Origin: a virus
Taxonomy: Duplodnaviria; Caudoviricetes
Length of the DNA stretch: 52,337 nt
Strand: one strand, 5' to 3'
Virus record (IMG/VR): IMGVR_UViG_3300036770_004836
Location: 1 to 52,337 of that record
The position numbers and the translations under genes were made by a program. This document shows positions 1 to 52,337 of the stretch, in pieces (position 1 is the first letter of the stretch; each line of letters opens with the position of its first letter). Under the pieces are notes generated by a model. The model was not told the DNA's origin, searched no databases, and saw only the letters and a list, made by a program, of their open reading frames with translations.

Positions 1-99
1 AAGATTCGCTAAAACTTATGAAGTTGTATAAGTCCGAACAACGCAAAAAATAACTTTTTTTAATAGATTTTACTTCATTCTTTCGTATATTTTACCAAT

Positions 100-3000
100 A
101 TGAAAGACCCATTATTAGATTTACATCTAAGTCGAGGACTCGGAGACACAATCAGTGCAACACCATCACTTCGAAAACTTTTTTATGCCTACGGTAAAAA
201 AATATCAGTATTAACCGAACATACTGAAATTTTCAAAAATAATAAATACGTAGACAAAATATTTGACACCTCAGAAACTTCTAGGGAAAGTTTACAAGAA
301 AAATATGAATTATTGGTTAGTTTTGCACCTAATTTAGAAAATGAATATGAAATAGGATTACGTCACAACGTAATGGATATTCGACAATTTCATGCATCAG
401 GTTTGGGATTTACTCTTCTACCCGAGGAATGTGAGGTTGATTATAGTCCCGACGAATGGGAACCGATTGAAAATCTTCCAGATAAATTTGTTCTAATACA
501 TCCAGTTCAAAGTTGGGCTTCGAGAACATGGGATATTGAAAAATGGACACGATTGACTGAAATGTTAAATGATAATGGTATTTCAGTTGTTTCAGTTGGT
601 AAATCTTCAAGTGAAATAGGGTTTCATATGGTCCAAAAACCCGTTTTTGATTTTCCCATCAAATTAGGGTTAAACTTGATGAATCAAACTAGCATATCTC
701 AGACGTGGTGGTTAATTCAAAAAAGTTTAGCTTTCGTAACAATGGACTCAGGACTGTTACATTTAGCAGGTTCTACAGACGCCCAAATTATTCAACTTGG
801 TAGTTCAATAAATTGGAGATTACGTGCTCCATTCAGAAATGGCCGTCAGGATTACAAATATCATTATATTGATGGTGATTGTAAAATTGCATGTGCTTCG
901 GATATGAAATATAGCGTACTGGAATGGAATTCGGTTAGAGCAATACCCCCATTGGTTGGGTGTTTGGAAAAAAAATCTGAATACCTTTGTCATCCAAAGA
1001 TTTCCAATGTTCTCAATAAATTAATTGAAGTTATAAAATATAAAAAAATGAAAAAATTAGATATTACTCGAACTGATTTAATAAAACAGATTGGGAAAGA
1101 ATTTCAAAATGGTAAAGGTGTGGAAGTCGGTACTTTCAAAGGGGAGTTTTCAAAAGAGATTCTTAATAACTGGTCTGGAACTTTGTTTATGGTTGATGTG
1201 TGGAAGGGATTACCCAATGAAGAATATTCGGATGTAAGTAATCATAATAACTTTGAACATGGTGTTTTCCATCATGCAATGAATAACATTCAAGGTTTTG
1301 AAAATAGAGCGATTATGATTAGAGCATCTTCCGAAGTTTCTTCGAACATGTTCGAAGACAACTCTTTGGATTTTGTCTATATTGATGCAAATCACGCATA
1401 TGATTATGTCGTTCAAGATATACGTTTATGGTATCCAAAAGTTAAACCTGGTGGTTATTTATGTGGTCATGATTATATCATGACAATAGATTGGTATAAT
1501 GACCCAAACTTTTTGAACAATAAAAAAGATAAACACATGTATGCTGGAAAATCTTATATTGGTATTTTTGGTGTTAATCCCGCGGTTGATGAGTTTTGTG
1601 AAAAAAACGGATATGATTTAAGTATAACGAACGAAGGACACGCAAGTTGGATGATAAAAAAAAAAGATGAATTAGTTTCTGAAACAACATTGAAATTAGA
1701 AAAAAAAGTTAATCCTATAAGAATTTTATTTTTTGCCCCTCACCTCTCCACAGGGGGAATGCCATCGTATTTACTGAAAAGAATCGAAAGTCTTCAACAA
1801 AATAAACTGAATGTTGAAATATTTGTCGCAGAATTTTGTCAATACTCGAATATATACACCGTTCAAAGAAACAAAATCAAAGAACTCATACCTGAAGGAA
1901 ATTTTTGGACAATCAATACTTTGAATAATCATAATGTCGAAAATTCAATGAAAATAATGCAAATTATTAAAGATAATTCTATCGACATTGTACATATTGA
2001 TGAAATGGTTGAGGGATTTGACCCATTCAACAAAGTTCCAAGTGAATTAATAAATTCCATTTATGATAACAATAGAACTTGGAGAGTCGTAGAGACTTGT
2101 CACAACATTTCGTTTGACCCTAACACATCAAAAAAATTTCACCCTGACGCGTATGCATTATGTACACCTTATCACTTAAATGGATTCTTTAATAATATGC
2201 CATCCCACAAAGAGGTGTTCGAGTTTCCAATTGAAAATAAATTTAGATCTCGTGAAGAACAAGTTAAATCTCAAGAAATATTGGGGTTAGATACTTCGAA
2301 AGTCCATGTAATCAACGTTGGTCTATGGACATCAGGTAAAAATCAGGGTGAAGGGATAGAAATTGCAAGACATTTTCAAGATAGAAATGTTGAATTTCAT
2401 TTTATTGGGAACCAAGCATCAAACTTCAAAGATTATTGGGAACCTCTGATGTCAAACTTACCATCGAACGTTCATATTTGGGGGGAAAGAAGTGATGTTG
2501 AAACCTTTATGAAAGCGGCAGATGTGCTTATGTTCAACTCGACTTGGGAGTGTAATCCTTTGGTAATTCGTGAAGCGGCATCATTTGGACTAAAAATTAT
2601 TGCGAGAAATCTACCCCAATATGTTGGAATGTTTAATGGCCTAATCACTCCGCTTTCAGAAGAAATTTCAACTAATGTAAGTTTATTACGTAATTTGATT
2701 TCTTCAACTCGTAATTACCAAATATTGAGTGGTATGACCGAAGATTTCGCAGAAAGACATTACAATTTATATAAATTTTTGTTGACACAAGAACCAATAA
2801 AACAAATAAAAAATATTTCAAAAATAGATATTAAACAATTTTTCATAAATGAACCATTTTTAGAAATTGTTGGAGACAGTAATAGCCTGTATGATGTAAA
2901 ATTTTTTGATGAACAGGGCGTTTGTCATTATCATAATAAAATAAAATCAAATAATTGGATTAAATTAAATCGAAGATATTTTACCAAATGGAACACCAAA

Positions 3001-4587
3001 ATTCTAGAGGATGGCGTGTTGGTATATGATAAAACTCTTGATTATAAAGGTAAAAGAGTATTAATAAACTTTGAAAGCAGTTCTTTGGGGGATACTATTG
3101 CGTGGATACCTTATGCTCTTGAATTCAAAAAAGTACATGAATGTGATGTGATTGTATCTACTCATTTGAATTATCTTTTCCGTGATACATATACAGAAAT
3201 AGAATTTGTTGAACCAGGAAATGTTGTTCATGACATTCAAGGCCAATATAATCTTGGATGGTTCTATGACACAAATAAAGAACCAGTTTTACCAAATACA
3301 ATTCCATTACAACAAGCCGCTACAAACATATTAGGATTACCATATACTGAAATAAAACCAAGAATTTCATACAAAATATATGATAGACCTTACGAAGAAA
3401 AATATGTAACAATTGCGACAAACTCGACAGCGGGATGCAAGTTTTGGACCAAAGAAGGTTGGCAAGAACTAATCAATTATCTTCATTCATTGGGGTATAA
3501 AGTAATAAATGTATCGAAAGAAGATAACCATTTCAATAATTGCGAAAAAGTAAAAAATGTTGAAATGGATTACACAATGAATGTAATTCACCATAGTGAA
3601 TTCTTTATAGGATTATCAAGTGGACTGTCTTGGTTATCTTGGGCATTGGGTAAACATGTTGTGATGATTAGTAATTTCACAAACGAAAATCATGAATTTT
3701 CATCAAACTGCACTAGAATTACAAACTTGAATGTTTGTAATAGTTGCTGGAATAATCCCTCATACAAATTTAATAGAGGAGATTGGTATTGGTGCCCAGT
3801 CCACAAAGGTACGTCTCGACAATTTGAATGTCATACTTCGATAACTTCAGAAATGGTGATTTCGGGAATCCAAAATTTATTGAAACCTAAATTATTTCAA
3901 TCAAAAAAACCTAAAATACAAATAAAACATTTGTTAACAAGAATCGAAGATGAAAGGGAAAAATTGAGTATTGAATCTATAAGCAAATTGAAAGAGTACG
4001 GATTTGATTATTTCCCAATTATAAACAAAGTTTATGAAGGATTCCCTCCCTCGGAAAATTGTAGAAGACCTGAGCACTTAAGTAAGGATAATAAACCAGG
4101 TGAGTTGTTTCCTGGTGCAGGATTAGGTTGGATAACGGGAAGACACTACGGTTGTTATTTAGCACACAGAGAAACTTTAGAGACTATTGATAATGGTTAT
4201 GACTACACCTTGATTTTTGAGGCAGACGCTTATATATGTACGTCAGTAGAAGAGTTTGTTGACATAATATTCAAAAGTTGTGAGATAATGGAAAAAGATG
4301 ATGTTTATTTTTTATCATTTTCTAATAATCTATCCCGACATAAAGAAAAAATTGATAATTATTTTAGTAAAACCGCAAGTAATCAAGACCTAGCACATGC
4401 CTATATTATACGGAACAAAGACAAAGAATGGTGGATGCAAAGATTGATAGATTGTGGATGGGATTCCGCCGATTTGTGGTACAATCATGTGTTTGAAAAC
4501 CACCCTAAATTAAGGTATACCACAAACAAGTCATATTCTAATCAAGGAGCGGGATACTCTTTACTTGATGAAGTAGAAAAAAAGTAA
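100..4587 (+). CDS. Five-domain glycosyltransferase polyprotein: GT9-like / class I SAM methyltransferase (Methyltransf_24-like) / GT4-like / TibC-Aah-like O-heptosyltransferase-type domain / GT25-like
   Basis: 1495 aa ORF. GLGDTI...FVTMDSGLLHLAG (GT9); VEVGTFKG...FVYIDANHAY...VKPGG (MTase); HLSTGGMP...NVGLWTSGKNQ...ECNPLVIREA (GT4); SLGDTIAWIPY...FIGLSSGLSWLSW...CNSCWN..WCP.HKG..QFEC (TibC-like, with Cys finger); GCYLAH...IFEAD...AHAYII (GT25-like). Confidence 0.85.
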   Translation: MKDPLLDLHLSRGLGDTISATPSLRKLFYAYGKKISVLTEHTEIFKNNKYVDKIFDTSETSRESLQEKYELLVSFAPNLENEYEIGLRHNVMDIRQFHASGLGFTLLPEECEVDYSPDEWEPIENLPDKFVLIHPVQSWASRTWDIEKWTRLTEMLNDNGISVVSVGKSSSEIGFHMVQKPVFDFPIKLGLNLMNQTSISQTWWLIQKSLAFVTMDSGLLHLAGSTDAQIIQLGSSINWRLRAPFRNGRQDYKYHYIDGDCKIACASDMKYSVLEWNSVRAIPPLVGCLEKKSEYLCHPKISNVLNKLIEVIKYKKMKKLDITRTDLIKQIGKEFQNGKGVEVGTFKGEFSKEILNNWSGTLFMVDVWKGLPNEEYSDVSNHNNFEHGVFHHAMNNIQGFENRAIMIRASSEVSSNMFEDNSLDFVYIDANHAYDYVVQDIRLWYPKVKPGGYLCGHDYIMTIDWYNDPNFLNNKKDKHMYAGKSYIGIFGVNPAVDEFCEKNGYDLSITNEGHASWMIKKKDELVSETTLKLEKKVNPIRILFFAPHLSTGGMPSYLLKRIESLQQNKLNVEIFVAEFCQYSNIYTVQRNKIKELIPEGNFWTINTLNNHNVENSMKIMQIIKDNSIDIVHIDEMVEGFDPFNKVPSELINSIYDNNRTWRVVETCHNISFDPNTSKKFHPDAYALCTPYHLNGFFNNMPSHKEVFEFPIENKFRSREEQVKSQEILGLDTSKVHVINVGLWTSGKNQGEGIEIARHFQDRNVEFHFIGNQASNFKDYWEPLMSNLPSNVHIWGERSDVETFMKAADVLMFNSTWECNPLVIREAASFGLKIIARNLPQYVGMFNGLITPLSEEISTNVSLLRNLISSTRNYQILSGMTEDFAERHYNLYKFLLTQEPIKQIKNISKIDIKQFFINEPFLEIVGDSNSLYDVKFFDEQGVCHYHNKIKSNNWIKLNRRYFTKWNTKILEDGVLVYDKTLDYKGKRVLINFESSSLGDTIAWIPYALEFKKVHECDVIVSTHLNYLFRDTYTEIEFVEPGNVVHDIQGQYNLGWFYDTNKEPVLPNTIPLQQAATNILGLPYTEIKPRISYKIYDRPYEEKYVTIATNSTAGCKFWTKEGWQELINYLHSLGYKVINVSKEDNHFNNCEKVKNVEMDYTMNVIHHSEFFIGLSSGLSWLSWALGKHVVMISNFTNENHEFSSNCTRITNLNVCNSCWNNPSYKFNRGDWYWCPVHKGTSRQFECHTSITSEMVISGIQNLLKPKLFQSKKPKIQIKHLLTRIEDEREKLSIESISKLKEYGFDYFPIINKVYEGFPPSENCRRPEHLSKDNKPGELFPGAGLGWITGRHYGCYLAHRETLETIDNGYDYTLIFEADAYICTSVEEFVDIIFKSCEIMEKDDVYFLSFSNNLSRHKEKIDNYFSKTASNQDLAHAYIIRNKDKEWWMQRLIDCGWDSADLWYNHVFENHPKLRYTTNKSYSNQGAGYSLLDEVEKK

Positions 4588-4679
4588 AATTCTATCTTAT
4601 CGAAGATTTGAAATAAAAGTTAGATTATTTTTTTATAGTCGACTTTTATTTCTTCATTATTTATATTGATAATAGAATT
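4588..4679. terminator. Inverted-repeat intergenic region between convergent genes; probable bidirectional terminator/hairpin
   Basis: GAAATAAAAGT (4610-4620) pairs with ACTTTTATTTC (4642-4652); outer AATTCTAT (4588-4595) pairs with ATAGAATT (4672-4679). Confidence 0.5.
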
Positions 4680-5489
4680 TTAGATTAAACTATTTGGTAG
4701 GTACCCCTTAAAATTAGAGTAAATATGATTCAATAATACCTTAGCATAAGTTTTATTATGGATAGGCCCTGCGTGAATATCATCCACAGCACCATCCACA
4801 AAATTACCATAAGCACCATCAAATCTATTGAATTCACTATACGCAGTCGGAATACCCATCCATCCATTCCATAACCAGTTGCATTTCTTTGATTCCAAAA
4901 AATACTTTATCAGAAGATGATTTTTATACCAATTCATAAAATCTTCATAATCGTTTTGAATCGCGACTAAACTATTTTGTAATTCCCTACCATCTTCAGT
5001 TTCTTTAGTATACCCCCATTGTGATGTAATCATAAAAGGTTCTAACCCCCCATCTTTGGTGTACAACTCCCTTCTTTGCGGCGACGTATACATAATCAAA
5101 ACCAAATCAGGTTTGATTAAATCATAATAAGTAATTAGGCATCTGGCAATAAAATCATTACTTCTCCCTCCCATCCCAAAATTATGATTTACTCCGTTGT
5201 TAACTAACTTAGAGAACTGAGCGGGCCATGTTTCATCATCATTTACCCCAACTCCTTCAGTATTGGAATCTCCAATCGACATTATCTTAAATCCTTCTTT
5301 GTCTATAGAGTCACCCCTAAAACCTAATTCGTTGTAAGTATATAAACACAAACGAGTTTCATCAGACCCCGAGGTATAGTATGATTGATTTTTCTTTTCT
5401 GACAAACTCCATTTATAACTGGAAATTTCGAACCCCTCAGGAGTCCAATACTTGAGATTATGTAAGGATTTGAAAAATCTTGGATCCAT
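4680..5489 (-). CDS. SGNH/GDSL hydrolase-like protein (putative O-acyl esterase/transferase)
   Basis: YNELGFRG..IGDSNTEG, GMGGRSN, DDIHAGP motifs. Confidence 0.75.
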   Translation of the reverse strand: MDPRFFKSLHNLKYWTPEGFEISSYKWSLSEKKNQSYYTSGSDETRLCLYTYNELGFRGDSIDKEGFKIMSIGDSNTEGVGVNDDETWPAQFSKLVNNGVNHNFGMGGRSNDFIARCLITYYDLIKPDLVLIMYTSPQRRELYTKDGGLEPFMITSQWGYTKETEDGRELQNSLVAIQNDYEDFMNWYKNHLLIKYFLESKKCNWLWNGWMGIPTAYSEFNRFDGAYGNFVDGAVDDIHAGPIHNKTYAKVLLNHIYSNFKGYLPNSLI

Positions 5490-6562
5490 TATATAAGATT
5501 TTGTTTTTGAAGAATAAATTCTTGTAGATTATGCCAACATTGTTGAGCGGGTATAAATGAATTAACTTCTCGAACGAAGTCATGATAATCAGGATGTGAC
5601 ACATCCCAAACTTTTTCCATTTCATATTCTTCTTCAGTAAAGGTCCCCCAATTGTTAATTTTACCATAAAAAACATTAACTTTTTTCCCAAAAATTGACA
5701 ACATCAAATCATAAAACGTTTTCATTTCTTTATAATTTTTCTGTTGTACAACAAATGAAGTTTTAATATTTTTCAAACCCCTTATAGTATTAATAAACTT
5801 AAGGTTTTCAATTAACTCATCCCAATTTCCACCAACTCTTACTTTATTTTCATACGTATCTTTAGTCGCAGCATCAATACTAATTTCACACGTTTTAATA
5901 TATTTGTGTACATTACTCATCGATTCCCACATTTTCTTATCCCATCTGGTAGCGTTGGTATGAAGATGTATATGAGACAAACTTGGCCATTTATTCGAGT
6001 CAAAGTTTCTGAGAAAATCCCTAAATCCAACAGAAACGAAAGGGTCACCTGATCCAGTTATATATAATCTTTTTGTGGTTTCACCATATTGAGTTTCTAT
6101 CTCGTCGATAGTTTTTTTTACTCTTTCAATCCCCTTAGAATTTTCTACTATCAAGTTTATCCGACAAGACGGACATTTGAGATTACAAGTCCTATCGAAG
6201 GAAAATTGTATTGTGGTTGGGGGTGATAAAATACCTTTTTTGAACGATTCAATCTTTGAGTTCAATTCCTTTGGTAGTTTATTTTTGTGATATAATGTAC
6301 TTGTATTACCCACTTCCCCAAAATTTTCAAGTTGATGTAAGTATGGACATTGGGTCTTATCACAGTATTTGAAAGACCCATCTATTACGGATTCTCGTAT
6401 TTGTTGTGCTTCAGTTGACTCCCAAGCATCTTTTGGTGAAGAATGTTGTGGTAAATATTTTTTTAACCATGACGCACAACACAGAAACCTATCCTTTTCA
6501 TGAATTTCTAAAGCAGCAAAAGGAACCGCACAAACATAGTCATTCAAATCTATCTTCTTCAT
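5489..6562 (-). CDS. Radical SAM protein with N-terminal Cys-rich (SPASM/twitch-like) region
   Basis: CNLKCPSC motif, ITGSGDPF, HTNA, SIDAA; N-terminal C..PF...LCC...C...CP. Confidence 0.85.
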   Translation of the reverse strand: MKKIDLNDYVCAVPFAALEIHEKDRFLCCASWLKKYLPQHSSPKDAWESTEAQQIRESVIDGSFKYCDKTQCPYLHQLENFGEVGNTSTLYHKNKLPKELNSKIESFKKGILSPPTTIQFSFDRTCNLKCPSCRINLIVENSKGIERVKKTIDEIETQYGETTKRLYITGSGDPFVSVGFRDFLRNFDSNKWPSLSHIHLHTNATRWDKKMWESMSNVHKYIKTCEISIDAATKDTYENKVRVGGNWDELIENLKFINTIRGLKNIKTSFVVQQKNYKEMKTFYDLMLSIFGKKVNVFYGKINNWGTFTEEEYEMEKVWDVSHPDYHDFVREVNSFIPAQQCWHNLQEFILQKQNLI

Positions 6563-7008
6563 ATTAAATCTTTTTGGATTTGAAGTTCGAAAGGATTATT
6601 TAACATAAAACCAATTAAAGTATATCTATCCCCCACACAATCATTAACCCTATGATATTCTTCTCCCGAAAAATAAATCATGTCACCCTTTTTAGGGGTA
6701 TATACTTCCTCACCGAAAAAAATTTCACCACCTTCAAAGTCATCATTCAGAAAAACAATAAAAGACCAAGAGTTCAAGTGCGTATGTGGTTCTTCAATTT
6801 GTTGGATTGTTTCATTAACCATTTGCACTCTGAATTTTTTGAAAACAAACCTATCCAATTTTCTAACTTCAATTTCGGTATCCATTAAATCAACGAAGTA
6901 AAACTTGTAATATTGGTCTCCGAAGTATTGTTTGACACCATTTTTGAAAATATTAATGAAGTATTCGGTTTCTTCATTCGTAAGAAATGATGGGACGTAT
7001 TTAATCAT
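6559..7008 (-). CDS. 2OG-Fe(II) oxygenase (prolyl-hydroxylase-like)
   Basis: PHTH...FLNDDFEGGE...YHRV...RYTL. Confidence 0.8.
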   Translation of the reverse strand: MIKYVPSFLTNEETEYFINIFKNGVKQYFGDQYYKFYFVDLMDTEIEVRKLDRFVFKKFRVQMVNETIQQIEEPHTHLNSWSFIVFLNDDFEGGEIFFGEEVYTPKKGDMIYFSGEEYHRVNDCVGDRYTLIGFMLNNPFELQIQKDLI

Positions 7009-7010
7009 AA

Positions 7011-7532
7011 TTAAAATAAACTCATTTCAACACCCAACTCTTTATGTGATATAAAATAAACAAATGAATATCTTGTACCCTTTGTGATTTCAGTCACCTC
7101 GTGTAAGACATCCGAGTTCATTTTATACAACACTCCTAATTCAGTTGCCAATTCACCATCAGGATTATAGGTTATTAATCTACCACCCTCAAAATCGTCA
7201 TTAAGTTTTGCACCAACGATAACGGCCCAATCATTCTGTCTTTCTTTATCCACATGTTTGGCAAATTTACCCCCCGTGAAAAATTCATGGGCATAAAAAA
7301 ATCTTCCTTCTTTTATTTTATTGTTCGGAAATTCATCTTTCAGAAATTCAGAAATCAAATCGAAAAACCATTGTGTTGATTGTTCCCGTTTGACTTCACA
7401 AATATTATAATCCAACCTTGACTTGTGTAATCCTGCAGGAGAACAAACATCAGGACAATATCTTACATTAGATTTACCAAAATAAGACATCCATGATATA
7501 ATTTCTTCACATTGTTTTTCTGTTAATTTCAT
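7011..7532 (-). CDS. 2OG-Fe(II) oxygenase
   Basis: KHVD...LNDDFEGG...LHEV...GTRYS. Confidence 0.85.
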   Translation of the reverse strand: MKLTEKQCEEIISWMSYFGKSNVRYCPDVCSPAGLHKSRLDYNICEVKREQSTQWFFDLISEFLKDEFPNNKIKEGRFFYAHEFFTGGKFAKHVDKERQNDWAVIVGAKLNDDFEGGRLITYNPDGELATELGVLYKMNSDVLHEVTEITKGTRYSFVYFISHKELGVEMSLF

Positions 7533-7536
7533 ATTG

Positions 7537-8079
7537 TTATATAATTTCTTGTGGAATCATTAAATCACTTTTTCTAGCCCAAAAAACCATAGAATATCTT
7601 ACACCTTGCATAACCTCAGTAACCCAATGGGGTAATTTAGCATCAAAATTTATACAATTACCACGATTTGGATTTGCAGTAAAATTTTCGAACATTAAAT
7701 CCCCCCCTATATAAGATCCAGGTTCAGATAATTGGAAAATATACGAACGATATCTCTCCCCCCTCTCTTTATCACCAGAATCATAATTCAAAATATTATT
7801 ATCCCTATGAACAGGAAATGAATCCCCAACAACATATTTCCTAACCAATAGATTATGTACCTGTTCATCATTAGAAAACGTGAAACGGTTGAGGTTTAGT
7901 TCAGGAAATATCGAAAAAAACTCCTCAGGAATATCCTCATGAGAAACTAATCCTTCTTGTCCGCATTTACCATATCTTTTTCCTCTATTCATAATGTCTA
8001 GAGGGCCATTTTCGAAATAGTTAATGAAATATTCACATAAACCTTCACTAAGTAATAATTTTTCTTCGATTGGTTTCAT
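7537..8079 (-). CDS. 2OG-Fe(II) oxygenase (PKHD-type)
   Basis: VHRD...QLSEPGSYIGGDL...PHWV...GVRYSMVFW. Confidence 0.85.
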   Translation of the reverse strand: MKPIEEKLLLSEGLCEYFINYFENGPLDIMNRGKRYGKCGQEGLVSHEDIPEEFFSIFPELNLNRFTFSNDEQVHNLLVRKYVVGDSFPVHRDNNILNYDSGDKERGERYRSYIFQLSEPGSYIGGDLMFENFTANPNRGNCINFDAKLPHWVTEVMQGVRYSMVFWARKSDLMIPQEII

Positions 8080-8657
8080 ATCACAGTTTTATTTATTTTT
8101 TTTTGATTCGATACGTCAATACACAAACTACCAGCATAAACAATTCGTTTTTTTTCAGAATTGGGGGTTGGAATTGCGGTATGCCTTATATCACCAGGAA
8201 ATATAAATATATCTCCAACATTCGGCATGAATTTATGTCTTTTTTTATCCTCATCTTCAAAAACAATACACCCTTCATCACCACTTACTTCATCCGTTGT
8301 TTGTAAATAAAACGTGAAAGTAAAATCAGACAAAATATTGGATCTACCAGAAGGATGAACCAAGATATGTTGATGCATCCATTCTAAATTAAATCCTTTT
8401 TTTTGTGTATAAATCCAGTAATGTTGGGCGTAATTAACAAGTTTCCTGTCGGTTATATTTTCTATTTGAGTTTTAATATAAGAATTTATGGAATTAAAAC
8501 ATTCCGTTTCAATTTCTACCCAAACAGAATTATCATTAGTGTGTATTGCGAGTTTGTCGTTAATTTCAACGTACTTCAAAAATTCACTAATAGGAAATTC
8601 ATTATTATATTTCCCTTTGTATATTGTGAATTTTTCCGATAACTTTATTGGACTCAT
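8076..8657 (-). CDS. Putative 2OG-Fe(II) oxygenase (HxH type)
   Basis: WMHQH...FTFYL...GDIFIFPGDIRH...KRIVYAG. Confidence 0.7.
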   Translation of the reverse strand: MSPIKLSEKFTIYKGKYNNEFPISEFLKYVEINDKLAIHTNDNSVWVEIETECFNSINSYIKTQIENITDRKLVNYAQHYWIYTQKKGFNLEWMHQHILVHPSGRSNILSDFTFTFYLQTTDEVSGDEGCIVFEDEDKKRHKFMPNVGDIFIFPGDIRHTAIPTPNSEKKRIVYAGSLCIDVSNQKKINKTVI

Positions 8658-9256
8658 ATAATATATCTTGGTTCCTTGAACTTTATAATATTTTCCCCTT
8701 TTTCAAAATTCCCATTTTTGAAATAAGTCCAATTTATTATATGAATAGGGCTAACCACTTTAGTAAACTTATTAGGTTCGAGTTTATATTCGTAACGATT
8801 AAGTTCTTCTTGTTTTCTAAATGAAAAATAATTGAAAACTGACAAAATACAATTGTCGTTTGCAATAGATTTACAATACTCTTCAAATTTATGGTAATTC
8901 ATATCATCATGTGTATCCATGAATATCCCATCGAATTTCTTTTTTAACTTTGGAATAATATCTACCCAATCACCAAATATAATATTTACATTTGGTCTAC
9001 TTTTAGCCCAATCTTTCGCTCTTTCGTAAATTTGTGGATTGATTTCTATACAAGTATATTCCTCCGCTAAATTACTCATTTCGTTTGCGGAAAATCCCAT
9101 ACCAAAACCTATGTCCAAAACACTACCTCCATTTTGGCAAACTAAATATGAATACATTTGCATCAATGATTTTGATGCTGCATCCATTACAATAGATCTT
9201 GGGTTATTTTTGAAATGGATGTTCCGTTCCGTGAAAACCACTTCTTCATTTTTCAT
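8654..9256 (-). CDS. Class I SAM methyltransferase, guanidinoacetate N-methyltransferase/Rmt2-like
   Basis: VLDIGFGMGFSA, CIEINP, GDWVD, FDGIFMDT. Confidence 0.75.
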   Translation of the reverse strand: MKNEEVVFTERNIHFKNNPRSIVMDAASKSLMQMYSYLVCQNGGSVLDIGFGMGFSANEMSNLAEEYTCIEINPQIYERAKDWAKSRPNVNIIFGDWVDIIPKLKKKFDGIFMDTHDDMNYHKFEEYCKSIANDNCILSVFNYFSFRKQEELNRYEYKLEPNKFTKVVSPIHIINWTYFKNGNFEKGENIIKFKEPRYII

Positions 9257-9270
9257 ATTGCTATATTAAA

Positions 9271-9702
9271 TTATAAAAATTCTTTTTTGTTGAATCGTTC
9301 ATATCTTCCATAGTTACTTAGAAGTTCTTCTCCTTTGTAAATAATTCGGTTGGTAAGGAGAGTATCTTTATCAATGTTTGATTTATCGAACCCACTATTA
9401 ACAAAATAATAAGGTGTCGTATAAATCCAATGACACCCATTAATTAATTTCACATATGTTTGTGTATCGGTCGGAAAATCTGGCCCATACAAAAAAATGT
9501 CTTTTATGTGATTATATAATTCCTCAGGAAGAGAACGTAATTCGGATTCAGATATTGAATATATACCCGTGTCTCCACTCCATACTTCAAATGGATTCGT
9601 ATCCTTAGGAATATCTTTTACGGCGAATACACCAACACCTTGGATTCTACTCGGTTTTAGTTTGACAAAAACTTTTGTAGAAATATATTCGAAAGCATTC
9701 AT
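9271..9702 (-). CDS. SET-domain protein (putative lysine methyltransferase)
   Basis: SRIQGVGVFAVKDIPK...YFVNS...IYKGEELLSNY. Confidence 0.8.
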   Translation of the reverse strand: MNAFEYISTKVFVKLKPSRIQGVGVFAVKDIPKDTNPFEVWSGDTGIYSISESELRSLPEELYNHIKDIFLYGPDFPTDTQTYVKLINGCHWIYTTPYYFVNSGFDKSNIDKDTLLTNRIIYKGEELLSNYGRYERFNKKEFL

Positions 9703-9845
9703 TAAGTGTGTTTTTGAATGAACAATTCAAAAAATTTGGCAACCGCCTGATTCACTTGATTTTTTTCAGTACTGTTCAAAGGACTTGTAGTCCTTGTCTC
9801 AACCGATGAAGTTGATATTTTTTTATAAAGATTTGGATTTGTCAT
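9702..9845 (-). CDS. Small 47-aa Ser/Thr-rich protein (not in ORF track): MTNPNLYKKISTSSVETRTTSPLNSTEKNQVNQAVAKFFELFIQKHT
   Basis: ATG at 9845 lies 6 nt after the TAA at 9852-9854; its own TAA overlaps the SET gene ATG (TAATG); it fills the gap exactly. Confidence 0.7.
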   Translation of the reverse strand: MTNPNLYKKISTSSVETRTTSPLNSTEKNQVNQAVAKFFELFIQKHT

Positions 9846-9851
9846 AGTTTG

Positions 9852-12107
9852 TTATTTGTTATGAACTAAAATTTTATTAGCATAGAAGTTATGGTTTTCC
9901 GAAACACTCAGTAAATTGTAAACTACACTTTCACTTTCATAAACTCATATATTCATAAGAATAATATTTTTTCCGTTATCATCCAAACAAACATCACCTT
10001 CAACCATTTCTTCAGCATTAACCCAATTTTTACCCTGCACGTAGAATGGATGTTCAGGTGTTGTTGTAATCAATCCACCATCATTGAAAGTTAAATCAAC
10101 CAAACGACCAACAGTATGAGATTTCAAGTCCCCAACAATACCAGGTTCATTTATTTTTAATTTTTGATTATAGGTCAATACTTCTTCACCAATAACAATA
10201 TCTTCTATGTTTTTATAATCTCCGTTTGATAACGTTATTTCAGTACCAGCAACAAAACAACGATTGTGCACTAACACACTATTTGCAAAAAAGTTATGAT
10301 TATTTTCAACAACTTTAACATTATAAACAATTGTCGGTTCTGAAATAATTTCTAAAGAAATAATACCGACTTCAATCCCATCCTCTCTAAGGACTTTAAC
10401 CCCGACTTCCGCTTGTCTACTATTTAACCCATATACGTTGAAGGTATATAATGGGTCCATAGAAATCCACCCAATTTGTTTTGAATATAGTGGGTGATCC
10501 AATGTTGATTCGAGAATTCCACCATTTTCAAAGGTATATTTTACAGTTTTATCTACTTTTCTTGAACCAACTCCTCTAACTTTTTGTTTTTCAACACTAC
10601 CGTTCTTGAAATTATATGATAAAACCATATCACCAATTTCAACATTTTCCACATTTTTGAATGTATTGTCTGATAAGGTTATTTGAGTGCCAGCAACAAA
10701 ACAAGGTGCGTTATGGGATATTACTCCATTAAAAGGAGTCGATCCACTTATAATGTATGTATCAGTATCTTCAGCATCAAGTTCAACTAATGTCAAGGTT
10801 GTGTCTGTAGTAACATAAAAGTTTACCTCATCAATCGCAATCAAATCACCATCAATGTCATACAAAAAGTCAACACCTGGTTTAAGGTATACCGATAATT
10901 TATATTTTGATATGTTGGTTGAGGAATCATAAATTAAGAAATGTTTGTTTGCCCCTATAAATTTAGATTCTGAGTCAACAACAATTTCAACCAATCCACC
11001 ATACTTTAGTTGTTTTTCGTCTTTGAATACTACTTCGGAAGTGGTCATATATGACCCTTCAGGAAAATATTGCCCTTCGAATGACCAATTCATTATTTCC
11101 GAGTTTATTTCAACCTGAGGTGATCCTGAAATGAAAAAAGATTTGATAAACTCACCTACACCAACATCGGAAATAGGTTTATACTCCTCATCTTCCATCA
11201 AAATTTGGTGTGTAGATAATAATCCACCACAATCTAACTTAATAAAATTTGTAGTATATTCATAATAGTGATGGTCAGCAATTTTATTAGCATATTGAGT
11301 TGTGTTCACCTCACCTGAAAGTGTACTTGGTAGTTCAAAAATAGAACTTATTTTATAATTGTGTAAAGTAAGAATATCTAAACTCGGACCATAAACAATA
11401 TGAAAACTTCTGACAGAAACTATATGTCCATCACCATCAGTGCTCGATGTACCATAATGATATTGTTGAATAATTTTATTCTCAGTTTGAATAGTCCCCA
11501 AAAATCCATCCCATCTGTCTTGATTGGATTCTCCTTCAACTTCTGACCCAATTTTATAAAAATCGATAGGATTAAAGTTTTCAATCATATCTTTTACCGC
11601 CACGTCGGGTAAATTATCAGGATTGATTGTTGATTCTAATGTATTATACGATTCTGTAGATGATGAATAGTAATAAGAAACCACATGAGATTCTTCGTTG
11701 TTAGATGCAAACAAATTTAGAAGCTCAACAGTACCTTTACAGTAAGTACTATCAAACAAAGCCGACTCATCATACGCTAACCTAAGAATAAATTTATCAC
11801 TTGAATCGGGAATTGTTACTGGATATATAGTGTTGATGTCCTCATCATGTAAATTGATAGTTGTTACAGATTCTGTGTTCGCAGAAACGGTTTCTGAAAT
11901 ATGTTTAACTATCTTATCATGAATAAATGGCTTATAAATTATATCTAACTGAGTAATATTGTTGGAATCCATTACATTAATGAATTCAGACAAGTCAAAA
12001 TTATAAAGTTCATTACCAATTATACTTGTATCGGTATTGAATTCCAGTAATCTCAAATTATCATTTGAATCTTTAACAAAGTCAGCGGAGAATAACGTCC
12101 CTTTCAT
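9852..12107 (-). CDS. Circularly permuted ATP-grasp-like protein fused to three tandem Hint (intein-like) domains; in-frame TGA at 9945-9947 interrupts Hint 3 (ORF track gives 9945..12107)
   Basis: N-terminal FSADFVKDSNDNLRLLEFNTD; Hint1 ends ISHN; Hint2 CFVAGT..TLDHP..YNVKVVENNHNFFANSVLVHN; Hint3 CFVAGT..TPEHPF..NI*VYESESVVYNLLSVSENHNFYANKILVHNK*. Confidence 0.8.
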
Positions 12108-12183
12108 ATTTTTCTTTGGTTATACATTAAATATCTTGCGAAGATTTAATCTGTTTATAATTTTAATCTCAAATCATCACATG

Positions 12184-12726
12184 TCAAATGAGAATTTTAT
12201 CTTTTAATACGGTTGTTCTCGAAATAGAAATGTGAGTCATTTCCAAACTCTGTGGTAAACTAAGCTGAAACTCAATAACATTATAAATTTCTGAGAATTC
12301 TACTTTATTAAACCCTACCCTTTTATTATGTTCCAACGTGTTCGGATATAAATTAACAATTCTAACTTTTTTATCTAAATTCGAATTAATCAAACTTAAT
12401 GAAGATTTTTGTAATTTTAATTTGTTTTCTCGATAATCATCAAAACTACCATTATTGAAAATAGCCGAGGTCAAAACGTTAAAAATTGTTTTATCCTGGT
12501 ACTTCCACAAATCGAAAAGTTCTTCAAAGATTATTTGTTGGTAAGTTGGATGATATGTATTATTTATAAAAATGTCCATATCTATAACCTCGGACAAAAT
12601 ATTTTTATAGTTTTTCAAATCATATCCATTACTTCTAGAAAAACCTAAAACATCATGATTTTTTTTCAGAAGGTCGAATAGCCCCTTTCCTAAAAATTCA
12701 CTATGTCCTGTTATTCCTATTTTCAT
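12184..12726 (-). CDS. Short-chain dehydrogenase/reductase-like Rossmann protein
   Basis: KIGITGHSEFLGKG, GFSRSNGYDL, DIFINN, YRENK (YxxxK). Confidence 0.7.
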   Translation of the reverse strand: MKIGITGHSEFLGKGLFDLLKKNHDVLGFSRSNGYDLKNYKNILSEVIDMDIFINNTYHPTYQQIIFEELFDLWKYQDKTIFNVLTSAIFNNGSFDDYRENKLKLQKSSLSLINSNLDKKVRIVNLYPNTLEHNKRVGFNKVEFSEIYNVIEFQLSLPQSLEMTHISISRTTVLKDKILI

Positions 12727-13235
12727 ATTAGAGTTGTTTTATTTTTTATATTTTCTTTATATAAAAATAATATTAAAGAATAGCGAATACCACTTTCGAT
12801 TTTGGTTACTTCATGTTCTCTTGTATTTTTGAAAGAATATATAGTACCTCTTACTTTTGGAATAACTTTTTTTGGCCCATATAAAATAAAATCTCCCCCG
12901 ACATAATCATCATTCAAACAAACCCCAACATTTAATGTTTGATTCGGATAGTATATATCATTGTGTCTTTCAAATTCATTACCCGGTTCATACTTGTGTA
13001 AATGAATTATATCAAATGGTTTGACAATTTCTGTCTCACAATCAACCAATAAATAATCAGTAATTTTGTCAAAAATCCACTCTACATCATTATTTCTATA
13101 GATGTTATAGTAGGTATATGAAATTTTTTCTCTTGGTCTTTCGACATGTGTACTATGTACATCACGACGAACACCCTCTATTTGTGTTGTTAAATTTATT
13201 ATTTTATCACACTCTTCTTCTGTAAAAAAAACCAT
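12723..13235 (-). CDS. 2OG-Fe(II) oxygenase
   Basis: RHND...LNDDYVGGD...EHEV...GIRYSL. Confidence 0.85.
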   Translation of the reverse strand: MVFFTEEECDKIINLTTQIEGVRRDVHSTHVERPREKISYTYYNIYRNNDVEWIFDKITDYLLVDCETEIVKPFDIIHLHKYEPGNEFERHNDIYYPNQTLNVGVCLNDDYVGGDFILYGPKKVIPKVRGTIYSFKNTREHEVTKIESGIRYSLILFLYKENIKNKTTLI

Positions 13236-13242
13236 TATTAAA

Positions 13243-13270
13243 ATAATAAAACAATTTCACATAAAATCAA
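13243..13270 (-). promoter_or_regulatory. Possible sigma70-like promoter (TTGATT-N16-TATTAT) 7 nt upstream of the ATG at 13235
   Basis: Similar TAGATT-N16-TATATT at 64-91 (+) upstream of the first gene; AT-rich background makes this weak. Confidence 0.25.
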
Positions 13271-13272
13271 AT

Positions 13273-13389
13273 TTAATGGTTGTAAATGAAGGGGTCTCTT
13301 TTTTTCAACTCTTCAATTTTCTTTTTCAATTCTTTTTTTCTTTTGTGTTCTTTGATTTTTTTCAAGAACCAATTAATAATTTTCTTCAT
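13273..13389 (-). CDS. Small 38-aa basic protein, SxtK/DUF5989-like carbamoyltransferase partner (not in ORF track): MKKIINWFLKKIKEHKRKKELKKKIEELKKRDPFIYNH
   Basis: ATGA overlap with the carbamoyltransferase stop; C-terminal PFIY motif. Confidence 0.7.
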   Translation of the reverse strand: MKKIINWFLKKIKEHKRKKELKKKIEELKKRDPFIYNH

Positions 13390-15053
13390 AGTATTTTGTG
13401 TATTATATAATTATCTAAAACTAACAGATCTAAGTCAGTGTCCTTGAAGGTTTCTATCGCATCACACGGAGTCAACACCATTGTTTTATCTTTAACGTTG
13501 AAGGATGTATTCAATATAATTGGATATCCGCTTAGTTTTTCAAACTCAGTTAATAAGTCATGAATAACAGTATTTTCATATACAGTTTGAATTCTTGACG
13601 TTCCGTCCACGTGAACAACTGCAGATAATTTATCTGCATATTCTTCTCTAACTTTAACGATTTGATTCATGTATGGTACATCATCAATTGTGTGGAAAAA
13701 CTCATTTTGTTTCTCTTTAATAACCATAGGAGCAAAAGGACGAAACCCCTCTCTTTTCTTAATCAATCTATTAATTCTGGATTTCATATCGGGTACAGTA
13801 GGGTCGGCTAAAATAGACCTATGTCCTAATGCTCTTGCTCCGAATTCAATTCTATCTCTATACCACCCAACTACTTTACCCTCATGTATTTTTCCCGCAA
13901 CGTATTTTATTAATCTATTGTAATCGTGAATTTCAAAAAAGTTCAAATTTTTAATGTGACCCAAATAAAATTCAACATCGTACTTTGGCCCCAAAAAAGG
14001 ATTCTTAGTTACTCTTTTATTTAATTTTTTATTTTGTACAAGGTAATGGATACAAGCACCAACACAAGACCCTGCATCAGATGGTGCAACAGGTATCCAT
14101 ATTTTTTCAAAATTTGAATTGGAAACTATCTTCCCATTCGCAGTACCATTGTACGCCGAACCACCTCCTAAGCAAAGATTATGACTACCAAGATTTTTCA
14201 AACTTTTAATAATATCGAATAAAACTTCTTCGTATCTTAGTTGAACTGCCGCCGCTAAATTTTGATGAATTATAGTAATTTCTTCTTCAGTTAATCTTGG
14301 TGAAATACCTAAATGTTCTATCAATTTTTCGTTGAACATCAATTTTTCTGACTTATCCCAACAAAAAACATTCATATCACAGATTAATTCTCCATCTTTG
14401 AATTCTATTAAACTTCTAACTTTTTCAATATACTCTTGAGGGTCTCCGTATGATGCTAATCCCATTAATTTATATTCTCCTTCATTTGGTTTGAACCCCA
14501 AATACGAAGTCATTGTAGAATAATAAAGCCCCAATGAATGAGGATATTCCCCCAAATCATGATATTCAATTCCACCATCATCCGCCAAACCAAAAGATAA
14601 TGTGTCAATTTCACCCACACCATCAATAGACAAACAGATTGCCCTTTCAAAATCGGAAGTGAAAAAAGAATAATACTGATGAGCCAAATGGTGTTCGGAG
14701 TAAAATACTCTTCCCTTAAATGGCCTCAAATGTTTATTTACATCTGAGATATTTTTTAAGATTTTAACTAAAGATTTCAAAGAATATTTCGGTGATATAA
14801 AAAAGTTTTTCTTGATGTTACTCAGTACTCTTTTTAGTTTTAGATTGAGGTCTTCATAATAACAAACCATTTCAATATCATCATAAGTTATACTATAATG
14901 ACTAAAGATGTATTCGATTGTATTAATTGGAAAAGAACTATCGTGTTTAATCCCCGTAAATTTTTCTTCTTCACAAGCAAACACCAACTCCCCGTCTTTG
15001 AATAGACAGGCGGATGAATCGTGATAAAAAGATGAAATGCCAAGTACGTACAT
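13386..15053 (-). CDS. O-carbamoyltransferase (NodU/CmcH/TobZ family)
   Basis: LGISSFYHDSSA, EHHLAH, DGVGE, EGEYKLMGLASYG, EFGARALGHRSILADP, KKREGFRPFAP, HVDGTSRIQTV, LNTSFN. Confidence 0.93.
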   Translation of the reverse strand: MYVLGISSFYHDSSACLFKDGELVFACEEEKFTGIKHDSSFPINTIEYIFSHYSITYDDIEMVCYYEDLNLKLKRVLSNIKKNFFISPKYSLKSLVKILKNISDVNKHLRPFKGRVFYSEHHLAHQYYSFFTSDFERAICLSIDGVGEIDTLSFGLADDGGIEYHDLGEYPHSLGLYYSTMTSYLGFKPNEGEYKLMGLASYGDPQEYIEKVRSLIEFKDGELICDMNVFCWDKSEKLMFNEKLIEHLGISPRLTEEEITIIHQNLAAAVQLRYEEVLFDIIKSLKNLGSHNLCLGGGSAYNGTANGKIVSNSNFEKIWIPVAPSDAGSCVGACIHYLVQNKKLNKRVTKNPFLGPKYDVEFYLGHIKNLNFFEIHDYNRLIKYVAGKIHEGKVVGWYRDRIEFGARALGHRSILADPTVPDMKSRINRLIKKREGFRPFAPMVIKEKQNEFFHTIDDVPYMNQIVKVREEYADKLSAVVHVDGTSRIQTVYENTVIHDLLTEFEKLSGYPIILNTSFNVKDKTMVLTPCDAIETFKDTDLDLLVLDNYIIHKIL

Positions 15054-15580
15054 TATGAATCGTATTTTTCGGGATATTCATTAATTAAGGTTATCCCCCC
15101 CTCATTTATCGCGTGGTCATAAGCGTTTTTAATATCATCCGCAGTCAAACAATCAAAGAATTTTATTGTTTGAGTTATTGACTGAAACTCTTTGAAATAA
15201 TTATTTCTGTGTTGAGGACCTGGATTCAAAGGTATTTCCGATCCCTTACCGACTCTAATAATCATATTTGGTTTCCACTGACCATTACTCATTAAATCCA
15301 TCTTGTCAACATGGTTTATTAATTGATTAGCAGCACAAATCAAAAAGTCCCATCTCGGATAAAATGTAATCACAAATTTCCCTGTCATTGCCATACCCAA
15401 AGACATTCCCATTTGAGAATCTTCCATCACCGGTAATTCAATCATTTTTTCTTTTGGAACATCAACCAAAGTTGAACTCATAGGGTTCCCAGGAAATAAT
15501 ATTTGTTGCCCAAGAAAAATAGTATTATCCATTTTCCCTAACTTTGTCATTGCGATTGTTAATGAGTTTTTGTATTCCAT
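15053..15580 (-). CDS. TPP-dependent dehydrogenase E1 beta / transketolase pyrimidine-binding subunit (lacks C-terminal domain)
   Basis: IELPVMEDSQMGMSLGMAMTG, DFLICAANQLINH, GPQH. Confidence 0.8.
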   Translation of the reverse strand: MEYKNSLTIAMTKLGKMDNTIFLGQQILFPGNPMSSTLVDVPKEKMIELPVMEDSQMGMSLGMAMTGKFVITFYPRWDFLICAANQLINHVDKMDLMSNGQWKPNMIIRVGKGSEIPLNPGPQHRNNYFKEFQSITQTIKFFDCLTADDIKNAYDHAINEGGITLINEYPEKYDS

Positions 15581-16776
15581 TATATTAAACTTTTGAAAAA
15601 CTTGTAATCGGTATCATCTTGTAATATACAAGTAACTTTTTTCTTATTAAGTTCAAATCTTTCCTGATTTTTTTTATAAAAATTAATTATTTCGTCTTTG
15701 ATAGAATTTAATCTTTTCACTTCATCAACAAACATAAAAAGTCGTTTTCTCGGGTCTTTTTCACTGTCATAAGAATAATCAATAATATCCTCAAACAAAT
15801 CAAAATCATATCTTTCTTTCAAGAACTTATTATGTTCAAAATTAGCCAATATCAAAGGAATTTGAGAATAATAAATTGGTATCAATGATTTTTCAGTAAT
15901 ATGAATTACATCTGTAGATATGTAACCAGTTTCAGTAACAATATTAACATATGAATTTCTATAAGGATTCATTTCATATGTTTTATAAAAGTCAATGAAG
16001 TAAGGTGGTTGGTCAACTCTATATTCTTCTTCGAACCTACTTTTTTTAATTCCTGATTTTTGAAGAAACAATATCTCATTATAATATTCTTCGAAATCGT
16101 CCCTATCAAAAACTTCAAAAAATAAATTGAATGATGGTGTTCCATTTGGATCGGAAAATCGTTCATTCAATTCATTACCACGTAACATTGTCCAATCAAC
16201 TTCATCTAATATCCCTTCTCTTTTCAGTAACGCCAACAGAGACACTCTATGTGGTTTTAACATTCTGTTATAGCACATAAAAAATGATTCTTTGTCTTTT
16301 TGAAATTCGTACTTGAATGAGGTCATTCCTTCGACCGCCACATAAGGTAATCTATTTGAAGTATGTCCAACAACTTCGCTATTTAACTCATTGATTAATT
16401 TTTTAATTTTCTGATTCCCATTGATTGCGATTACCTGATTCGAATTAATCGATTCTTCATTACAATATTTTTCAATAAGTTTTATTATGTTTCCATTATC
16501 GGACTCATGTTCGGCTAAAATAACAAGAAAGCAATTGGAGTACAATTTCATTAACTCTTTTACTTTTGAGGAAGCAGGAAGTGATTGAAAATTTTCCATA
16601 TAAGTCCCTGTTATTGTAAATGAATAATATTTTTGTTCGGAGTCAATCTCAAAATTATTAATATCAATCATTTTAATCCCGTCAACTTTGTTAGCGGTCA
16701 AAGTGTTAAAAATATGTTCCTTTTCGTTTTCGATATTACTATCAAACAATAAATTAAAATACTTCATAATCTTCAA
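15580..16776 (-). CDS. Putative glycosyltransferase, GT10-like phage paralog family (likely ATG start at 16767)
   Basis: YNRMLKPHR...VNIVTET...ITEKSLIP...FDLFEDIIDYSYD, shared with four other ORFs in this window. Confidence 0.55.
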   Translation of the reverse strand: MKIMKYFNLLFDSNIENEKEHIFNTLTANKVDGIKMIDINNFEIDSEQKYYSFTITGTYMENFQSLPASSKVKELMKLYSNCFLVILAEHESDNGNIIKLIEKYCNEESINSNQVIAINGNQKIKKLINELNSEVVGHTSNRLPYVAVEGMTSFKYEFQKDKESFFMCYNRMLKPHRVSLLALLKREGILDEVDWTMLRGNELNERFSDPNGTPSFNLFFEVFDRDDFEEYYNEILFLQKSGIKKSRFEEEYRVDQPPYFIDFYKTYEMNPYRNSYVNIVTETGYISTDVIHITEKSLIPIYYSQIPLILANFEHNKFLKERYDFDLFEDIIDYSYDSEKDPRKRLFMFVDEVKRLNSIKDEIINFYKKNQERFELNKKKVTCILQDDTDYKFFKSLI

Positions 16777-17406
16777 TTAAAATACAACCCACTTACCTGT
16801 TCCATAATGAGGCCATTGTTTTTCATATTCATAATAGACCACATCATTCGGGACCTCTAATTTTTTACCCCATGTTTCGATTGTTGGAGTATTTGTAGAA
16901 ACTCCATTATCTTCAACAACAAATCTAACAGGTAATTCAAAGTTTTTTATGTATTTGTAGTTTTCCATAAAAGTACCTGTCTCAAAAGTCATATCCCCAA
17001 TAAAACACCAAACAATTTCACTCTTATTATCCCGTTTATTGGACATTGCAACACCAGTTGCGATTGGAATTATTCCGCCAACAATCGCAGAACTATAGAA
17101 TTTTTTTTCTCTATTGATGATACTAATTGACCTTCCATCCAAAATTTCTAACTCTAACCAATTAGGTGATACTCCTTTAAGTAAAGCGTGATAATGAGAC
17201 CTCCATGTAGAAAATACCCAATCATTCTCTGAAATTCTTTTGAAGATTTCAATAAGATGTTTTTCATTTCCTCCACTCAAATGCACAGGACCTCGTATTT
17301 TACCAGTTTCCCAACTTCCAACTATTTTATTTTCAAAATGAATAAGTTCTTCTTCATTCCAGTTGTGTTCTCTAACTATTGGATACTGTTCTAAATTTTT
17401 TATCAT
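16777..17406 (-). CDS. TPP-dependent dehydrogenase E1 alpha-like subunit
   Basis: GPVHLSGGNE, STWRSHYHAL, SAIVGG, FIGDMTFETG...VVEDN (TPP-binding motif). Confidence 0.85.
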   Translation of the reverse strand: MIKNLEQYPIVREHNWNEEELIHFENKIVGSWETGKIRGPVHLSGGNEKHLIEIFKRISENDWVFSTWRSHYHALLKGVSPNWLELEILDGRSISIINREKKFYSSAIVGGIIPIATGVAMSNKRDNKSEIVWCFIGDMTFETGTFMENYKYIKNFELPVRFVVEDNGVSTNTPTIETWGKKLEVPNDVVYYEYEKQWPHYGTGKWVVF

Positions 17407-17408
17407 TT

Positions 17409-18020
17409 TTATTTATTGAATGATACTATTGTAAATCTTGGATTATTAGCGTATTTTTGAACCGCACTTACAAAGTGTGGTTGTCTGAATATTTTATTAT
17501 TTAATAAGACAACTCTGTTGTATTTAGGGAAAATTTGTTCATTAAAATCTTCGTCCTCTTCCGAACAAATGTTCAAAATTCCACCCCAATCCCAAATCCA
17601 TTCTTTATTAACATAATAAATTAAGTTAATCTTTCCTGCATAATCGTCCATGTGTAATCGATAATGGTCTTCACTATCGAGTTTATAACATCTGATATCG
17701 AACTCATTTAACATGAACGGTGATACTTTTTTGAGGGTTTCTAAAAAATACTGATTGAAGATTTCCAAAATATATTCATCTTTTTCTAAATTCGGTGACC
17801 TACTAAAACTTGAAGTGTATACTTCATTTTCACTAGGTAATGTAGATGAATTAGTTTTGAATACATGTGAATAATGATTTTCTCTTTCTTGTGAAATTTT
17901 ATCCCAATTTATTTCTTGTGAAAACAACTCATTCAATTTGGCAGCAAAATCTTTCGGTAAAAAATTATCAATTACCGAGTACCCCTTTTCAGTTAATTCC
18001 TCTTTAACTCTCTCTATCAT
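17409..18020 (-). CDS. 2OG-Fe(II) oxygenase (EGLN/Tpa1-like prolyl hydroxylase fold)
   Basis: LHMD...YYVNKEW..DWGG...PKYNRVVL...PHFV...RFTI. Confidence 0.8.
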
Positions 18021-18428
18021 TTATTTCCAACTTATACCCCAATCCTTGAACTCCGCGGCCAAACAATCTGTTTTATAATCTTTTCTACCACCTACAATTT
18101 CTTGTATCTTATTTTTAGCAGTATTTCGTACACCATTTAATCCATGAGTCAACTCCAAGTTGTTACCCTCCTTAATACCTTTACGGTAATTGGACTCATT
18201 GTGCCAAATATGTAAGTTTGTTTGTGCCAAAACAACAATTGCACGAATCGTCTCAGCATCAACAATTCCTTTATTTTCTTGAAGTATCAAATCAATATCG
18301 TGTTTAATATCTCTAATCTCTTGCGAATATTCCTCTTTGTGTTCAGGAATAAAAACTTCTTTGAGTTGTGAAATGCTCATTCTATCAATTAATTCCGCTA
18401 AGGTGGGTAAGTATTTTCTTTTCTCCAT
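18021..18428 (-). CDS. Small helical protein, DUF4254/DUF6165-like
   Basis: LAELIDRMSISQLK, NLHIWHNE, N..RN..KN.I pattern. Confidence 0.55.
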   Translation of the reverse strand: MEKRKYLPTLAELIDRMSISQLKEVFIPEHKEEYSQEIRDIKHDIDLILQENKGIVDAETIRAIVVLAQTNLHIWHNESNYRKGIKEGNNLELTHGLNGVRNTAKNKIQEIVGGRKDYKTDCLAAEFKDWGISWK

Positions 18429-18429
18429 A

Positions 18430-19440
18430 TTATCTATTCAAAAATTTTCGTCCTTTATTTATTTTTTCTCTCCAATAATCTAACAAGTCATCCATTGTTT
18501 GATTATAAGATATTTTTGGCTCCCAACCAGTCATTTCTCTAAACTTAGTTGTATCAGGTACTTGTAAATCAGCATCTATTGGTCGTAACCTATTTTGGTC
18601 AACAACGACTTCAATATGATTACGCATATGAGATTTAGATATAAGATAATTTAAGGTATCTCCAACCTTACAAGTATACGTCCCTCCTATATTATAATAT
18701 GCACCTGGCGATGGGTTTACACTAAGTAACATCCAATATGCTCTTACCGCATCCCTAACATCAGCATAAGTTCGTAAAGAATCTAAATTACCCACAAATA
18801 TCTTGGGCTCTTGAATTCCATATTCAATCATCGCAATTTGTTTTGCAAATGTAGATTCATGAAATACATCACCCCTTCTCGGACCTGTATGGGTAAACAT
18901 TCTAGTAGTCATTACCATCATTTGATAAGCCTCACCATAATATCTACCAATTAAATCTGTTCCGACTTTGGAAATTGCATATGGTGATGCCGGATGTAAT
19001 GTACATTCTTCATTTATTGGTAGTTGTTCTTTGGAAACCCTCCCAAATATCTCACTTGACGCACAAACATGTACATAAGCATTTTTGTATGGTGATTTCC
19101 TTAACGCCTCTAATAAATTAGCGGTTCCAATTATGTTAGTTTGTAATGTTTCGATAGGAGAATCAAAACTAGTTTGTGGATAGGACTGAGCCCCTAAGTG
19201 AAAAACATAATCAGGTTTTGAAACATCTATGGCATTAAGAATTGAACTGAAATCATTCAAATCACCATAGATTAACTTTACCCTATCTGTGTTGTTGATA
19301 ATTTCGGTTAGGTGTTCAATATTATCCATTGGTTCGTTCCATCTACAAAAACCGTAGATTTTTACTTCTGGTTTTTCTAATAAAAAATCAACCATGTGGG
19401 ACCCAACCATCCCTAAAACACCTGTTATTAATACATTCAT
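18430..19440 (-). CDS. gmd: GDP-mannose 4,6-dehydratase
   Basis: LITGVLGMVGSH, HLGAQSY..SF, ASSEIFG, SPYAISK, GNLDSLRTYADVRD, RLRPID. Confidence 0.85.
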   Translation of the reverse strand: MNVLITGVLGMVGSHMVDFLLEKPEVKIYGFCRWNEPMDNIEHLTEIINNTDRVKLIYGDLNDFSSILNAIDVSKPDYVFHLGAQSYPQTSFDSPIETLQTNIIGTANLLEALRKSPYKNAYVHVCASSEIFGRVSKEQLPINEECTLHPASPYAISKVGTDLIGRYYGEAYQMMVMTTRMFTHTGPRRGDVFHESTFAKQIAMIEYGIQEPKIFVGNLDSLRTYADVRDAVRAYWMLLSVNPSPGAYYNIGGTYTCKVGDTLNYLISKSHMRNHIEVVVDQNRLRPIDADLQVPDTTKFREMTGWEPKISYNQTMDDLLDYWREKINKGRKFLNR

Positions 19441-20630
19441 TGATATATGCCTTTGAAAATGTTTTCAGTTAAACTCCATTTATCAGGTAATCCAAATGGT
19501 TCTGCATAATTATTATCGAAGTCCCTAAGTAAAATTTTATATTCATCTTTATTTTCTTTGATTAGGGTTTTCAGTTGACTCGGAATATACTCATCATTAT
19601 AAACAATTGCAGTTGCTGTGTCAATATTAGACCTTGACAAATCAATGACTTCATTTCGAACTTGTCCAAAATCTTTGTTTTTTATTGCATAAAGATTATC
19701 GATAATTCCCAAACATCTCAAAGGTATTGAATTTGCATCATCAAATCGATAATCAAATATATTACCATACAAAGAAAATCCATATTTTGATAAATTCAAA
19801 TTTTGACCTCGTGCACCCAAAACCAAAAATGGTTTACCAAACAAAATACTCTTGAAAGTTTTTTCGGTATGAAACATGTATTCTTTAGTTAACTCAGGAA
19901 TTACATGATTGAATGAATGGTATGGGTACGTTTCTCCAACAATATCAATTAAATTGGGAGTATTATATAATTTTTCCGAAAAATATCGTTGTGGCATGTC
20001 AGCAGGCTTATCATAAAACTCATCATAGGTTAATTGTCGTGCTTGAAAATATTTGAAGTTCCACCCTTGAGATTCTTTGTGCTGCCATGTGTTTATTCCA
20101 TAATTAAATAAATCAAATTTACACAAGTAATCCAATAACATTGCACGATGATTTCTTGCATGGTTGTTGAGATTAAGATAAAGTTTGTCGATTGGTCTAT
20201 ATCGATTGAATAACTTTGAAGGTTCCATACCATAAGCTTGAGCCATACCATAAAATGTATAATGGAGTAACGCAGTTGGCCAAAATAATACTTCAAAATT
20301 TTTGATTGGATTAGTTTTAATATTCACATATGCATTACTATAATCACAACCAACAAGAAGATATAACTTGACATTGTTTTTTATCAAAGTATTTTCGAGA
20401 TGCTGAAAATCCTTTCGATGATTCGGATTGATATCGTAATCATATTCAAGGTAACTCATAAATCGTTCATCAAAAGCCTCCCAAGGATGCCAAAGTATTG
20501 CATGACTTTCAGGTTTTATTCTATCGATTAAATCAGAAATCTCATCAACGTTCGTGAAACCACCCGAAGGATTAATTAATAAAACACTTTTATGAAACCT
20601 ATAATCGACCATGATTTTTATACCATTCAA
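19437..20630 (-). CDS. Putative glycosyltransferase, GT10-like phage paralog family (likely start 20612)
   Basis: LNNHARNHR...DIVGET...HTEKTFKSILFGKPFLVLG...YGF.LY..IFDY.FD. Confidence 0.55.
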   Translation of the reverse strand: MNGIKIMVDYRFHKSVLLINPSGGFTNVDEISDLIDRIKPESHAILWHPWEAFDERFMSYLEYDYDINPNHRKDFQHLENTLIKNNVKLYLLVGCDYSNAYVNIKTNPIKNFEVLFWPTALLHYTFYGMAQAYGMEPSKLFNRYRPIDKLYLNLNNHARNHRAMLLDYLCKFDLFNYGINTWQHKESQGWNFKYFQARQLTYDEFYDKPADMPQRYFSEKLYNTPNLIDIVGETYPYHSFNHVIPELTKEYMFHTEKTFKSILFGKPFLVLGARGQNLNLSKYGFSLYGNIFDYRFDDANSIPLRCLGIIDNLYAIKNKDFGQVRNEVIDLSRSNIDTATAIVYNDEYIPSQLKTLIKENKDEYKILLRDFDNNYAEPFGLPDKWSLTENIFKGIYQ

Positions 20631-21558
20631 TAGTTTCAGTTATACCTCGTTCAAAAGTGTAATTAGGAATAAACCCGAGTTCTGTTTGTATTCTATCAGT
20701 ACTCACAGCACGGAATGGGATTGTTGTTGGTTTTGATTCATCCCATGTAACTTCAGGAGTTAATCCACTTACTTTTACTATCGTATCAACAATTTTACCG
20801 ATAGTTATTCCGCCTCCATATCCTAAATTATAAGGTCTCATTGATTCTCCTTTTTCAAGAATTAAAAGTCCACCATTAACCACGTCTTTGACGTATAGAA
20901 AATCTCTAACAACGTCAGATGTACCCCACACAACAAAAGGATTTTCCCCACTTAACAACCTTTTTATCAGTGCAGGAACCACGTGACAAGTTTTCAAATC
21001 AAAGTTATCGTAAGGCCCGAATATTGCAGTACCTCTTGCAATACAGATTTTCATATCCCCCAAACGTGATACGTGTTCCATCAACTTTTCCCGATATCTC
21101 CTCATCCATCCATATCCATAGTAAGATTTATAAGGTTCATCCACCCAAAACTCATCTTCGGTTAGTGGTCTTCTGATGTCAGGATATCCTGTAGAACTAT
21201 TAAGATCTAAAAATTTTTTTACTTTTGATTTGTACGATGCTTCCAATACATTTCCAATTATTTGGATTTGTTTCAATGAAATTTGTACATCAGTTGGTAC
21301 TGTGGAAGGATGAGCAATTTGTCCCGCACAATGAATTACATAATCACAACCTTCAACAAGCTTGAAACAATCTTCTAACTTTGTTAGGTCTAAATTTTCA
21401 TGAACAATGATACTCTCATGCGTATATTGTAATGGAGATTTGTGAGTATGAGTAATAACTTTTGCACCTTGTTTGACAAGTTCAATTAAATAATGAGTAC
21501 CGATGAATCCGGATCCACCAGTTACCACAACCTTTTTATCTTTGAAGAATTCACTCAT
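20599..21558 (-). CDS. GDP-L-fucose synthase/ColC-like NAD(P)-dependent epimerase-reductase
   Basis: VTGGSGFIG, IFGPYDNFD..TCHVVPALI, VWG...RDFLYV; catalytic YxxxK replaced by YGWMR. Confidence 0.8.
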   Translation of the reverse strand: MSEFFKDKKVVVTGGSGFIGTHYLIELVKQGAKVITHTHKSPLQYTHESIIVHENLDLTKLEDCFKLVEGCDYVIHCAGQIAHPSTVPTDVQISLKQIQIIGNVLEASYKSKVKKFLDLNSSTGYPDIRRPLTEDEFWVDEPYKSYYGYGWMRRYREKLMEHVSRLGDMKICIARGTAIFGPYDNFDLKTCHVVPALIKRLLSGENPFVVWGTSDVVRDFLYVKDVVNGGLLILEKGESMRPYNLGYGGGITIGKIVDTIVKVSGLTPEVTWDESKPTTIPFRAVSTDRIQTELGFIPNYTFERGITETIEWYKNHGRL

Positions 21559-21559
21559 A

Positions 21560-22534
21560 CTAATGGTTAATAAAAGGATTATATCGTTTATCTAAAATAT
21601 CTTTATTATTCAAAAACCACTCTGTAGTTTTTTTAACACCCTCTTCCAATGAAGTATGACTTTTGAACCCATATTTATTCATCTTATTCATACTCATCAA
21701 TCTTTGTTTATCACCACTCGGTACATCGGTATACCACTTAACATCAATGTCTTTTCCTGAATGTTTGATGACTAATTCAACAAGTTCTTTAATTGAATTA
21801 CCTTCTCCCGAACCCAAGTTAACAGGTTCAGTAATTTTATTTTCAACCGTAAAAATCATACCTTCAGCGACATCTTCAGCATAAATAAAATCACGAATTG
21901 GAGACCCATCTCCAAAAACGTCTAAAACATCGTTTTCCTGAGCTTTACGTATCAATGAAGGTACAACCATCGCATTAGCAGGATTAAAGTTGTCATATGG
22001 TCCATAAACGTTTGCAGGTCTAACTATTGATATCCTATCCCACCCGTATTGTTTTTTATAGGTTTCAGTTTGTAATTCTCCAATTCTTTTCGCCCACCCC
22101 GCATAAATGTCGTTAGGTGAAGGAAAACTACCCCAAACACTTTCTTCATAAAAAATTTCAGACGGAGCATAAACTCCAACTGAACTTGTGAACAAATACC
22201 ATTTGACATCAGATTCAAATGCAGCTTGAGTCATGTTAGTATTGAACTGCAACATAGGGACCATAAAATCAACTGGTTGATTCATACACATCTGTGGAGA
22301 CCCCTTAACACCCGCTAAATGGAAAACATAATCTTTTCCCTTACATACTTCTAAACAACTATTAAAATTTCTCAAGTCAGTCTTGACAAAATCAACATTG
22401 AAGGGTAAGTGTTCTGGTTCTGTCAAATCCGCAATAGTGACTTTGGCACCTCTTAATACTAACTTTTTAACAAGTTGTCTCCCAATCATCCCGGCGCCAC
22501 CTGTTACTAATACTTTTTGGTTATTAAACATCAT
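21560..22534 (-). CDS. GDP-L-fucose synthase/ColC-like NAD(P)-dependent epimerase-reductase
   Basis: VTGGAGMIG, RPANVYGPYDNF, VVPSLIRK, FGDGSPIRDFIY, NLGSG. Confidence 0.8.
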   Translation of the reverse strand: MMFNNQKVLVTGGAGMIGRQLVKKLVLRGAKVTIADLTEPEHLPFNVDFVKTDLRNFNSCLEVCKGKDYVFHLAGVKGSPQMCMNQPVDFMVPMLQFNTNMTQAAFESDVKWYLFTSSVGVYAPSEIFYEESVWGSFPSPNDIYAGWAKRIGELQTETYKKQYGWDRISIVRPANVYGPYDNFNPANAMVVPSLIRKAQENDVLDVFGDGSPIRDFIYAEDVAEGMIFTVENKITEPVNLGSGEGNSIKELVELVIKHSGKDIDVKWYTDVPSGDKQRLMSMNKMNKYGFKSHTSLEEGVKKTTEWFLNNKDILDKRYNPFINH

Positions 22535-23711
22535 TCAATCTTTTTACTAAATTTATAATTTCGTCATCCGTTACATCCGTATGATTTCCAATGTACAATG
22601 AATTATTATGAACATAATTCACAAAGTCCAAATCCCCAACAACCTTAAATGGAAAACTATCTAAATATGGTTGGTTGGCCTGATTTCCACCACCAGCAGT
22701 TCCTAATCTATATTCCACACCATAAAAATCGAGAATGTCACAAACGCTATCGAAATCGTCATTGATATGAAATCTGTGTTGATACTCAGGTTTTATTATC
22801 AGAGGTAGTGCAAAACTACTATTACCTTCAACAATAAACTCAGTATAATATTTTTTTTTATCTAAATTTTCTAACCAAACTGATAGGTTATGTTTACGTT
22901 TTTCAATATTAAAATCAATTCGTTTCATCTGTTCAATACCAAGTACCGCATTTATTTCAGTGCTTCTCATGTTGAATCCTGCAACTGCAAAAGTGAAAAG
23001 TGGATTCAAATCCTTATAATTATTTCTATAAAAATTTTGAGTTTCTTCCGAACCTTCTCTCGTCATACCATGAGACCTGAATAACCTACAGAGTTCGTGT
23101 ATTTCTGGATTATTAGTACAAATCATTCCACCTTCTACAGTTGTAATATGGTGACCGAAATAATATGAAAAAATTGATATGTCCCCGAAACTTCCAACCT
23201 TCTGTTCTCCATATGTCGCACCATGTGCCTCACAACAATCCTCAATTAAAAGAATATCATTTTCTTTAGCGATTTTGATAATCTCTTCGTTTATAGCATT
23301 GAATCCCAAACAATGTACAAGTACTATTGCCTTTGTTTTTTTTGTGATGGCTCTTTTGATATTTTCTACGGTAATTGATAATCTATCTAAAGAGATGTCC
23401 ACAAATACCGGTGTCATTCCTAATTGAACGACTGACGAAATATCTGAAACCCAGCCTAATGGAGGAACAATAACTTCACCGATACCTTTAAGATGTTTTA
23501 CAATTGCAATTGAAACAAAATTACCGGAGTTTCCTGAGTTCAACATAGTACTATGTTTTACCCCCAACCAATTACTCCAAATATTTTCAAACTCTTTTAC
23601 TTTATCACCGTTTGTGAGCCTCTGATTTGAAAGAATAAATTCGGAAAGTACACGTCTGTCTTCATCAGAAACATTATCATTTATTAATGGCCATTTATAA
23701 TTTTTTCCCAT
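22524..23711 (-). CDS. colD: PLP-dependent DegT family enzyme, GDP-4-keto-6-deoxymannose 3-dehydratase (ColD)-like
   Basis: IEDCCEAHGA; FSYYFGHHITTVEGG with His in place of the Schiff-base Lys; RSHGMTR; lacks the Fe-S Cys motif of RfbH/E1; near gmd. Confidence 0.7.
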   Translation of the reverse strand: MGKNYKWPLINDNVSDEDRRVLSEFILSNQRLTNGDKVKEFENIWSNWLGVKHSTMLNSGNSGNFVSIAIVKHLKGIGEVIVPPLGWVSDISSVVQLGMTPVFVDISLDRLSITVENIKRAITKKTKAIVLVHCLGFNAINEEIIKIAKENDILLIEDCCEAHGATYGEQKVGSFGDISIFSYYFGHHITTVEGGMICTNNPEIHELCRLFRSHGMTREGSEETQNFYRNNYKDLNPLFTFAVAGFNMRSTEINAVLGIEQMKRIDFNIEKRKHNLSVWLENLDKKKYYTEFIVEGNSSFALPLIIKPEYQHRFHINDDFDSVCDILDFYGVEYRLGTAGGGNQANQPYLDSFPFKVVGDLDFVNYVHNNSLYIGNHTDVTDDEIINLVKRLNDV

Positions 23712-23728
23712 AATAATAAAAATAAATG

Positions 23729-24463
23729 TTATTCAATCGAAGTCAAAGAATTGTCCAATATTAATTTGAGAAGCGGTATGGGTATTTTCACAGGATTATG
23801 TAACCCAACAGGATAAGGGTAAAAAATATCTTCAACACTAAATTGCATCGCAGTCAATATGTCGGGCAATTCCTCATCATTCAAGTTTTTTATGAAAAAA
23901 ATATCTTCCCAAATGTCTTCTTCGTAATCATTGTTTTTCAAATATTCAATTGTTTTTGATTTTTTTCGGATGGACAATCCACCATTACCAACAAACTTTC
24001 CTTCTTTTGGAAACGTCCACGGAGCACCAATAAAGTCATATTCCAAAAAATCATCTATATTATCTCTCAATAACAAAGAATCTATTTGAAAATTAAGTAT
24101 AGTTTCCCCCTTAACCATTTCCCAGAATTCAATAGTTTTCAATAATTCCGTATGAGTTTTTTTGTCGAGGTCTTCGATGTCTAATTTCGTTAGGACAACA
24201 TTACTCCAATCTTTGACAATATTCTTTATATAGTTTTCATTACTCTCACTATGAAAAATTTGTAATCCCCATTTTACATTTCGATTTCCTTTATTCAAAA
24301 AATAAATGTGGTTTTTTAGTATTTGTTCGAAATTAATAACAGTCCTATTCTCAATAATAATTGAATTAAACTCCGAATTTTTTTTCAGTTTGGGGTGAAA
24401 ATTTTTAGTTTTTTCTGTGAATTTGACCAAATAATCATTTAATAAATCGTATTGTTCTGTCAT
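23729..24463 (-). CDS. DUF5672-like putative glycosyltransferase
   Basis: FQIDSLL...YDFIGAPW...VGNGGLSIR...EDIFF...A.QFSVE...GLH. Confidence 0.7.
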   Translation of the reverse strand: MTEQYDLLNDYLVKFTEKTKNFHPKLKKNSEFNSIIIENRTVINFEQILKNHIYFLNKGNRNVKWGLQIFHSESNENYIKNIVKDWSNVVLTKLDIEDLDKKTHTELLKTIEFWEMVKGETILNFQIDSLLLRDNIDDFLEYDFIGAPWTFPKEGKFVGNGGLSIRKKSKTIEYLKNNDYEEDIWEDIFFIKNLNDEELPDILTAMQFSVEDIFYPYPVGLHNPVKIPIPLLKLILDNSLTSIE

Positions 24464-25080
24464 AAAAATTCTTGGATTTTGTGATAAATGTAATCCCCAA
24501 TAATTCGGTACCCAAACTCATTAGGATGATAATCCCCTTTGAACATGTTTTCTTTATCGTCCCAAACTTTTCGGCTATTATACTCCCAAACAGAAATATC
24601 ATTCTGTCTCTCATAAAAATTGAGAAAATCTGAAAGACATTCTTCAGGATTAATAAAATACTTCGGTAGTTGCCCCACCTCAAAATCTTCATCCAGAAAT
24701 GTGGGATAAAAAGAATTAAAATAGAAGTGTATATGGTTTTGAAGTTTAGATTCTAATTTGTTATAAATCTCAATGACATTGTAAGTATCTGCAGTATATC
24801 TGTACGGGTAAGAAAACATTACAATAATAATATCATTTGGTTCAATGAATCCATAGTTAAATGACTCTTCAACTTCTTTTAAGATATACTCGTTTCCATA
24901 TCCACAAACACCACAATTTACATACAAACAATCTAATTTTTGAGCAACCCACCTTGGCCAAGAATTTTGATTTCGTAAATTTGTTATAAATTTTTCAGGA
25001 TGTGCGACTTCTTTATACTTAGAATCGGTTTCAATTCCATGACCTGCAGTCCAACTATCACCGAAACATATTAGTTTCAT
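24460..25080 (-). CDS. SGNH/GDSL hydrolase-like protein
   Basis: CFGDSWTAG, G..GYGN, DYHPNEFGY. Confidence 0.8.
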   Translation of the reverse strand: MKLICFGDSWTAGHGIETDSKYKEVAHPEKFITNLRNQNSWPRWVAQKLDCLYVNCGVCGYGNEYILKEVEESFNYGFIEPNDIIIVMFSYPYRYTADTYNVIEIYNKLESKLQNHIHFYFNSFYPTFLDEDFEVGQLPKYFINPEECLSDFLNFYERQNDISVWEYNSRKVWDDKENMFKGDYHPNEFGYRIIGDYIYHKIQEFL

Positions 25081-25814
25081 ATTAAATTTTCTCTTTTTTT
25101 GATAAACTCATAAAAGTATTTTGCATGTGATAGATGACCCAACTCTCCACTATGTAAGTCCTTTACTTCACCTGAAGTTTCATGCTCCATTGTATGTTTT
25201 CCATCGGAATATAATCTTCTTGCAAACTCAAAAACATCAAAGTTACCATCGGGAGTTGTTATGAAACTACCAACTTCATCTTTATTAATATAATCATCAT
25301 GAAAAAATGCACCATCAGAATTCCAATGTAAAATTTTAACATCACTTCGAATACAAAAGGTATTAATTAAAGATACCCAGTTCCAAAGTTCTGAATTCCA
25401 AGCAGGATGTGATCTATTATTAAAAACTTCTATCAAGGTATCATCAGAAAAAATATGAGTTCCATTAGTATTAATGAACGATGGCAATATGTTATTCATA
25501 TGTCCATCTCTTTCATTATATGCCACAAACCTTAAAAGAGATGTCCATCCAATAATTACTAAGTCTCCCTTTTGAAAATTTTTATGTTCGTCAATGAATT
25601 TCCAAAAAATGGTTTGGTTAGCAGCTCCTCCCTCCCCACAGTTTTTAACATCGTAATTCATCATTTCACCGAGTACTGTCGGCCAAACTTTTGGTAAATT
25701 CCCACCTCTCCAATCTTTGTAATCATCATAATTACTTCTGTGATTAACATCTCCTACTGGATGATATTCTGCAGTAAAACTACATCCAAATACCCATAAA
25801 GTTTTTTTACTCAT
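25077..25814 (-). CDS. SGNH hydrolase-like protein
   Basis: VFGCSFT, GEGGAAN, IIGWT...R, DLHSGELGH. Confidence 0.7.
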   Translation of the reverse strand: MSKKTLWVFGCSFTAEYHPVGDVNHRSNYDDYKDWRGGNLPKVWPTVLGEMMNYDVKNCGEGGAANQTIFWKFIDEHKNFQKGDLVIIGWTSLLRFVAYNERDGHMNNILPSFINTNGTHIFSDDTLIEVFNNRSHPAWNSELWNWVSLINTFCIRSDVKILHWNSDGAFFHDDYINKDEVGSFITTPDGNFDVFEFARRLYSDGKHTMEHETSGEVKDLHSGELGHLSHAKYFYEFIKKRENLI

Positions 25815-26599
25815 ATTAAGTTATTTTTTGTAATGTATTTATAAAACATTTCATATTGTATGACATGACCATTTTCACCTAAATGACCATCTCCAACAAC
25901 TCTATTTGTTTCATCAAAAATTGTGGTAGCACCATTATTAAAGAACACATCAAAAATTGTTCTTTTCATTCCCATACGCACAAAACTATGATTGTTTATT
26001 TCAGGTCTTATGTCCACTGGCAAACTTCCAATTTCTTCGTGAAGTAAGTATAAGTCATTATTTAATTTTTCTGGAGGTAAATTGTTAATTATATCAATAT
26101 CTGCAGACCAAAAGAACAATCTAAAACCTTTGGACTTAGAAAATTGAGTGATTAATTTCTCTTGTTCATAAACCTCATCAATGTATGGAGGTAAAGTTTT
26201 ATTCACCGCAATGTCTTGTCTAGTGGATTCTGAAATATAAGTACCATCTTCAGGATTAGCACTTAATCTTTTCCATTGATATAGATTTTGAGGTCCATAA
26301 TAATACGCCCACCTAAATCTTTGAGGATAGGTCCAATTAATAATTACCATATCTCCAATTTCAATCTCATCAGAATGACGACAGAAAGTTTGAAAAATTT
26401 CTGTGTTTGACATTCCTGCCACAGCATGATTCCTCATTTCCATGCCAAGTCGGTTCGACAACAAATCCCCCCAACAAAGAGGTAACTGACCACCCCTATA
26501 ATCTCTCCAGTCATGATAACGAGGAAAACTATCATCGAGTAAATGACCTTGAGTAAAGCTATCTCCAAATAAATGTAATTTTTTCATATCAAATTCCAA
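25811..26599 (-). CDS. SGNH hydrolase-like protein (likely start 26587)
   Basis: LFGDSFTQG, AVAGMSN, INWT...R, DGHLGENGH. Confidence 0.75.
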   Translation of the reverse strand: MEFDMKKLHLFGDSFTQGHLLDDSFPRYHDWRDYRGGQLPLCWGDLLSNRLGMEMRNHAVAGMSNTEIFQTFCRHSDEIEIGDMVIINWTYPQRFRWAYYYGPQNLYQWKRLSANPEDGTYISESTRQDIAVNKTLPPYIDEVYEQEKLITQFSKSKGFRLFFWSADIDIINNLPPEKLNNDLYLLHEEIGSLPVDIRPEINNHSFVRMGMKRTIFDVFFNNGATTIFDETNRVVGDGHLGENGHVIQYEMFYKYITKNNLI

Positions 26600-27879
26600 A
26601 ATAAATCAAAATCTTGTGTTTTATCCAAAGCAATATCAAGTAACTTTTTTCTGTTTAATTCGAACCTTTCTCGATTATTTCTGTAAAAAATTCGAATTTC
26701 TTCCTTTCGGTCATTTATTCTCTTAATTTCGTCAATGAACATTAAAAATCTTTTTTTATCATTTAATTCACTATCGTATGAATGGTCTATTATGTCTTCA
26801 AAAAAATCAAAGTCATATTTCTCTTTCAGTTTCTTTATGTGATTAGGCGTCGCTAAAATTAACGGAATTTGATAATAATAAAATGGTCTGAAAGATTTTT
26901 CGGTTGTGTGGACAACATTAGGGAAAAAAGTTTGAGATTCGAATGCGCTTTCCGAAATTATGTTAACGTAAGAATTCTCATAACTTTCACTAATTTCAGG
27001 GTAGTGAAGACATGAATTTTTGTTGTTGTGAAAACCAGTAAATCCGTAATTTTTATAATCATAATATTCTTTACCATTTTCATAATCATCCTCCTTGATA
27101 AGTCGGTTGAATGTCTTTATTAAATCAACATTACTCCATATATACTCTTCTTCAAAAGACAAATAATACGGCATAACATCATCCTCGGGGTAAGTGAATA
27201 ATTTAGAATAATTTACATCATCAAGAACATCATTAATCATCAAATGAAATAACAAATTTAACCTATGAGGTTTAGCCGTCTTATTTCTAGACATGAAAAA
27301 TTTACCTGTTTTATTTTCCACAAATCGTACGTCAGTGACTTCAGTCAGAGCATATGTTGATGAATAATCAATGAAATTTATTTTTTTGGCATTGACATCA
27401 TATTTTTGACTCAAATAGTCGCTCAAGGAATTGTTAGTAACATAATAGAATTTATCTGTAGAAATTCCATTTTCCCTGAGAAGTTCTTTAGTACATTTAA
27501 TTTCTACATCACATGCCGGTTCGTGTTCCATTGTTATAATCAAAAACAAATTATTACATTGCCGGATTGCTTCCAATGTCTCATCTAAAACAAAAAAATT
27601 CCAGTTGTTTTCTGAAATTATTTTTGAGGATAAAAAGGCACTTCCAATAACAAGAAAAAACTTTTCATTTGGATTCTTTCTAACATCATCAAGATTACAC
27701 ACTTTTAAGGATAACTTACGTTCAAGATGATCTTTACGACCAGTTGGTTCCATAATATGTGTTTCAAAAAAATTTCTTGCATCAAAAAAATAAAACTGAC
27801 TGAAACTACTCATTCCATTTGCAACAGGTTCATCCCCATTCCAAGATTCATATACCAAATTGATTGTCTTTTCTACCAT
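26584..27879 (-). CDS. Putative glycosyltransferase, GT10-like phage paralog family
   Basis: RNKTAKPHR...VNIISES...TTEKSFRPF...FDFFEDIIDHSYD. Confidence 0.55.
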   Translation of the reverse strand: MVEKTINLVYESWNGDEPVANGMSSFSQFYFFDARNFFETHIMEPTGRKDHLERKLSLKVCNLDDVRKNPNEKFFLVIGSAFLSSKIISENNWNFFVLDETLEAIRQCNNLFLIITMEHEPACDVEIKCTKELLRENGISTDKFYYVTNNSLSDYLSQKYDVNAKKINFIDYSSTYALTEVTDVRFVENKTGKFFMSRNKTAKPHRLNLLFHLMINDVLDDVNYSKLFTYPEDDVMPYYLSFEEEYIWSNVDLIKTFNRLIKEDDYENGKEYYDYKNYGFTGFHNNKNSCLHYPEISESYENSYVNIISESAFESQTFFPNVVHTTEKSFRPFYYYQIPLILATPNHIKKLKEKYDFDFFEDIIDHSYDSELNDKKRFLMFIDEIKRINDRKEEIRIFYRNNRERFELNRKKLLDIALDKTQDFDLFWNLI

Positions 27880-27881
27880 GA

Positions 27882-29057
27882 TTATAGTTTCATATTTTTT
27901 ATTCTAGTATCTCCATAATGAATAACTAAATTTTCATCAGATTCATATTTTCTCCATGGATCAACTATAACTGAACCTTTAGGAAATGGATAACTATGAA
28001 ATTTATCAAAATGTGCCAACAAGTATACAGCCGTAATTGGAGTTTTAATATCGAAAGATACTTCAACTCCCATCTCATTAATGTAGTGAGAGACCAAAAT
28101 TGATGACGACCCATCCAAATATTCGACATCAGGTTTATAAGATTTTCCTAAAATTACCACAGGTAAATCATGTTGTTTTGCCAGTTCAACTAAACGAGAA
28201 GCCATATTTTTAGCTTGGACTTCTCTCGCTTGCATTATAGAGTCAAACAAGTCATAACCTAATCCTAACTTTTCAGACATATATCTTAAAGCAATATTAT
28301 CTCTTGGATGACATCCTCCTCCGTCTCCCATTCCGGCCTTCATATATGCAGGCCCTAATATCCTATGAGTGCTTCTTTCAAGAGCTCCGGTGACAACATC
28401 AACATTCATATTACCATTTTTTTCCGCAACGTCTTGAATCATATTAACCAAAGCCACTTTTGTTGATATAAATGTATTATAAAATATCTTTATTGCTTCA
28501 GCTTCGTCCCATGTTCCAACTTCACATCGTGTTGTTTTATTAACTAAACTATCATAAAAATCAATTAATATTTTAGCATCACCCGTCACTGACCCATCTT
28601 CAGTACCAATGATAATCATTTCAGGATTAACCATGTCGAATTTTACCGTTCCCATGGCAATCAAATAAGGATTATAAATAAATCTAAAATTATTACAAAG
28701 TGGAATAAATTCACGTCGTATCGTTCCAGGTAACACAGTTGATATCAAGACTACAAGTTGGTCTCTAGTGGCATATTGATTGACCTCACTTAAAACATTC
28801 TTCACAATGGAATAATCAAAATCTTTATTTGGTAAATGAGAGGTTGGAAAGCGCCCATCATAATCAGGATGATGAGGAGTTGGAACTGCCACGAAAATTA
28901 TTTCTCTTTCTTGACATACTTCTTTTATACTATCAACCATAGTAAAGTTTGATGGAGTTACATTCACAACGTCAAAACCTATCACATCATGATGGCACGC
29001 CATAACTTCAGCGGCATCTTTCCCCAATTTACCAATACCTATAAATCCAATTTTCAT
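27882..29057 (-). CDS. UDP-glucose/GDP-mannose 6-dehydrogenase family protein
   Basis: IGFIGIGKLG, VAVPTP, STVLPGT, AEAIKIFYN, GDGGGCHPRD, LGKSYKP. Confidence 0.88.
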   Translation of the reverse strand: MKIGFIGIGKLGKDAAEVMACHHDVIGFDVVNVTPSNFTMVDSIKEVCQEREIIFVAVPTPHHPDYDGRFPTSHLPNKDFDYSIVKNVLSEVNQYATRDQLVVLISTVLPGTIRREFIPLCNNFRFIYNPYLIAMGTVKFDMVNPEMIIIGTEDGSVTGDAKILIDFYDSLVNKTTRCEVGTWDEAEAIKIFYNTFISTKVALVNMIQDVAEKNGNMNVDVVTGALERSTHRILGPAYMKAGMGDGGGCHPRDNIALRYMSEKLGLGYDLFDSIMQAREVQAKNMASRLVELAKQHDLPVVILGKSYKPDVEYLDGSSSILVSHYINEMGVEVSFDIKTPITAVYLLAHFDKFHSYPFPKGSVIVDPWRKYESDENLVIHYGDTRIKNMKL

Positions 29058-29170
29058 AAATAACTTTGTTCACGATTTGTACCAATATACTGTTGATACG
29101 TTAGTGGTAAATTTAGATAAAAATTGTTGACAAATCCACTAAAAAAACCATCAGATAATCAACTATAATA

Positions 29171-30499
29171 TTATATTAATTTTTTGTTTTGTCGTTCATA
29201 TTCATTAAGGTCTTTTCCAAATATTTGCTCTACAATATTAAAAGCGTATGGTGTTTTTTTCGAAGCATTATGTTCTAAAGTATTATAATTATGTTTCAAA
29301 ACATTTTCCATATCTTTGTATATGTTTAACTTATTTTTTTCTTTATCAAATTGTTTCAAACTTTCGATAATCGCATCCATTCTCTTATTGTCGGATAAAG
29401 AATCATAACTCTCATCAATCCATTTAGAAAAAGTTTCGTAACCAAGTTTCTTCATTTCGTGCAAACTATTTTTGTTACCCATCACAATAAATGGATGATA
29501 ACATGAAATAGGTTTGAACATTTTTTCACTAAGAAATACAGTACCCTGCGAATCCTCAAATTGCGCCTCACTAATAACAGATATCCAACTATCCAAATGA
29601 GGTTGTTCGTATATTCTTCTTATATAATATCCAGTGTCCAACAACTCATTTGATTTACCATACAAATCACAAGGTAAAATATTTTGTACTTCAGAGAAAA
29701 TATTTTGGTCAATTTCCATCCCACAATATTCTCTTTGGTGAGGTGCGAACTTATTCATACTTATCAGACCTTCTTCTAACAAATTATGTTGATATAGTTT
29801 TACAAAGAACCAAATTCGATGCTCTCTAGGTTTTTTGTTTAGATTGTTGAATAACTTGATGTTGTTGAAGTTACTTGTCTTATATTCCAAATGTTCTTCA
29901 TATGTTTTAAGTGGCGTATTTTCCCATCGAAGATGTCTGATTTCCCCAAACACATCACTTTCAAAATGAGAATAAGGAAGAACATGAATTTTGATATATT
30001 GCGGATTTTGTTCTAACCACATGTTATATCTGTCTTCAACAATTGAATTACCTGTCACAAAAAATATTTGATTAGGAGAGATATTATAATCCCTACATTC
30101 GTTATGAAAAAAATCGAAAATCCAATCACAATGGTAACCCTCAAAACTTGAATCAATCAGTAAATACGCATTCCCAATTTGTAAATCTCGAAGATATGTT
30201 TCACTCAAAAATTCAAAAAAACTTTGGACAGAGCTGTCAGGTGAATACTTTCCTCCTGCCCACATTTCAGGATCATTATTTACCCCGACAGGTATAATGT
30301 ATTTATCGGGTTTATTCTTCATTGAAAATTCTAAAAAGGTATCTTTATAATTTTCATTTAATCCCCGTAAGCAAACCATTCTATTGTATAATGGAGCTAC
30401 AGTAAATCTATCTGACCCAGCTTTATTTGTGACCCAGTTTTCAACAAAATTTCGACTTTGTTCTAAATCCTCGAATACAAAATTCATATACCTTTCCAA
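29171..30499 (-). CDS. Putative glycosyltransferase, GT10-like phage paralog family
   Basis: LNKKPREHR...SVISEA...LSEKMFKPI...PFIVMG...GYETFSKWIDESYD. Confidence 0.55.
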   Translation of the reverse strand: MERYMNFVFEDLEQSRNFVENWVTNKAGSDRFTVAPLYNRMVCLRGLNENYKDTFLEFSMKNKPDKYIIPVGVNNDPEMWAGGKYSPDSSVQSFFEFLSETYLRDLQIGNAYLLIDSSFEGYHCDWIFDFFHNECRDYNISPNQIFFVTGNSIVEDRYNMWLEQNPQYIKIHVLPYSHFESDVFGEIRHLRWENTPLKTYEEHLEYKTSNFNNIKLFNNLNKKPREHRIWFFVKLYQHNLLEEGLISMNKFAPHQREYCGMEIDQNIFSEVQNILPCDLYGKSNELLDTGYYIRRIYEQPHLDSWISVISEAQFEDSQGTVFLSEKMFKPISCYHPFIVMGNKNSLHEMKKLGYETFSKWIDESYDSLSDNKRMDAIIESLKQFDKEKNKLNIYKDMENVLKHNYNTLEHNASKKTPYAFNIVEQIFGKDLNEYERQNKKLI

Positions 30500-32607
30500 A
30501 TTTTTATTAATATTTCTTCGATTGGTTTTTTATTATTTGACCAACCGTGTCCATCATAATCATATTTATTTTTTATTATTTCCACAAATTTCATTCTGTT
30601 ATACAAACAAACTTCACGCATTTCTTCACGTATAGTTTTCAACTCTTCAATACTTTTAGTTTTGAATTTATTTAACTCTTGTATAATCATATCAATTTTT
30701 TTGTGATGGTCATGTTCTAAATCATAACTTTCATCTATCCACTTATCAAAAGTTTTATACCCTTGTTCTTTCAAATAAGATAATGTATTGACATTACCTA
30801 ATACAATAAATGGATGTCCAGTAACAATTGGTTTCCAGATTTTTTCAGACATGAATAAAATTGATGTGTCTATCAATGTTTCAGTAACCAAAGAAATAAA
30901 TGTCGATCTATGGTCCGAAAATTCAATATTCGCAGCCCAATTTATATCCAAAGTTCTATCCAATTCTATTGGAGTCATTTCAGATAACTCTTGGTATTCC
31001 CCGTAAGGTTCAAACTTTCCTAAACTTACTTTACCTATGTTGAACAAATCATTTTTTATTAACTCATTTACTAAATGTATTCTATGAGGTCTAGGATTTC
31101 TATTATATGATAATAAAAAATATTTCCCATCAATGGGTTCAAACTCAACAATTTCATTTTTCAACAATCTGTAATCAACCCATGAATCAAATATGGATAT
31201 CGGATGACACTGGAATCCTAAACCTCTTTGTTTTCTAACTTCATCGACTAACAAATTTCCATGTATATAATGAATTCCACTATCAGGCAAATTTGCTTCT
31301 TTAATCCAACCATCGATAGTTTCCAAATCATTATTATAAATGTTCATACCACTATAACCTTCGAACTGATGAATCATCACAATCTTCGCTCTGTGCTCAC
31401 GAACATCATTCAAATATTTTTCGGAAATACATTTGAATCCGATATCTTTGTTTTTTCGAAAGAAATTGTTATCGTAAACATTTATAAGATATAAATGTTT
31501 TTTATGTTCTGTATCTGATTTGGTTATATAGTTTACGTTATCGCCATAGTTTACCAAAATATTTTCCCTTAAAACATTATCACCCCAAACTTTATTTCCA
31601 TTTTCAATATCAAATAAATTCCAAACCCCCCATGCTTTAGGATAATCAAAAAGTCCAGTTTCTTTTAGATACCAAGATTTTGACGCGCCATTAGGTCTGT
31701 AATAATCAAATAAAGTGTCCCAATCTTCGAGAGAACATTCAATCTTATCATCTTCCATTAACTCTCGTATTCCATCTTCAAATGTAATATAGTTAAATTG
31801 GATATGGGCACTTAAGTTTGAAAAATCTACTTTGTATGAACGACTATCTTCACTGTAAATTACTTCATAATTCAAATCAGGTTTAACTGTTTGTTTTATT
31901 CTTTCAATTAAATCATTTTTATTTATGTTCAGTTCATTTTTACCAACATTAATAATCGTGTCGTTGTAATCTCCTTCAATGATGCTTTTGAGTATTCTAA
32001 CACAATCTTTTACATGTAAATGGGGTCTTTCAGCTTTTGGGTCGAAAATTTCAATAGGTTTATTTTGTTTAATATCTTGAATCAAATTATTAATTAATAC
32101 ATCATTCCTATTTAATTTACTTACCCCATACAATGTTGATAGTCGAACAATTTTGAATTTTGGGTTATTTTTAGATAAAAGTATATTTTCACAAGATATT
32201 TTCAATTCCGAATATAACGACGAAATTTGAGTATCCGATTGTTCATTAACCACATCTAATCTTTTACCATATACACTACAACTACTTGTAAAAATAAATC
32301 TTGTGTTTTTATTTTCAATTAGATTGATAGTTTTCTCAAATTGAGAAATCGGCTCTTTAAGTTGTGACTTGTCAGTTAACTCTAATAATCGAGGAGAAGC
32401 CAAATAAACCACCACATCTTGCGAATTTAACAACTCTTTGTGTTTTTCTATATTTGAAACATCATCATGGATTATTTCAACATTTTTTTTCAAAAATGTT
32501 ATATTACTGTAAAGAAACTTGTCATATACCGTTACATCACAGTCGTTCAAACTGTTAGATAACGGTATCCCCAAATATCCTGCGCCTCCAATTATTAAAA
32601 TTTTCAT
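30484..32607 (-). CDS. Fusion of NAD-dependent epimerase/dehydratase and GT10-like paralog-family domain
   Basis: N-terminal IIGGAGYLG, SSCSVYG, YSELK; C-terminal YNRNPRPHR...LVTET...MSEKIWKPI...PFIVLG...GYKTFDKWIDESYD. Confidence 0.7.
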   Translation of the reverse strand: MKILIIGGAGYLGIPLSNSLNDCDVTVYDKFLYSNITFLKKNVEIIHDDVSNIEKHKELLNSQDVVVYLASPRLLELTDKSQLKEPISQFEKTINLIENKNTRFIFTSSCSVYGKRLDVVNEQSDTQISSLYSELKISCENILLSKNNPKFKIVRLSTLYGVSKLNRNDVLINNLIQDIKQNKPIEIFDPKAERPHLHVKDCVRILKSIIEGDYNDTIINVGKNELNINKNDLIERIKQTVKPDLNYEVIYSEDSRSYKVDFSNLSAHIQFNYITFEDGIRELMEDDKIECSLEDWDTLFDYYRPNGASKSWYLKETGLFDYPKAWGVWNLFDIENGNKVWGDNVLRENILVNYGDNVNYITKSDTEHKKHLYLINVYDNNFFRKNKDIGFKCISEKYLNDVREHRAKIVMIHQFEGYSGMNIYNNDLETIDGWIKEANLPDSGIHYIHGNLLVDEVRKQRGLGFQCHPISIFDSWVDYRLLKNEIVEFEPIDGKYFLLSYNRNPRPHRIHLVNELIKNDLFNIGKVSLGKFEPYGEYQELSEMTPIELDRTLDINWAANIEFSDHRSTFISLVTETLIDTSILFMSEKIWKPIVTGHPFIVLGNVNTLSYLKEQGYKTFDKWIDESYDLEHDHHKKIDMIIQELNKFKTKSIEELKTIREEMREVCLYNRMKFVEIIKNKYDYDGHGWSNNKKPIEEILIKIWKGI

Positions 32608-32608
32608 A

Positions 32609-33619
32609 TTAATCTCGTAATGTTTCTGTAGTAACGCAATGAAAAGATCCTCCCAATGTTCTTGAGTGCCTAATATTACAATCTAAAGTATCTATATTAT
32701 ATTTTTTTAACTCTTTAATCAATTCAGTTTGTCTGTTATCTAAAATTACAGTATTTTCATCTACCGAGAGTAAATTTATCCCTACCCACACAGAAGCTCT
32801 TTCAACTTTATGATAACCAATATCGACCATATCAGGGGACCAAATTTTATCCCACGATTTCAACATTTCAGGCATGTTATTATCATTAATTCTTGCTGGA
32901 TTCAAAAGACAAAGTCCCTCTCTCAACAACGCTATTGTCGAGTCCAAATGAGAATATGAATACAAGTTCTCCAAAACATGTACTTTATATTCTGAACCCA
33001 ACAAATTCTGAAGCCACTTGGCTCCTAATTTATTTCCAGTGTTACTAACAAGATAAAGAATATCATTGTTGGACCTTAAAATATTTGCAGCATCGAACAC
33101 AGGTTCTTTTTCAGTCAAAGTTAATTTAGACAAATCTTCCCTTTGATAAAGATCGTCTTTCAACATTGGTTTTGGTGCCGCAACCCATCTTGCTCCTCCC
33201 TCCATGTACTTTATAAAATCTTCTCTAAATGAATATGTTTCAAATTGACGAGATCTCAAAGTCATTGGTGCCTCTATAATTGTATTCCCAATCACGGTGA
33301 CAGTATCTCTTGGGCAAAAAGTATAATACTGGTCAGTTTCCCAAAACCCATTACTAATCGTTGAGGTGGTGTTTATCGTTGTAGGTCTTTTTACATTAAC
33401 ACCGCAATCTTTTAAGATGTTAACTAATTTGTCTAAATCTTCTCGAGTTTCTTCATAAACTTTATCATCGAAAAAACCTAATTCATTCGAAGGGATACTT
33501 TCTTTGTCAGCATAATTTATAGCATGAAGGTCAACCCCATGCTTTGGCATGTTTGCATTATCGATTGTTCCAACGAAAACTTCTCTTAATTTACCCCACT
33601 CATTTTTAACTGAAACCAT
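32609..33619 (-). CDS. Amidinotransferase (glycine / scyllo-inosamine-phosphate amidinotransferase family)
   Basis: NEWGKLREVFVG, CPRD, FDAAN, HLDST, GGSFHCVT (catalytic Asp/His/Cys). Confidence 0.9.
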   Translation of the reverse strand: MVSVKNEWGKLREVFVGTIDNANMPKHGVDLHAINYADKESIPSNELGFFDDKVYEETREDLDKLVNILKDCGVNVKRPTTINTTSTISNGFWETDQYYTFCPRDTVTVIGNTIIEAPMTLRSRQFETYSFREDFIKYMEGGARWVAAPKPMLKDDLYQREDLSKLTLTEKEPVFDAANILRSNNDILYLVSNTGNKLGAKWLQNLLGSEYKVHVLENLYSYSHLDSTIALLREGLCLLNPARINDNNMPEMLKSWDKIWSPDMVDIGYHKVERASVWVGINLLSVDENTVILDNRQTELIKELKKYNIDTLDCNIRHSRTLGGSFHCVTTETLRD

Positions 33620-34436
33620 TTTTTATTTTTTCTAATATTTTATCTACAACTATATCTTGTGATAGGTGGCCATTGTGTGACCCATCCCTACCTTTAACTT
33701 CAAAACAATCTTGTATTTGTTCAACCTCGACCGTGTTATGAAATAATTCTGATTTTTTCAAATTAAAATCATCCCCCCATGTCCAATGATAAACAGGTAC
33801 CCCAACTGTTTTCCATAAATTATGACATGTCAATGTTGAAACATTACTCTGTTTAATTAATTCCCCTTCATTAGCCACAAACCCTTCGTTGTACCAATCG
33901 AAATACTTTTTATAATTTTTTGGATAAACTTCTTTAGGATATGAAATCGAAAATGTTTCGAGATTAATTAAATTGGATTCGTGATAGAACATATACGAAG
34001 TTCTATTTTCGAATGTCCATTGATATACGACATATTTGGGGAGTTTGCCATTTTTTAATACGAAGTTATGAAAAAGAATCGTATTATAAAATACTATGTC
34101 AGGTCCAGATCCTCCAATACTTAAATTGAAAACGTCCATGTTCAATTCATTCGCCAACTTTGTGGACCACATATCATCATAGTGTAAACCAATTCCCTCT
34201 GTAAATGAACATCCTAAAACTAGAATGTAATCATCATTCAACTCAGAAAATTCTTTCGATCGGTACCCCCAAGAGTTATACTTATATTCAATGTCTTTAT
34301 CATAATAATACCAATCTTTACCGAGTTTTTCTTTCAATATCAGAAAATTTTCTTCACTATCAGTTTGTGCAAAATCTAATGTTTTGTTCGACTTTGGGGG
34401 AATATGAATGACGGGTACTTCTTTATTTAATTGCAT
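33606..34436 (-). CDS. SGNH hydrolase-like protein
   Basis: YNSWGYRS, VLGCSFTEGIG, NLSIGGSG, QWT...R, RDGSHNG. Confidence 0.7.
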   Translation of the reverse strand: MQLNKEVPVIHIPPKSNKTLDFAQTDSEENFLILKEKLGKDWYYYDKDIEYKYNSWGYRSKEFSELNDDYILVLGCSFTEGIGLHYDDMWSTKLANELNMDVFNLSIGGSGPDIVFYNTILFHNFVLKNGKLPKYVVYQWTFENRTSYMFYHESNLINLETFSISYPKEVYPKNYKKYFDWYNEGFVANEGELIKQSNVSTLTCHNLWKTVGVPVYHWTWGDDFNLKKSELFHNTVEVEQIQDCFEVKGRDGSHNGHLSQDIVVDKILEKIKNGFS

Positions 34437-35112
34437 TGAATATTTTATTATCTCTCAAATCTTTATATGATGTGTGGTTGTGAGAATCCTCGTTTACTTC
34501 TGAAATATTATCCATGAGAAGGATTCCTCTTGCAGCATCTTCTGGTGTCATATACATGTGCCACCCTAACATTTCAATATCATCGTCCAAATAGTTCTTA
34601 TCTAAATCTCTACCATCATAACATGCCTTTTTGAACCATTTGTATGCTTCATAGTCATCACACAAAATCATACCCCCTCTTCCAATTGGTAACCTTTTTT
34701 TTATTTGAAATGATAACGACATAAACCCCCCAGTATACATATCTTTAGTCCATCGTCCTGCAGCATCCCATACATTCAAAGGTTCCAAATCATATGTTCC
34801 TGACCATTGTTTTTCAATGAACTCGAACTGATATCCTGCATGTAAAATCTGCATTGGGACCGACACATATGTGTAATATGGAATTTTTATTTTCTGTGGT
34901 TTATCAATATACTTCAGAATAAGGAATATCGCATTACTACAACAATCAACCGCAACCGCAAACTTTGAACCACAAAAATCCGCAACTTTCTTTTCAAAAA
35001 TATCAACGACTTCTGCAGGATTTATGAAAGAATAACCCTTGTCCTTAATTTGTTGAAGTTCAGGTCTTTGTAGTTCAACAGGTAATTGCCCCAATGGCCA
35101 TTGTTTATACAT
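34423..35112 (-). CDS. DegT/DnrJ/StrS family PLP-dependent aminotransferase (short form)
   Basis: FEKKVADFCG..FAVAVD, TYVSV, WDAA, SFQIKK.LPIGRGGMIL, YDGR. Confidence 0.8.
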   Translation of the reverse strand: MYKQWPLGQLPVELQRPELQQIKDKGYSFINPAEVVDIFEKKVADFCGSKFAVAVDCCSNAIFLILKYIDKPQKIKIPYYTYVSVPMQILHAGYQFEFIEKQWSGTYDLEPLNVWDAAGRWTKDMYTGGFMSLSFQIKKRLPIGRGGMILCDDYEAYKWFKKACYDGRDLDKNYLDDDIEMLGWHMYMTPEDAARGILLMDNISEVNEDSHNHTSYKDLRDNKIFNAIK

Positions 35113-36145
35113 TACGGAATGATTTTTTGTATTTCTTTTTTATTTCATTCCAATCATCAGTGACAAATGCACTTCCTTTTTTTACATAATTTTCAGCAAA
35201 AGTAGACCATGTAGATGTAGGTACCTTAATCAAAAACTTACAGAAAGATAAACTAAATAAATCAACTAAATTTTCAACAACATTACCATACTCGAGTTCA
35301 CTTTTTTTCAATCCCGCAGTAATTACATAATCATACACAATATTCAGTATACTGTTCTTGTCAATTAAATTATTACGATATCTCTCATAAAAATATTCCA
35401 TAATTTCATTAGGTAAATCAGAGCTGATGTAAAATTTTTGATTTGGATTTAGTTCGAGAATATTGTCCATTATATTGAAATATAATTCATCTCTGTGAAA
35501 TGAATAGAAATGATCGGATTGATATCTGGTAACTCTTTTTACTAACTTATATCTATCTCGGACTTCTTCGGGGATACTATTCAAATCATCTTCATCATAT
35601 GGAATACCATTACCTCTTCTTATGTGTATACCAACCGCATCTTTTACCTGATACTTTATTGACTCTTCAACACTTTTATATCTAAGTTTAATTTCTTTAA
35701 GAGGTCTATCCATCATAGCAACAGTTTCCTTTGGATACAAATCACTTAGTTCTTTATATCCAAAATTACTGTAATAATGTCCTCCTGTTTCTAATTTACA
35801 ACTATCTTCTCCAAACATTTTGGCAATCTTATCATAAGATAAAGGTTCCGCCATGTCGATTTCGTTGTTTACCGTATCATAAACCGCAATAAACTTCAAC
35901 TTTTCCAAATCATAAGGATCTCCTTCGATATTTGTAAAAAATTTAGTTTTTGGAAGCTCGATTAATTTATACTCAGGCCAATACTTCTCTTCCAATATAA
36001 TGTGGTAATCAAAGTTATTGTTCTTGTTAATTTCATGAGCGACTTCCCAATGGAAAATTCTGTTACATAATCCAGTGTCTTCAGTAGTTTTAACCCAACC
36101 ACCAAATGGCTCAACCCATCTTAATGTATTTTTATATTCCGCCAT
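35105..36145 (-). CDS. Fucosyltransferase-superfamily (GT11/GT23/O-FucT-like) glycosyltransferase
   Basis: GLCNR, GIHIRRG, FYISSD, DLFSLSFC..LI....STWS. Confidence 0.7.
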   Translation of the reverse strand: MAEYKNTLRWVEPFGGWVKTTEDTGLCNRIFHWEVAHEINKNNNFDYHIILEEKYWPEYKLIELPKTKFFTNIEGDPYDLEKLKFIAVYDTVNNEIDMAEPLSYDKIAKMFGEDSCKLETGGHYYSNFGYKELSDLYPKETVAMMDRPLKEIKLRYKSVEESIKYQVKDAVGIHIRRGNGIPYDEDDLNSIPEEVRDRYKLVKRVTRYQSDHFYSFHRDELYFNIMDNILELNPNQKFYISSDLPNEIMEYFYERYRNNLIDKNSILNIVYDYVITAGLKKSELEYGNVVENLVDLFSLSFCKFLIKVPTSTWSTFAENYVKKGSAFVTDDWNEIKKKYKKSFRNV

Positions 36146-37247
36146 TTATGAAAATATTATTATATTTTTCAATTATTTTATCAATATCTTCAGTTGCATC
36201 CAACGATGGTTGATGTCGATACTCTTCAGCGAATTCACTCCAAGTTGATTTATTTGATTTAATCAGAAAACCACAATAACTTAATGAAAATAAATCAACA
36301 ATATTTTCAACCACGTTTCCAAATGTCTTTAACCTATAAACATCATGGTTATTATCAACTAAAAATTCATTTATTAATTTAATTGTATTTGAATTATCGA
36401 CAAGATTATCAGAGTATTTTTTATAAAACTGAGTTAAAAGTTTTTTTGGTAAATCGCTACTAATATAAAACTTTTGTGATGGATTAATCTCTAATATTTT
36501 ATCAAAAATTCTAAAATAAACATCATCTCTAACAAACTTATATGCGTTGTGCACTGAATTAGTTTTTTGAATAAATGTTCGATATTGTTCTCTGTTTTCA
36601 TCGGGTAACGATGATATATCCTCTTCACTTACATAAACACCATTATGCCTTCTGATGTGTATTCCCACACATCCTTTAGTAAGATTTTCTACAAGATTTT
36701 GAATAAAAATATATTTAATTTTTATTTTTTGGAGAGGACGCTCCAATAAATTAATTATAGGATACTGAACTGCAAGATTTGGATTATATCTAAAGTTAAG
36801 TAACCTTTTCAAATCATAATATCCGAAATCTGAATGAGCCTCTCTTGGAAATCCATAATCTTCATTGAAAAATGCAGTCTCGATACTTTCTTTAGTTATA
36901 GGTTCAGTCATCGATACTTTCATATTTTCAATATCATATACCGTAAGGAACTTAAGTCTATTAAACTCCATTGGGTGATACAATCCAAATGAAAACTTTT
37001 CCATTTTTACTGGATGAGTATGTGGTAAATCTAATACTTCAAGTTCGGGCCAAAATAAATCTTGTAACAATATATCATAAGAAAAATTGTTTTTTTCATT
37101 AATGAATTCCGCAATTTCCCAATGTAAAATCCTATTACATAATCCAGTGTCGGTCCCAAATTCAGGAGTTACATAATCAAAAAAATTATTATGATGACCC
37201 CAACCATTAAATGGTTCGAGCCATCTTAAAGTACCTTTGTAATACAT
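36132..37247 (-). CDS. Fucosyltransferase-superfamily (GT11/GT23/O-FucT-like) glycosyltransferase; paralog of adjacent gene
   Basis: GLCNR, GIHIRR, FYISSD, DLFSLSYC..LI....STWS. Confidence 0.7.
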   Translation of the reverse strand: MYYKGTLRWLEPFNGWGHHNNFFDYVTPEFGTDTGLCNRILHWEIAEFINEKNNFSYDILLQDLFWPELEVLDLPHTHPVKMEKFSFGLYHPMEFNRLKFLTVYDIENMKVSMTEPITKESIETAFFNEDYGFPREAHSDFGYYDLKRLLNFRYNPNLAVQYPIINLLERPLQKIKIKYIFIQNLVENLTKGCVGIHIRRHNGVYVSEEDISSLPDENREQYRTFIQKTNSVHNAYKFVRDDVYFRIFDKILEINPSQKFYISSDLPKKLLTQFYKKYSDNLVDNSNTIKLINEFLVDNNHDVYRLKTFGNVVENIVDLFSLSYCGFLIKSNKSTWSEFAEEYRHQPSLDATEDIDKIIEKYNNIFINGGI

Positions 37248-37249
37248 TT

Positions 37250-38698
37250 TTACTTATTGTAATTCTCTTTATCTGAGATGTATTCTCCTGGTTCATAATG
37301 TGTAATTCTTCCATCCGTCACTCTTACATCAGGTATGGTTTTGTCAATTTCAATCGAGTTATACCATTCCTCTAATTCAGGGAATGTGTCAACAAAACTT
37401 TTATTTCTTCTTTTATCATATTGAGTATAAAAGCTTTTGAAATCGTGAAATTGCATTTCCATATCGGTCTCGGTCGTGTTATGACCACGATTAACTACCT
37501 CGATATAATCAACCAACCTTTGGATTTGAGCTCCTTCGTACATGTTAATCAATGGATTTTTTTTGTTTTTTCTCCACCACATAGATAGTTTACCGTGAAG
37601 GTCATGTTTGATATCATCAGGTAATGTGAGTGGTGACATGAATGCCGGCCATCGTAGAATGTTGAAATCTACAATAGGTTTATTCCATCCATACTTAGCT
37701 TTAAGTGTCAGCATATCGTCCAAAAATTCAGTAATACTAAACAAACACAAACTATTAATTGTCATCATAATAACAACTTGTCTCACGTTACCTTTCTCAA
37801 TGACTTGAACCAAGTTGTTTCTCCACACATCATACTTCAAACCATCTCTAATGTATTCAGCGTGTACCCCATATGATTCATTACTAGTATAAATGTCAAA
37901 TTCTTTAACATCAATTTCATTTGTTACGTTTATCAACTTATCAATAAATTCTTGACTGACGCCTAAATTAGAATTAATAGCAACTCTTAGGTTTGGTGAT
38001 GGATATTTTTTCACTTCTTCCATGAATTGCCAGAAATTATGACTCATAGTAGGTTCCCCACCAGTAACTCTAATTTCTTGTAATGTTTTTGTTAACTCAG
38101 GCCACCATTCCAAAAATGCCGCAACATATGGATTATTCTCATTATGTTTACCATAAATTTCGGACCAAGAACCATCCGCATAGTACGCGCCAGCACTAGT
38201 GGTTTTGAATTTTTGATACGCGCCATTCTTCTTTATGTCCTTTCCCCACGTTGTGGAATAACCTGAATTACAGTACGAACACGCGAAATTACAAGTACGG
38301 TCAAAACTAACCTCAATAGTTTTTGGAGTAATATCCGCATCCCAAGGAATGTCTTTCAATGCCGCAATTTCTTCTTCAGTATAAATTTGACTTTTATAAA
38401 CTCGGTCGGAAATGTTGTTTCGTCCAATATCTTCAATTTTCCAACAGTATGAACATTCTGCAGGTTTGATACCTTCTAACATCATCTTTCTGATTTCTTT
38501 TTTGAAATCAGTATTGTGTAATGCAGATGGATTTGTTTTTATTTTTTCCAAATCAATTGGATGTGGTAATGGTAGATGACAAGAATTTGTAAATCCGTGA
38601 CCTAAGTGTAAACTTACATTATACCATTTGGCTGCGCAAAAACTGCAACTTACAGAATTTAGGTTTTTATCTCTCCAATTTGCTAATTGTTCTGACAT
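37250..38698 (-). CDS. Radical SAM protein with N-terminal twitch/SPASM-like region
   Basis: CAAKW..SCH..ECSYCW; CNFACSYC; TGGEP; NSNL. Confidence 0.88.
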   Translation of the reverse strand: MSEQLANWRDKNLNSVSCSFCAAKWYNVSLHLGHGFTNSCHLPLPHPIDLEKIKTNPSALHNTDFKKEIRKMMLEGIKPAECSYCWKIEDIGRNNISDRVYKSQIYTEEEIAALKDIPWDADITPKTIEVSFDRTCNFACSYCNSGYSTTWGKDIKKNGAYQKFKTTSAGAYYADGSWSEIYGKHNENNPYVAAFLEWWPELTKTLQEIRVTGGEPTMSHNFWQFMEEVKKYPSPNLRVAINSNLGVSQEFIDKLINVTNEIDVKEFDIYTSNESYGVHAEYIRDGLKYDVWRNNLVQVIEKGNVRQVVIMMTINSLCLFSITEFLDDMLTLKAKYGWNKPIVDFNILRWPAFMSPLTLPDDIKHDLHGKLSMWWRKNKKNPLINMYEGAQIQRLVDYIEVVNRGHNTTETDMEMQFHDFKSFYTQYDKRRNKSFVDTFPELEEWYNSIEIDKTIPDVRVTDGRITHYEPGEYISDKENYNK

Positions 38699-38715
38699 TG
38701 TTTTTTATTAAAAAT

Positions 38716-39432
38716 TTATTTTATTAATTCTAAAAAGTTTTTATTACTCGACTCATCGTAAATTATACCCAAATTATTCGATATATCAAAGTCATAATAA
38801 CATAACAAATTTCTATAATCATTATAAGATGGGAACTTGAATACTGGCATATCCACAAAATCTTTAACCACACTGATGTTCGAACTATTTTCCAATATAA
38901 AAAATAGTTTGACATCCATTTCTCCATACCATTTATTTTCAGGAGAATTATCAAGTGAATTACTTGAACACCCTAAGTATAATGCAGTATCTCGATATCT
39001 TTTACATAGGTTTCCTTCGAATTCTTGAGACCCAATTTCTTCAAAATTTTTATAAACTATAAACTTATTTTTTTTTCGTACAATTGTTATTTGTATTCCA
39101 TCACTTAGTTCATCAACTTCAGTATTTGGTATCGTTATGAATTGACCATCCTTATCTTTAACTTTGAAAATAAAAAACAAATGGTTTTGGGTTCGATTAT
39201 ACACTAACCCTATGTTTTTACTTGGTTTACCGAACAACATAAAGTTTTCGTCGAGTATATACTCTTCTTCTATTCTGAAGTGAATATGTATCGAAAACTC
39301 ATCTTCATAAAAAAAATTATCGAAACTATCATTTAGAACTTTATTATATTCTGTAACGTATTGGTCATCAGGATGGTCTTCAATTTCCCATTTGAATTTC
39401 ATCCAGTATGGTTGTTTATAGTTAATTCTCAT
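38716..39432 (-). CDS. Concanavalin A-like/LamG-fold protein
   Basis: FSIHIHFR...ITIVR...IVYKN...LYLGC...LLCYYDF; resembles the N-terminus of 39429..41537. Confidence 0.55.
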   Translation of the reverse strand: MRINYKQPYWMKFKWEIEDHPDDQYVTEYNKVLNDSFDNFFYEDEFSIHIHFRIEEEYILDENFMLFGKPSKNIGLVYNRTQNHLFFIFKVKDKDGQFITIPNTEVDELSDGIQITIVRKKNKFIVYKNFEEIGSQEFEGNLCKRYRDTALYLGCSSNSLDNSPENKWYGEMDVKLFFILENSSNISVVKDFVDMPVFKFPSYNDYRNLLCYYDFDISNNLGIIYDESSNKNFLELIK

Positions 39433-41537
39433 TTTTTAATTTCTTGAAAAAATTGTTCTAGTTCTGGATAATATTCGTTTACCTTCAAACCTCTCCGAGA
39501 TTCATATTGTTGAACAAAATTATAAAGGTCAATTTTTTGTTGATACAACTCTGAATCAGGTAAATTTTTATCTGACATGAAAATATCTCTTAATCTCGAA
39601 ATTTTTTCAATCTCTTGTGTTGAAAATCCTACGTCCTCAACTCCTTGCATTTGATGAAAATTCAAACTTCTATATGTTGAATTAAACTTCATATACTTTA
39701 TCCATCTATCAAAGAAATCTTCAGTAATATATCCTTTTAGTAATCTAAAACTCATAAACGATGGTTGTCTCAAATAGGAGGTATCTAATATTATTGCCGA
39801 ACTCCAATATCTTGATGGGTTGAAGTGCTTAACTTTGAACTCATGAACTTTTCGAATTAAAGATTCATATGAAAAAACACTAAAAATATTAAAAGTTGAC
39901 ATAATTACTACAGTCACTTTTGGTAATGCTAATAATACTTTATCTATATTGTTAAATAACTTTTCAAAATTCATCCCATATCTTGTATATTCAGATTGAA
40001 TCCCATACCCATCACAAGATGTGAAAATAACAATTTCCTTCACTAAATCATTTTCGATTATTGTATGTAACTTATCTATCAATTTATCAACTAAATTATC
40101 AGGAACTCCGAGATTACTGTTAATCGAAAGTTTTAGGTTTCGATTTGGTTCATCACTTTCCAAAATAAAATCCAAAACTTTCCAAGTATCTTTAGATAAC
40201 AATGGTTCTCCACCCGTAATTCTAAATGTATCCATGCTCTTGTAAAGCTCGGGAAACCACTCCCAAAAACTATTCACATAAGGATTGTCTTCAGAGTGTT
40301 TGTATGGCTTAGTGTTACGTTCTTCCATACGTTTGGTACCATTATAATCAAATGAAAGCTTGTATGGACCGTGGTCATTAATTTCTTCCATCCACTTTGA
40401 TGAATATTCAGGTCCACAATAAGCACATTTGAAATTACAAGTGTTTGAAAAACTAACTTCTACGTATTTTGGGTTATAGTTGTCTCTCCAATCAGATTTG
40501 GCAATTTCATCGAAATATGGCTCTGACCAAGGTTCAGAAGATTTGAATACTCTGTCTGAAAATGAATTTGAAGTATCCTCAACATTCCAACAATATGAAC
40601 ACTCAGATGGTCGTTCATTTTCCAGCATTTGTCTACGAGCAACTTTCTTAACTTTACTATTGTGTAAAGCCGTAGGATTACGAGACAATTCTTCCAAAGA
40701 TACTTTGTGAGGTTCAGGATGGTGACAAGAATGTGTTGTCCCATTATGTAAGTGCATAGTAACTTGTGTCCACTTAGCTAAACAAAATCCACACCCAACT
40801 GAGTCCAATTTTTTCTTATTGGATTCAAATTGGTTTGTCGATATTTTATTTTTTTCTTGTTCTTTGGAAAGCTTCAAATTATACAAAAAGAACTTATTCA
40901 CGTATTCATCATTGATGACACAATCTTGCCCTAAATTGTCTTTCAAATCGAAGGCACATAATAAACTATTTGAAACTAAATCATCACTAATACTCTTTCT
41001 GGTCACAAATTGTTTCATCTCCCTCATTGATAACACAGTATTGAATATTGAGAAATGATAAACATCCATTTCAGTCATACATCTATGCATCATGACATCC
41101 GAATCCATATTATGACAACCAATGAAGACATGTTTATCTTCATACTCATTAATTAAATCATTTTCTAAAGAAATCGTGTCAATTAACTTGAAATTAAAAT
41201 ATAAATTGAATTGTCCATTTTCGTATGTTAATGTGATGTTGGCCTCGTTTTCATACATACCATCTTTTACATTGTTGTATGTATAACAATTATGTACGGG
41301 ATTTCCTTCGTTATCTCTAGTCCAAAATTCGAAAACAAATAAATCGACGGTATAGTCATAACTCACACCAAAGTTTTTTCCAGGTACACCGAAGAACCCT
41401 ATCTTTTCATCACGTGCAAAAAATTTACCAACTCTGAAAGATAAACTAATCGTATATTCTTTTTTAAGAATCAAACAAGTTTGTTCCTCTCCTTGATTAG
41501 GTTTTAAGTACCATGGTTTTTCGTACTCTATTTTCAT
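39429..41537 (-). CDS. LamG-like domain fused to twitch-type radical SAM domain
   Basis: N-terminal YTISLSFR..ITLTY..LYFN..FIGC; C-terminal CLAKW..SCHH..ECSYCW, CNFKCAYC, TGGEPL. Confidence 0.85.
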   Translation of the reverse strand: MKIEYEKPWYLKPNQGEEQTCLILKKEYTISLSFRVGKFFARDEKIGFFGVPGKNFGVSYDYTVDLFVFEFWTRDNEGNPVHNCYTYNNVKDGMYENEANITLTYENGQFNLYFNFKLIDTISLENDLINEYEDKHVFIGCHNMDSDVMMHRCMTEMDVYHFSIFNTVLSMREMKQFVTRKSISDDLVSNSLLCAFDLKDNLGQDCVINDEYVNKFFLYNLKLSKEQEKNKISTNQFESNKKKLDSVGCGFCLAKWTQVTMHLHNGTTHSCHHPEPHKVSLEELSRNPTALHNSKVKKVARRQMLENERPSECSYCWNVEDTSNSFSDRVFKSSEPWSEPYFDEIAKSDWRDNYNPKYVEVSFSNTCNFKCAYCGPEYSSKWMEEINDHGPYKLSFDYNGTKRMEERNTKPYKHSEDNPYVNSFWEWFPELYKSMDTFRITGGEPLLSKDTWKVLDFILESDEPNRNLKLSINSNLGVPDNLVDKLIDKLHTIIENDLVKEIVIFTSCDGYGIQSEYTRYGMNFEKLFNNIDKVLLALPKVTVVIMSTFNIFSVFSYESLIRKVHEFKVKHFNPSRYWSSAIILDTSYLRQPSFMSFRLLKGYITEDFFDRWIKYMKFNSTYRSLNFHQMQGVEDVGFSTQEIEKISRLRDIFMSDKNLPDSELYQQKIDLYNFVQQYESRRGLKVNEYYPELEQFFQEIKK

Positions 41538-42961
41538 TATTTCATTTTAACATTTATAAACTTTGTATTTGGATAAAGTGAATCATCAACATCAACCAAT
41601 TCAATTACATCCAATATTTTATTAAATCCTTCTTCTTTGTAATTAATTTTGTTTTGTTGCATTTCAGTCACAAATCTCCTTTCATTTCTTGCAGTCGTCT
41701 CACCTTTAGCCCACTTACCATTTACGAATCCCTCATCATCGTGATATATACAATCAAAAGAACAATCCCTTCTGTGAGGTAATATTAAATCTTTTACTTC
41801 AATATCCTCAGTCATAAATGTAGTATTATTATTGTATAACTCACAATCATTAATAAGATCTTTTTCAGATTTATCGAAATTATAATGTAATACCAAATCT
41901 TCATCACTCTCGAATATTTGATTTACATCTTGCATAAACTTACCATAAATCTTGACCTCTGCAATTTTACCTTTGAGTAATGCATTCGTGTGAGGACAAT
42001 ATCCTAATAATAAAGGTTTTACCGCATCGTGAATTTTTAACTTATTATCGATGTGTAAAGGTAAATGTTCCTTTACTCCATTAGCGTTATAATTCAACTC
42101 ATCGTTAATATAGAGATAATAATCTCCGTTTTCGGAATCATATGTTATAGTAACCCATGTCCATTGATTTTCGAACCTCTTAGCATAATTGTAATGATGT
42201 CTACTATCTCTGTCATAAGTTAATAAGGTAACCGCCCTCGAGTTGTTGAACGAAATCCCCCAATTAAAACTACCATCCTTTCTAATTAAAGGATACTCAA
42301 TAAACTGTCTTTCCTCATCACCAACTAACCAAATAGGAACTTTGGATGGTTGTTGGTCAGCACTAAATAGGATTGAAATGGTATGGTCTTGATGTAGACA
42401 CGAACTTATTTCTCTATTAGTACGAAGAGCTAAGAATGAATTATCCCCATTAAAAACCGCAACTTTCCTGTCATCATACTTTTTGAAAACTTTATATGTG
42501 GTCAAACCTTCAAAATACGCTCTCCAAAACAAGTCATCATCTTCTTGTCCCCAATCCCAATAGTCATTAGAATACCCATTCGTTTTTTCAACTTGATTTT
42601 TTGTAAAAAGTATCACTCCTCCAAAGTATTGTTCATACCCTAATTTATAGTCATACTTGGATAATTTAGTTGCAATATGAACTGGGTATTCACCAGGATA
42701 CGAATAGTCACACTCATCATTATGAGGTGTCATGTCAACATCGTGCCAAGCAATATAATCACATCCATCTTCGAATGCATAATACGCTGCAATATTTTTC
42801 ATTGCACCTCTGTTAAACAATTTATCATCAACTTGATGACCAACGTAAAAAGTGTGGGGGATTCCCTTACTATTTAAGTGTTCGGTTAATCGAGGTATTA
42901 ATTCTTCGATATGTTCTTTTCTATTTCTGTATGGTATACAGATTCCTAATTTTGGTGTCAT
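41537..42961 (-). CDS. GT7 (beta-1,4-galactosyltransferase-like) glycosyltransferase with inserted LamG domain
   Basis: IPYRNR, FNRG..KN, HDVD, YFGGV, NGYSN.YWDWGQEDDDL; insert FNGDNSF..WVTITYD..LYIN..KGKIAEVKIY..LHYNF. Confidence 0.85.
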   Translation of the reverse strand: MTPKLGICIPYRNRKEHIEELIPRLTEHLNSKGIPHTFYVGHQVDDKLFNRGAMKNIAAYYAFEDGCDYIAWHDVDMTPHNDECDYSYPGEYPVHIATKLSKYDYKLGYEQYFGGVILFTKNQVEKTNGYSNDYWDWGQEDDDLFWRAYFEGLTTYKVFKKYDDRKVAVFNGDNSFLALRTNREISSCLHQDHTISILFSADQQPSKVPIWLVGDEERQFIEYPLIRKDGSFNWGISFNNSRAVTLLTYDRDSRHHYNYAKRFENQWTWVTITYDSENGDYYLYINDELNYNANGVKEHLPLHIDNKLKIHDAVKPLLLGYCPHTNALLKGKIAEVKIYGKFMQDVNQIFESDEDLVLHYNFDKSEKDLINDCELYNNNTTFMTEDIEVKDLILPHRRDCSFDCIYHDDEGFVNGKWAKGETTARNERRFVTEMQQNKINYKEEGFNKILDVIELVDVDDSLYPNTKFINVKMK

Positions 42962-44403
42962 ATTCCAACGTTAATATGTATTATGTTATCAATAGTATTT
43001 TTACCGTATTCCCTAAATGTGCAATTCGAGATTCCGTCATCTTTGAAATTAACACTATTATTTAACACTTCATTATGATATCTCAACTGATTGAATCGAG
43101 TTGTTTGATTTTTCCAACCTCCGTTTTCATATCCATTCTCTTCGTGTGGTAATAATTTGAATGTTGATGGTCTACGATAAGGGATTTTAATTTCTTTGTA
43201 TTCATCAAATGTATATCCAACTATTTCACAATTATAAATCCATGCATTATTACGTTTTTCACTTAAGTCAATAAGTTGGTATCCTTTGATGAATTTTGCA
43301 TCATAATATAGAATTAACTTATAATCTGATTTATAATTCCCGAAGTTTTGAGTGAGCCCAAAAAATTTGTTCTTAGAGATTTCTTCAATTTCATCATCAT
43401 CCAATATATCATTATAAACCGCAAAAGAACTAATTGACCCCTTAAAAAAGTTGTTATCTTTTTCTCGATGAGGGTTACCACAACCTAAATAAAAATTAGG
43501 TTCTTTTGAATAATCATAGAAAGTCCCAATTCTCTTCGTATCAACCAGTTTACCGTTTTGATACATTGAAAATACTTTTTCATCTCTATCAATTGTAACT
43601 GTAATATTTGTTTTGAAGTTTGGAAGTATGTCACTGTGTATAAAAACAACTCTTTTGTTATCTGTGAATATTTGAAAGGTATATCTCCGATATGAATTAT
43701 AGGTGATTGTACAATCATATCCTGGTATGGAAAAAATAGACATGATATCCTCACTTTTATTAGTGTCTAACTCCAAATCCTCAGGACTAAATGACACGAA
43801 TATTGTAATTTTTCCATTGGGGTTATAACTTGATGTATTAATAAAATCGAAGATATTAGGTGCTTTTACATAAGCGTTTTTCCCATTAAACTTCAATGCC
43901 GCAGTATCCCCCCCATCTATTCTAACTTCTTTACTATCTAATGGTATGTTGAAACTTTTACACCTGTACAATAAATCATCATCTTCATATCCCCATCCCC
44001 AATAATTGTTAGAATATCCATTTATCTCCTCAAATGTTTTTATTGGGAATAGTGTCACCCCTCCAAAATATTGGTCAAAAACAATTCTATTAAAATCTTC
44101 AGTCCCTATCAGATTGGTTGCTAAATGAAGTGGCACATCACTATAGGAATAATCCACTTCTTCAGGTAACATATCCAAGTCATGAAATACCACATAATCA
44201 CAACCCATTTTTTTAGCATAAATTGTCCCAATGTTTAACAGTTTTCCTCTGTTAAAACTTTTTGCATCATCTTGCTCCACAATAATTAGGGAATAATTAA
44301 TATCTGACTTGGATAGGTATTCTGTGATATGACTTTTGAATTTCATCAAATCAAAATACCTATCCCTATAGGGCACAATTATTCCTAACTTGTGATTACT
44401 CAT
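42958..44403 (-). CDS. GT7 (beta-1,4-galactosyltransferase-like) glycosyltransferase with inserted LamG domain
   Basis: VPYRDR, FNRGKLLNIG, FHDLD, YFGGV, NGYSNNYWGWGYEDDDL; insert LKFNGKNAYV..MYQNG..FKGSISSFAVYN. Confidence 0.85.
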   Translation of the reverse strand: MSNHKLGIIVPYRDRYFDLMKFKSHITEYLSKSDINYSLIIVEQDDAKSFNRGKLLNIGTIYAKKMGCDYVVFHDLDMLPEEVDYSYSDVPLHLATNLIGTEDFNRIVFDQYFGGVTLFPIKTFEEINGYSNNYWGWGYEDDDLLYRCKSFNIPLDSKEVRIDGGDTAALKFNGKNAYVKAPNIFDFINTSSYNPNGKITIFVSFSPEDLELDTNKSEDIMSIFSIPGYDCTITYNSYRRYTFQIFTDNKRVVFIHSDILPNFKTNITVTIDRDEKVFSMYQNGKLVDTKRIGTFYDYSKEPNFYLGCGNPHREKDNNFFKGSISSFAVYNDILDDDEIEEISKNKFFGLTQNFGNYKSDYKLILYYDAKFIKGYQLIDLSEKRNNAWIYNCEIVGYTFDEYKEIKIPYRRPSTFKLLPHEENGYENGGWKNQTTRFNQLRYHNEVLNNSVNFKDDGISNCTFREYGKNTIDNIIHINVGI

Positions 44404-44602
44404 CTACTGTTGTATCTTCTTCTATTTTTACCGTCTTATGCCATTCTGCAAGATAGTATTGGATTCTATCTCCCCACTCTTTTTTATCAATTTCCTCAAC
44501 CCAAACTGTGAGGGCATCTAAAGTGTTTGCAATTTTTTCTAAGGCTTTAACTTTTCGTTGTTCCAACAAAAATTTTTCTTTTTCTACGTCTAACTCTGTC
44601 AT
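44396..44602 (-). CDS. Small hypothetical coiled-coil protein (68 aa)
   Basis: ORF overlaps both neighbours in the operon; helical, charged composition. Confidence 0.65.
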   Translation of the reverse strand: MTELDVEKEKFLLEQRKVKALEKIANTLDALTVWVEEIDKKEWGDRIQYYLAEWHKTVKIEEDTTVDE

Positions 44603-45465
44603 ATCGAAGCTATTTTATTAATCAAATTATTCCATTTTCTATATCTATTGTACTCATCATACCCTGAAGAGGACTCTATCATAAAATCTTCATTATTCAA
44701 ATCTATTAAAAAATTTGATTTTTCCAACTCCGTATACATTTTCATATACTCATCAGAATATGAATATTCTTTATTTGTATCTGCAACTCTTTTTATTCTT
44801 TCGATAGATGTGATATCCCATTTGAAATGATGGACTTGAACAGAATGAGTACTTATAGGTGCAATCAAAGGGTGACCCCAACCTTGCCACTTCCAAGTGG
44901 TATGGTTATCAACTTTTGCATAATGTTGGCCAGGTGTTAAAGTTACCCATCCTCGACTCAAACAAATTTTATTTGGACATGCATAACTCATCGGATATCT
45001 AAAAAATCCCATGACAGGAAATTGTTTCCAAATACTAACATCATCTTTGATTTCAGGGAAAGTTCCACCTTCCCCAATTCTATCGATGAAACCGCCTCTC
45101 ACAATATCCCATCCATTTTTCTCACAATCCAAAACTAACTTTTGAATATTGTCTTGGGGATATAAATGGAATTCATCAATGTCTGCAACAATCCACCAAT
45201 CATTTTTATGTCTCGACTTTACCTCATTGTACAAGTCGGTAACCATTTCCCAATCAAAATTATGGTGATGAACTTCTTTCACAACACTAACATTATTATA
45301 CTTCGAAATAATGTTTTTAACTTGTTCACTTATGTTAGGATGTAGATCTGAGTTATAGCAAGCAATTTGTATCTCACTGACATACTTTTGATAATGTTTA
45401 ATAAAATGTGGCAGTAAATTAATCCCATGTCCAATGACTGTGACCAATCTTATCATTTTTTCCAA
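44599..45465 (-). CDS. GT2-like glycosyltransferase (Glyco_tranf_2_4-like; likely start 45456)
   Basis: LLPHFIKHY, WWIVADIDEF, GGFIDR, VHHFKW. Confidence 0.7.
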   Translation of the reverse strand: MEKMIRLVTVIGHGINLLPHFIKHYQKYVSEIQIACYNSDLHPNISEQVKNIISKYNNVSVVKEVHHHNFDWEMVTDLYNEVKSRHKNDWWIVADIDEFHLYPQDNIQKLVLDCEKNGWDIVRGGFIDRIGEGGTFPEIKDDVSIWKQFPVMGFFRYPMSYACPNKICLSRGWVTLTPGQHYAKVDNHTTWKWQGWGHPLIAPISTHSVQVHHFKWDITSIERIKRVADTNKEYSYSDEYMKMYTELEKSNFLIDLNNEDFMIESSSGYDEYNRYRKWNNLINKIASI

Positions 45466-46445
45466 AAACTATAAATCCCTTTATCTAATTCATAATCACT
45501 CCAAACAAATCTATCTCTCATTGGTTGTTTCTGAACCCAATTCCACATTTTAGTCAAACCTTCTTTTAATGTAGTTTCATGTTTGAATCCTAAAATGTCG
45601 ACAGACTTTTGGAATGTTGGTATCGAATGTTTGACTTCATGTCTACTCTCTAAGTGAACAACATCACCATCACCTATAACTTCTCTCAAAATTTTTGAAG
45701 CTTCGTTAATCGATATTTCTTCCACCCCTCCCAAGTTAATAATCTCCTTTGATGCTTCAGGTCTTACTGCTGCATTCCACAATGGTTCAAGAGAATCATC
45801 AATGAAAGAAAATGCTCGAGTTTGTTCACCATCACCAAAAATGGTCATTAGTTTCCCAGTCATATGCTGGTACATCCAAATACCTAAAACATTTCGGTAC
45901 TTATCCCAAATGTTTTGTTTTATACCATAAACATTATGTGGACGAATAATACACCAATCTAATCCATGCTGTTCACCTGCAATTTGAATGTCCATTTCAC
46001 ACCCATACTTTGCAACCCCATACGGGTCAATTGGTTTTGGTATTTGATTTTCATCAAAAACACCGCCATAACCGTGTCCGTATACTGCAAGAGTAGATGT
46101 GAAAATTAAACGCTTTACGTCATGTTTAATACATTCATTAATAACATTTGCAGTTGCAACTAAGTTGTTTTCATAATTATATTTTCTTATGAATGGAGAC
46201 AATCCTTCCGCAGCATAAGCCGCAAGGTGATATACATAGTCTGGTTTGTAGGTTTCAAAAATTTCTGACAATTCATCAGATTTACAATCAATGTTAAAAA
46301 ATTTTACGTCAGGATGTATGTTCTCAATGTATCCTCCACTCAAGTTATCCACACCTATTATTTCAATATCTGACTTATGTTCAATTACCCAATCAGCAAG
46401 TCTAGATCCTAAAAGACCCGCAACTCCTGTGATTAATATTCTCAT
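45453..46445 (-). CDS. NAD-dependent nucleotide-sugar epimerase/dehydratase
   Basis: ITGVAGLLGS, DNLSGG, YHLAA, STLAVYG, PYGVAK, FGDGEQTRAF. Confidence 0.9.
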   Translation of the reverse strand: MRILITGVAGLLGSRLADWVIEHKSDIEIIGVDNLSGGYIENIHPDVKFFNIDCKSDELSEIFETYKPDYVYHLAAYAAEGLSPFIRKYNYENNLVATANVINECIKHDVKRLIFTSTLAVYGHGYGGVFDENQIPKPIDPYGVAKYGCEMDIQIAGEQHGLDWCIIRPHNVYGIKQNIWDKYRNVLGIWMYQHMTGKLMTIFGDGEQTRAFSFIDDSLEPLWNAAVRPEASKEIINLGGVEEISINEASKILREVIGDGDVVHLESRHEVKHSIPTFQKSVDILGFKHETTLKEGLTKMWNWVQKQPMRDRFVWSDYELDKGIYSFWKK

Positions 46446-47176
46446 ATTTTATTTTTTTTATTTATTATCGTAATACCAGTCGATGATGGTTTATCCATTA
46501 ATATACGGAAATTATGTAAACTTATCAAGTTCCATTCAGTACTTTGTTGTAACTCTCCAACCAGTTTAGAAGGCCCATCAAATGAATGATGGTCTTTTTT
46601 TGAATCTTCAGAGACAATTAAACTTTTTTCATAGTTTTTATCTGTATCATGTAAAACTATAACACCTTTTTCAGTCAAAAGTTTTGAGTACAAATAGAAA
46701 TCTTTCTTAACACCTTCATACGAGTGGTCACCATCAATAAATAAAAAATCAATTTTAATATCTTGTCGAACAAAAAAATTATAATACGCATCTTCAGAAG
46801 TTGATTTAATTAATCTAGGATGAAAATTTTTTCTAAAAAAAGAATCTTCATCATCAACATTGGTGGGGCCACCAACACCGTTACATGCGTCAACCAAATA
46901 GGTAACACCAATATCTCCCCAATTATAATCAGGATTACCTTCAAATATATTTTGATTGTGTAAATCAACTCTTGCTTGAGTCATTATTCTTGGTATGAAC
47001 CCTCCACCTGAACCAATACAAACACACACTTTAGCTCTCATGTGTTGTATCAAAGAATATACCATCATCCCATCACCTAAATGGGATTTGGTTGCCCCAT
47101 GAGTCCACAAGTATGGTACTAAATCACCATCATTTGCAGTTATGTATTTTTCAATATAGGGTTGATTTGTAATCAT
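46442..47176 (-). CDS. Class I SAM methyltransferase (Methyltransf_24-like; possible sugar O-methyltransferase)
   Basis: VCIGSGGG, FLFIDGDHSYEGVKKD, GVIVLHD. Confidence 0.8.
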   Translation of the reverse strand: MITNQPYIEKYITANDGDLVPYLWTHGATKSHLGDGMMVYSLIQHMRAKVCVCIGSGGGFIPRIMTQARVDLHNQNIFEGNPDYNWGDIGVTYLVDACNGVGGPTNVDDEDSFFRKNFHPRLIKSTSEDAYYNFFVRQDIKIDFLFIDGDHSYEGVKKDFYLYSKLLTEKGVIVLHDTDKNYEKSLIVSEDSKKDHHSFDGPSKLVGELQQSTEWNLISLHNFRILMDKPSSTGITIINKKNKI

Positions 47177-47190
47177 GAAAATAATTAAAA

Positions 47191-47859
47191 TTATTTACTC
47201 TTTTTTTGAATGTTTGCCTCCAAGTTTTTACCATACGCATACGTTCCAATATGATAAATCTCATTACTTAGATTCGTGTCAACCTTAACTTGATACCCAA
47301 GTTTGTTTAATTTCTTAAATAAAGTGAAATCTTCCCCTCCCCAATCTTTGGTTTTGGGTTGATAGGTGTATTCAAAATATGGTTTAGTTAACTTTTGGAA
47401 TATTGATGTTTTCATTAAAACACATCCCATACCAATAGCCTCAACTGTAACCAATTTATCTTCGGATTGTAACGGAATCCAACTTTCCCAATCGTTAGTA
47501 TCCGTGAACGCAACTGACTTAAATGGAAATGATCTTTTCATATAGTTACAAGCAACTATATCTTGTTTATGTGCAAGTAACCTTAATAAAGTTGTTGGGG
47601 GGAACATCATATCACTATCTAACCAAAGTACCCACTCAGATTTCATATCTATTGCTTGTCCAATCAGGGTTTCTCTTTGATTGATTAGTATGGTTGAGGC
47701 GTCAAAAAAAAGATGGACATCAATTCCCATCTGAGTCGTAGTTTTTATTAAATTACCAAGTGAAAGTGAAAAATGAGAATACACAGTATCTCTTGTTGGG
47801 ACTAATATGGAAACCGATGTAGGTATTCCTTCCCATATTGTATTTGTGTAGACACTCAT
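47191..47859 (-). CDS. GT-A fold (GT2-like) glycosyltransferase
   Basis: ILVPTRD, WVLWLDSDMMFP (DxD), IGMGCVLMK, GEDFTL, HIG. Confidence 0.75.
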   Translation of the reverse strand: MSVYTNTIWEGIPTSVSILVPTRDTVYSHFSLSLGNLIKTTTQMGIDVHLFFDASTILINQRETLIGQAIDMKSEWVLWLDSDMMFPPTTLLRLLAHKQDIVACNYMKRSFPFKSVAFTDTNDWESWIPLQSEDKLVTVEAIGMGCVLMKTSIFQKLTKPYFEYTYQPKTKDWGGEDFTLFKKLNKLGYQVKVDTNLSNEIYHIGTYAYGKNLEANIQKKSK

Positions 47860-48302
47860 TTTACACCAGAAATTTTAGAAGTATCCATTTCAGATTCGGT
47901 TATTGTCTCATTAATAGTTCTAATGAGTTCTTTTGTCCGTTTCATAACTAACTTAAAGTCTACCACCGGTAAATTACTAATAATTGAAAAAGTTTCTTTG
48001 GAATACCTACCATCTAAAAGTATCTCAACCGCAGCTCTTCTTGAAAATTTTTCAACAGTTGCCCATCTACTATAGTCAGAATCATTATTCAGTAACTTTT
48101 GTAAATTTTCATTGTTTTGTTTTTTCAAAATATTTTCCATAATACTAATTTCTTCAATTGAATCATTAGTTTTTGGTGTGTGGTTTAATTGATTATATCT
48201 ATCAATAAAGTTTATCAATTTTTCCTTATCATATTCAATTCCTGACCACACAATATGTTTTAATTCATACTCAGATAAAAAATTTTTGTAATCAAACTTC
48301 AT
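47856..48302 (-). CDS. Hypothetical protein (148 aa)
   Basis: Intact ORF with ATGA overlap to the downstream GT gene; no motif recognised. Confidence 0.65.
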   Translation of the reverse strand: MKFDYKNFLSEYELKHIVWSGIEYDKEKLINFIDRYNQLNHTPKTNDSIEEISIMENILKKQNNENLQKLLNNDSDYSRWATVEKFSRRAAVEILLDGRYSKETFSIISNLPVVDFKLVMKRTKELIRTINETITESEMDTSKISGVK

Positions 48303-48383
48303 AATTATTTTTTATAAAAATATACAAAATATAATTACTTTTCTGAAGATTAGTGGAGTTAATATGATGAAGATTTTAGATAA

Positions 48384-48812
48384 TTAAGGACATCCACTCT
48401 GACCTGATTGTATTATTATTGTACTATTAACAGTTTGTTGTGGAGAAGATGTACCTGCTGCGTTGTCCCAAATCCAATAACCACTAGTTACCGGATCGAA
48501 ATATCTTTGATTAGTTAATATTGGAGTAATAGTGGTATCATAGTTAGGTTGTCCACCAGTACATCCATTAAGAGTATAATATAAAGTACCATCACAAACA
48601 TAATCATCAGGTGTAGTCAATCCTCCCATGTCAGCGGATAACGATGTTTGAGAACCAGCCGGAATTGATGAAACCCCAAGCGCTTGAGGGGGTTCTCTGA
48701 AGAACCCTAATACTCCATTAAGTGAAATATTATTTGTTGGAAGTGGAAATCCGAATGCATCATACACACACGACATCGCAATTTCAGTTCCTGTAGCCGG
48801 GGTAAGTCCCAT
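48384..48812 (-). CDS. Hypothetical Gly/Thr/Pro-rich protein, probable virion or fibre-associated protein
   Basis: Composition resembles structural proteins; lies directly downstream of the fibre gene. Confidence 0.55.
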   Translation of the reverse strand: MGLTPATGTEIAMSCVYDAFGFPLPTNNISLNGVLGFFREPPQALGVSSIPAGSQTSLSADMGGLTTPDDYVCDGTLYYTLNGCTGGQPNYDTTITPILTNQRYFDPVTSGYWIWDNAAGTSSPQQTVNSTIIIQSGQSGCP

Positions 48813-48835
48813 TAGTAATTAGTATTTTATATTGT

Positions 48836-48870
48836 AATCCCTATCTGAAATTATAAGTCAGATAGGGATT
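48836..48870. terminator. Perfect 13-bp stem hairpin downstream of the fibre gene
   Basis: AATCCCTATCTGA (48836-48848) / TCAGATAGGGATT (48858-48870), 9-nt loop; no clear U-tract on the minus strand. Confidence 0.5.
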
Positions 48871-48887
48871 TAATTGTATTATTGATT

Positions 48888-51800
48888 CTATTTTTTTATG
48901 ATGTTTTTTAATTCATCAATTTGAGTTTGTTGTTCTTTCACACATTCAATAAGAAGTGCGACAATCTTATCGTATTTAACCGCCAAGTAACCATTTTCTC
49001 TTCGTGTTACAACCTCAGGGATAACTTTTTCTATTTCCTGAGCAATAACCCCAATATCATGTCCTTCATTTTCATGAATACCTTCCATTGGAATCCAATC
49101 GTATTGATAACCTCCGATTTGGACAATTTTTTCAATTGGATTTTTAATTAAATTAATATTCTCCTTGAGTCGTATATCCGAACTATAGAATGCAATAACG
49201 TCATTCGTTGCTCTAATCAATCCGACTGTTGTAGGGGTATTGGTTCCAACACCAAGTGCTCCGTTTATATAAGCGGTGGTTCCATCGAATGTGAAGTTAA
49301 CTTCACCATTAATTGTTCCTGCGGTTCCTGTCGCGGTTAACACATAGTTGTTTGTGTTATTATTAATTGTCCCTAAACCTGACGATCCACTCGTTCCAGA
49401 GGTTCCAGATGTTCCTGATGAACCACTAGATCCTGAAGTTCCACTTGTTCCTGAAGTACCACTAGTTCCTGAAGATCCTGATGTTCCGCTAGTTCCTGAA
49501 GTTCCACTAGTTCCTGATGAACCACTAGATCCTGAAGTACCACTAGTTCCTGAAGTTCCACTTGTTCCTGAAGATCCTGATGTTCCGCTAGTACCTGAAG
49601 TACCACTAGTTCCTGATGAACCAGAGGTTCCGTTAGTTCCTGAAGTTCCACTTGTTCCAGATGATCCAGATGTTCCACTAGTTCCTGAAGTTCCACTCGT
49701 TCCCGAAGAACCCGAGGTTCCGTTAGTTCCTGATGTACCACTAGTTCCTGATGAACCTGATGTTCCGCTAGTCCCTGACGTACCACTAGTTCCTGATGAA
49801 CCTGATGTACCACTAGTACCTGATGAACCAGAAGTTCCGTCAGTCCCTGATGTACCACTAGTTCCTGATGAACCAGACGTTCCGTCAGTTCCACTTGTTC
49901 CAGATGTTCCACTTGTTCCTGAAGATCCTGATGTTCCACTAGTCCCTGAAGTACCACTAGTACCTGACGAACCAGAGGTTCCGTCAGTTCCACTTGTCCC
50001 ATCAGTTCCACTTGTTCCAGATGTTCCGCTAGTCCCTGAAGTACCACTAGTACCTGATGAACCAGAGGTTCCGTCAGTCCCTGATGTACCATCAGTTCCA
50101 CTTGTACCTGATGTTCCACTTGTTCCTGATGTCCCACTTGTTCCACTTGTTCCTGAAGATCCTGATGTACCACTAGTTCCTGAAGTACCACTAGTACCTG
50201 ATGAACCAGAGGTTCCGTCAGTCCCTGATGTACCATCAGTTCCACTTGTTCCACTTGTGCCTGATGTTCCACTAGTCCCTGAAGTACCACTAGTACCTGA
50301 TGAACCAGAGGTTCCACTAGTCCCTGATGTACCACTAGTACCTGATGAACCAGATGTTCCGTCAGTTCCACTTGTACCTGATGTTCCACTTGTTCCTGAA
50401 GATCCTGATGTACCACTAGTCCCTGAAGTACCACTAGTACCTGATGAACCAGAGGTTCCGTCAGTCCCTGATGTACCATCAGTTCCACTTGTACCTGATG
50501 TACCACTAGTCCCTGAAGTACCACTAGTACCTGATGAACCAGAGGTTCCGCTAGTCCCTGAAGTACCACTAGTACCTGATGAACCAGAGGTTCCGTCAGT
50601 CCCTGATGTACCATCAGTTCCACTTGTTCCTGATGTTCCACTTGTTCCACTTGTTCCTGAAGACCCTGATGTACCACTAGTTCCTGAAGATCCTGATGTT
50701 CCATCAGTTCCTGATGAACCAGAGGTTCCGTCAGTTCCACTTGTTCCAGATGTTCCGCTAGTCCCTGAAGTGCCACTTGTTCCTGATGTACCACTAGTTC
50801 CTGAGGATCCTGAGGTACCACTAGTTCCTGAAGAGCCAGATGTACCATTTATAATACCCAACGTAGTTTGCGCGTAGGAGTAATGTATACTACCTTCAGT
50901 CGCTAAGGTAACTGTTCCTGTGACACCTCCTGTATTTGTTGCACGTACCTTAACAAGTATTTGGTCCGAAACTGTGATAGTATATCCACTTTGATATACA
51001 TCAGAAATTTCCATCGTAAACGTTGGTGAATCCGATAGTATTGGTGTCGGATCTGATGCAAATAACAACGTTTCAGTACCTCCAGTTGTTCTTTTATATA
51101 CCTCACAGAATATATCAAAAGTGACACTAGCACTTGATTTATAACTATGTAAAAAGAATTGCCATATTCCCGCAGGAATTGAGGTAACTCCCGGAACACC
51201 TGTATCCGTTAAAAATGACTGAATTGTATCTGTTAAACCAGATGCAATCGATGGCGATGTTATAGTTTGTTCACCAGTATCCGTTGGAAAAATCGAAAAC
51301 TCCTTATATGGACCTGAAGTGATTGACTCATTGAAGTAGTATATTGCTCCCCCCGAAACACCATTTACACCTGATGTTCCACTAGTTCCTGAAGTACCAC
51401 TAGTCCCTGAAGTACCACTAGTACCTGATGAACCAGAGGTTCCGTCAGTTCCTGATGTACCACTTGTTCCTGATGATCCAGATGTTCCTGAAGTACCACT
51501 AGTTCCTGAAGATCCTGATGTTCCATCAGTTCCAGATGTTCCGCTAGTTCCTGATGATCCAGATGTTCCTGATGAACCAGAGGTTCCATCAGTTCCTGAT
51601 GTACCACTTGTTCCTGATGTCCCACTTGTTCCTGATGTCCCACTTGTTCCTGAGGAACCAGAAGTTCCATCGGTACCAGATGTTCCTGAAGTTCCACTTG
51701 TTCCTGATGATCCAGATGTTCCGTCGGTACCAGACGTTCCAGATGTTCCACTAGTTCCTGAAGATCCTGATGTTCCATCAGTTCCTGATGAACCAGAGGT

Positions 51801-52337
51801 TCCGTCAGTTCCAGACGTTCCAGATGTTCCACTAGTTCCAGATGTTCCACTCGTTCCAGATGTTCCACTCGTTCCTGAAGAACCTGATGTTCCATCGGTA
51901 CCAGATGTTCCGCTAGTTCCTGATGATCCAGATGTTCCATCAGTTCCAGACGTTCCAGATGTTCCTGAAGTACCACTAGTTCCTGAAGATCCTGATGTTC
52001 CATCAGTTCCAGACGTTCCAGATGTCCCTGAAGTTCCAGAAGTACCACTAGTTCCTGATGATCCAGATGTTCCGTCGGTACCAGACGTTCCAGATGTTCC
52101 ACTAGTTCCTGAAGTACCACTAGTTCCTGAAGATCCTGATGTTCCATCAGTTCCTGATGAACCAGAGGTTCCGTCAGTTCCAGACGTTCCACTAGTACCA
52201 GAAGTTCCACTCGTTCCTGAAGAACCTGATGTTCCATCGGTACCAGATGTTCCTGAAGTTCCACTTGTTCCTGAGGAACCAGAAGTTCCATCAGTACCAC
52301 TAGTTCCTGAAGTTCCACTTGTTCCTGAGGAACCAGA
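48888..52337 (-). CDS. Giant collagen-like (Gly-Thr-Ser repeat) tail fibre with C-terminal intramolecular chaperone (Peptidase S74-like) domain; 5' end outside the window
   Basis: Frame stays open upstream of 51068 to the window edge (...SGTSGVNGVSGGAIYYFNES...IPAGIWQFFLH...GGTETLLFASD...); C-terminal FYSSDIRLKENI...IGVIAQEIEKVIPEVV...KYDKIVALLIECVKEQQTQIDELK. Confidence 0.88.
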   Translation of the reverse strand, partial: SGSSGTSGTSGTSGTDGTSGSSGTSGTSGTSGTDGTSGSSGTSGTSGTSGTSGTDGTSGSSGTDGTSGSSGTSGTSGTSGTSGTSGTDGTSGSSGTSGTSGTSGTSGTSGTDGTSGSSGTSGTSGTSGTSGTDGTSGSSGTSGTSGTDGTSGSSGTSGTSGTSGTSGTSGTSGTSGTDGTSGSSGTDGTSGSSGTSGTSGTSGTDGTSGSSGTSGTSGTSGTDGTSGSSGTSGTSGTSGTSGTSGTSGTDGTSGSSGTSGSSGTSGTSGTDGTSGSSGTSGTSGTSGSSGTSGTSGTDGTSGSSGTSGTSGTSGTSGTSGTSGVNGVSGGAIYYFNESITSGPYKEFSIFPTDTGEQTITSPSIASGLTDTIQSFLTDTGVPGVTSIPAGIWQFFLHSYKSSASVTFDIFCEVYKRTTGGTETLLFASDPTPILSDSPTFTMEISDVYQSGYTITVSDQILVKVRATNTGGVTGTVTLATEGSIHYSYAQTTLGIINGTSGSSGTSGTSGSSGTSGTSGTSGTSGTSGTSGTSGTDGTSGSSGTDGTSGSSGTSGTSGSSGTSGTSGTSGTSGTDGTSGTDGTSGSSGTSGTSGTSGTSGSSGTSGTSGTSGTSGTSGTDGTSGTDGTSGSSGTSGTSGTSGTSGSSGTSGTSGTSGTDGTSGSSGTSGTSGTSGTSGSSGTSGTSGTSGTSGTSGTSGTDGTSGTDGTSGSSGTSGTSGTSGTSGSSGTSGTSGTSGTSGTSGTSGTDGTSGTDGTSGSSGTSGTSGTSGTSGTSGTDGTSGTDGTSGSSGTSGTSGTSGTSGSSGTSGTSGTSGTDGTSGSSGTSGTSGTDGTSGSSGTSGTSGSSGTSGTSGTSGTSGSSGTSGTSGTNGTSGSSGTSGTSGTSGTSGSSGTSGTSGTNGTSGSSGTSGTSGTSGTSGSSGTSGTSGTSGTSGSSGSSGTSGTSGTSGTSGSSGTSGTSGTSGTSGSSGSSGTSGTSGTSGSSGLGTINNNTNNYVLTATGTAGTINGEVNFTFDGTTAYINGALGVGTNTPTTVGLIRATNDVIAFYSSDIRLKENINLIKNPIEKIVQIGGYQYDWIPMEGIHENEGHDIGVIAQEIEKVIPEVVTRRENGYLAVKYDKIVALLIECVKEQQTQIDELKNIIKK
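49378..50847 (-). repeat. Coding tandem repeat, 9-bp unit (GTS/GSS/GTD/GTN), roughly 160 Gly-X-Y triplets
   Basis: Directly visible in the sequence and translation. Confidence 0.95.
51370..52337 (-). repeat. Second coding tandem repeat block (GTS/GSS/GTD), more than 100 triplets, continuing past the window edge
   Basis: Same 9-bp periodicity, in frame with the fibre ORF. Confidence 0.95.

Follow-up and report, generated by a model that had tools for sequence, protein, structure and literature searches.

Very short peptides at the end of a protein can bring unrelated enzymes of one pathway to a single receptor, as do the cargo-loading peptides of encapsulins, the encapsulation peptides of microcompartments and PTS1. 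Free C-termini are also the ligands of class I PDZ domains, which have Ser or Thr as the third-last residue and an aliphatic last residue, and tails that bind a sliding clamp are of the T4 gp45 or bacterial beta-clamp type. In phages, the tail of the transposase MuA, printed as ...QNRRKKAI in the cited part of the source, is a C-motif-2 signal for ClpX (PMC12723719). Marine T4-like myophages are described, in the cited portions of the two reports, as carrying a host-recognition cluster (HRC) in pelagimyophages (PMC7029224), and LPS clusters together with multiple 2OG oxygenases in cyanophages (PMC3037559).

Here we analyse a stretch of 52,337 nt (the window; IMGVR_UViG_3300036770_004836) that comes from an uncultured T4-like giant phage and encodes 50 proteins. 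Like the marine clusters, as these are presented in the cited portions of the two reports, it holds a large variable cluster beside tail-fibre genes, with glycosyltransferases, sugar-nucleotide enzymes, radical SAM cassettes, a carbamoyltransferase and 2OG oxygenases (PMC7029224, PMC3037559). Unlike them, its enzymes share a C-terminal motif, of which the cited portions make no mention (PMC7029224, PMC3037559). In two cultured AT-rich marine myophages of similar GC, HTVC008M shows no enrichment of the tag (3/51) and P-SSM2 carries it on none of its six 2OG oxygenases (0/6).

Results

Ten of the 50 window proteins end in Leu-Ile, compared with about 1% under the null, and 18 end in an aliphatic pair (last two residues both from L, I, F, M or V), compared with 8-10%. 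Leu-Ile accounts for 0.79% of internal dipeptides of the window proteins, and before stop triplets in all frames it occurs at 0.9% (25/2750) and 1.2% (35/2850) on the two strands; at p=0.0123 the binomial probability of the window count is P=5e-10. The ten Leu-Ile endings, the close variants and the three codon strings listed in a preliminary description of this DNA were all found where it placed them. The independence of these genes stood only in part: 15580, 26584 and 29171 are one set of paralogs and 25077 and 25811 another, yet when the window proteins are collapsed to BLAST families, 7 of 33 carry the dipeptide (P=1.4e-7).

The tagged genes, all on the minus strand, include eight in a row, from 4680 to 9702, that end in an aliphatic pair. 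The array closes with a gene for an SGNH/GDSL-like enzyme (4680..5489; ...PNSLI, TTA ATC TAA), downstream of which there is no other gene. Its ortholog in G001, a complete 326-kb T4-like relative (T4 Gp23 capsid match), ends SSLI (TTG ATT), a synonymous change at both codons, and 6 of 11 ortholog tails have an aliphatic pair. The others in the row are a radical SAM enzyme (5489..6562, ...QKQNLI), 2OG-Fe(II) oxygenases at 6559..7008 (...QKDLI; in G001 the ortholog has RNFL and another junction type), 7011..7532 (...EMSLF; Pfam match slightly under the cut-off) and 7537..8079 (...PQEII), a 2OG-Fe(II) oxygenase-like protein with a weak Pfam match (8076..8657, ...NKTVI), a class I methyltransferase (8654..9256, ...PRYII) and a 143-aa protein with no family match (9271..9702, ...NKKEFL). 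All five members of the family of this last protein are tagged, and the SET label once given to it finds no support in Pfam or NCBIfam. Further along lie an SDR-like Rossmann protein (12184..12726; ...KDKILI, CTC ATT TGA, with a 76-nt spacer after it), for which the SDR label is backed by a PF00106 match but only in distant homologs, and a P4H-like 2OG-Fe(II) oxygenase (12723..13235, ...NKTTLI), a paralog of 7011..7532 whose fold is nearest to prolyl hydroxylases. Thus ten of the ten enzyme genes in 4680-13235 are tagged, and the Hint protein and a 47-aa ORF are not, as first described. The tag does span several unrelated families there, but five of the ten are 2OG-Fe(II) oxygenases, so that the claim of unrelated folds is true in a narrower sense.

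Elsewhere in the window the tag is found on a carbamoyltransferase (13386..15053, ...IHKIL), where it is weakly conserved (1/7 ortholog tails), on a TPP-enzyme E1 alpha-like protein (16777..17406, ...KWVVF; family tagged 7/10), on a second SGNH/GDSL-like enzyme (24460..25080, ...IQEFL; 4/5 ortholog tails), and on a DUF6071/GDSL-like protein (25077..25814, ...KRENLI) and its paralog (25811..26599, ...TKNNLI). It also ends the paralogs of an unknown family A (15580..16776, ...FFKSLI; 26584..27879, ...LFWNLI; 29171..30499, ...QNKKLI, TTA ATA TAA, with a 113-nt spacer after it). Because SLI is internal in some family A homologs, with 2-4 residues after it, Ser-Leu-Ile may belong to the fold in this family. 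Many array enzymes are of glycan-type families. Neighbouring glycosyltransferases and sugar enzymes have no tag, in line with what had been said of the sugar and precursor enzymes.

Within the array at 4680-13235 stand two untagged genes, also on the minus strand. The core protein (9945..12107) consists of a ~465-aa N-domain followed by two bacterial-intein-like (Hint) modules; the N-domain had no match in Pfam, NCBIfam or PDB sequences, which leaves its former ATP-grasp label unsupported. The 47-aa ORF (9702..9845, ...QKHT) always adjoins the core gene and has 45-aa positional equivalents in two complete relatives, G008 and G009. Homologs of the core protein lie inside every tagged array examined, and a constant untagged pair, in which a 45-50-aa ORF accompanies a ~490-aa protein that may or may not carry intein-like modules, is flanked by up to 11 consecutive tagged genes in the window, in the related loci L084 and L090 and in G008 and G009. 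The pair is the only constant untagged neighbour of the arrays, and arrays built around it occur in five lineages beyond that of the window.

Leu-Ile is the most frequent version of an extended motif, approximately K-x-x-K-polar-[L/I/F]-[I/L/F/V]-COOH. The dipeptide proposed at first is real, but the motif is wider, combining a Lys at -4 with an aliphatic pair of any kind. Lys occupies -4 in 39% of the ends that carry the tag and in 13% of those that lack it. Averaged by family, tagged tails have K at 0.42 at -4 and 0.38 at -7 and aliphatic residues at -2 and -1, while the third-last residue is K (0.22), T (0.17), N (0.11), E (0.11) or S (0.11). Twenty-five BLAST families have at least two tagged members and at least 50% of members tagged. 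AF2 models of two of the enzymes leave the tail unpacked: the 2OG oxygenase 12723..13235 has a pLDDT of 91.8 overall and below 50 at residues 168-170, its last three, and in the radical SAM enzyme 5489..6562 the final block is coil with a pLDDT of 60. The tag sits on a predicted flexible extension of 5-10 residues appended to many unrelated tailoring enzymes.

The tag is kept in orthologs and fades outside the lineage. In gene ends of relatives, called by an in-house ORF caller checked against the window alone, and in counts whose entries are related by descent rather than independent, an aliphatic pair ends 115 of 119 full-length radical SAM homologs (LI 63, II 28, LL 8, LF 5, others), with K at -4 in 82 and variable residues at -3 and -5. 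Tagged are likewise 42/42 homologs of the oxygenase 12723..13235 and 81/82 close homologs of the SDR-like protein, despite the spacer after that gene, compared with 0/23 of its distant homologs. Of the radical SAM representatives that share 33-50% identity, 20/89 are tagged, fewer with distance, and many stop right after the conserved domain; in bacterial (cellular) genomes the figure is 2/59. Between the window and G001 the aliphatic pair is kept in 10/10 tailoring enzymes despite changes of residue, codon and junction. Within G001, it ends 19/47 genes of the syntenic cluster versus 34/335 elsewhere (P=9e-7), and LI ends 7/47 versus 6/335. The motif is specific to this cluster and lineage, and its carriers are uncultured AT-rich T4-like jumbo phages in which the arrays lie inside a glycan/fibre-modification cluster. 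Conservation in orthologs, absence from cellular homologs and unequal frequency across the genome had all been put forward as checks in the preliminary description; all of them speak for a tag, and the observation proves stronger than it was there.

The endings might instead arise from genome mechanics without any protein-level selection, through AT-only codons ahead of the next start, ATGA/TAATG overlaps, paralogy or recombination junctions. As in ATGA/TAATG translational coupling, 23 of the 50 gene ends in the window overlap the start that follows, and overlap together with an A at -3 shapes codon choice towards ATA for Ile. Seven of the ten window LI endings lie at such junctions, ATA makes up 17 of 19 terminal Ile codons in the window versus 33% internally, AAT-ATG is a favoured start context and several of the tagged proteins are paralogs. 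TAATG junctions, too, over-use ATA (18/23 Ile), in keeping with an A at -3 of the start that follows. The tag is nevertheless present without any overlap. In the window, 18 ATGA overlaps give 5 LI and 9 aliphatic pairs and five TAATG overlaps give 2 and 2, and the 27 non-overlapping ends still give 3 LI (P=0.004) and 7 aliphatic pairs (P=0.015). Among 828 distinct gene ends from AT-rich related loci, 204 are tagged, and 63 of these have no ATG within 15 nt downstream, so the motif is not confined to overlaps, another check named beforehand. At tagged ends without a downstream ATG, Ile is encoded by ATA (14), ATT (7) and ATC (6), near background, Leu by five codons and Ser by both AGY and TCN. 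The tag rate by junction is 69/175 at ATGA, 35/103 at TAATG-type and 63/398 at free ends; since it is commoner at overlaps, some nucleotide-level contribution remains. In G001, however, the last residue at ATGA overlaps is Ile in 8/11 cluster genes, whereas outside the cluster (n=35) Ile (7), Lys (11) and Leu (7) are about equally frequent, matching the generic start context (AT at -2/-1 in 51/229 intergenic starts). LI, II, LL, LF and VI interchange among conserved tails, and hydrophobicity persists through changes of residue and junction type, so that residues rather than nucleotides are conserved. Together with the cluster-specific distribution in G001, the SDR-like family and the two untagged cultured phages, these results largely refute an origin in genome mechanics, which we consider very improbable. 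The motif is under selection at the protein level and is not a by-product of overlaps.

Discussion

What the selected tail does can be read in several ways, of which the strongest competitor to the one we prefer is that it serves as a degron or unfoldase handle, by which a Clp-type AAA+ machine of host or phage would degrade or remodel the tailoring enzymes and limit their time window. The end ...ERQNKKLI in the window resembles C-motif-2 of MuA in the cited part of the source: each lies at the unstructured extreme C-terminus of a phage protein and has a similar, though not identical, pattern of basic residues, then small or aliphatic ones, and a terminal Ile (PMC12723719). The AF2 models also leave the tails unstructured, G001 has genes for ClpP and for a double AAA+ ATPase resembling ClpC, and the complete array-bearing genomes G008 and G009 encode AAA_2-family ATPases. 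On the other hand, as MuA is printed there, it has an Arg/Lys run, whereas the tails here combine an aliphatic pair with, as a rule, one or two Lys (PMC12723719), and they are spread over 25 or more enzyme families of a single gene array. Phage ClpP and the arrays do not go together, since ClpP is present in only 2/19 related records and absent from G008 and G009, and AAA_2 ATPases are found as well in G007 and G010, two genomes in which arrays were not seen. Nor is it obvious why a short life should be confined to the array enzymes and spare their nucleotide-sugar neighbours, and we regard a degron as unlikely. Less probable again is an intrinsic role with no dedicated reader, in which the tail would pack on its own enzyme or a neighbouring subunit (autoinhibition, oligomerisation) or bind weakly to the inner membrane, the site at which lipid-linked glycans are assembled. 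A Lys with two aliphatic residues is the least that a peripheral membrane patch needs, the array is rich in glycan-type families and the family A motif can be internal. Against this, more than 25 unrelated families would have to share one solution, each on its own account, AF2 leaves the tail unpacked, an aliphatic pair beside a charged carboxylate would make a weak membrane anchor, and the adjacent glycosyltransferases and sugar enzymes lack the tag.

From the logic of the pattern, we infer that the tag is a docking or recruitment label read by one common partner, a reading to which we give a probability of roughly 0.45. One shared partner would recognise the free carboxyl, the side chains of the aliphatic pair and the Lys upstream of them, and this recognition would gather all tagged enzymes at one place, either a hub or a common substrate; any captured enzyme could then enter the pathway by gaining a few residues. 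By position alone, the untagged core pair would be the prime suspect as reader. Rather doubtfully, we suggest that the pair forms or carries the substrate or hub and reads K-x-aliphatic-aliphatic-COOH tails, so that any enzyme captured by the phage would enter a combinatorial line of modification by way of a 5-8-residue tail. Such recruitment would explain the fast turnover of array content along with the strict conservation of the tag. The core protein considered here has an intein-like or Cys-rich C-terminal part. The recognition tag of the preliminary description agrees with protein-level selection, conservation and a flexible tail; its suggestion of targeting to the virion found no support.

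The nearest parallels to recruitment by such a label are the encapsulin, microcompartment and PTS1 peptides, which are likewise terminal tags on unrelated enzymes; here too the tag is absent from homologs elsewhere (0/23 and 2/59 tagged) or becomes rarer with distance (20/89). The sequence pattern differs, however, the carrier is a T4-like phage with a bacterial host, and no shell, compartment or receptor gene of those systems was recognised here. This analysis found no receptor for the tail. PDZ ligands share the free C-terminus with an aliphatic last residue and, in some tails, a third-last Ser or Thr, but here Ser or Thr is not the rule at that position, Lys, Asn and Glu being as frequent. 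No PDZ_2 or PDZ_6 domain was matched in the complete G001, where positive controls matched, and we set a class I PDZ ligand aside. A sliding-clamp tail was rejected as well: the G001 DNA polymerase ends ...EKIKSI, not in an aliphatic pair, and gp45-slide_C had no match in that genome, where the positive control barely matched. In the literature searched, no comparable enzyme-sorting signal was found described for phages.

If the tail is a recruitment signal, a simple rule, Lys at -4 and an aliphatic pair at the free end, would pick out co-working genes in phage 'LPS/host-recognition' clusters and would provide a first clue to what the many orphan 2OG oxygenases, radical SAM and SGNH enzymes in T4-like phages of the marine type do. 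It would mean that a bacterial virus assembles a pathway via a minimal linear motif, and would offer a very short portable tag, reusable for enzyme co-localisation. If it is instead a degron, the phage would time a whole set of enzymes through one protease signal.

Gene content and phage context

The 52-kb IMG/VR virus record (GC 31-33%) carries 49 genes on the minus strand and one on the plus strand, a large convergent glycosyltransferase gene. Pfam searches of the window identified sugar-nucleotide enzymes (GDP-mannose dehydratase, epimerases/reductases, DegT-type aminotransferases, UDP-glucose dehydrogenase), glycosyltransferases (GT9, GT1, GT2, GT7 with LamG, Anp1, DUF5672), a carbamoyltransferase, TPP-enzyme halves, tailoring-type families (radical SAM, six 2OG-Fe(II) oxygenases, methyltransferases, SGNH-like proteins) and a fibre, encoded at the far end, that combines collagen repeats with a Peptidase_S74 chaperone domain. 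The same cluster, with its order kept and ∼80% protein identity, was found in a 326-kb relative (G001, CheckV 100%), whose capsid protein is of the T4 Gp23 type and is nearest, at 42-45%, to those of an uncultured 484-kb phage, Microcystis phage Mel-JY01 and Flavobacterium phages. A search for an NCLDV capsid gave no hit, but its control gave none either. Judged by its Pfam content, its synteny with G001 and the Gp23-type capsid of that genome, the window comes from a T4-like jumbo phage not yet in culture and is its glycan/fibre-modification cluster. Passages in two papers on marine myophages describe comparable host-recognition and LPS-like clusters (PMC7029224, PMC3037559). No close relatives were detected in the phage collection by megablast of 4600-13300 or by tblastn of the radical SAM enzyme (5489-6562), and matches there to the 2OG oxygenase (12723-13235) and the carbamoyltransferase were distant only (∼30%).

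The plus-strand gene (100-4587) encodes a 1495-aa multidomain protein (GT9, Methyltransf_24, GT1), is convergent on the array and ends in ...VEKK, versus ...HLLI in its 1210-aa G001 counterpart. A 707-aa fusion (30484-32607, minus) joins an NAD-dependent epimerase/dehydratase domain to a C-terminal domain of a family, here family A, whose other members are free-standing and end in an aliphatic pair (genes at 15580, 26584 and 29171) and which is also related to 19437-20630. NCBIfam gave no match for family A or for the gene at 25077, and the ESM Atlas returned viral hypothetical clusters with a weak GT10 lead (0.79) and a DUF6071/GDSL-like one (0.97). Three minus-strand loci (41537-44403, 47191-47859 and 23729-24463) hold families typical of eukaryotes or giant viruses, namely two GT7 (beta-4-galactosyltransferase-like) proteins with LamG domains, an Anp1-like protein and a DUF5672 protein. 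The open-ended fibre gene (48888-52337, minus; >1149 aa, collagen triple-helix repeats and Peptidase_S74 domain) has a GC content of 45%, against 31% elsewhere. It shares the cluster with GT7-type transferases and with prolyl-hydroxylase-like oxygenases whose fold is nearest P4H/PHD enzymes, a chlorovirus collagen prolyl hydroxylase included; with all three in one cluster, hydroxylation and glycosylation of the fibre are conceivable.

Aliphatic C-terminal pairs are in excess and conserved

The preliminary description had proposed that Leu-Ile endings on unrelated enzymes are a recognition tag, and all the endings and codon strings that it quoted are present in the window. Leu-Ile forms the last two residues of 10 of the 50 proteins and Ile is last in 19, while the same dipeptide makes up 0.79% of internal dipeptides and lies upstream of 0.9-1.2% of stop triplets in any frame (P=5e-10); with paralogs collapsed, the excess persists (7/33 families, P=1.4e-7). 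An aliphatic pair of any kind, which we call the tag, ends 18/50 proteins, eight of them consecutive.

Orthologs, where the description had expected a genuine tag to be kept, do keep it. The 119 full-length radical SAM homologs (58-90% identity) include 115 with an aliphatic pair at the end (LI 63, II 28, LL 8, LF 5, VI 4, LV 2 and five singletons) and four without; Lys occupies position -4 in 82, and positions -3 and -5 vary freely. The tag is present in each of the 42 full-length 2OG oxygenase homologs and in 81 of 82 close homologs of the SDR-like protein (12184-12726), whose gene is followed by a 76-nt spacer and whose endings interchange among LL, II, IL, LI, LF, LM and FI. Each of the ten tailoring enzymes in 4680-13235 retains the pair in G001, although the two copies differ in their residues, in their sense and stop codons and in junction type; the operon-terminal gene, for example, has TTA ATC in the window and TTG ATT in G001. 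Families that are untagged in the window (dehydratase, reductases, aminotransferase, GT7 proteins) have untagged orthologs as well. Selection acts at the protein level on the tail.

Open reading frames were called on all fetched loci with our own caller, which defines the gene ends in relatives and reproduces the window's 49 complete genes. The 2069 proteins so obtained fall into 589 BLAST families, and many of the counted sequences share kinship. In 25 families at least two members, and at least half, are tagged. Averaged over families, the motif has I (0.54), L (0.24), F (0.11) or V (0.10) at -1, L (0.42), I (0.30) or F (0.14) at -2, a polar residue at -3, and Lys at -4 (0.42) and -7 (0.38). 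The share of ends with Lys at -4 is 39% where the tag is present and 13% where it is absent, a difference whose significance is inflated by kinship among the ends.

Gene junctions shape the codon

The overlap of stop and start codons had been raised from the outset as a possible source of the endings, which are in part a nucleotide-level pattern. The stop overlaps the next start at 23/50 window gene ends, the terminal Ile codon is ATA in 17/19 cases versus 33% internally, and an AAT-ATG start context is favoured even without coding sequence upstream. The tag also occurs at free ends, however: the 27 non-overlapping window ends include 3 LI and 7 aliphatic pairs, and in AT-rich related loci, which supplied 828 distinct gene ends, 204 ends are tagged and 63 of these have no ATG within 15 nt. 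In these 63, Ile is encoded at frequencies close to background (ATA 14, ATT 7, ATC 6), Leu comes from five codons, and Ser preceding the pair from both the AGY and TCN boxes. Nor are the endings equally frequent genome-wide. In G001, aliphatic pairs end 19/47 genes of the syntenic cluster and 34/335 elsewhere (P=9e-7), where they stand at the composition expectation of 8%; for LI the counts are 7/47 and 6/335. Outside the cluster, the last residue at 35 ATGA junctions is mostly Lys (11), Ile (7) or Leu (7), as the start context predicts, whereas Ile is last in 8/11 inside it. HTVC008M and P-SSM2, cultured marine myophages with a comparable GC content, do not show the pattern: the counts are 3/51 proteins in the glycan-containing 49 kb of the former and 0/6 2OG oxygenases of the latter. 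Because of the free ends, the confinement to the cluster, the codon variety and these controls, the nucleotide-level pattern does not account for the endings, and that they are purely a by-product of junctions is very improbable.

Codon choice depends on the junction, the residue does not. At TAATG junctions ATA is in excess (18/23), in keeping with the A at -3 of the next start. Among 229 intergenic starts of G001 there was no Shine-Dalgarno signal (G at most 17% throughout -20 to -1), and A prevailed at -3 and -2 (49% each) and T at -1 (54%), a context that explains why a final Ile is preferentially encoded by ATA at TAATG junctions; the phage host appears from this to initiate without SD pairing.

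The tail is a flexible addition

The expectation that cellular homologs lack the tail was borne out in bacterial genomes, AT-rich ones included, where 2 of 59 homologs, hand-picked from 80 loci, were tagged. None of 23 distant SDR homologs (at most 46% identity) carries the tag, and among stand-alone representatives of radical SAM with 33-50% identity it is present in 20 of 89, concentrated among the nearest; many distant radical SAM proteins end right after the last conserved block, without the extra 6-8 residues. AlphaFold2 gave confident folds for the oxygenase (pLDDT 91.8) and the radical SAM enzyme (87.8; generic matches only in a fold search, TM ∼0.45), with pLDDT falling to 69 over the last ten residues of the former (below 50 at the last three) and to 60 over the last seven of the latter. 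The tail is thus an addition to the enzymes, and being both conserved and unstructured it has the signature of a short linear motif.

Tagged arrays surround an untagged core pair

In distant relatives, consecutive genes ending in K-[T/S/N/K]-[L/I]-[L/I] form runs of 11 (L084 group) and 7+7 (L090), and two further complete genomes have runs of 6+4 (G008) and 9+5 (G009). In these loci and in the window, the runs are interrupted only by two untagged genes, encoding a ∼490-aa protein and a 45-50-aa ORF. The former (G008 12774-14267; G009 179126-180604; alignment A3) is homologous to the N-terminal part of the protein at 9945-12107 (minus) in the window (E ∼1e-16), and the pair and the tagged array look like one system. 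The N-domain (∼465 aa) had no Pfam, NCBIfam or PDB-sequence match, and the C-terminal part consists of tandem bacterial-intein-like (Hint) modules (PDB 2lwy, 5e-12; Pfam AXH, PT-HINT, Hint).

Homologs of the core protein carry 0 to 3 Hint modules; others have instead a Cys/Trp-rich tail of ∼30 residues, preceded by an invariant His-Asn ... Cys junction. This architecture suggests that the protein cleaves itself and so sets a C-terminal peptide free. In the window copy, the final module is truncated relative to relatives. The adjoining 47-aa ORF (9702-9845, minus) is Ser/Thr-rich, always borders the core gene and has a conserved C-terminal segment (...KFFELF.NKH.); its positional equivalents in G008 and G009 are 45 aa long and end in ...KHLS. 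Its product could be a substrate, carrier or adaptor. A single complex prediction without controls, which paired the 2OG oxygenase (alignment A1) with residues 1-465 of the core protein, its N-domain (A3), gave no support (score 0.06) and is evidence neither for nor against binding.

Possible roles of the tag

The main alternative to recruitment is that the tails are signals for an unfoldase or protease. They resemble the MuA C-motif-2 ClpX degron, in a similar though not identical pattern, and G001 encodes both ClpP (173781-174479; L123:11781-12479) and a ClpC-like double AAA+ ATPase (154213-156225; L122:10213-12225; AAA, AAA_lid_9, UVR, AAA_2, ClpB_D2-small). However, neither of the complete genomes G008 and G009, both with arrays, has a phage ClpP, and Clp-type ATPases (AAA_2) also occur in related records where no arrays were seen. 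A degron is less probable than recruitment. Phage-encoded Clp was rejected as a dedicated reader, ClpP being present in 2/19 related records without tracking the arrays and the AAA_2 ATPases being likewise array-independent. An action in cis or at the membrane is less likely still. Among other candidate readers, no phage-encoded PDZ protein was found and the PDZ-ligand pattern fails on the tails; a sliding-clamp tool belt was discarded, since the polymerase tail is mismatched, no match to the gp45 C-domain was found and the clamp-binding pattern fails. The literature searched yielded no description of such a C-terminal motif common to the enzymes of a phage cluster.

We favour recruitment or docking of the tagged enzymes to one site, with a probability of about 0.45, because tagging coincides exactly with the variable tailoring genes and leaves out the adjoining sugar-nucleotide enzymes, because it has been added to enzymes captured from diverse families, because it stays while array content turns over fast between relatives, and because a constant untagged pair sits in mid-array. 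The tag would work like the targeting or docking peptides common to unrelated enzymes, or like a C-terminal degron, as an analogue and not as a demonstrated member of either family. A flexible linker, an upstream Lys, two aliphatic side chains and a free C-terminus are features that a peptide-binding pocket recognizes, and if recruitment is the role of the tag, all tagged enzymes would be brought to one site, either a hub or a common substrate.
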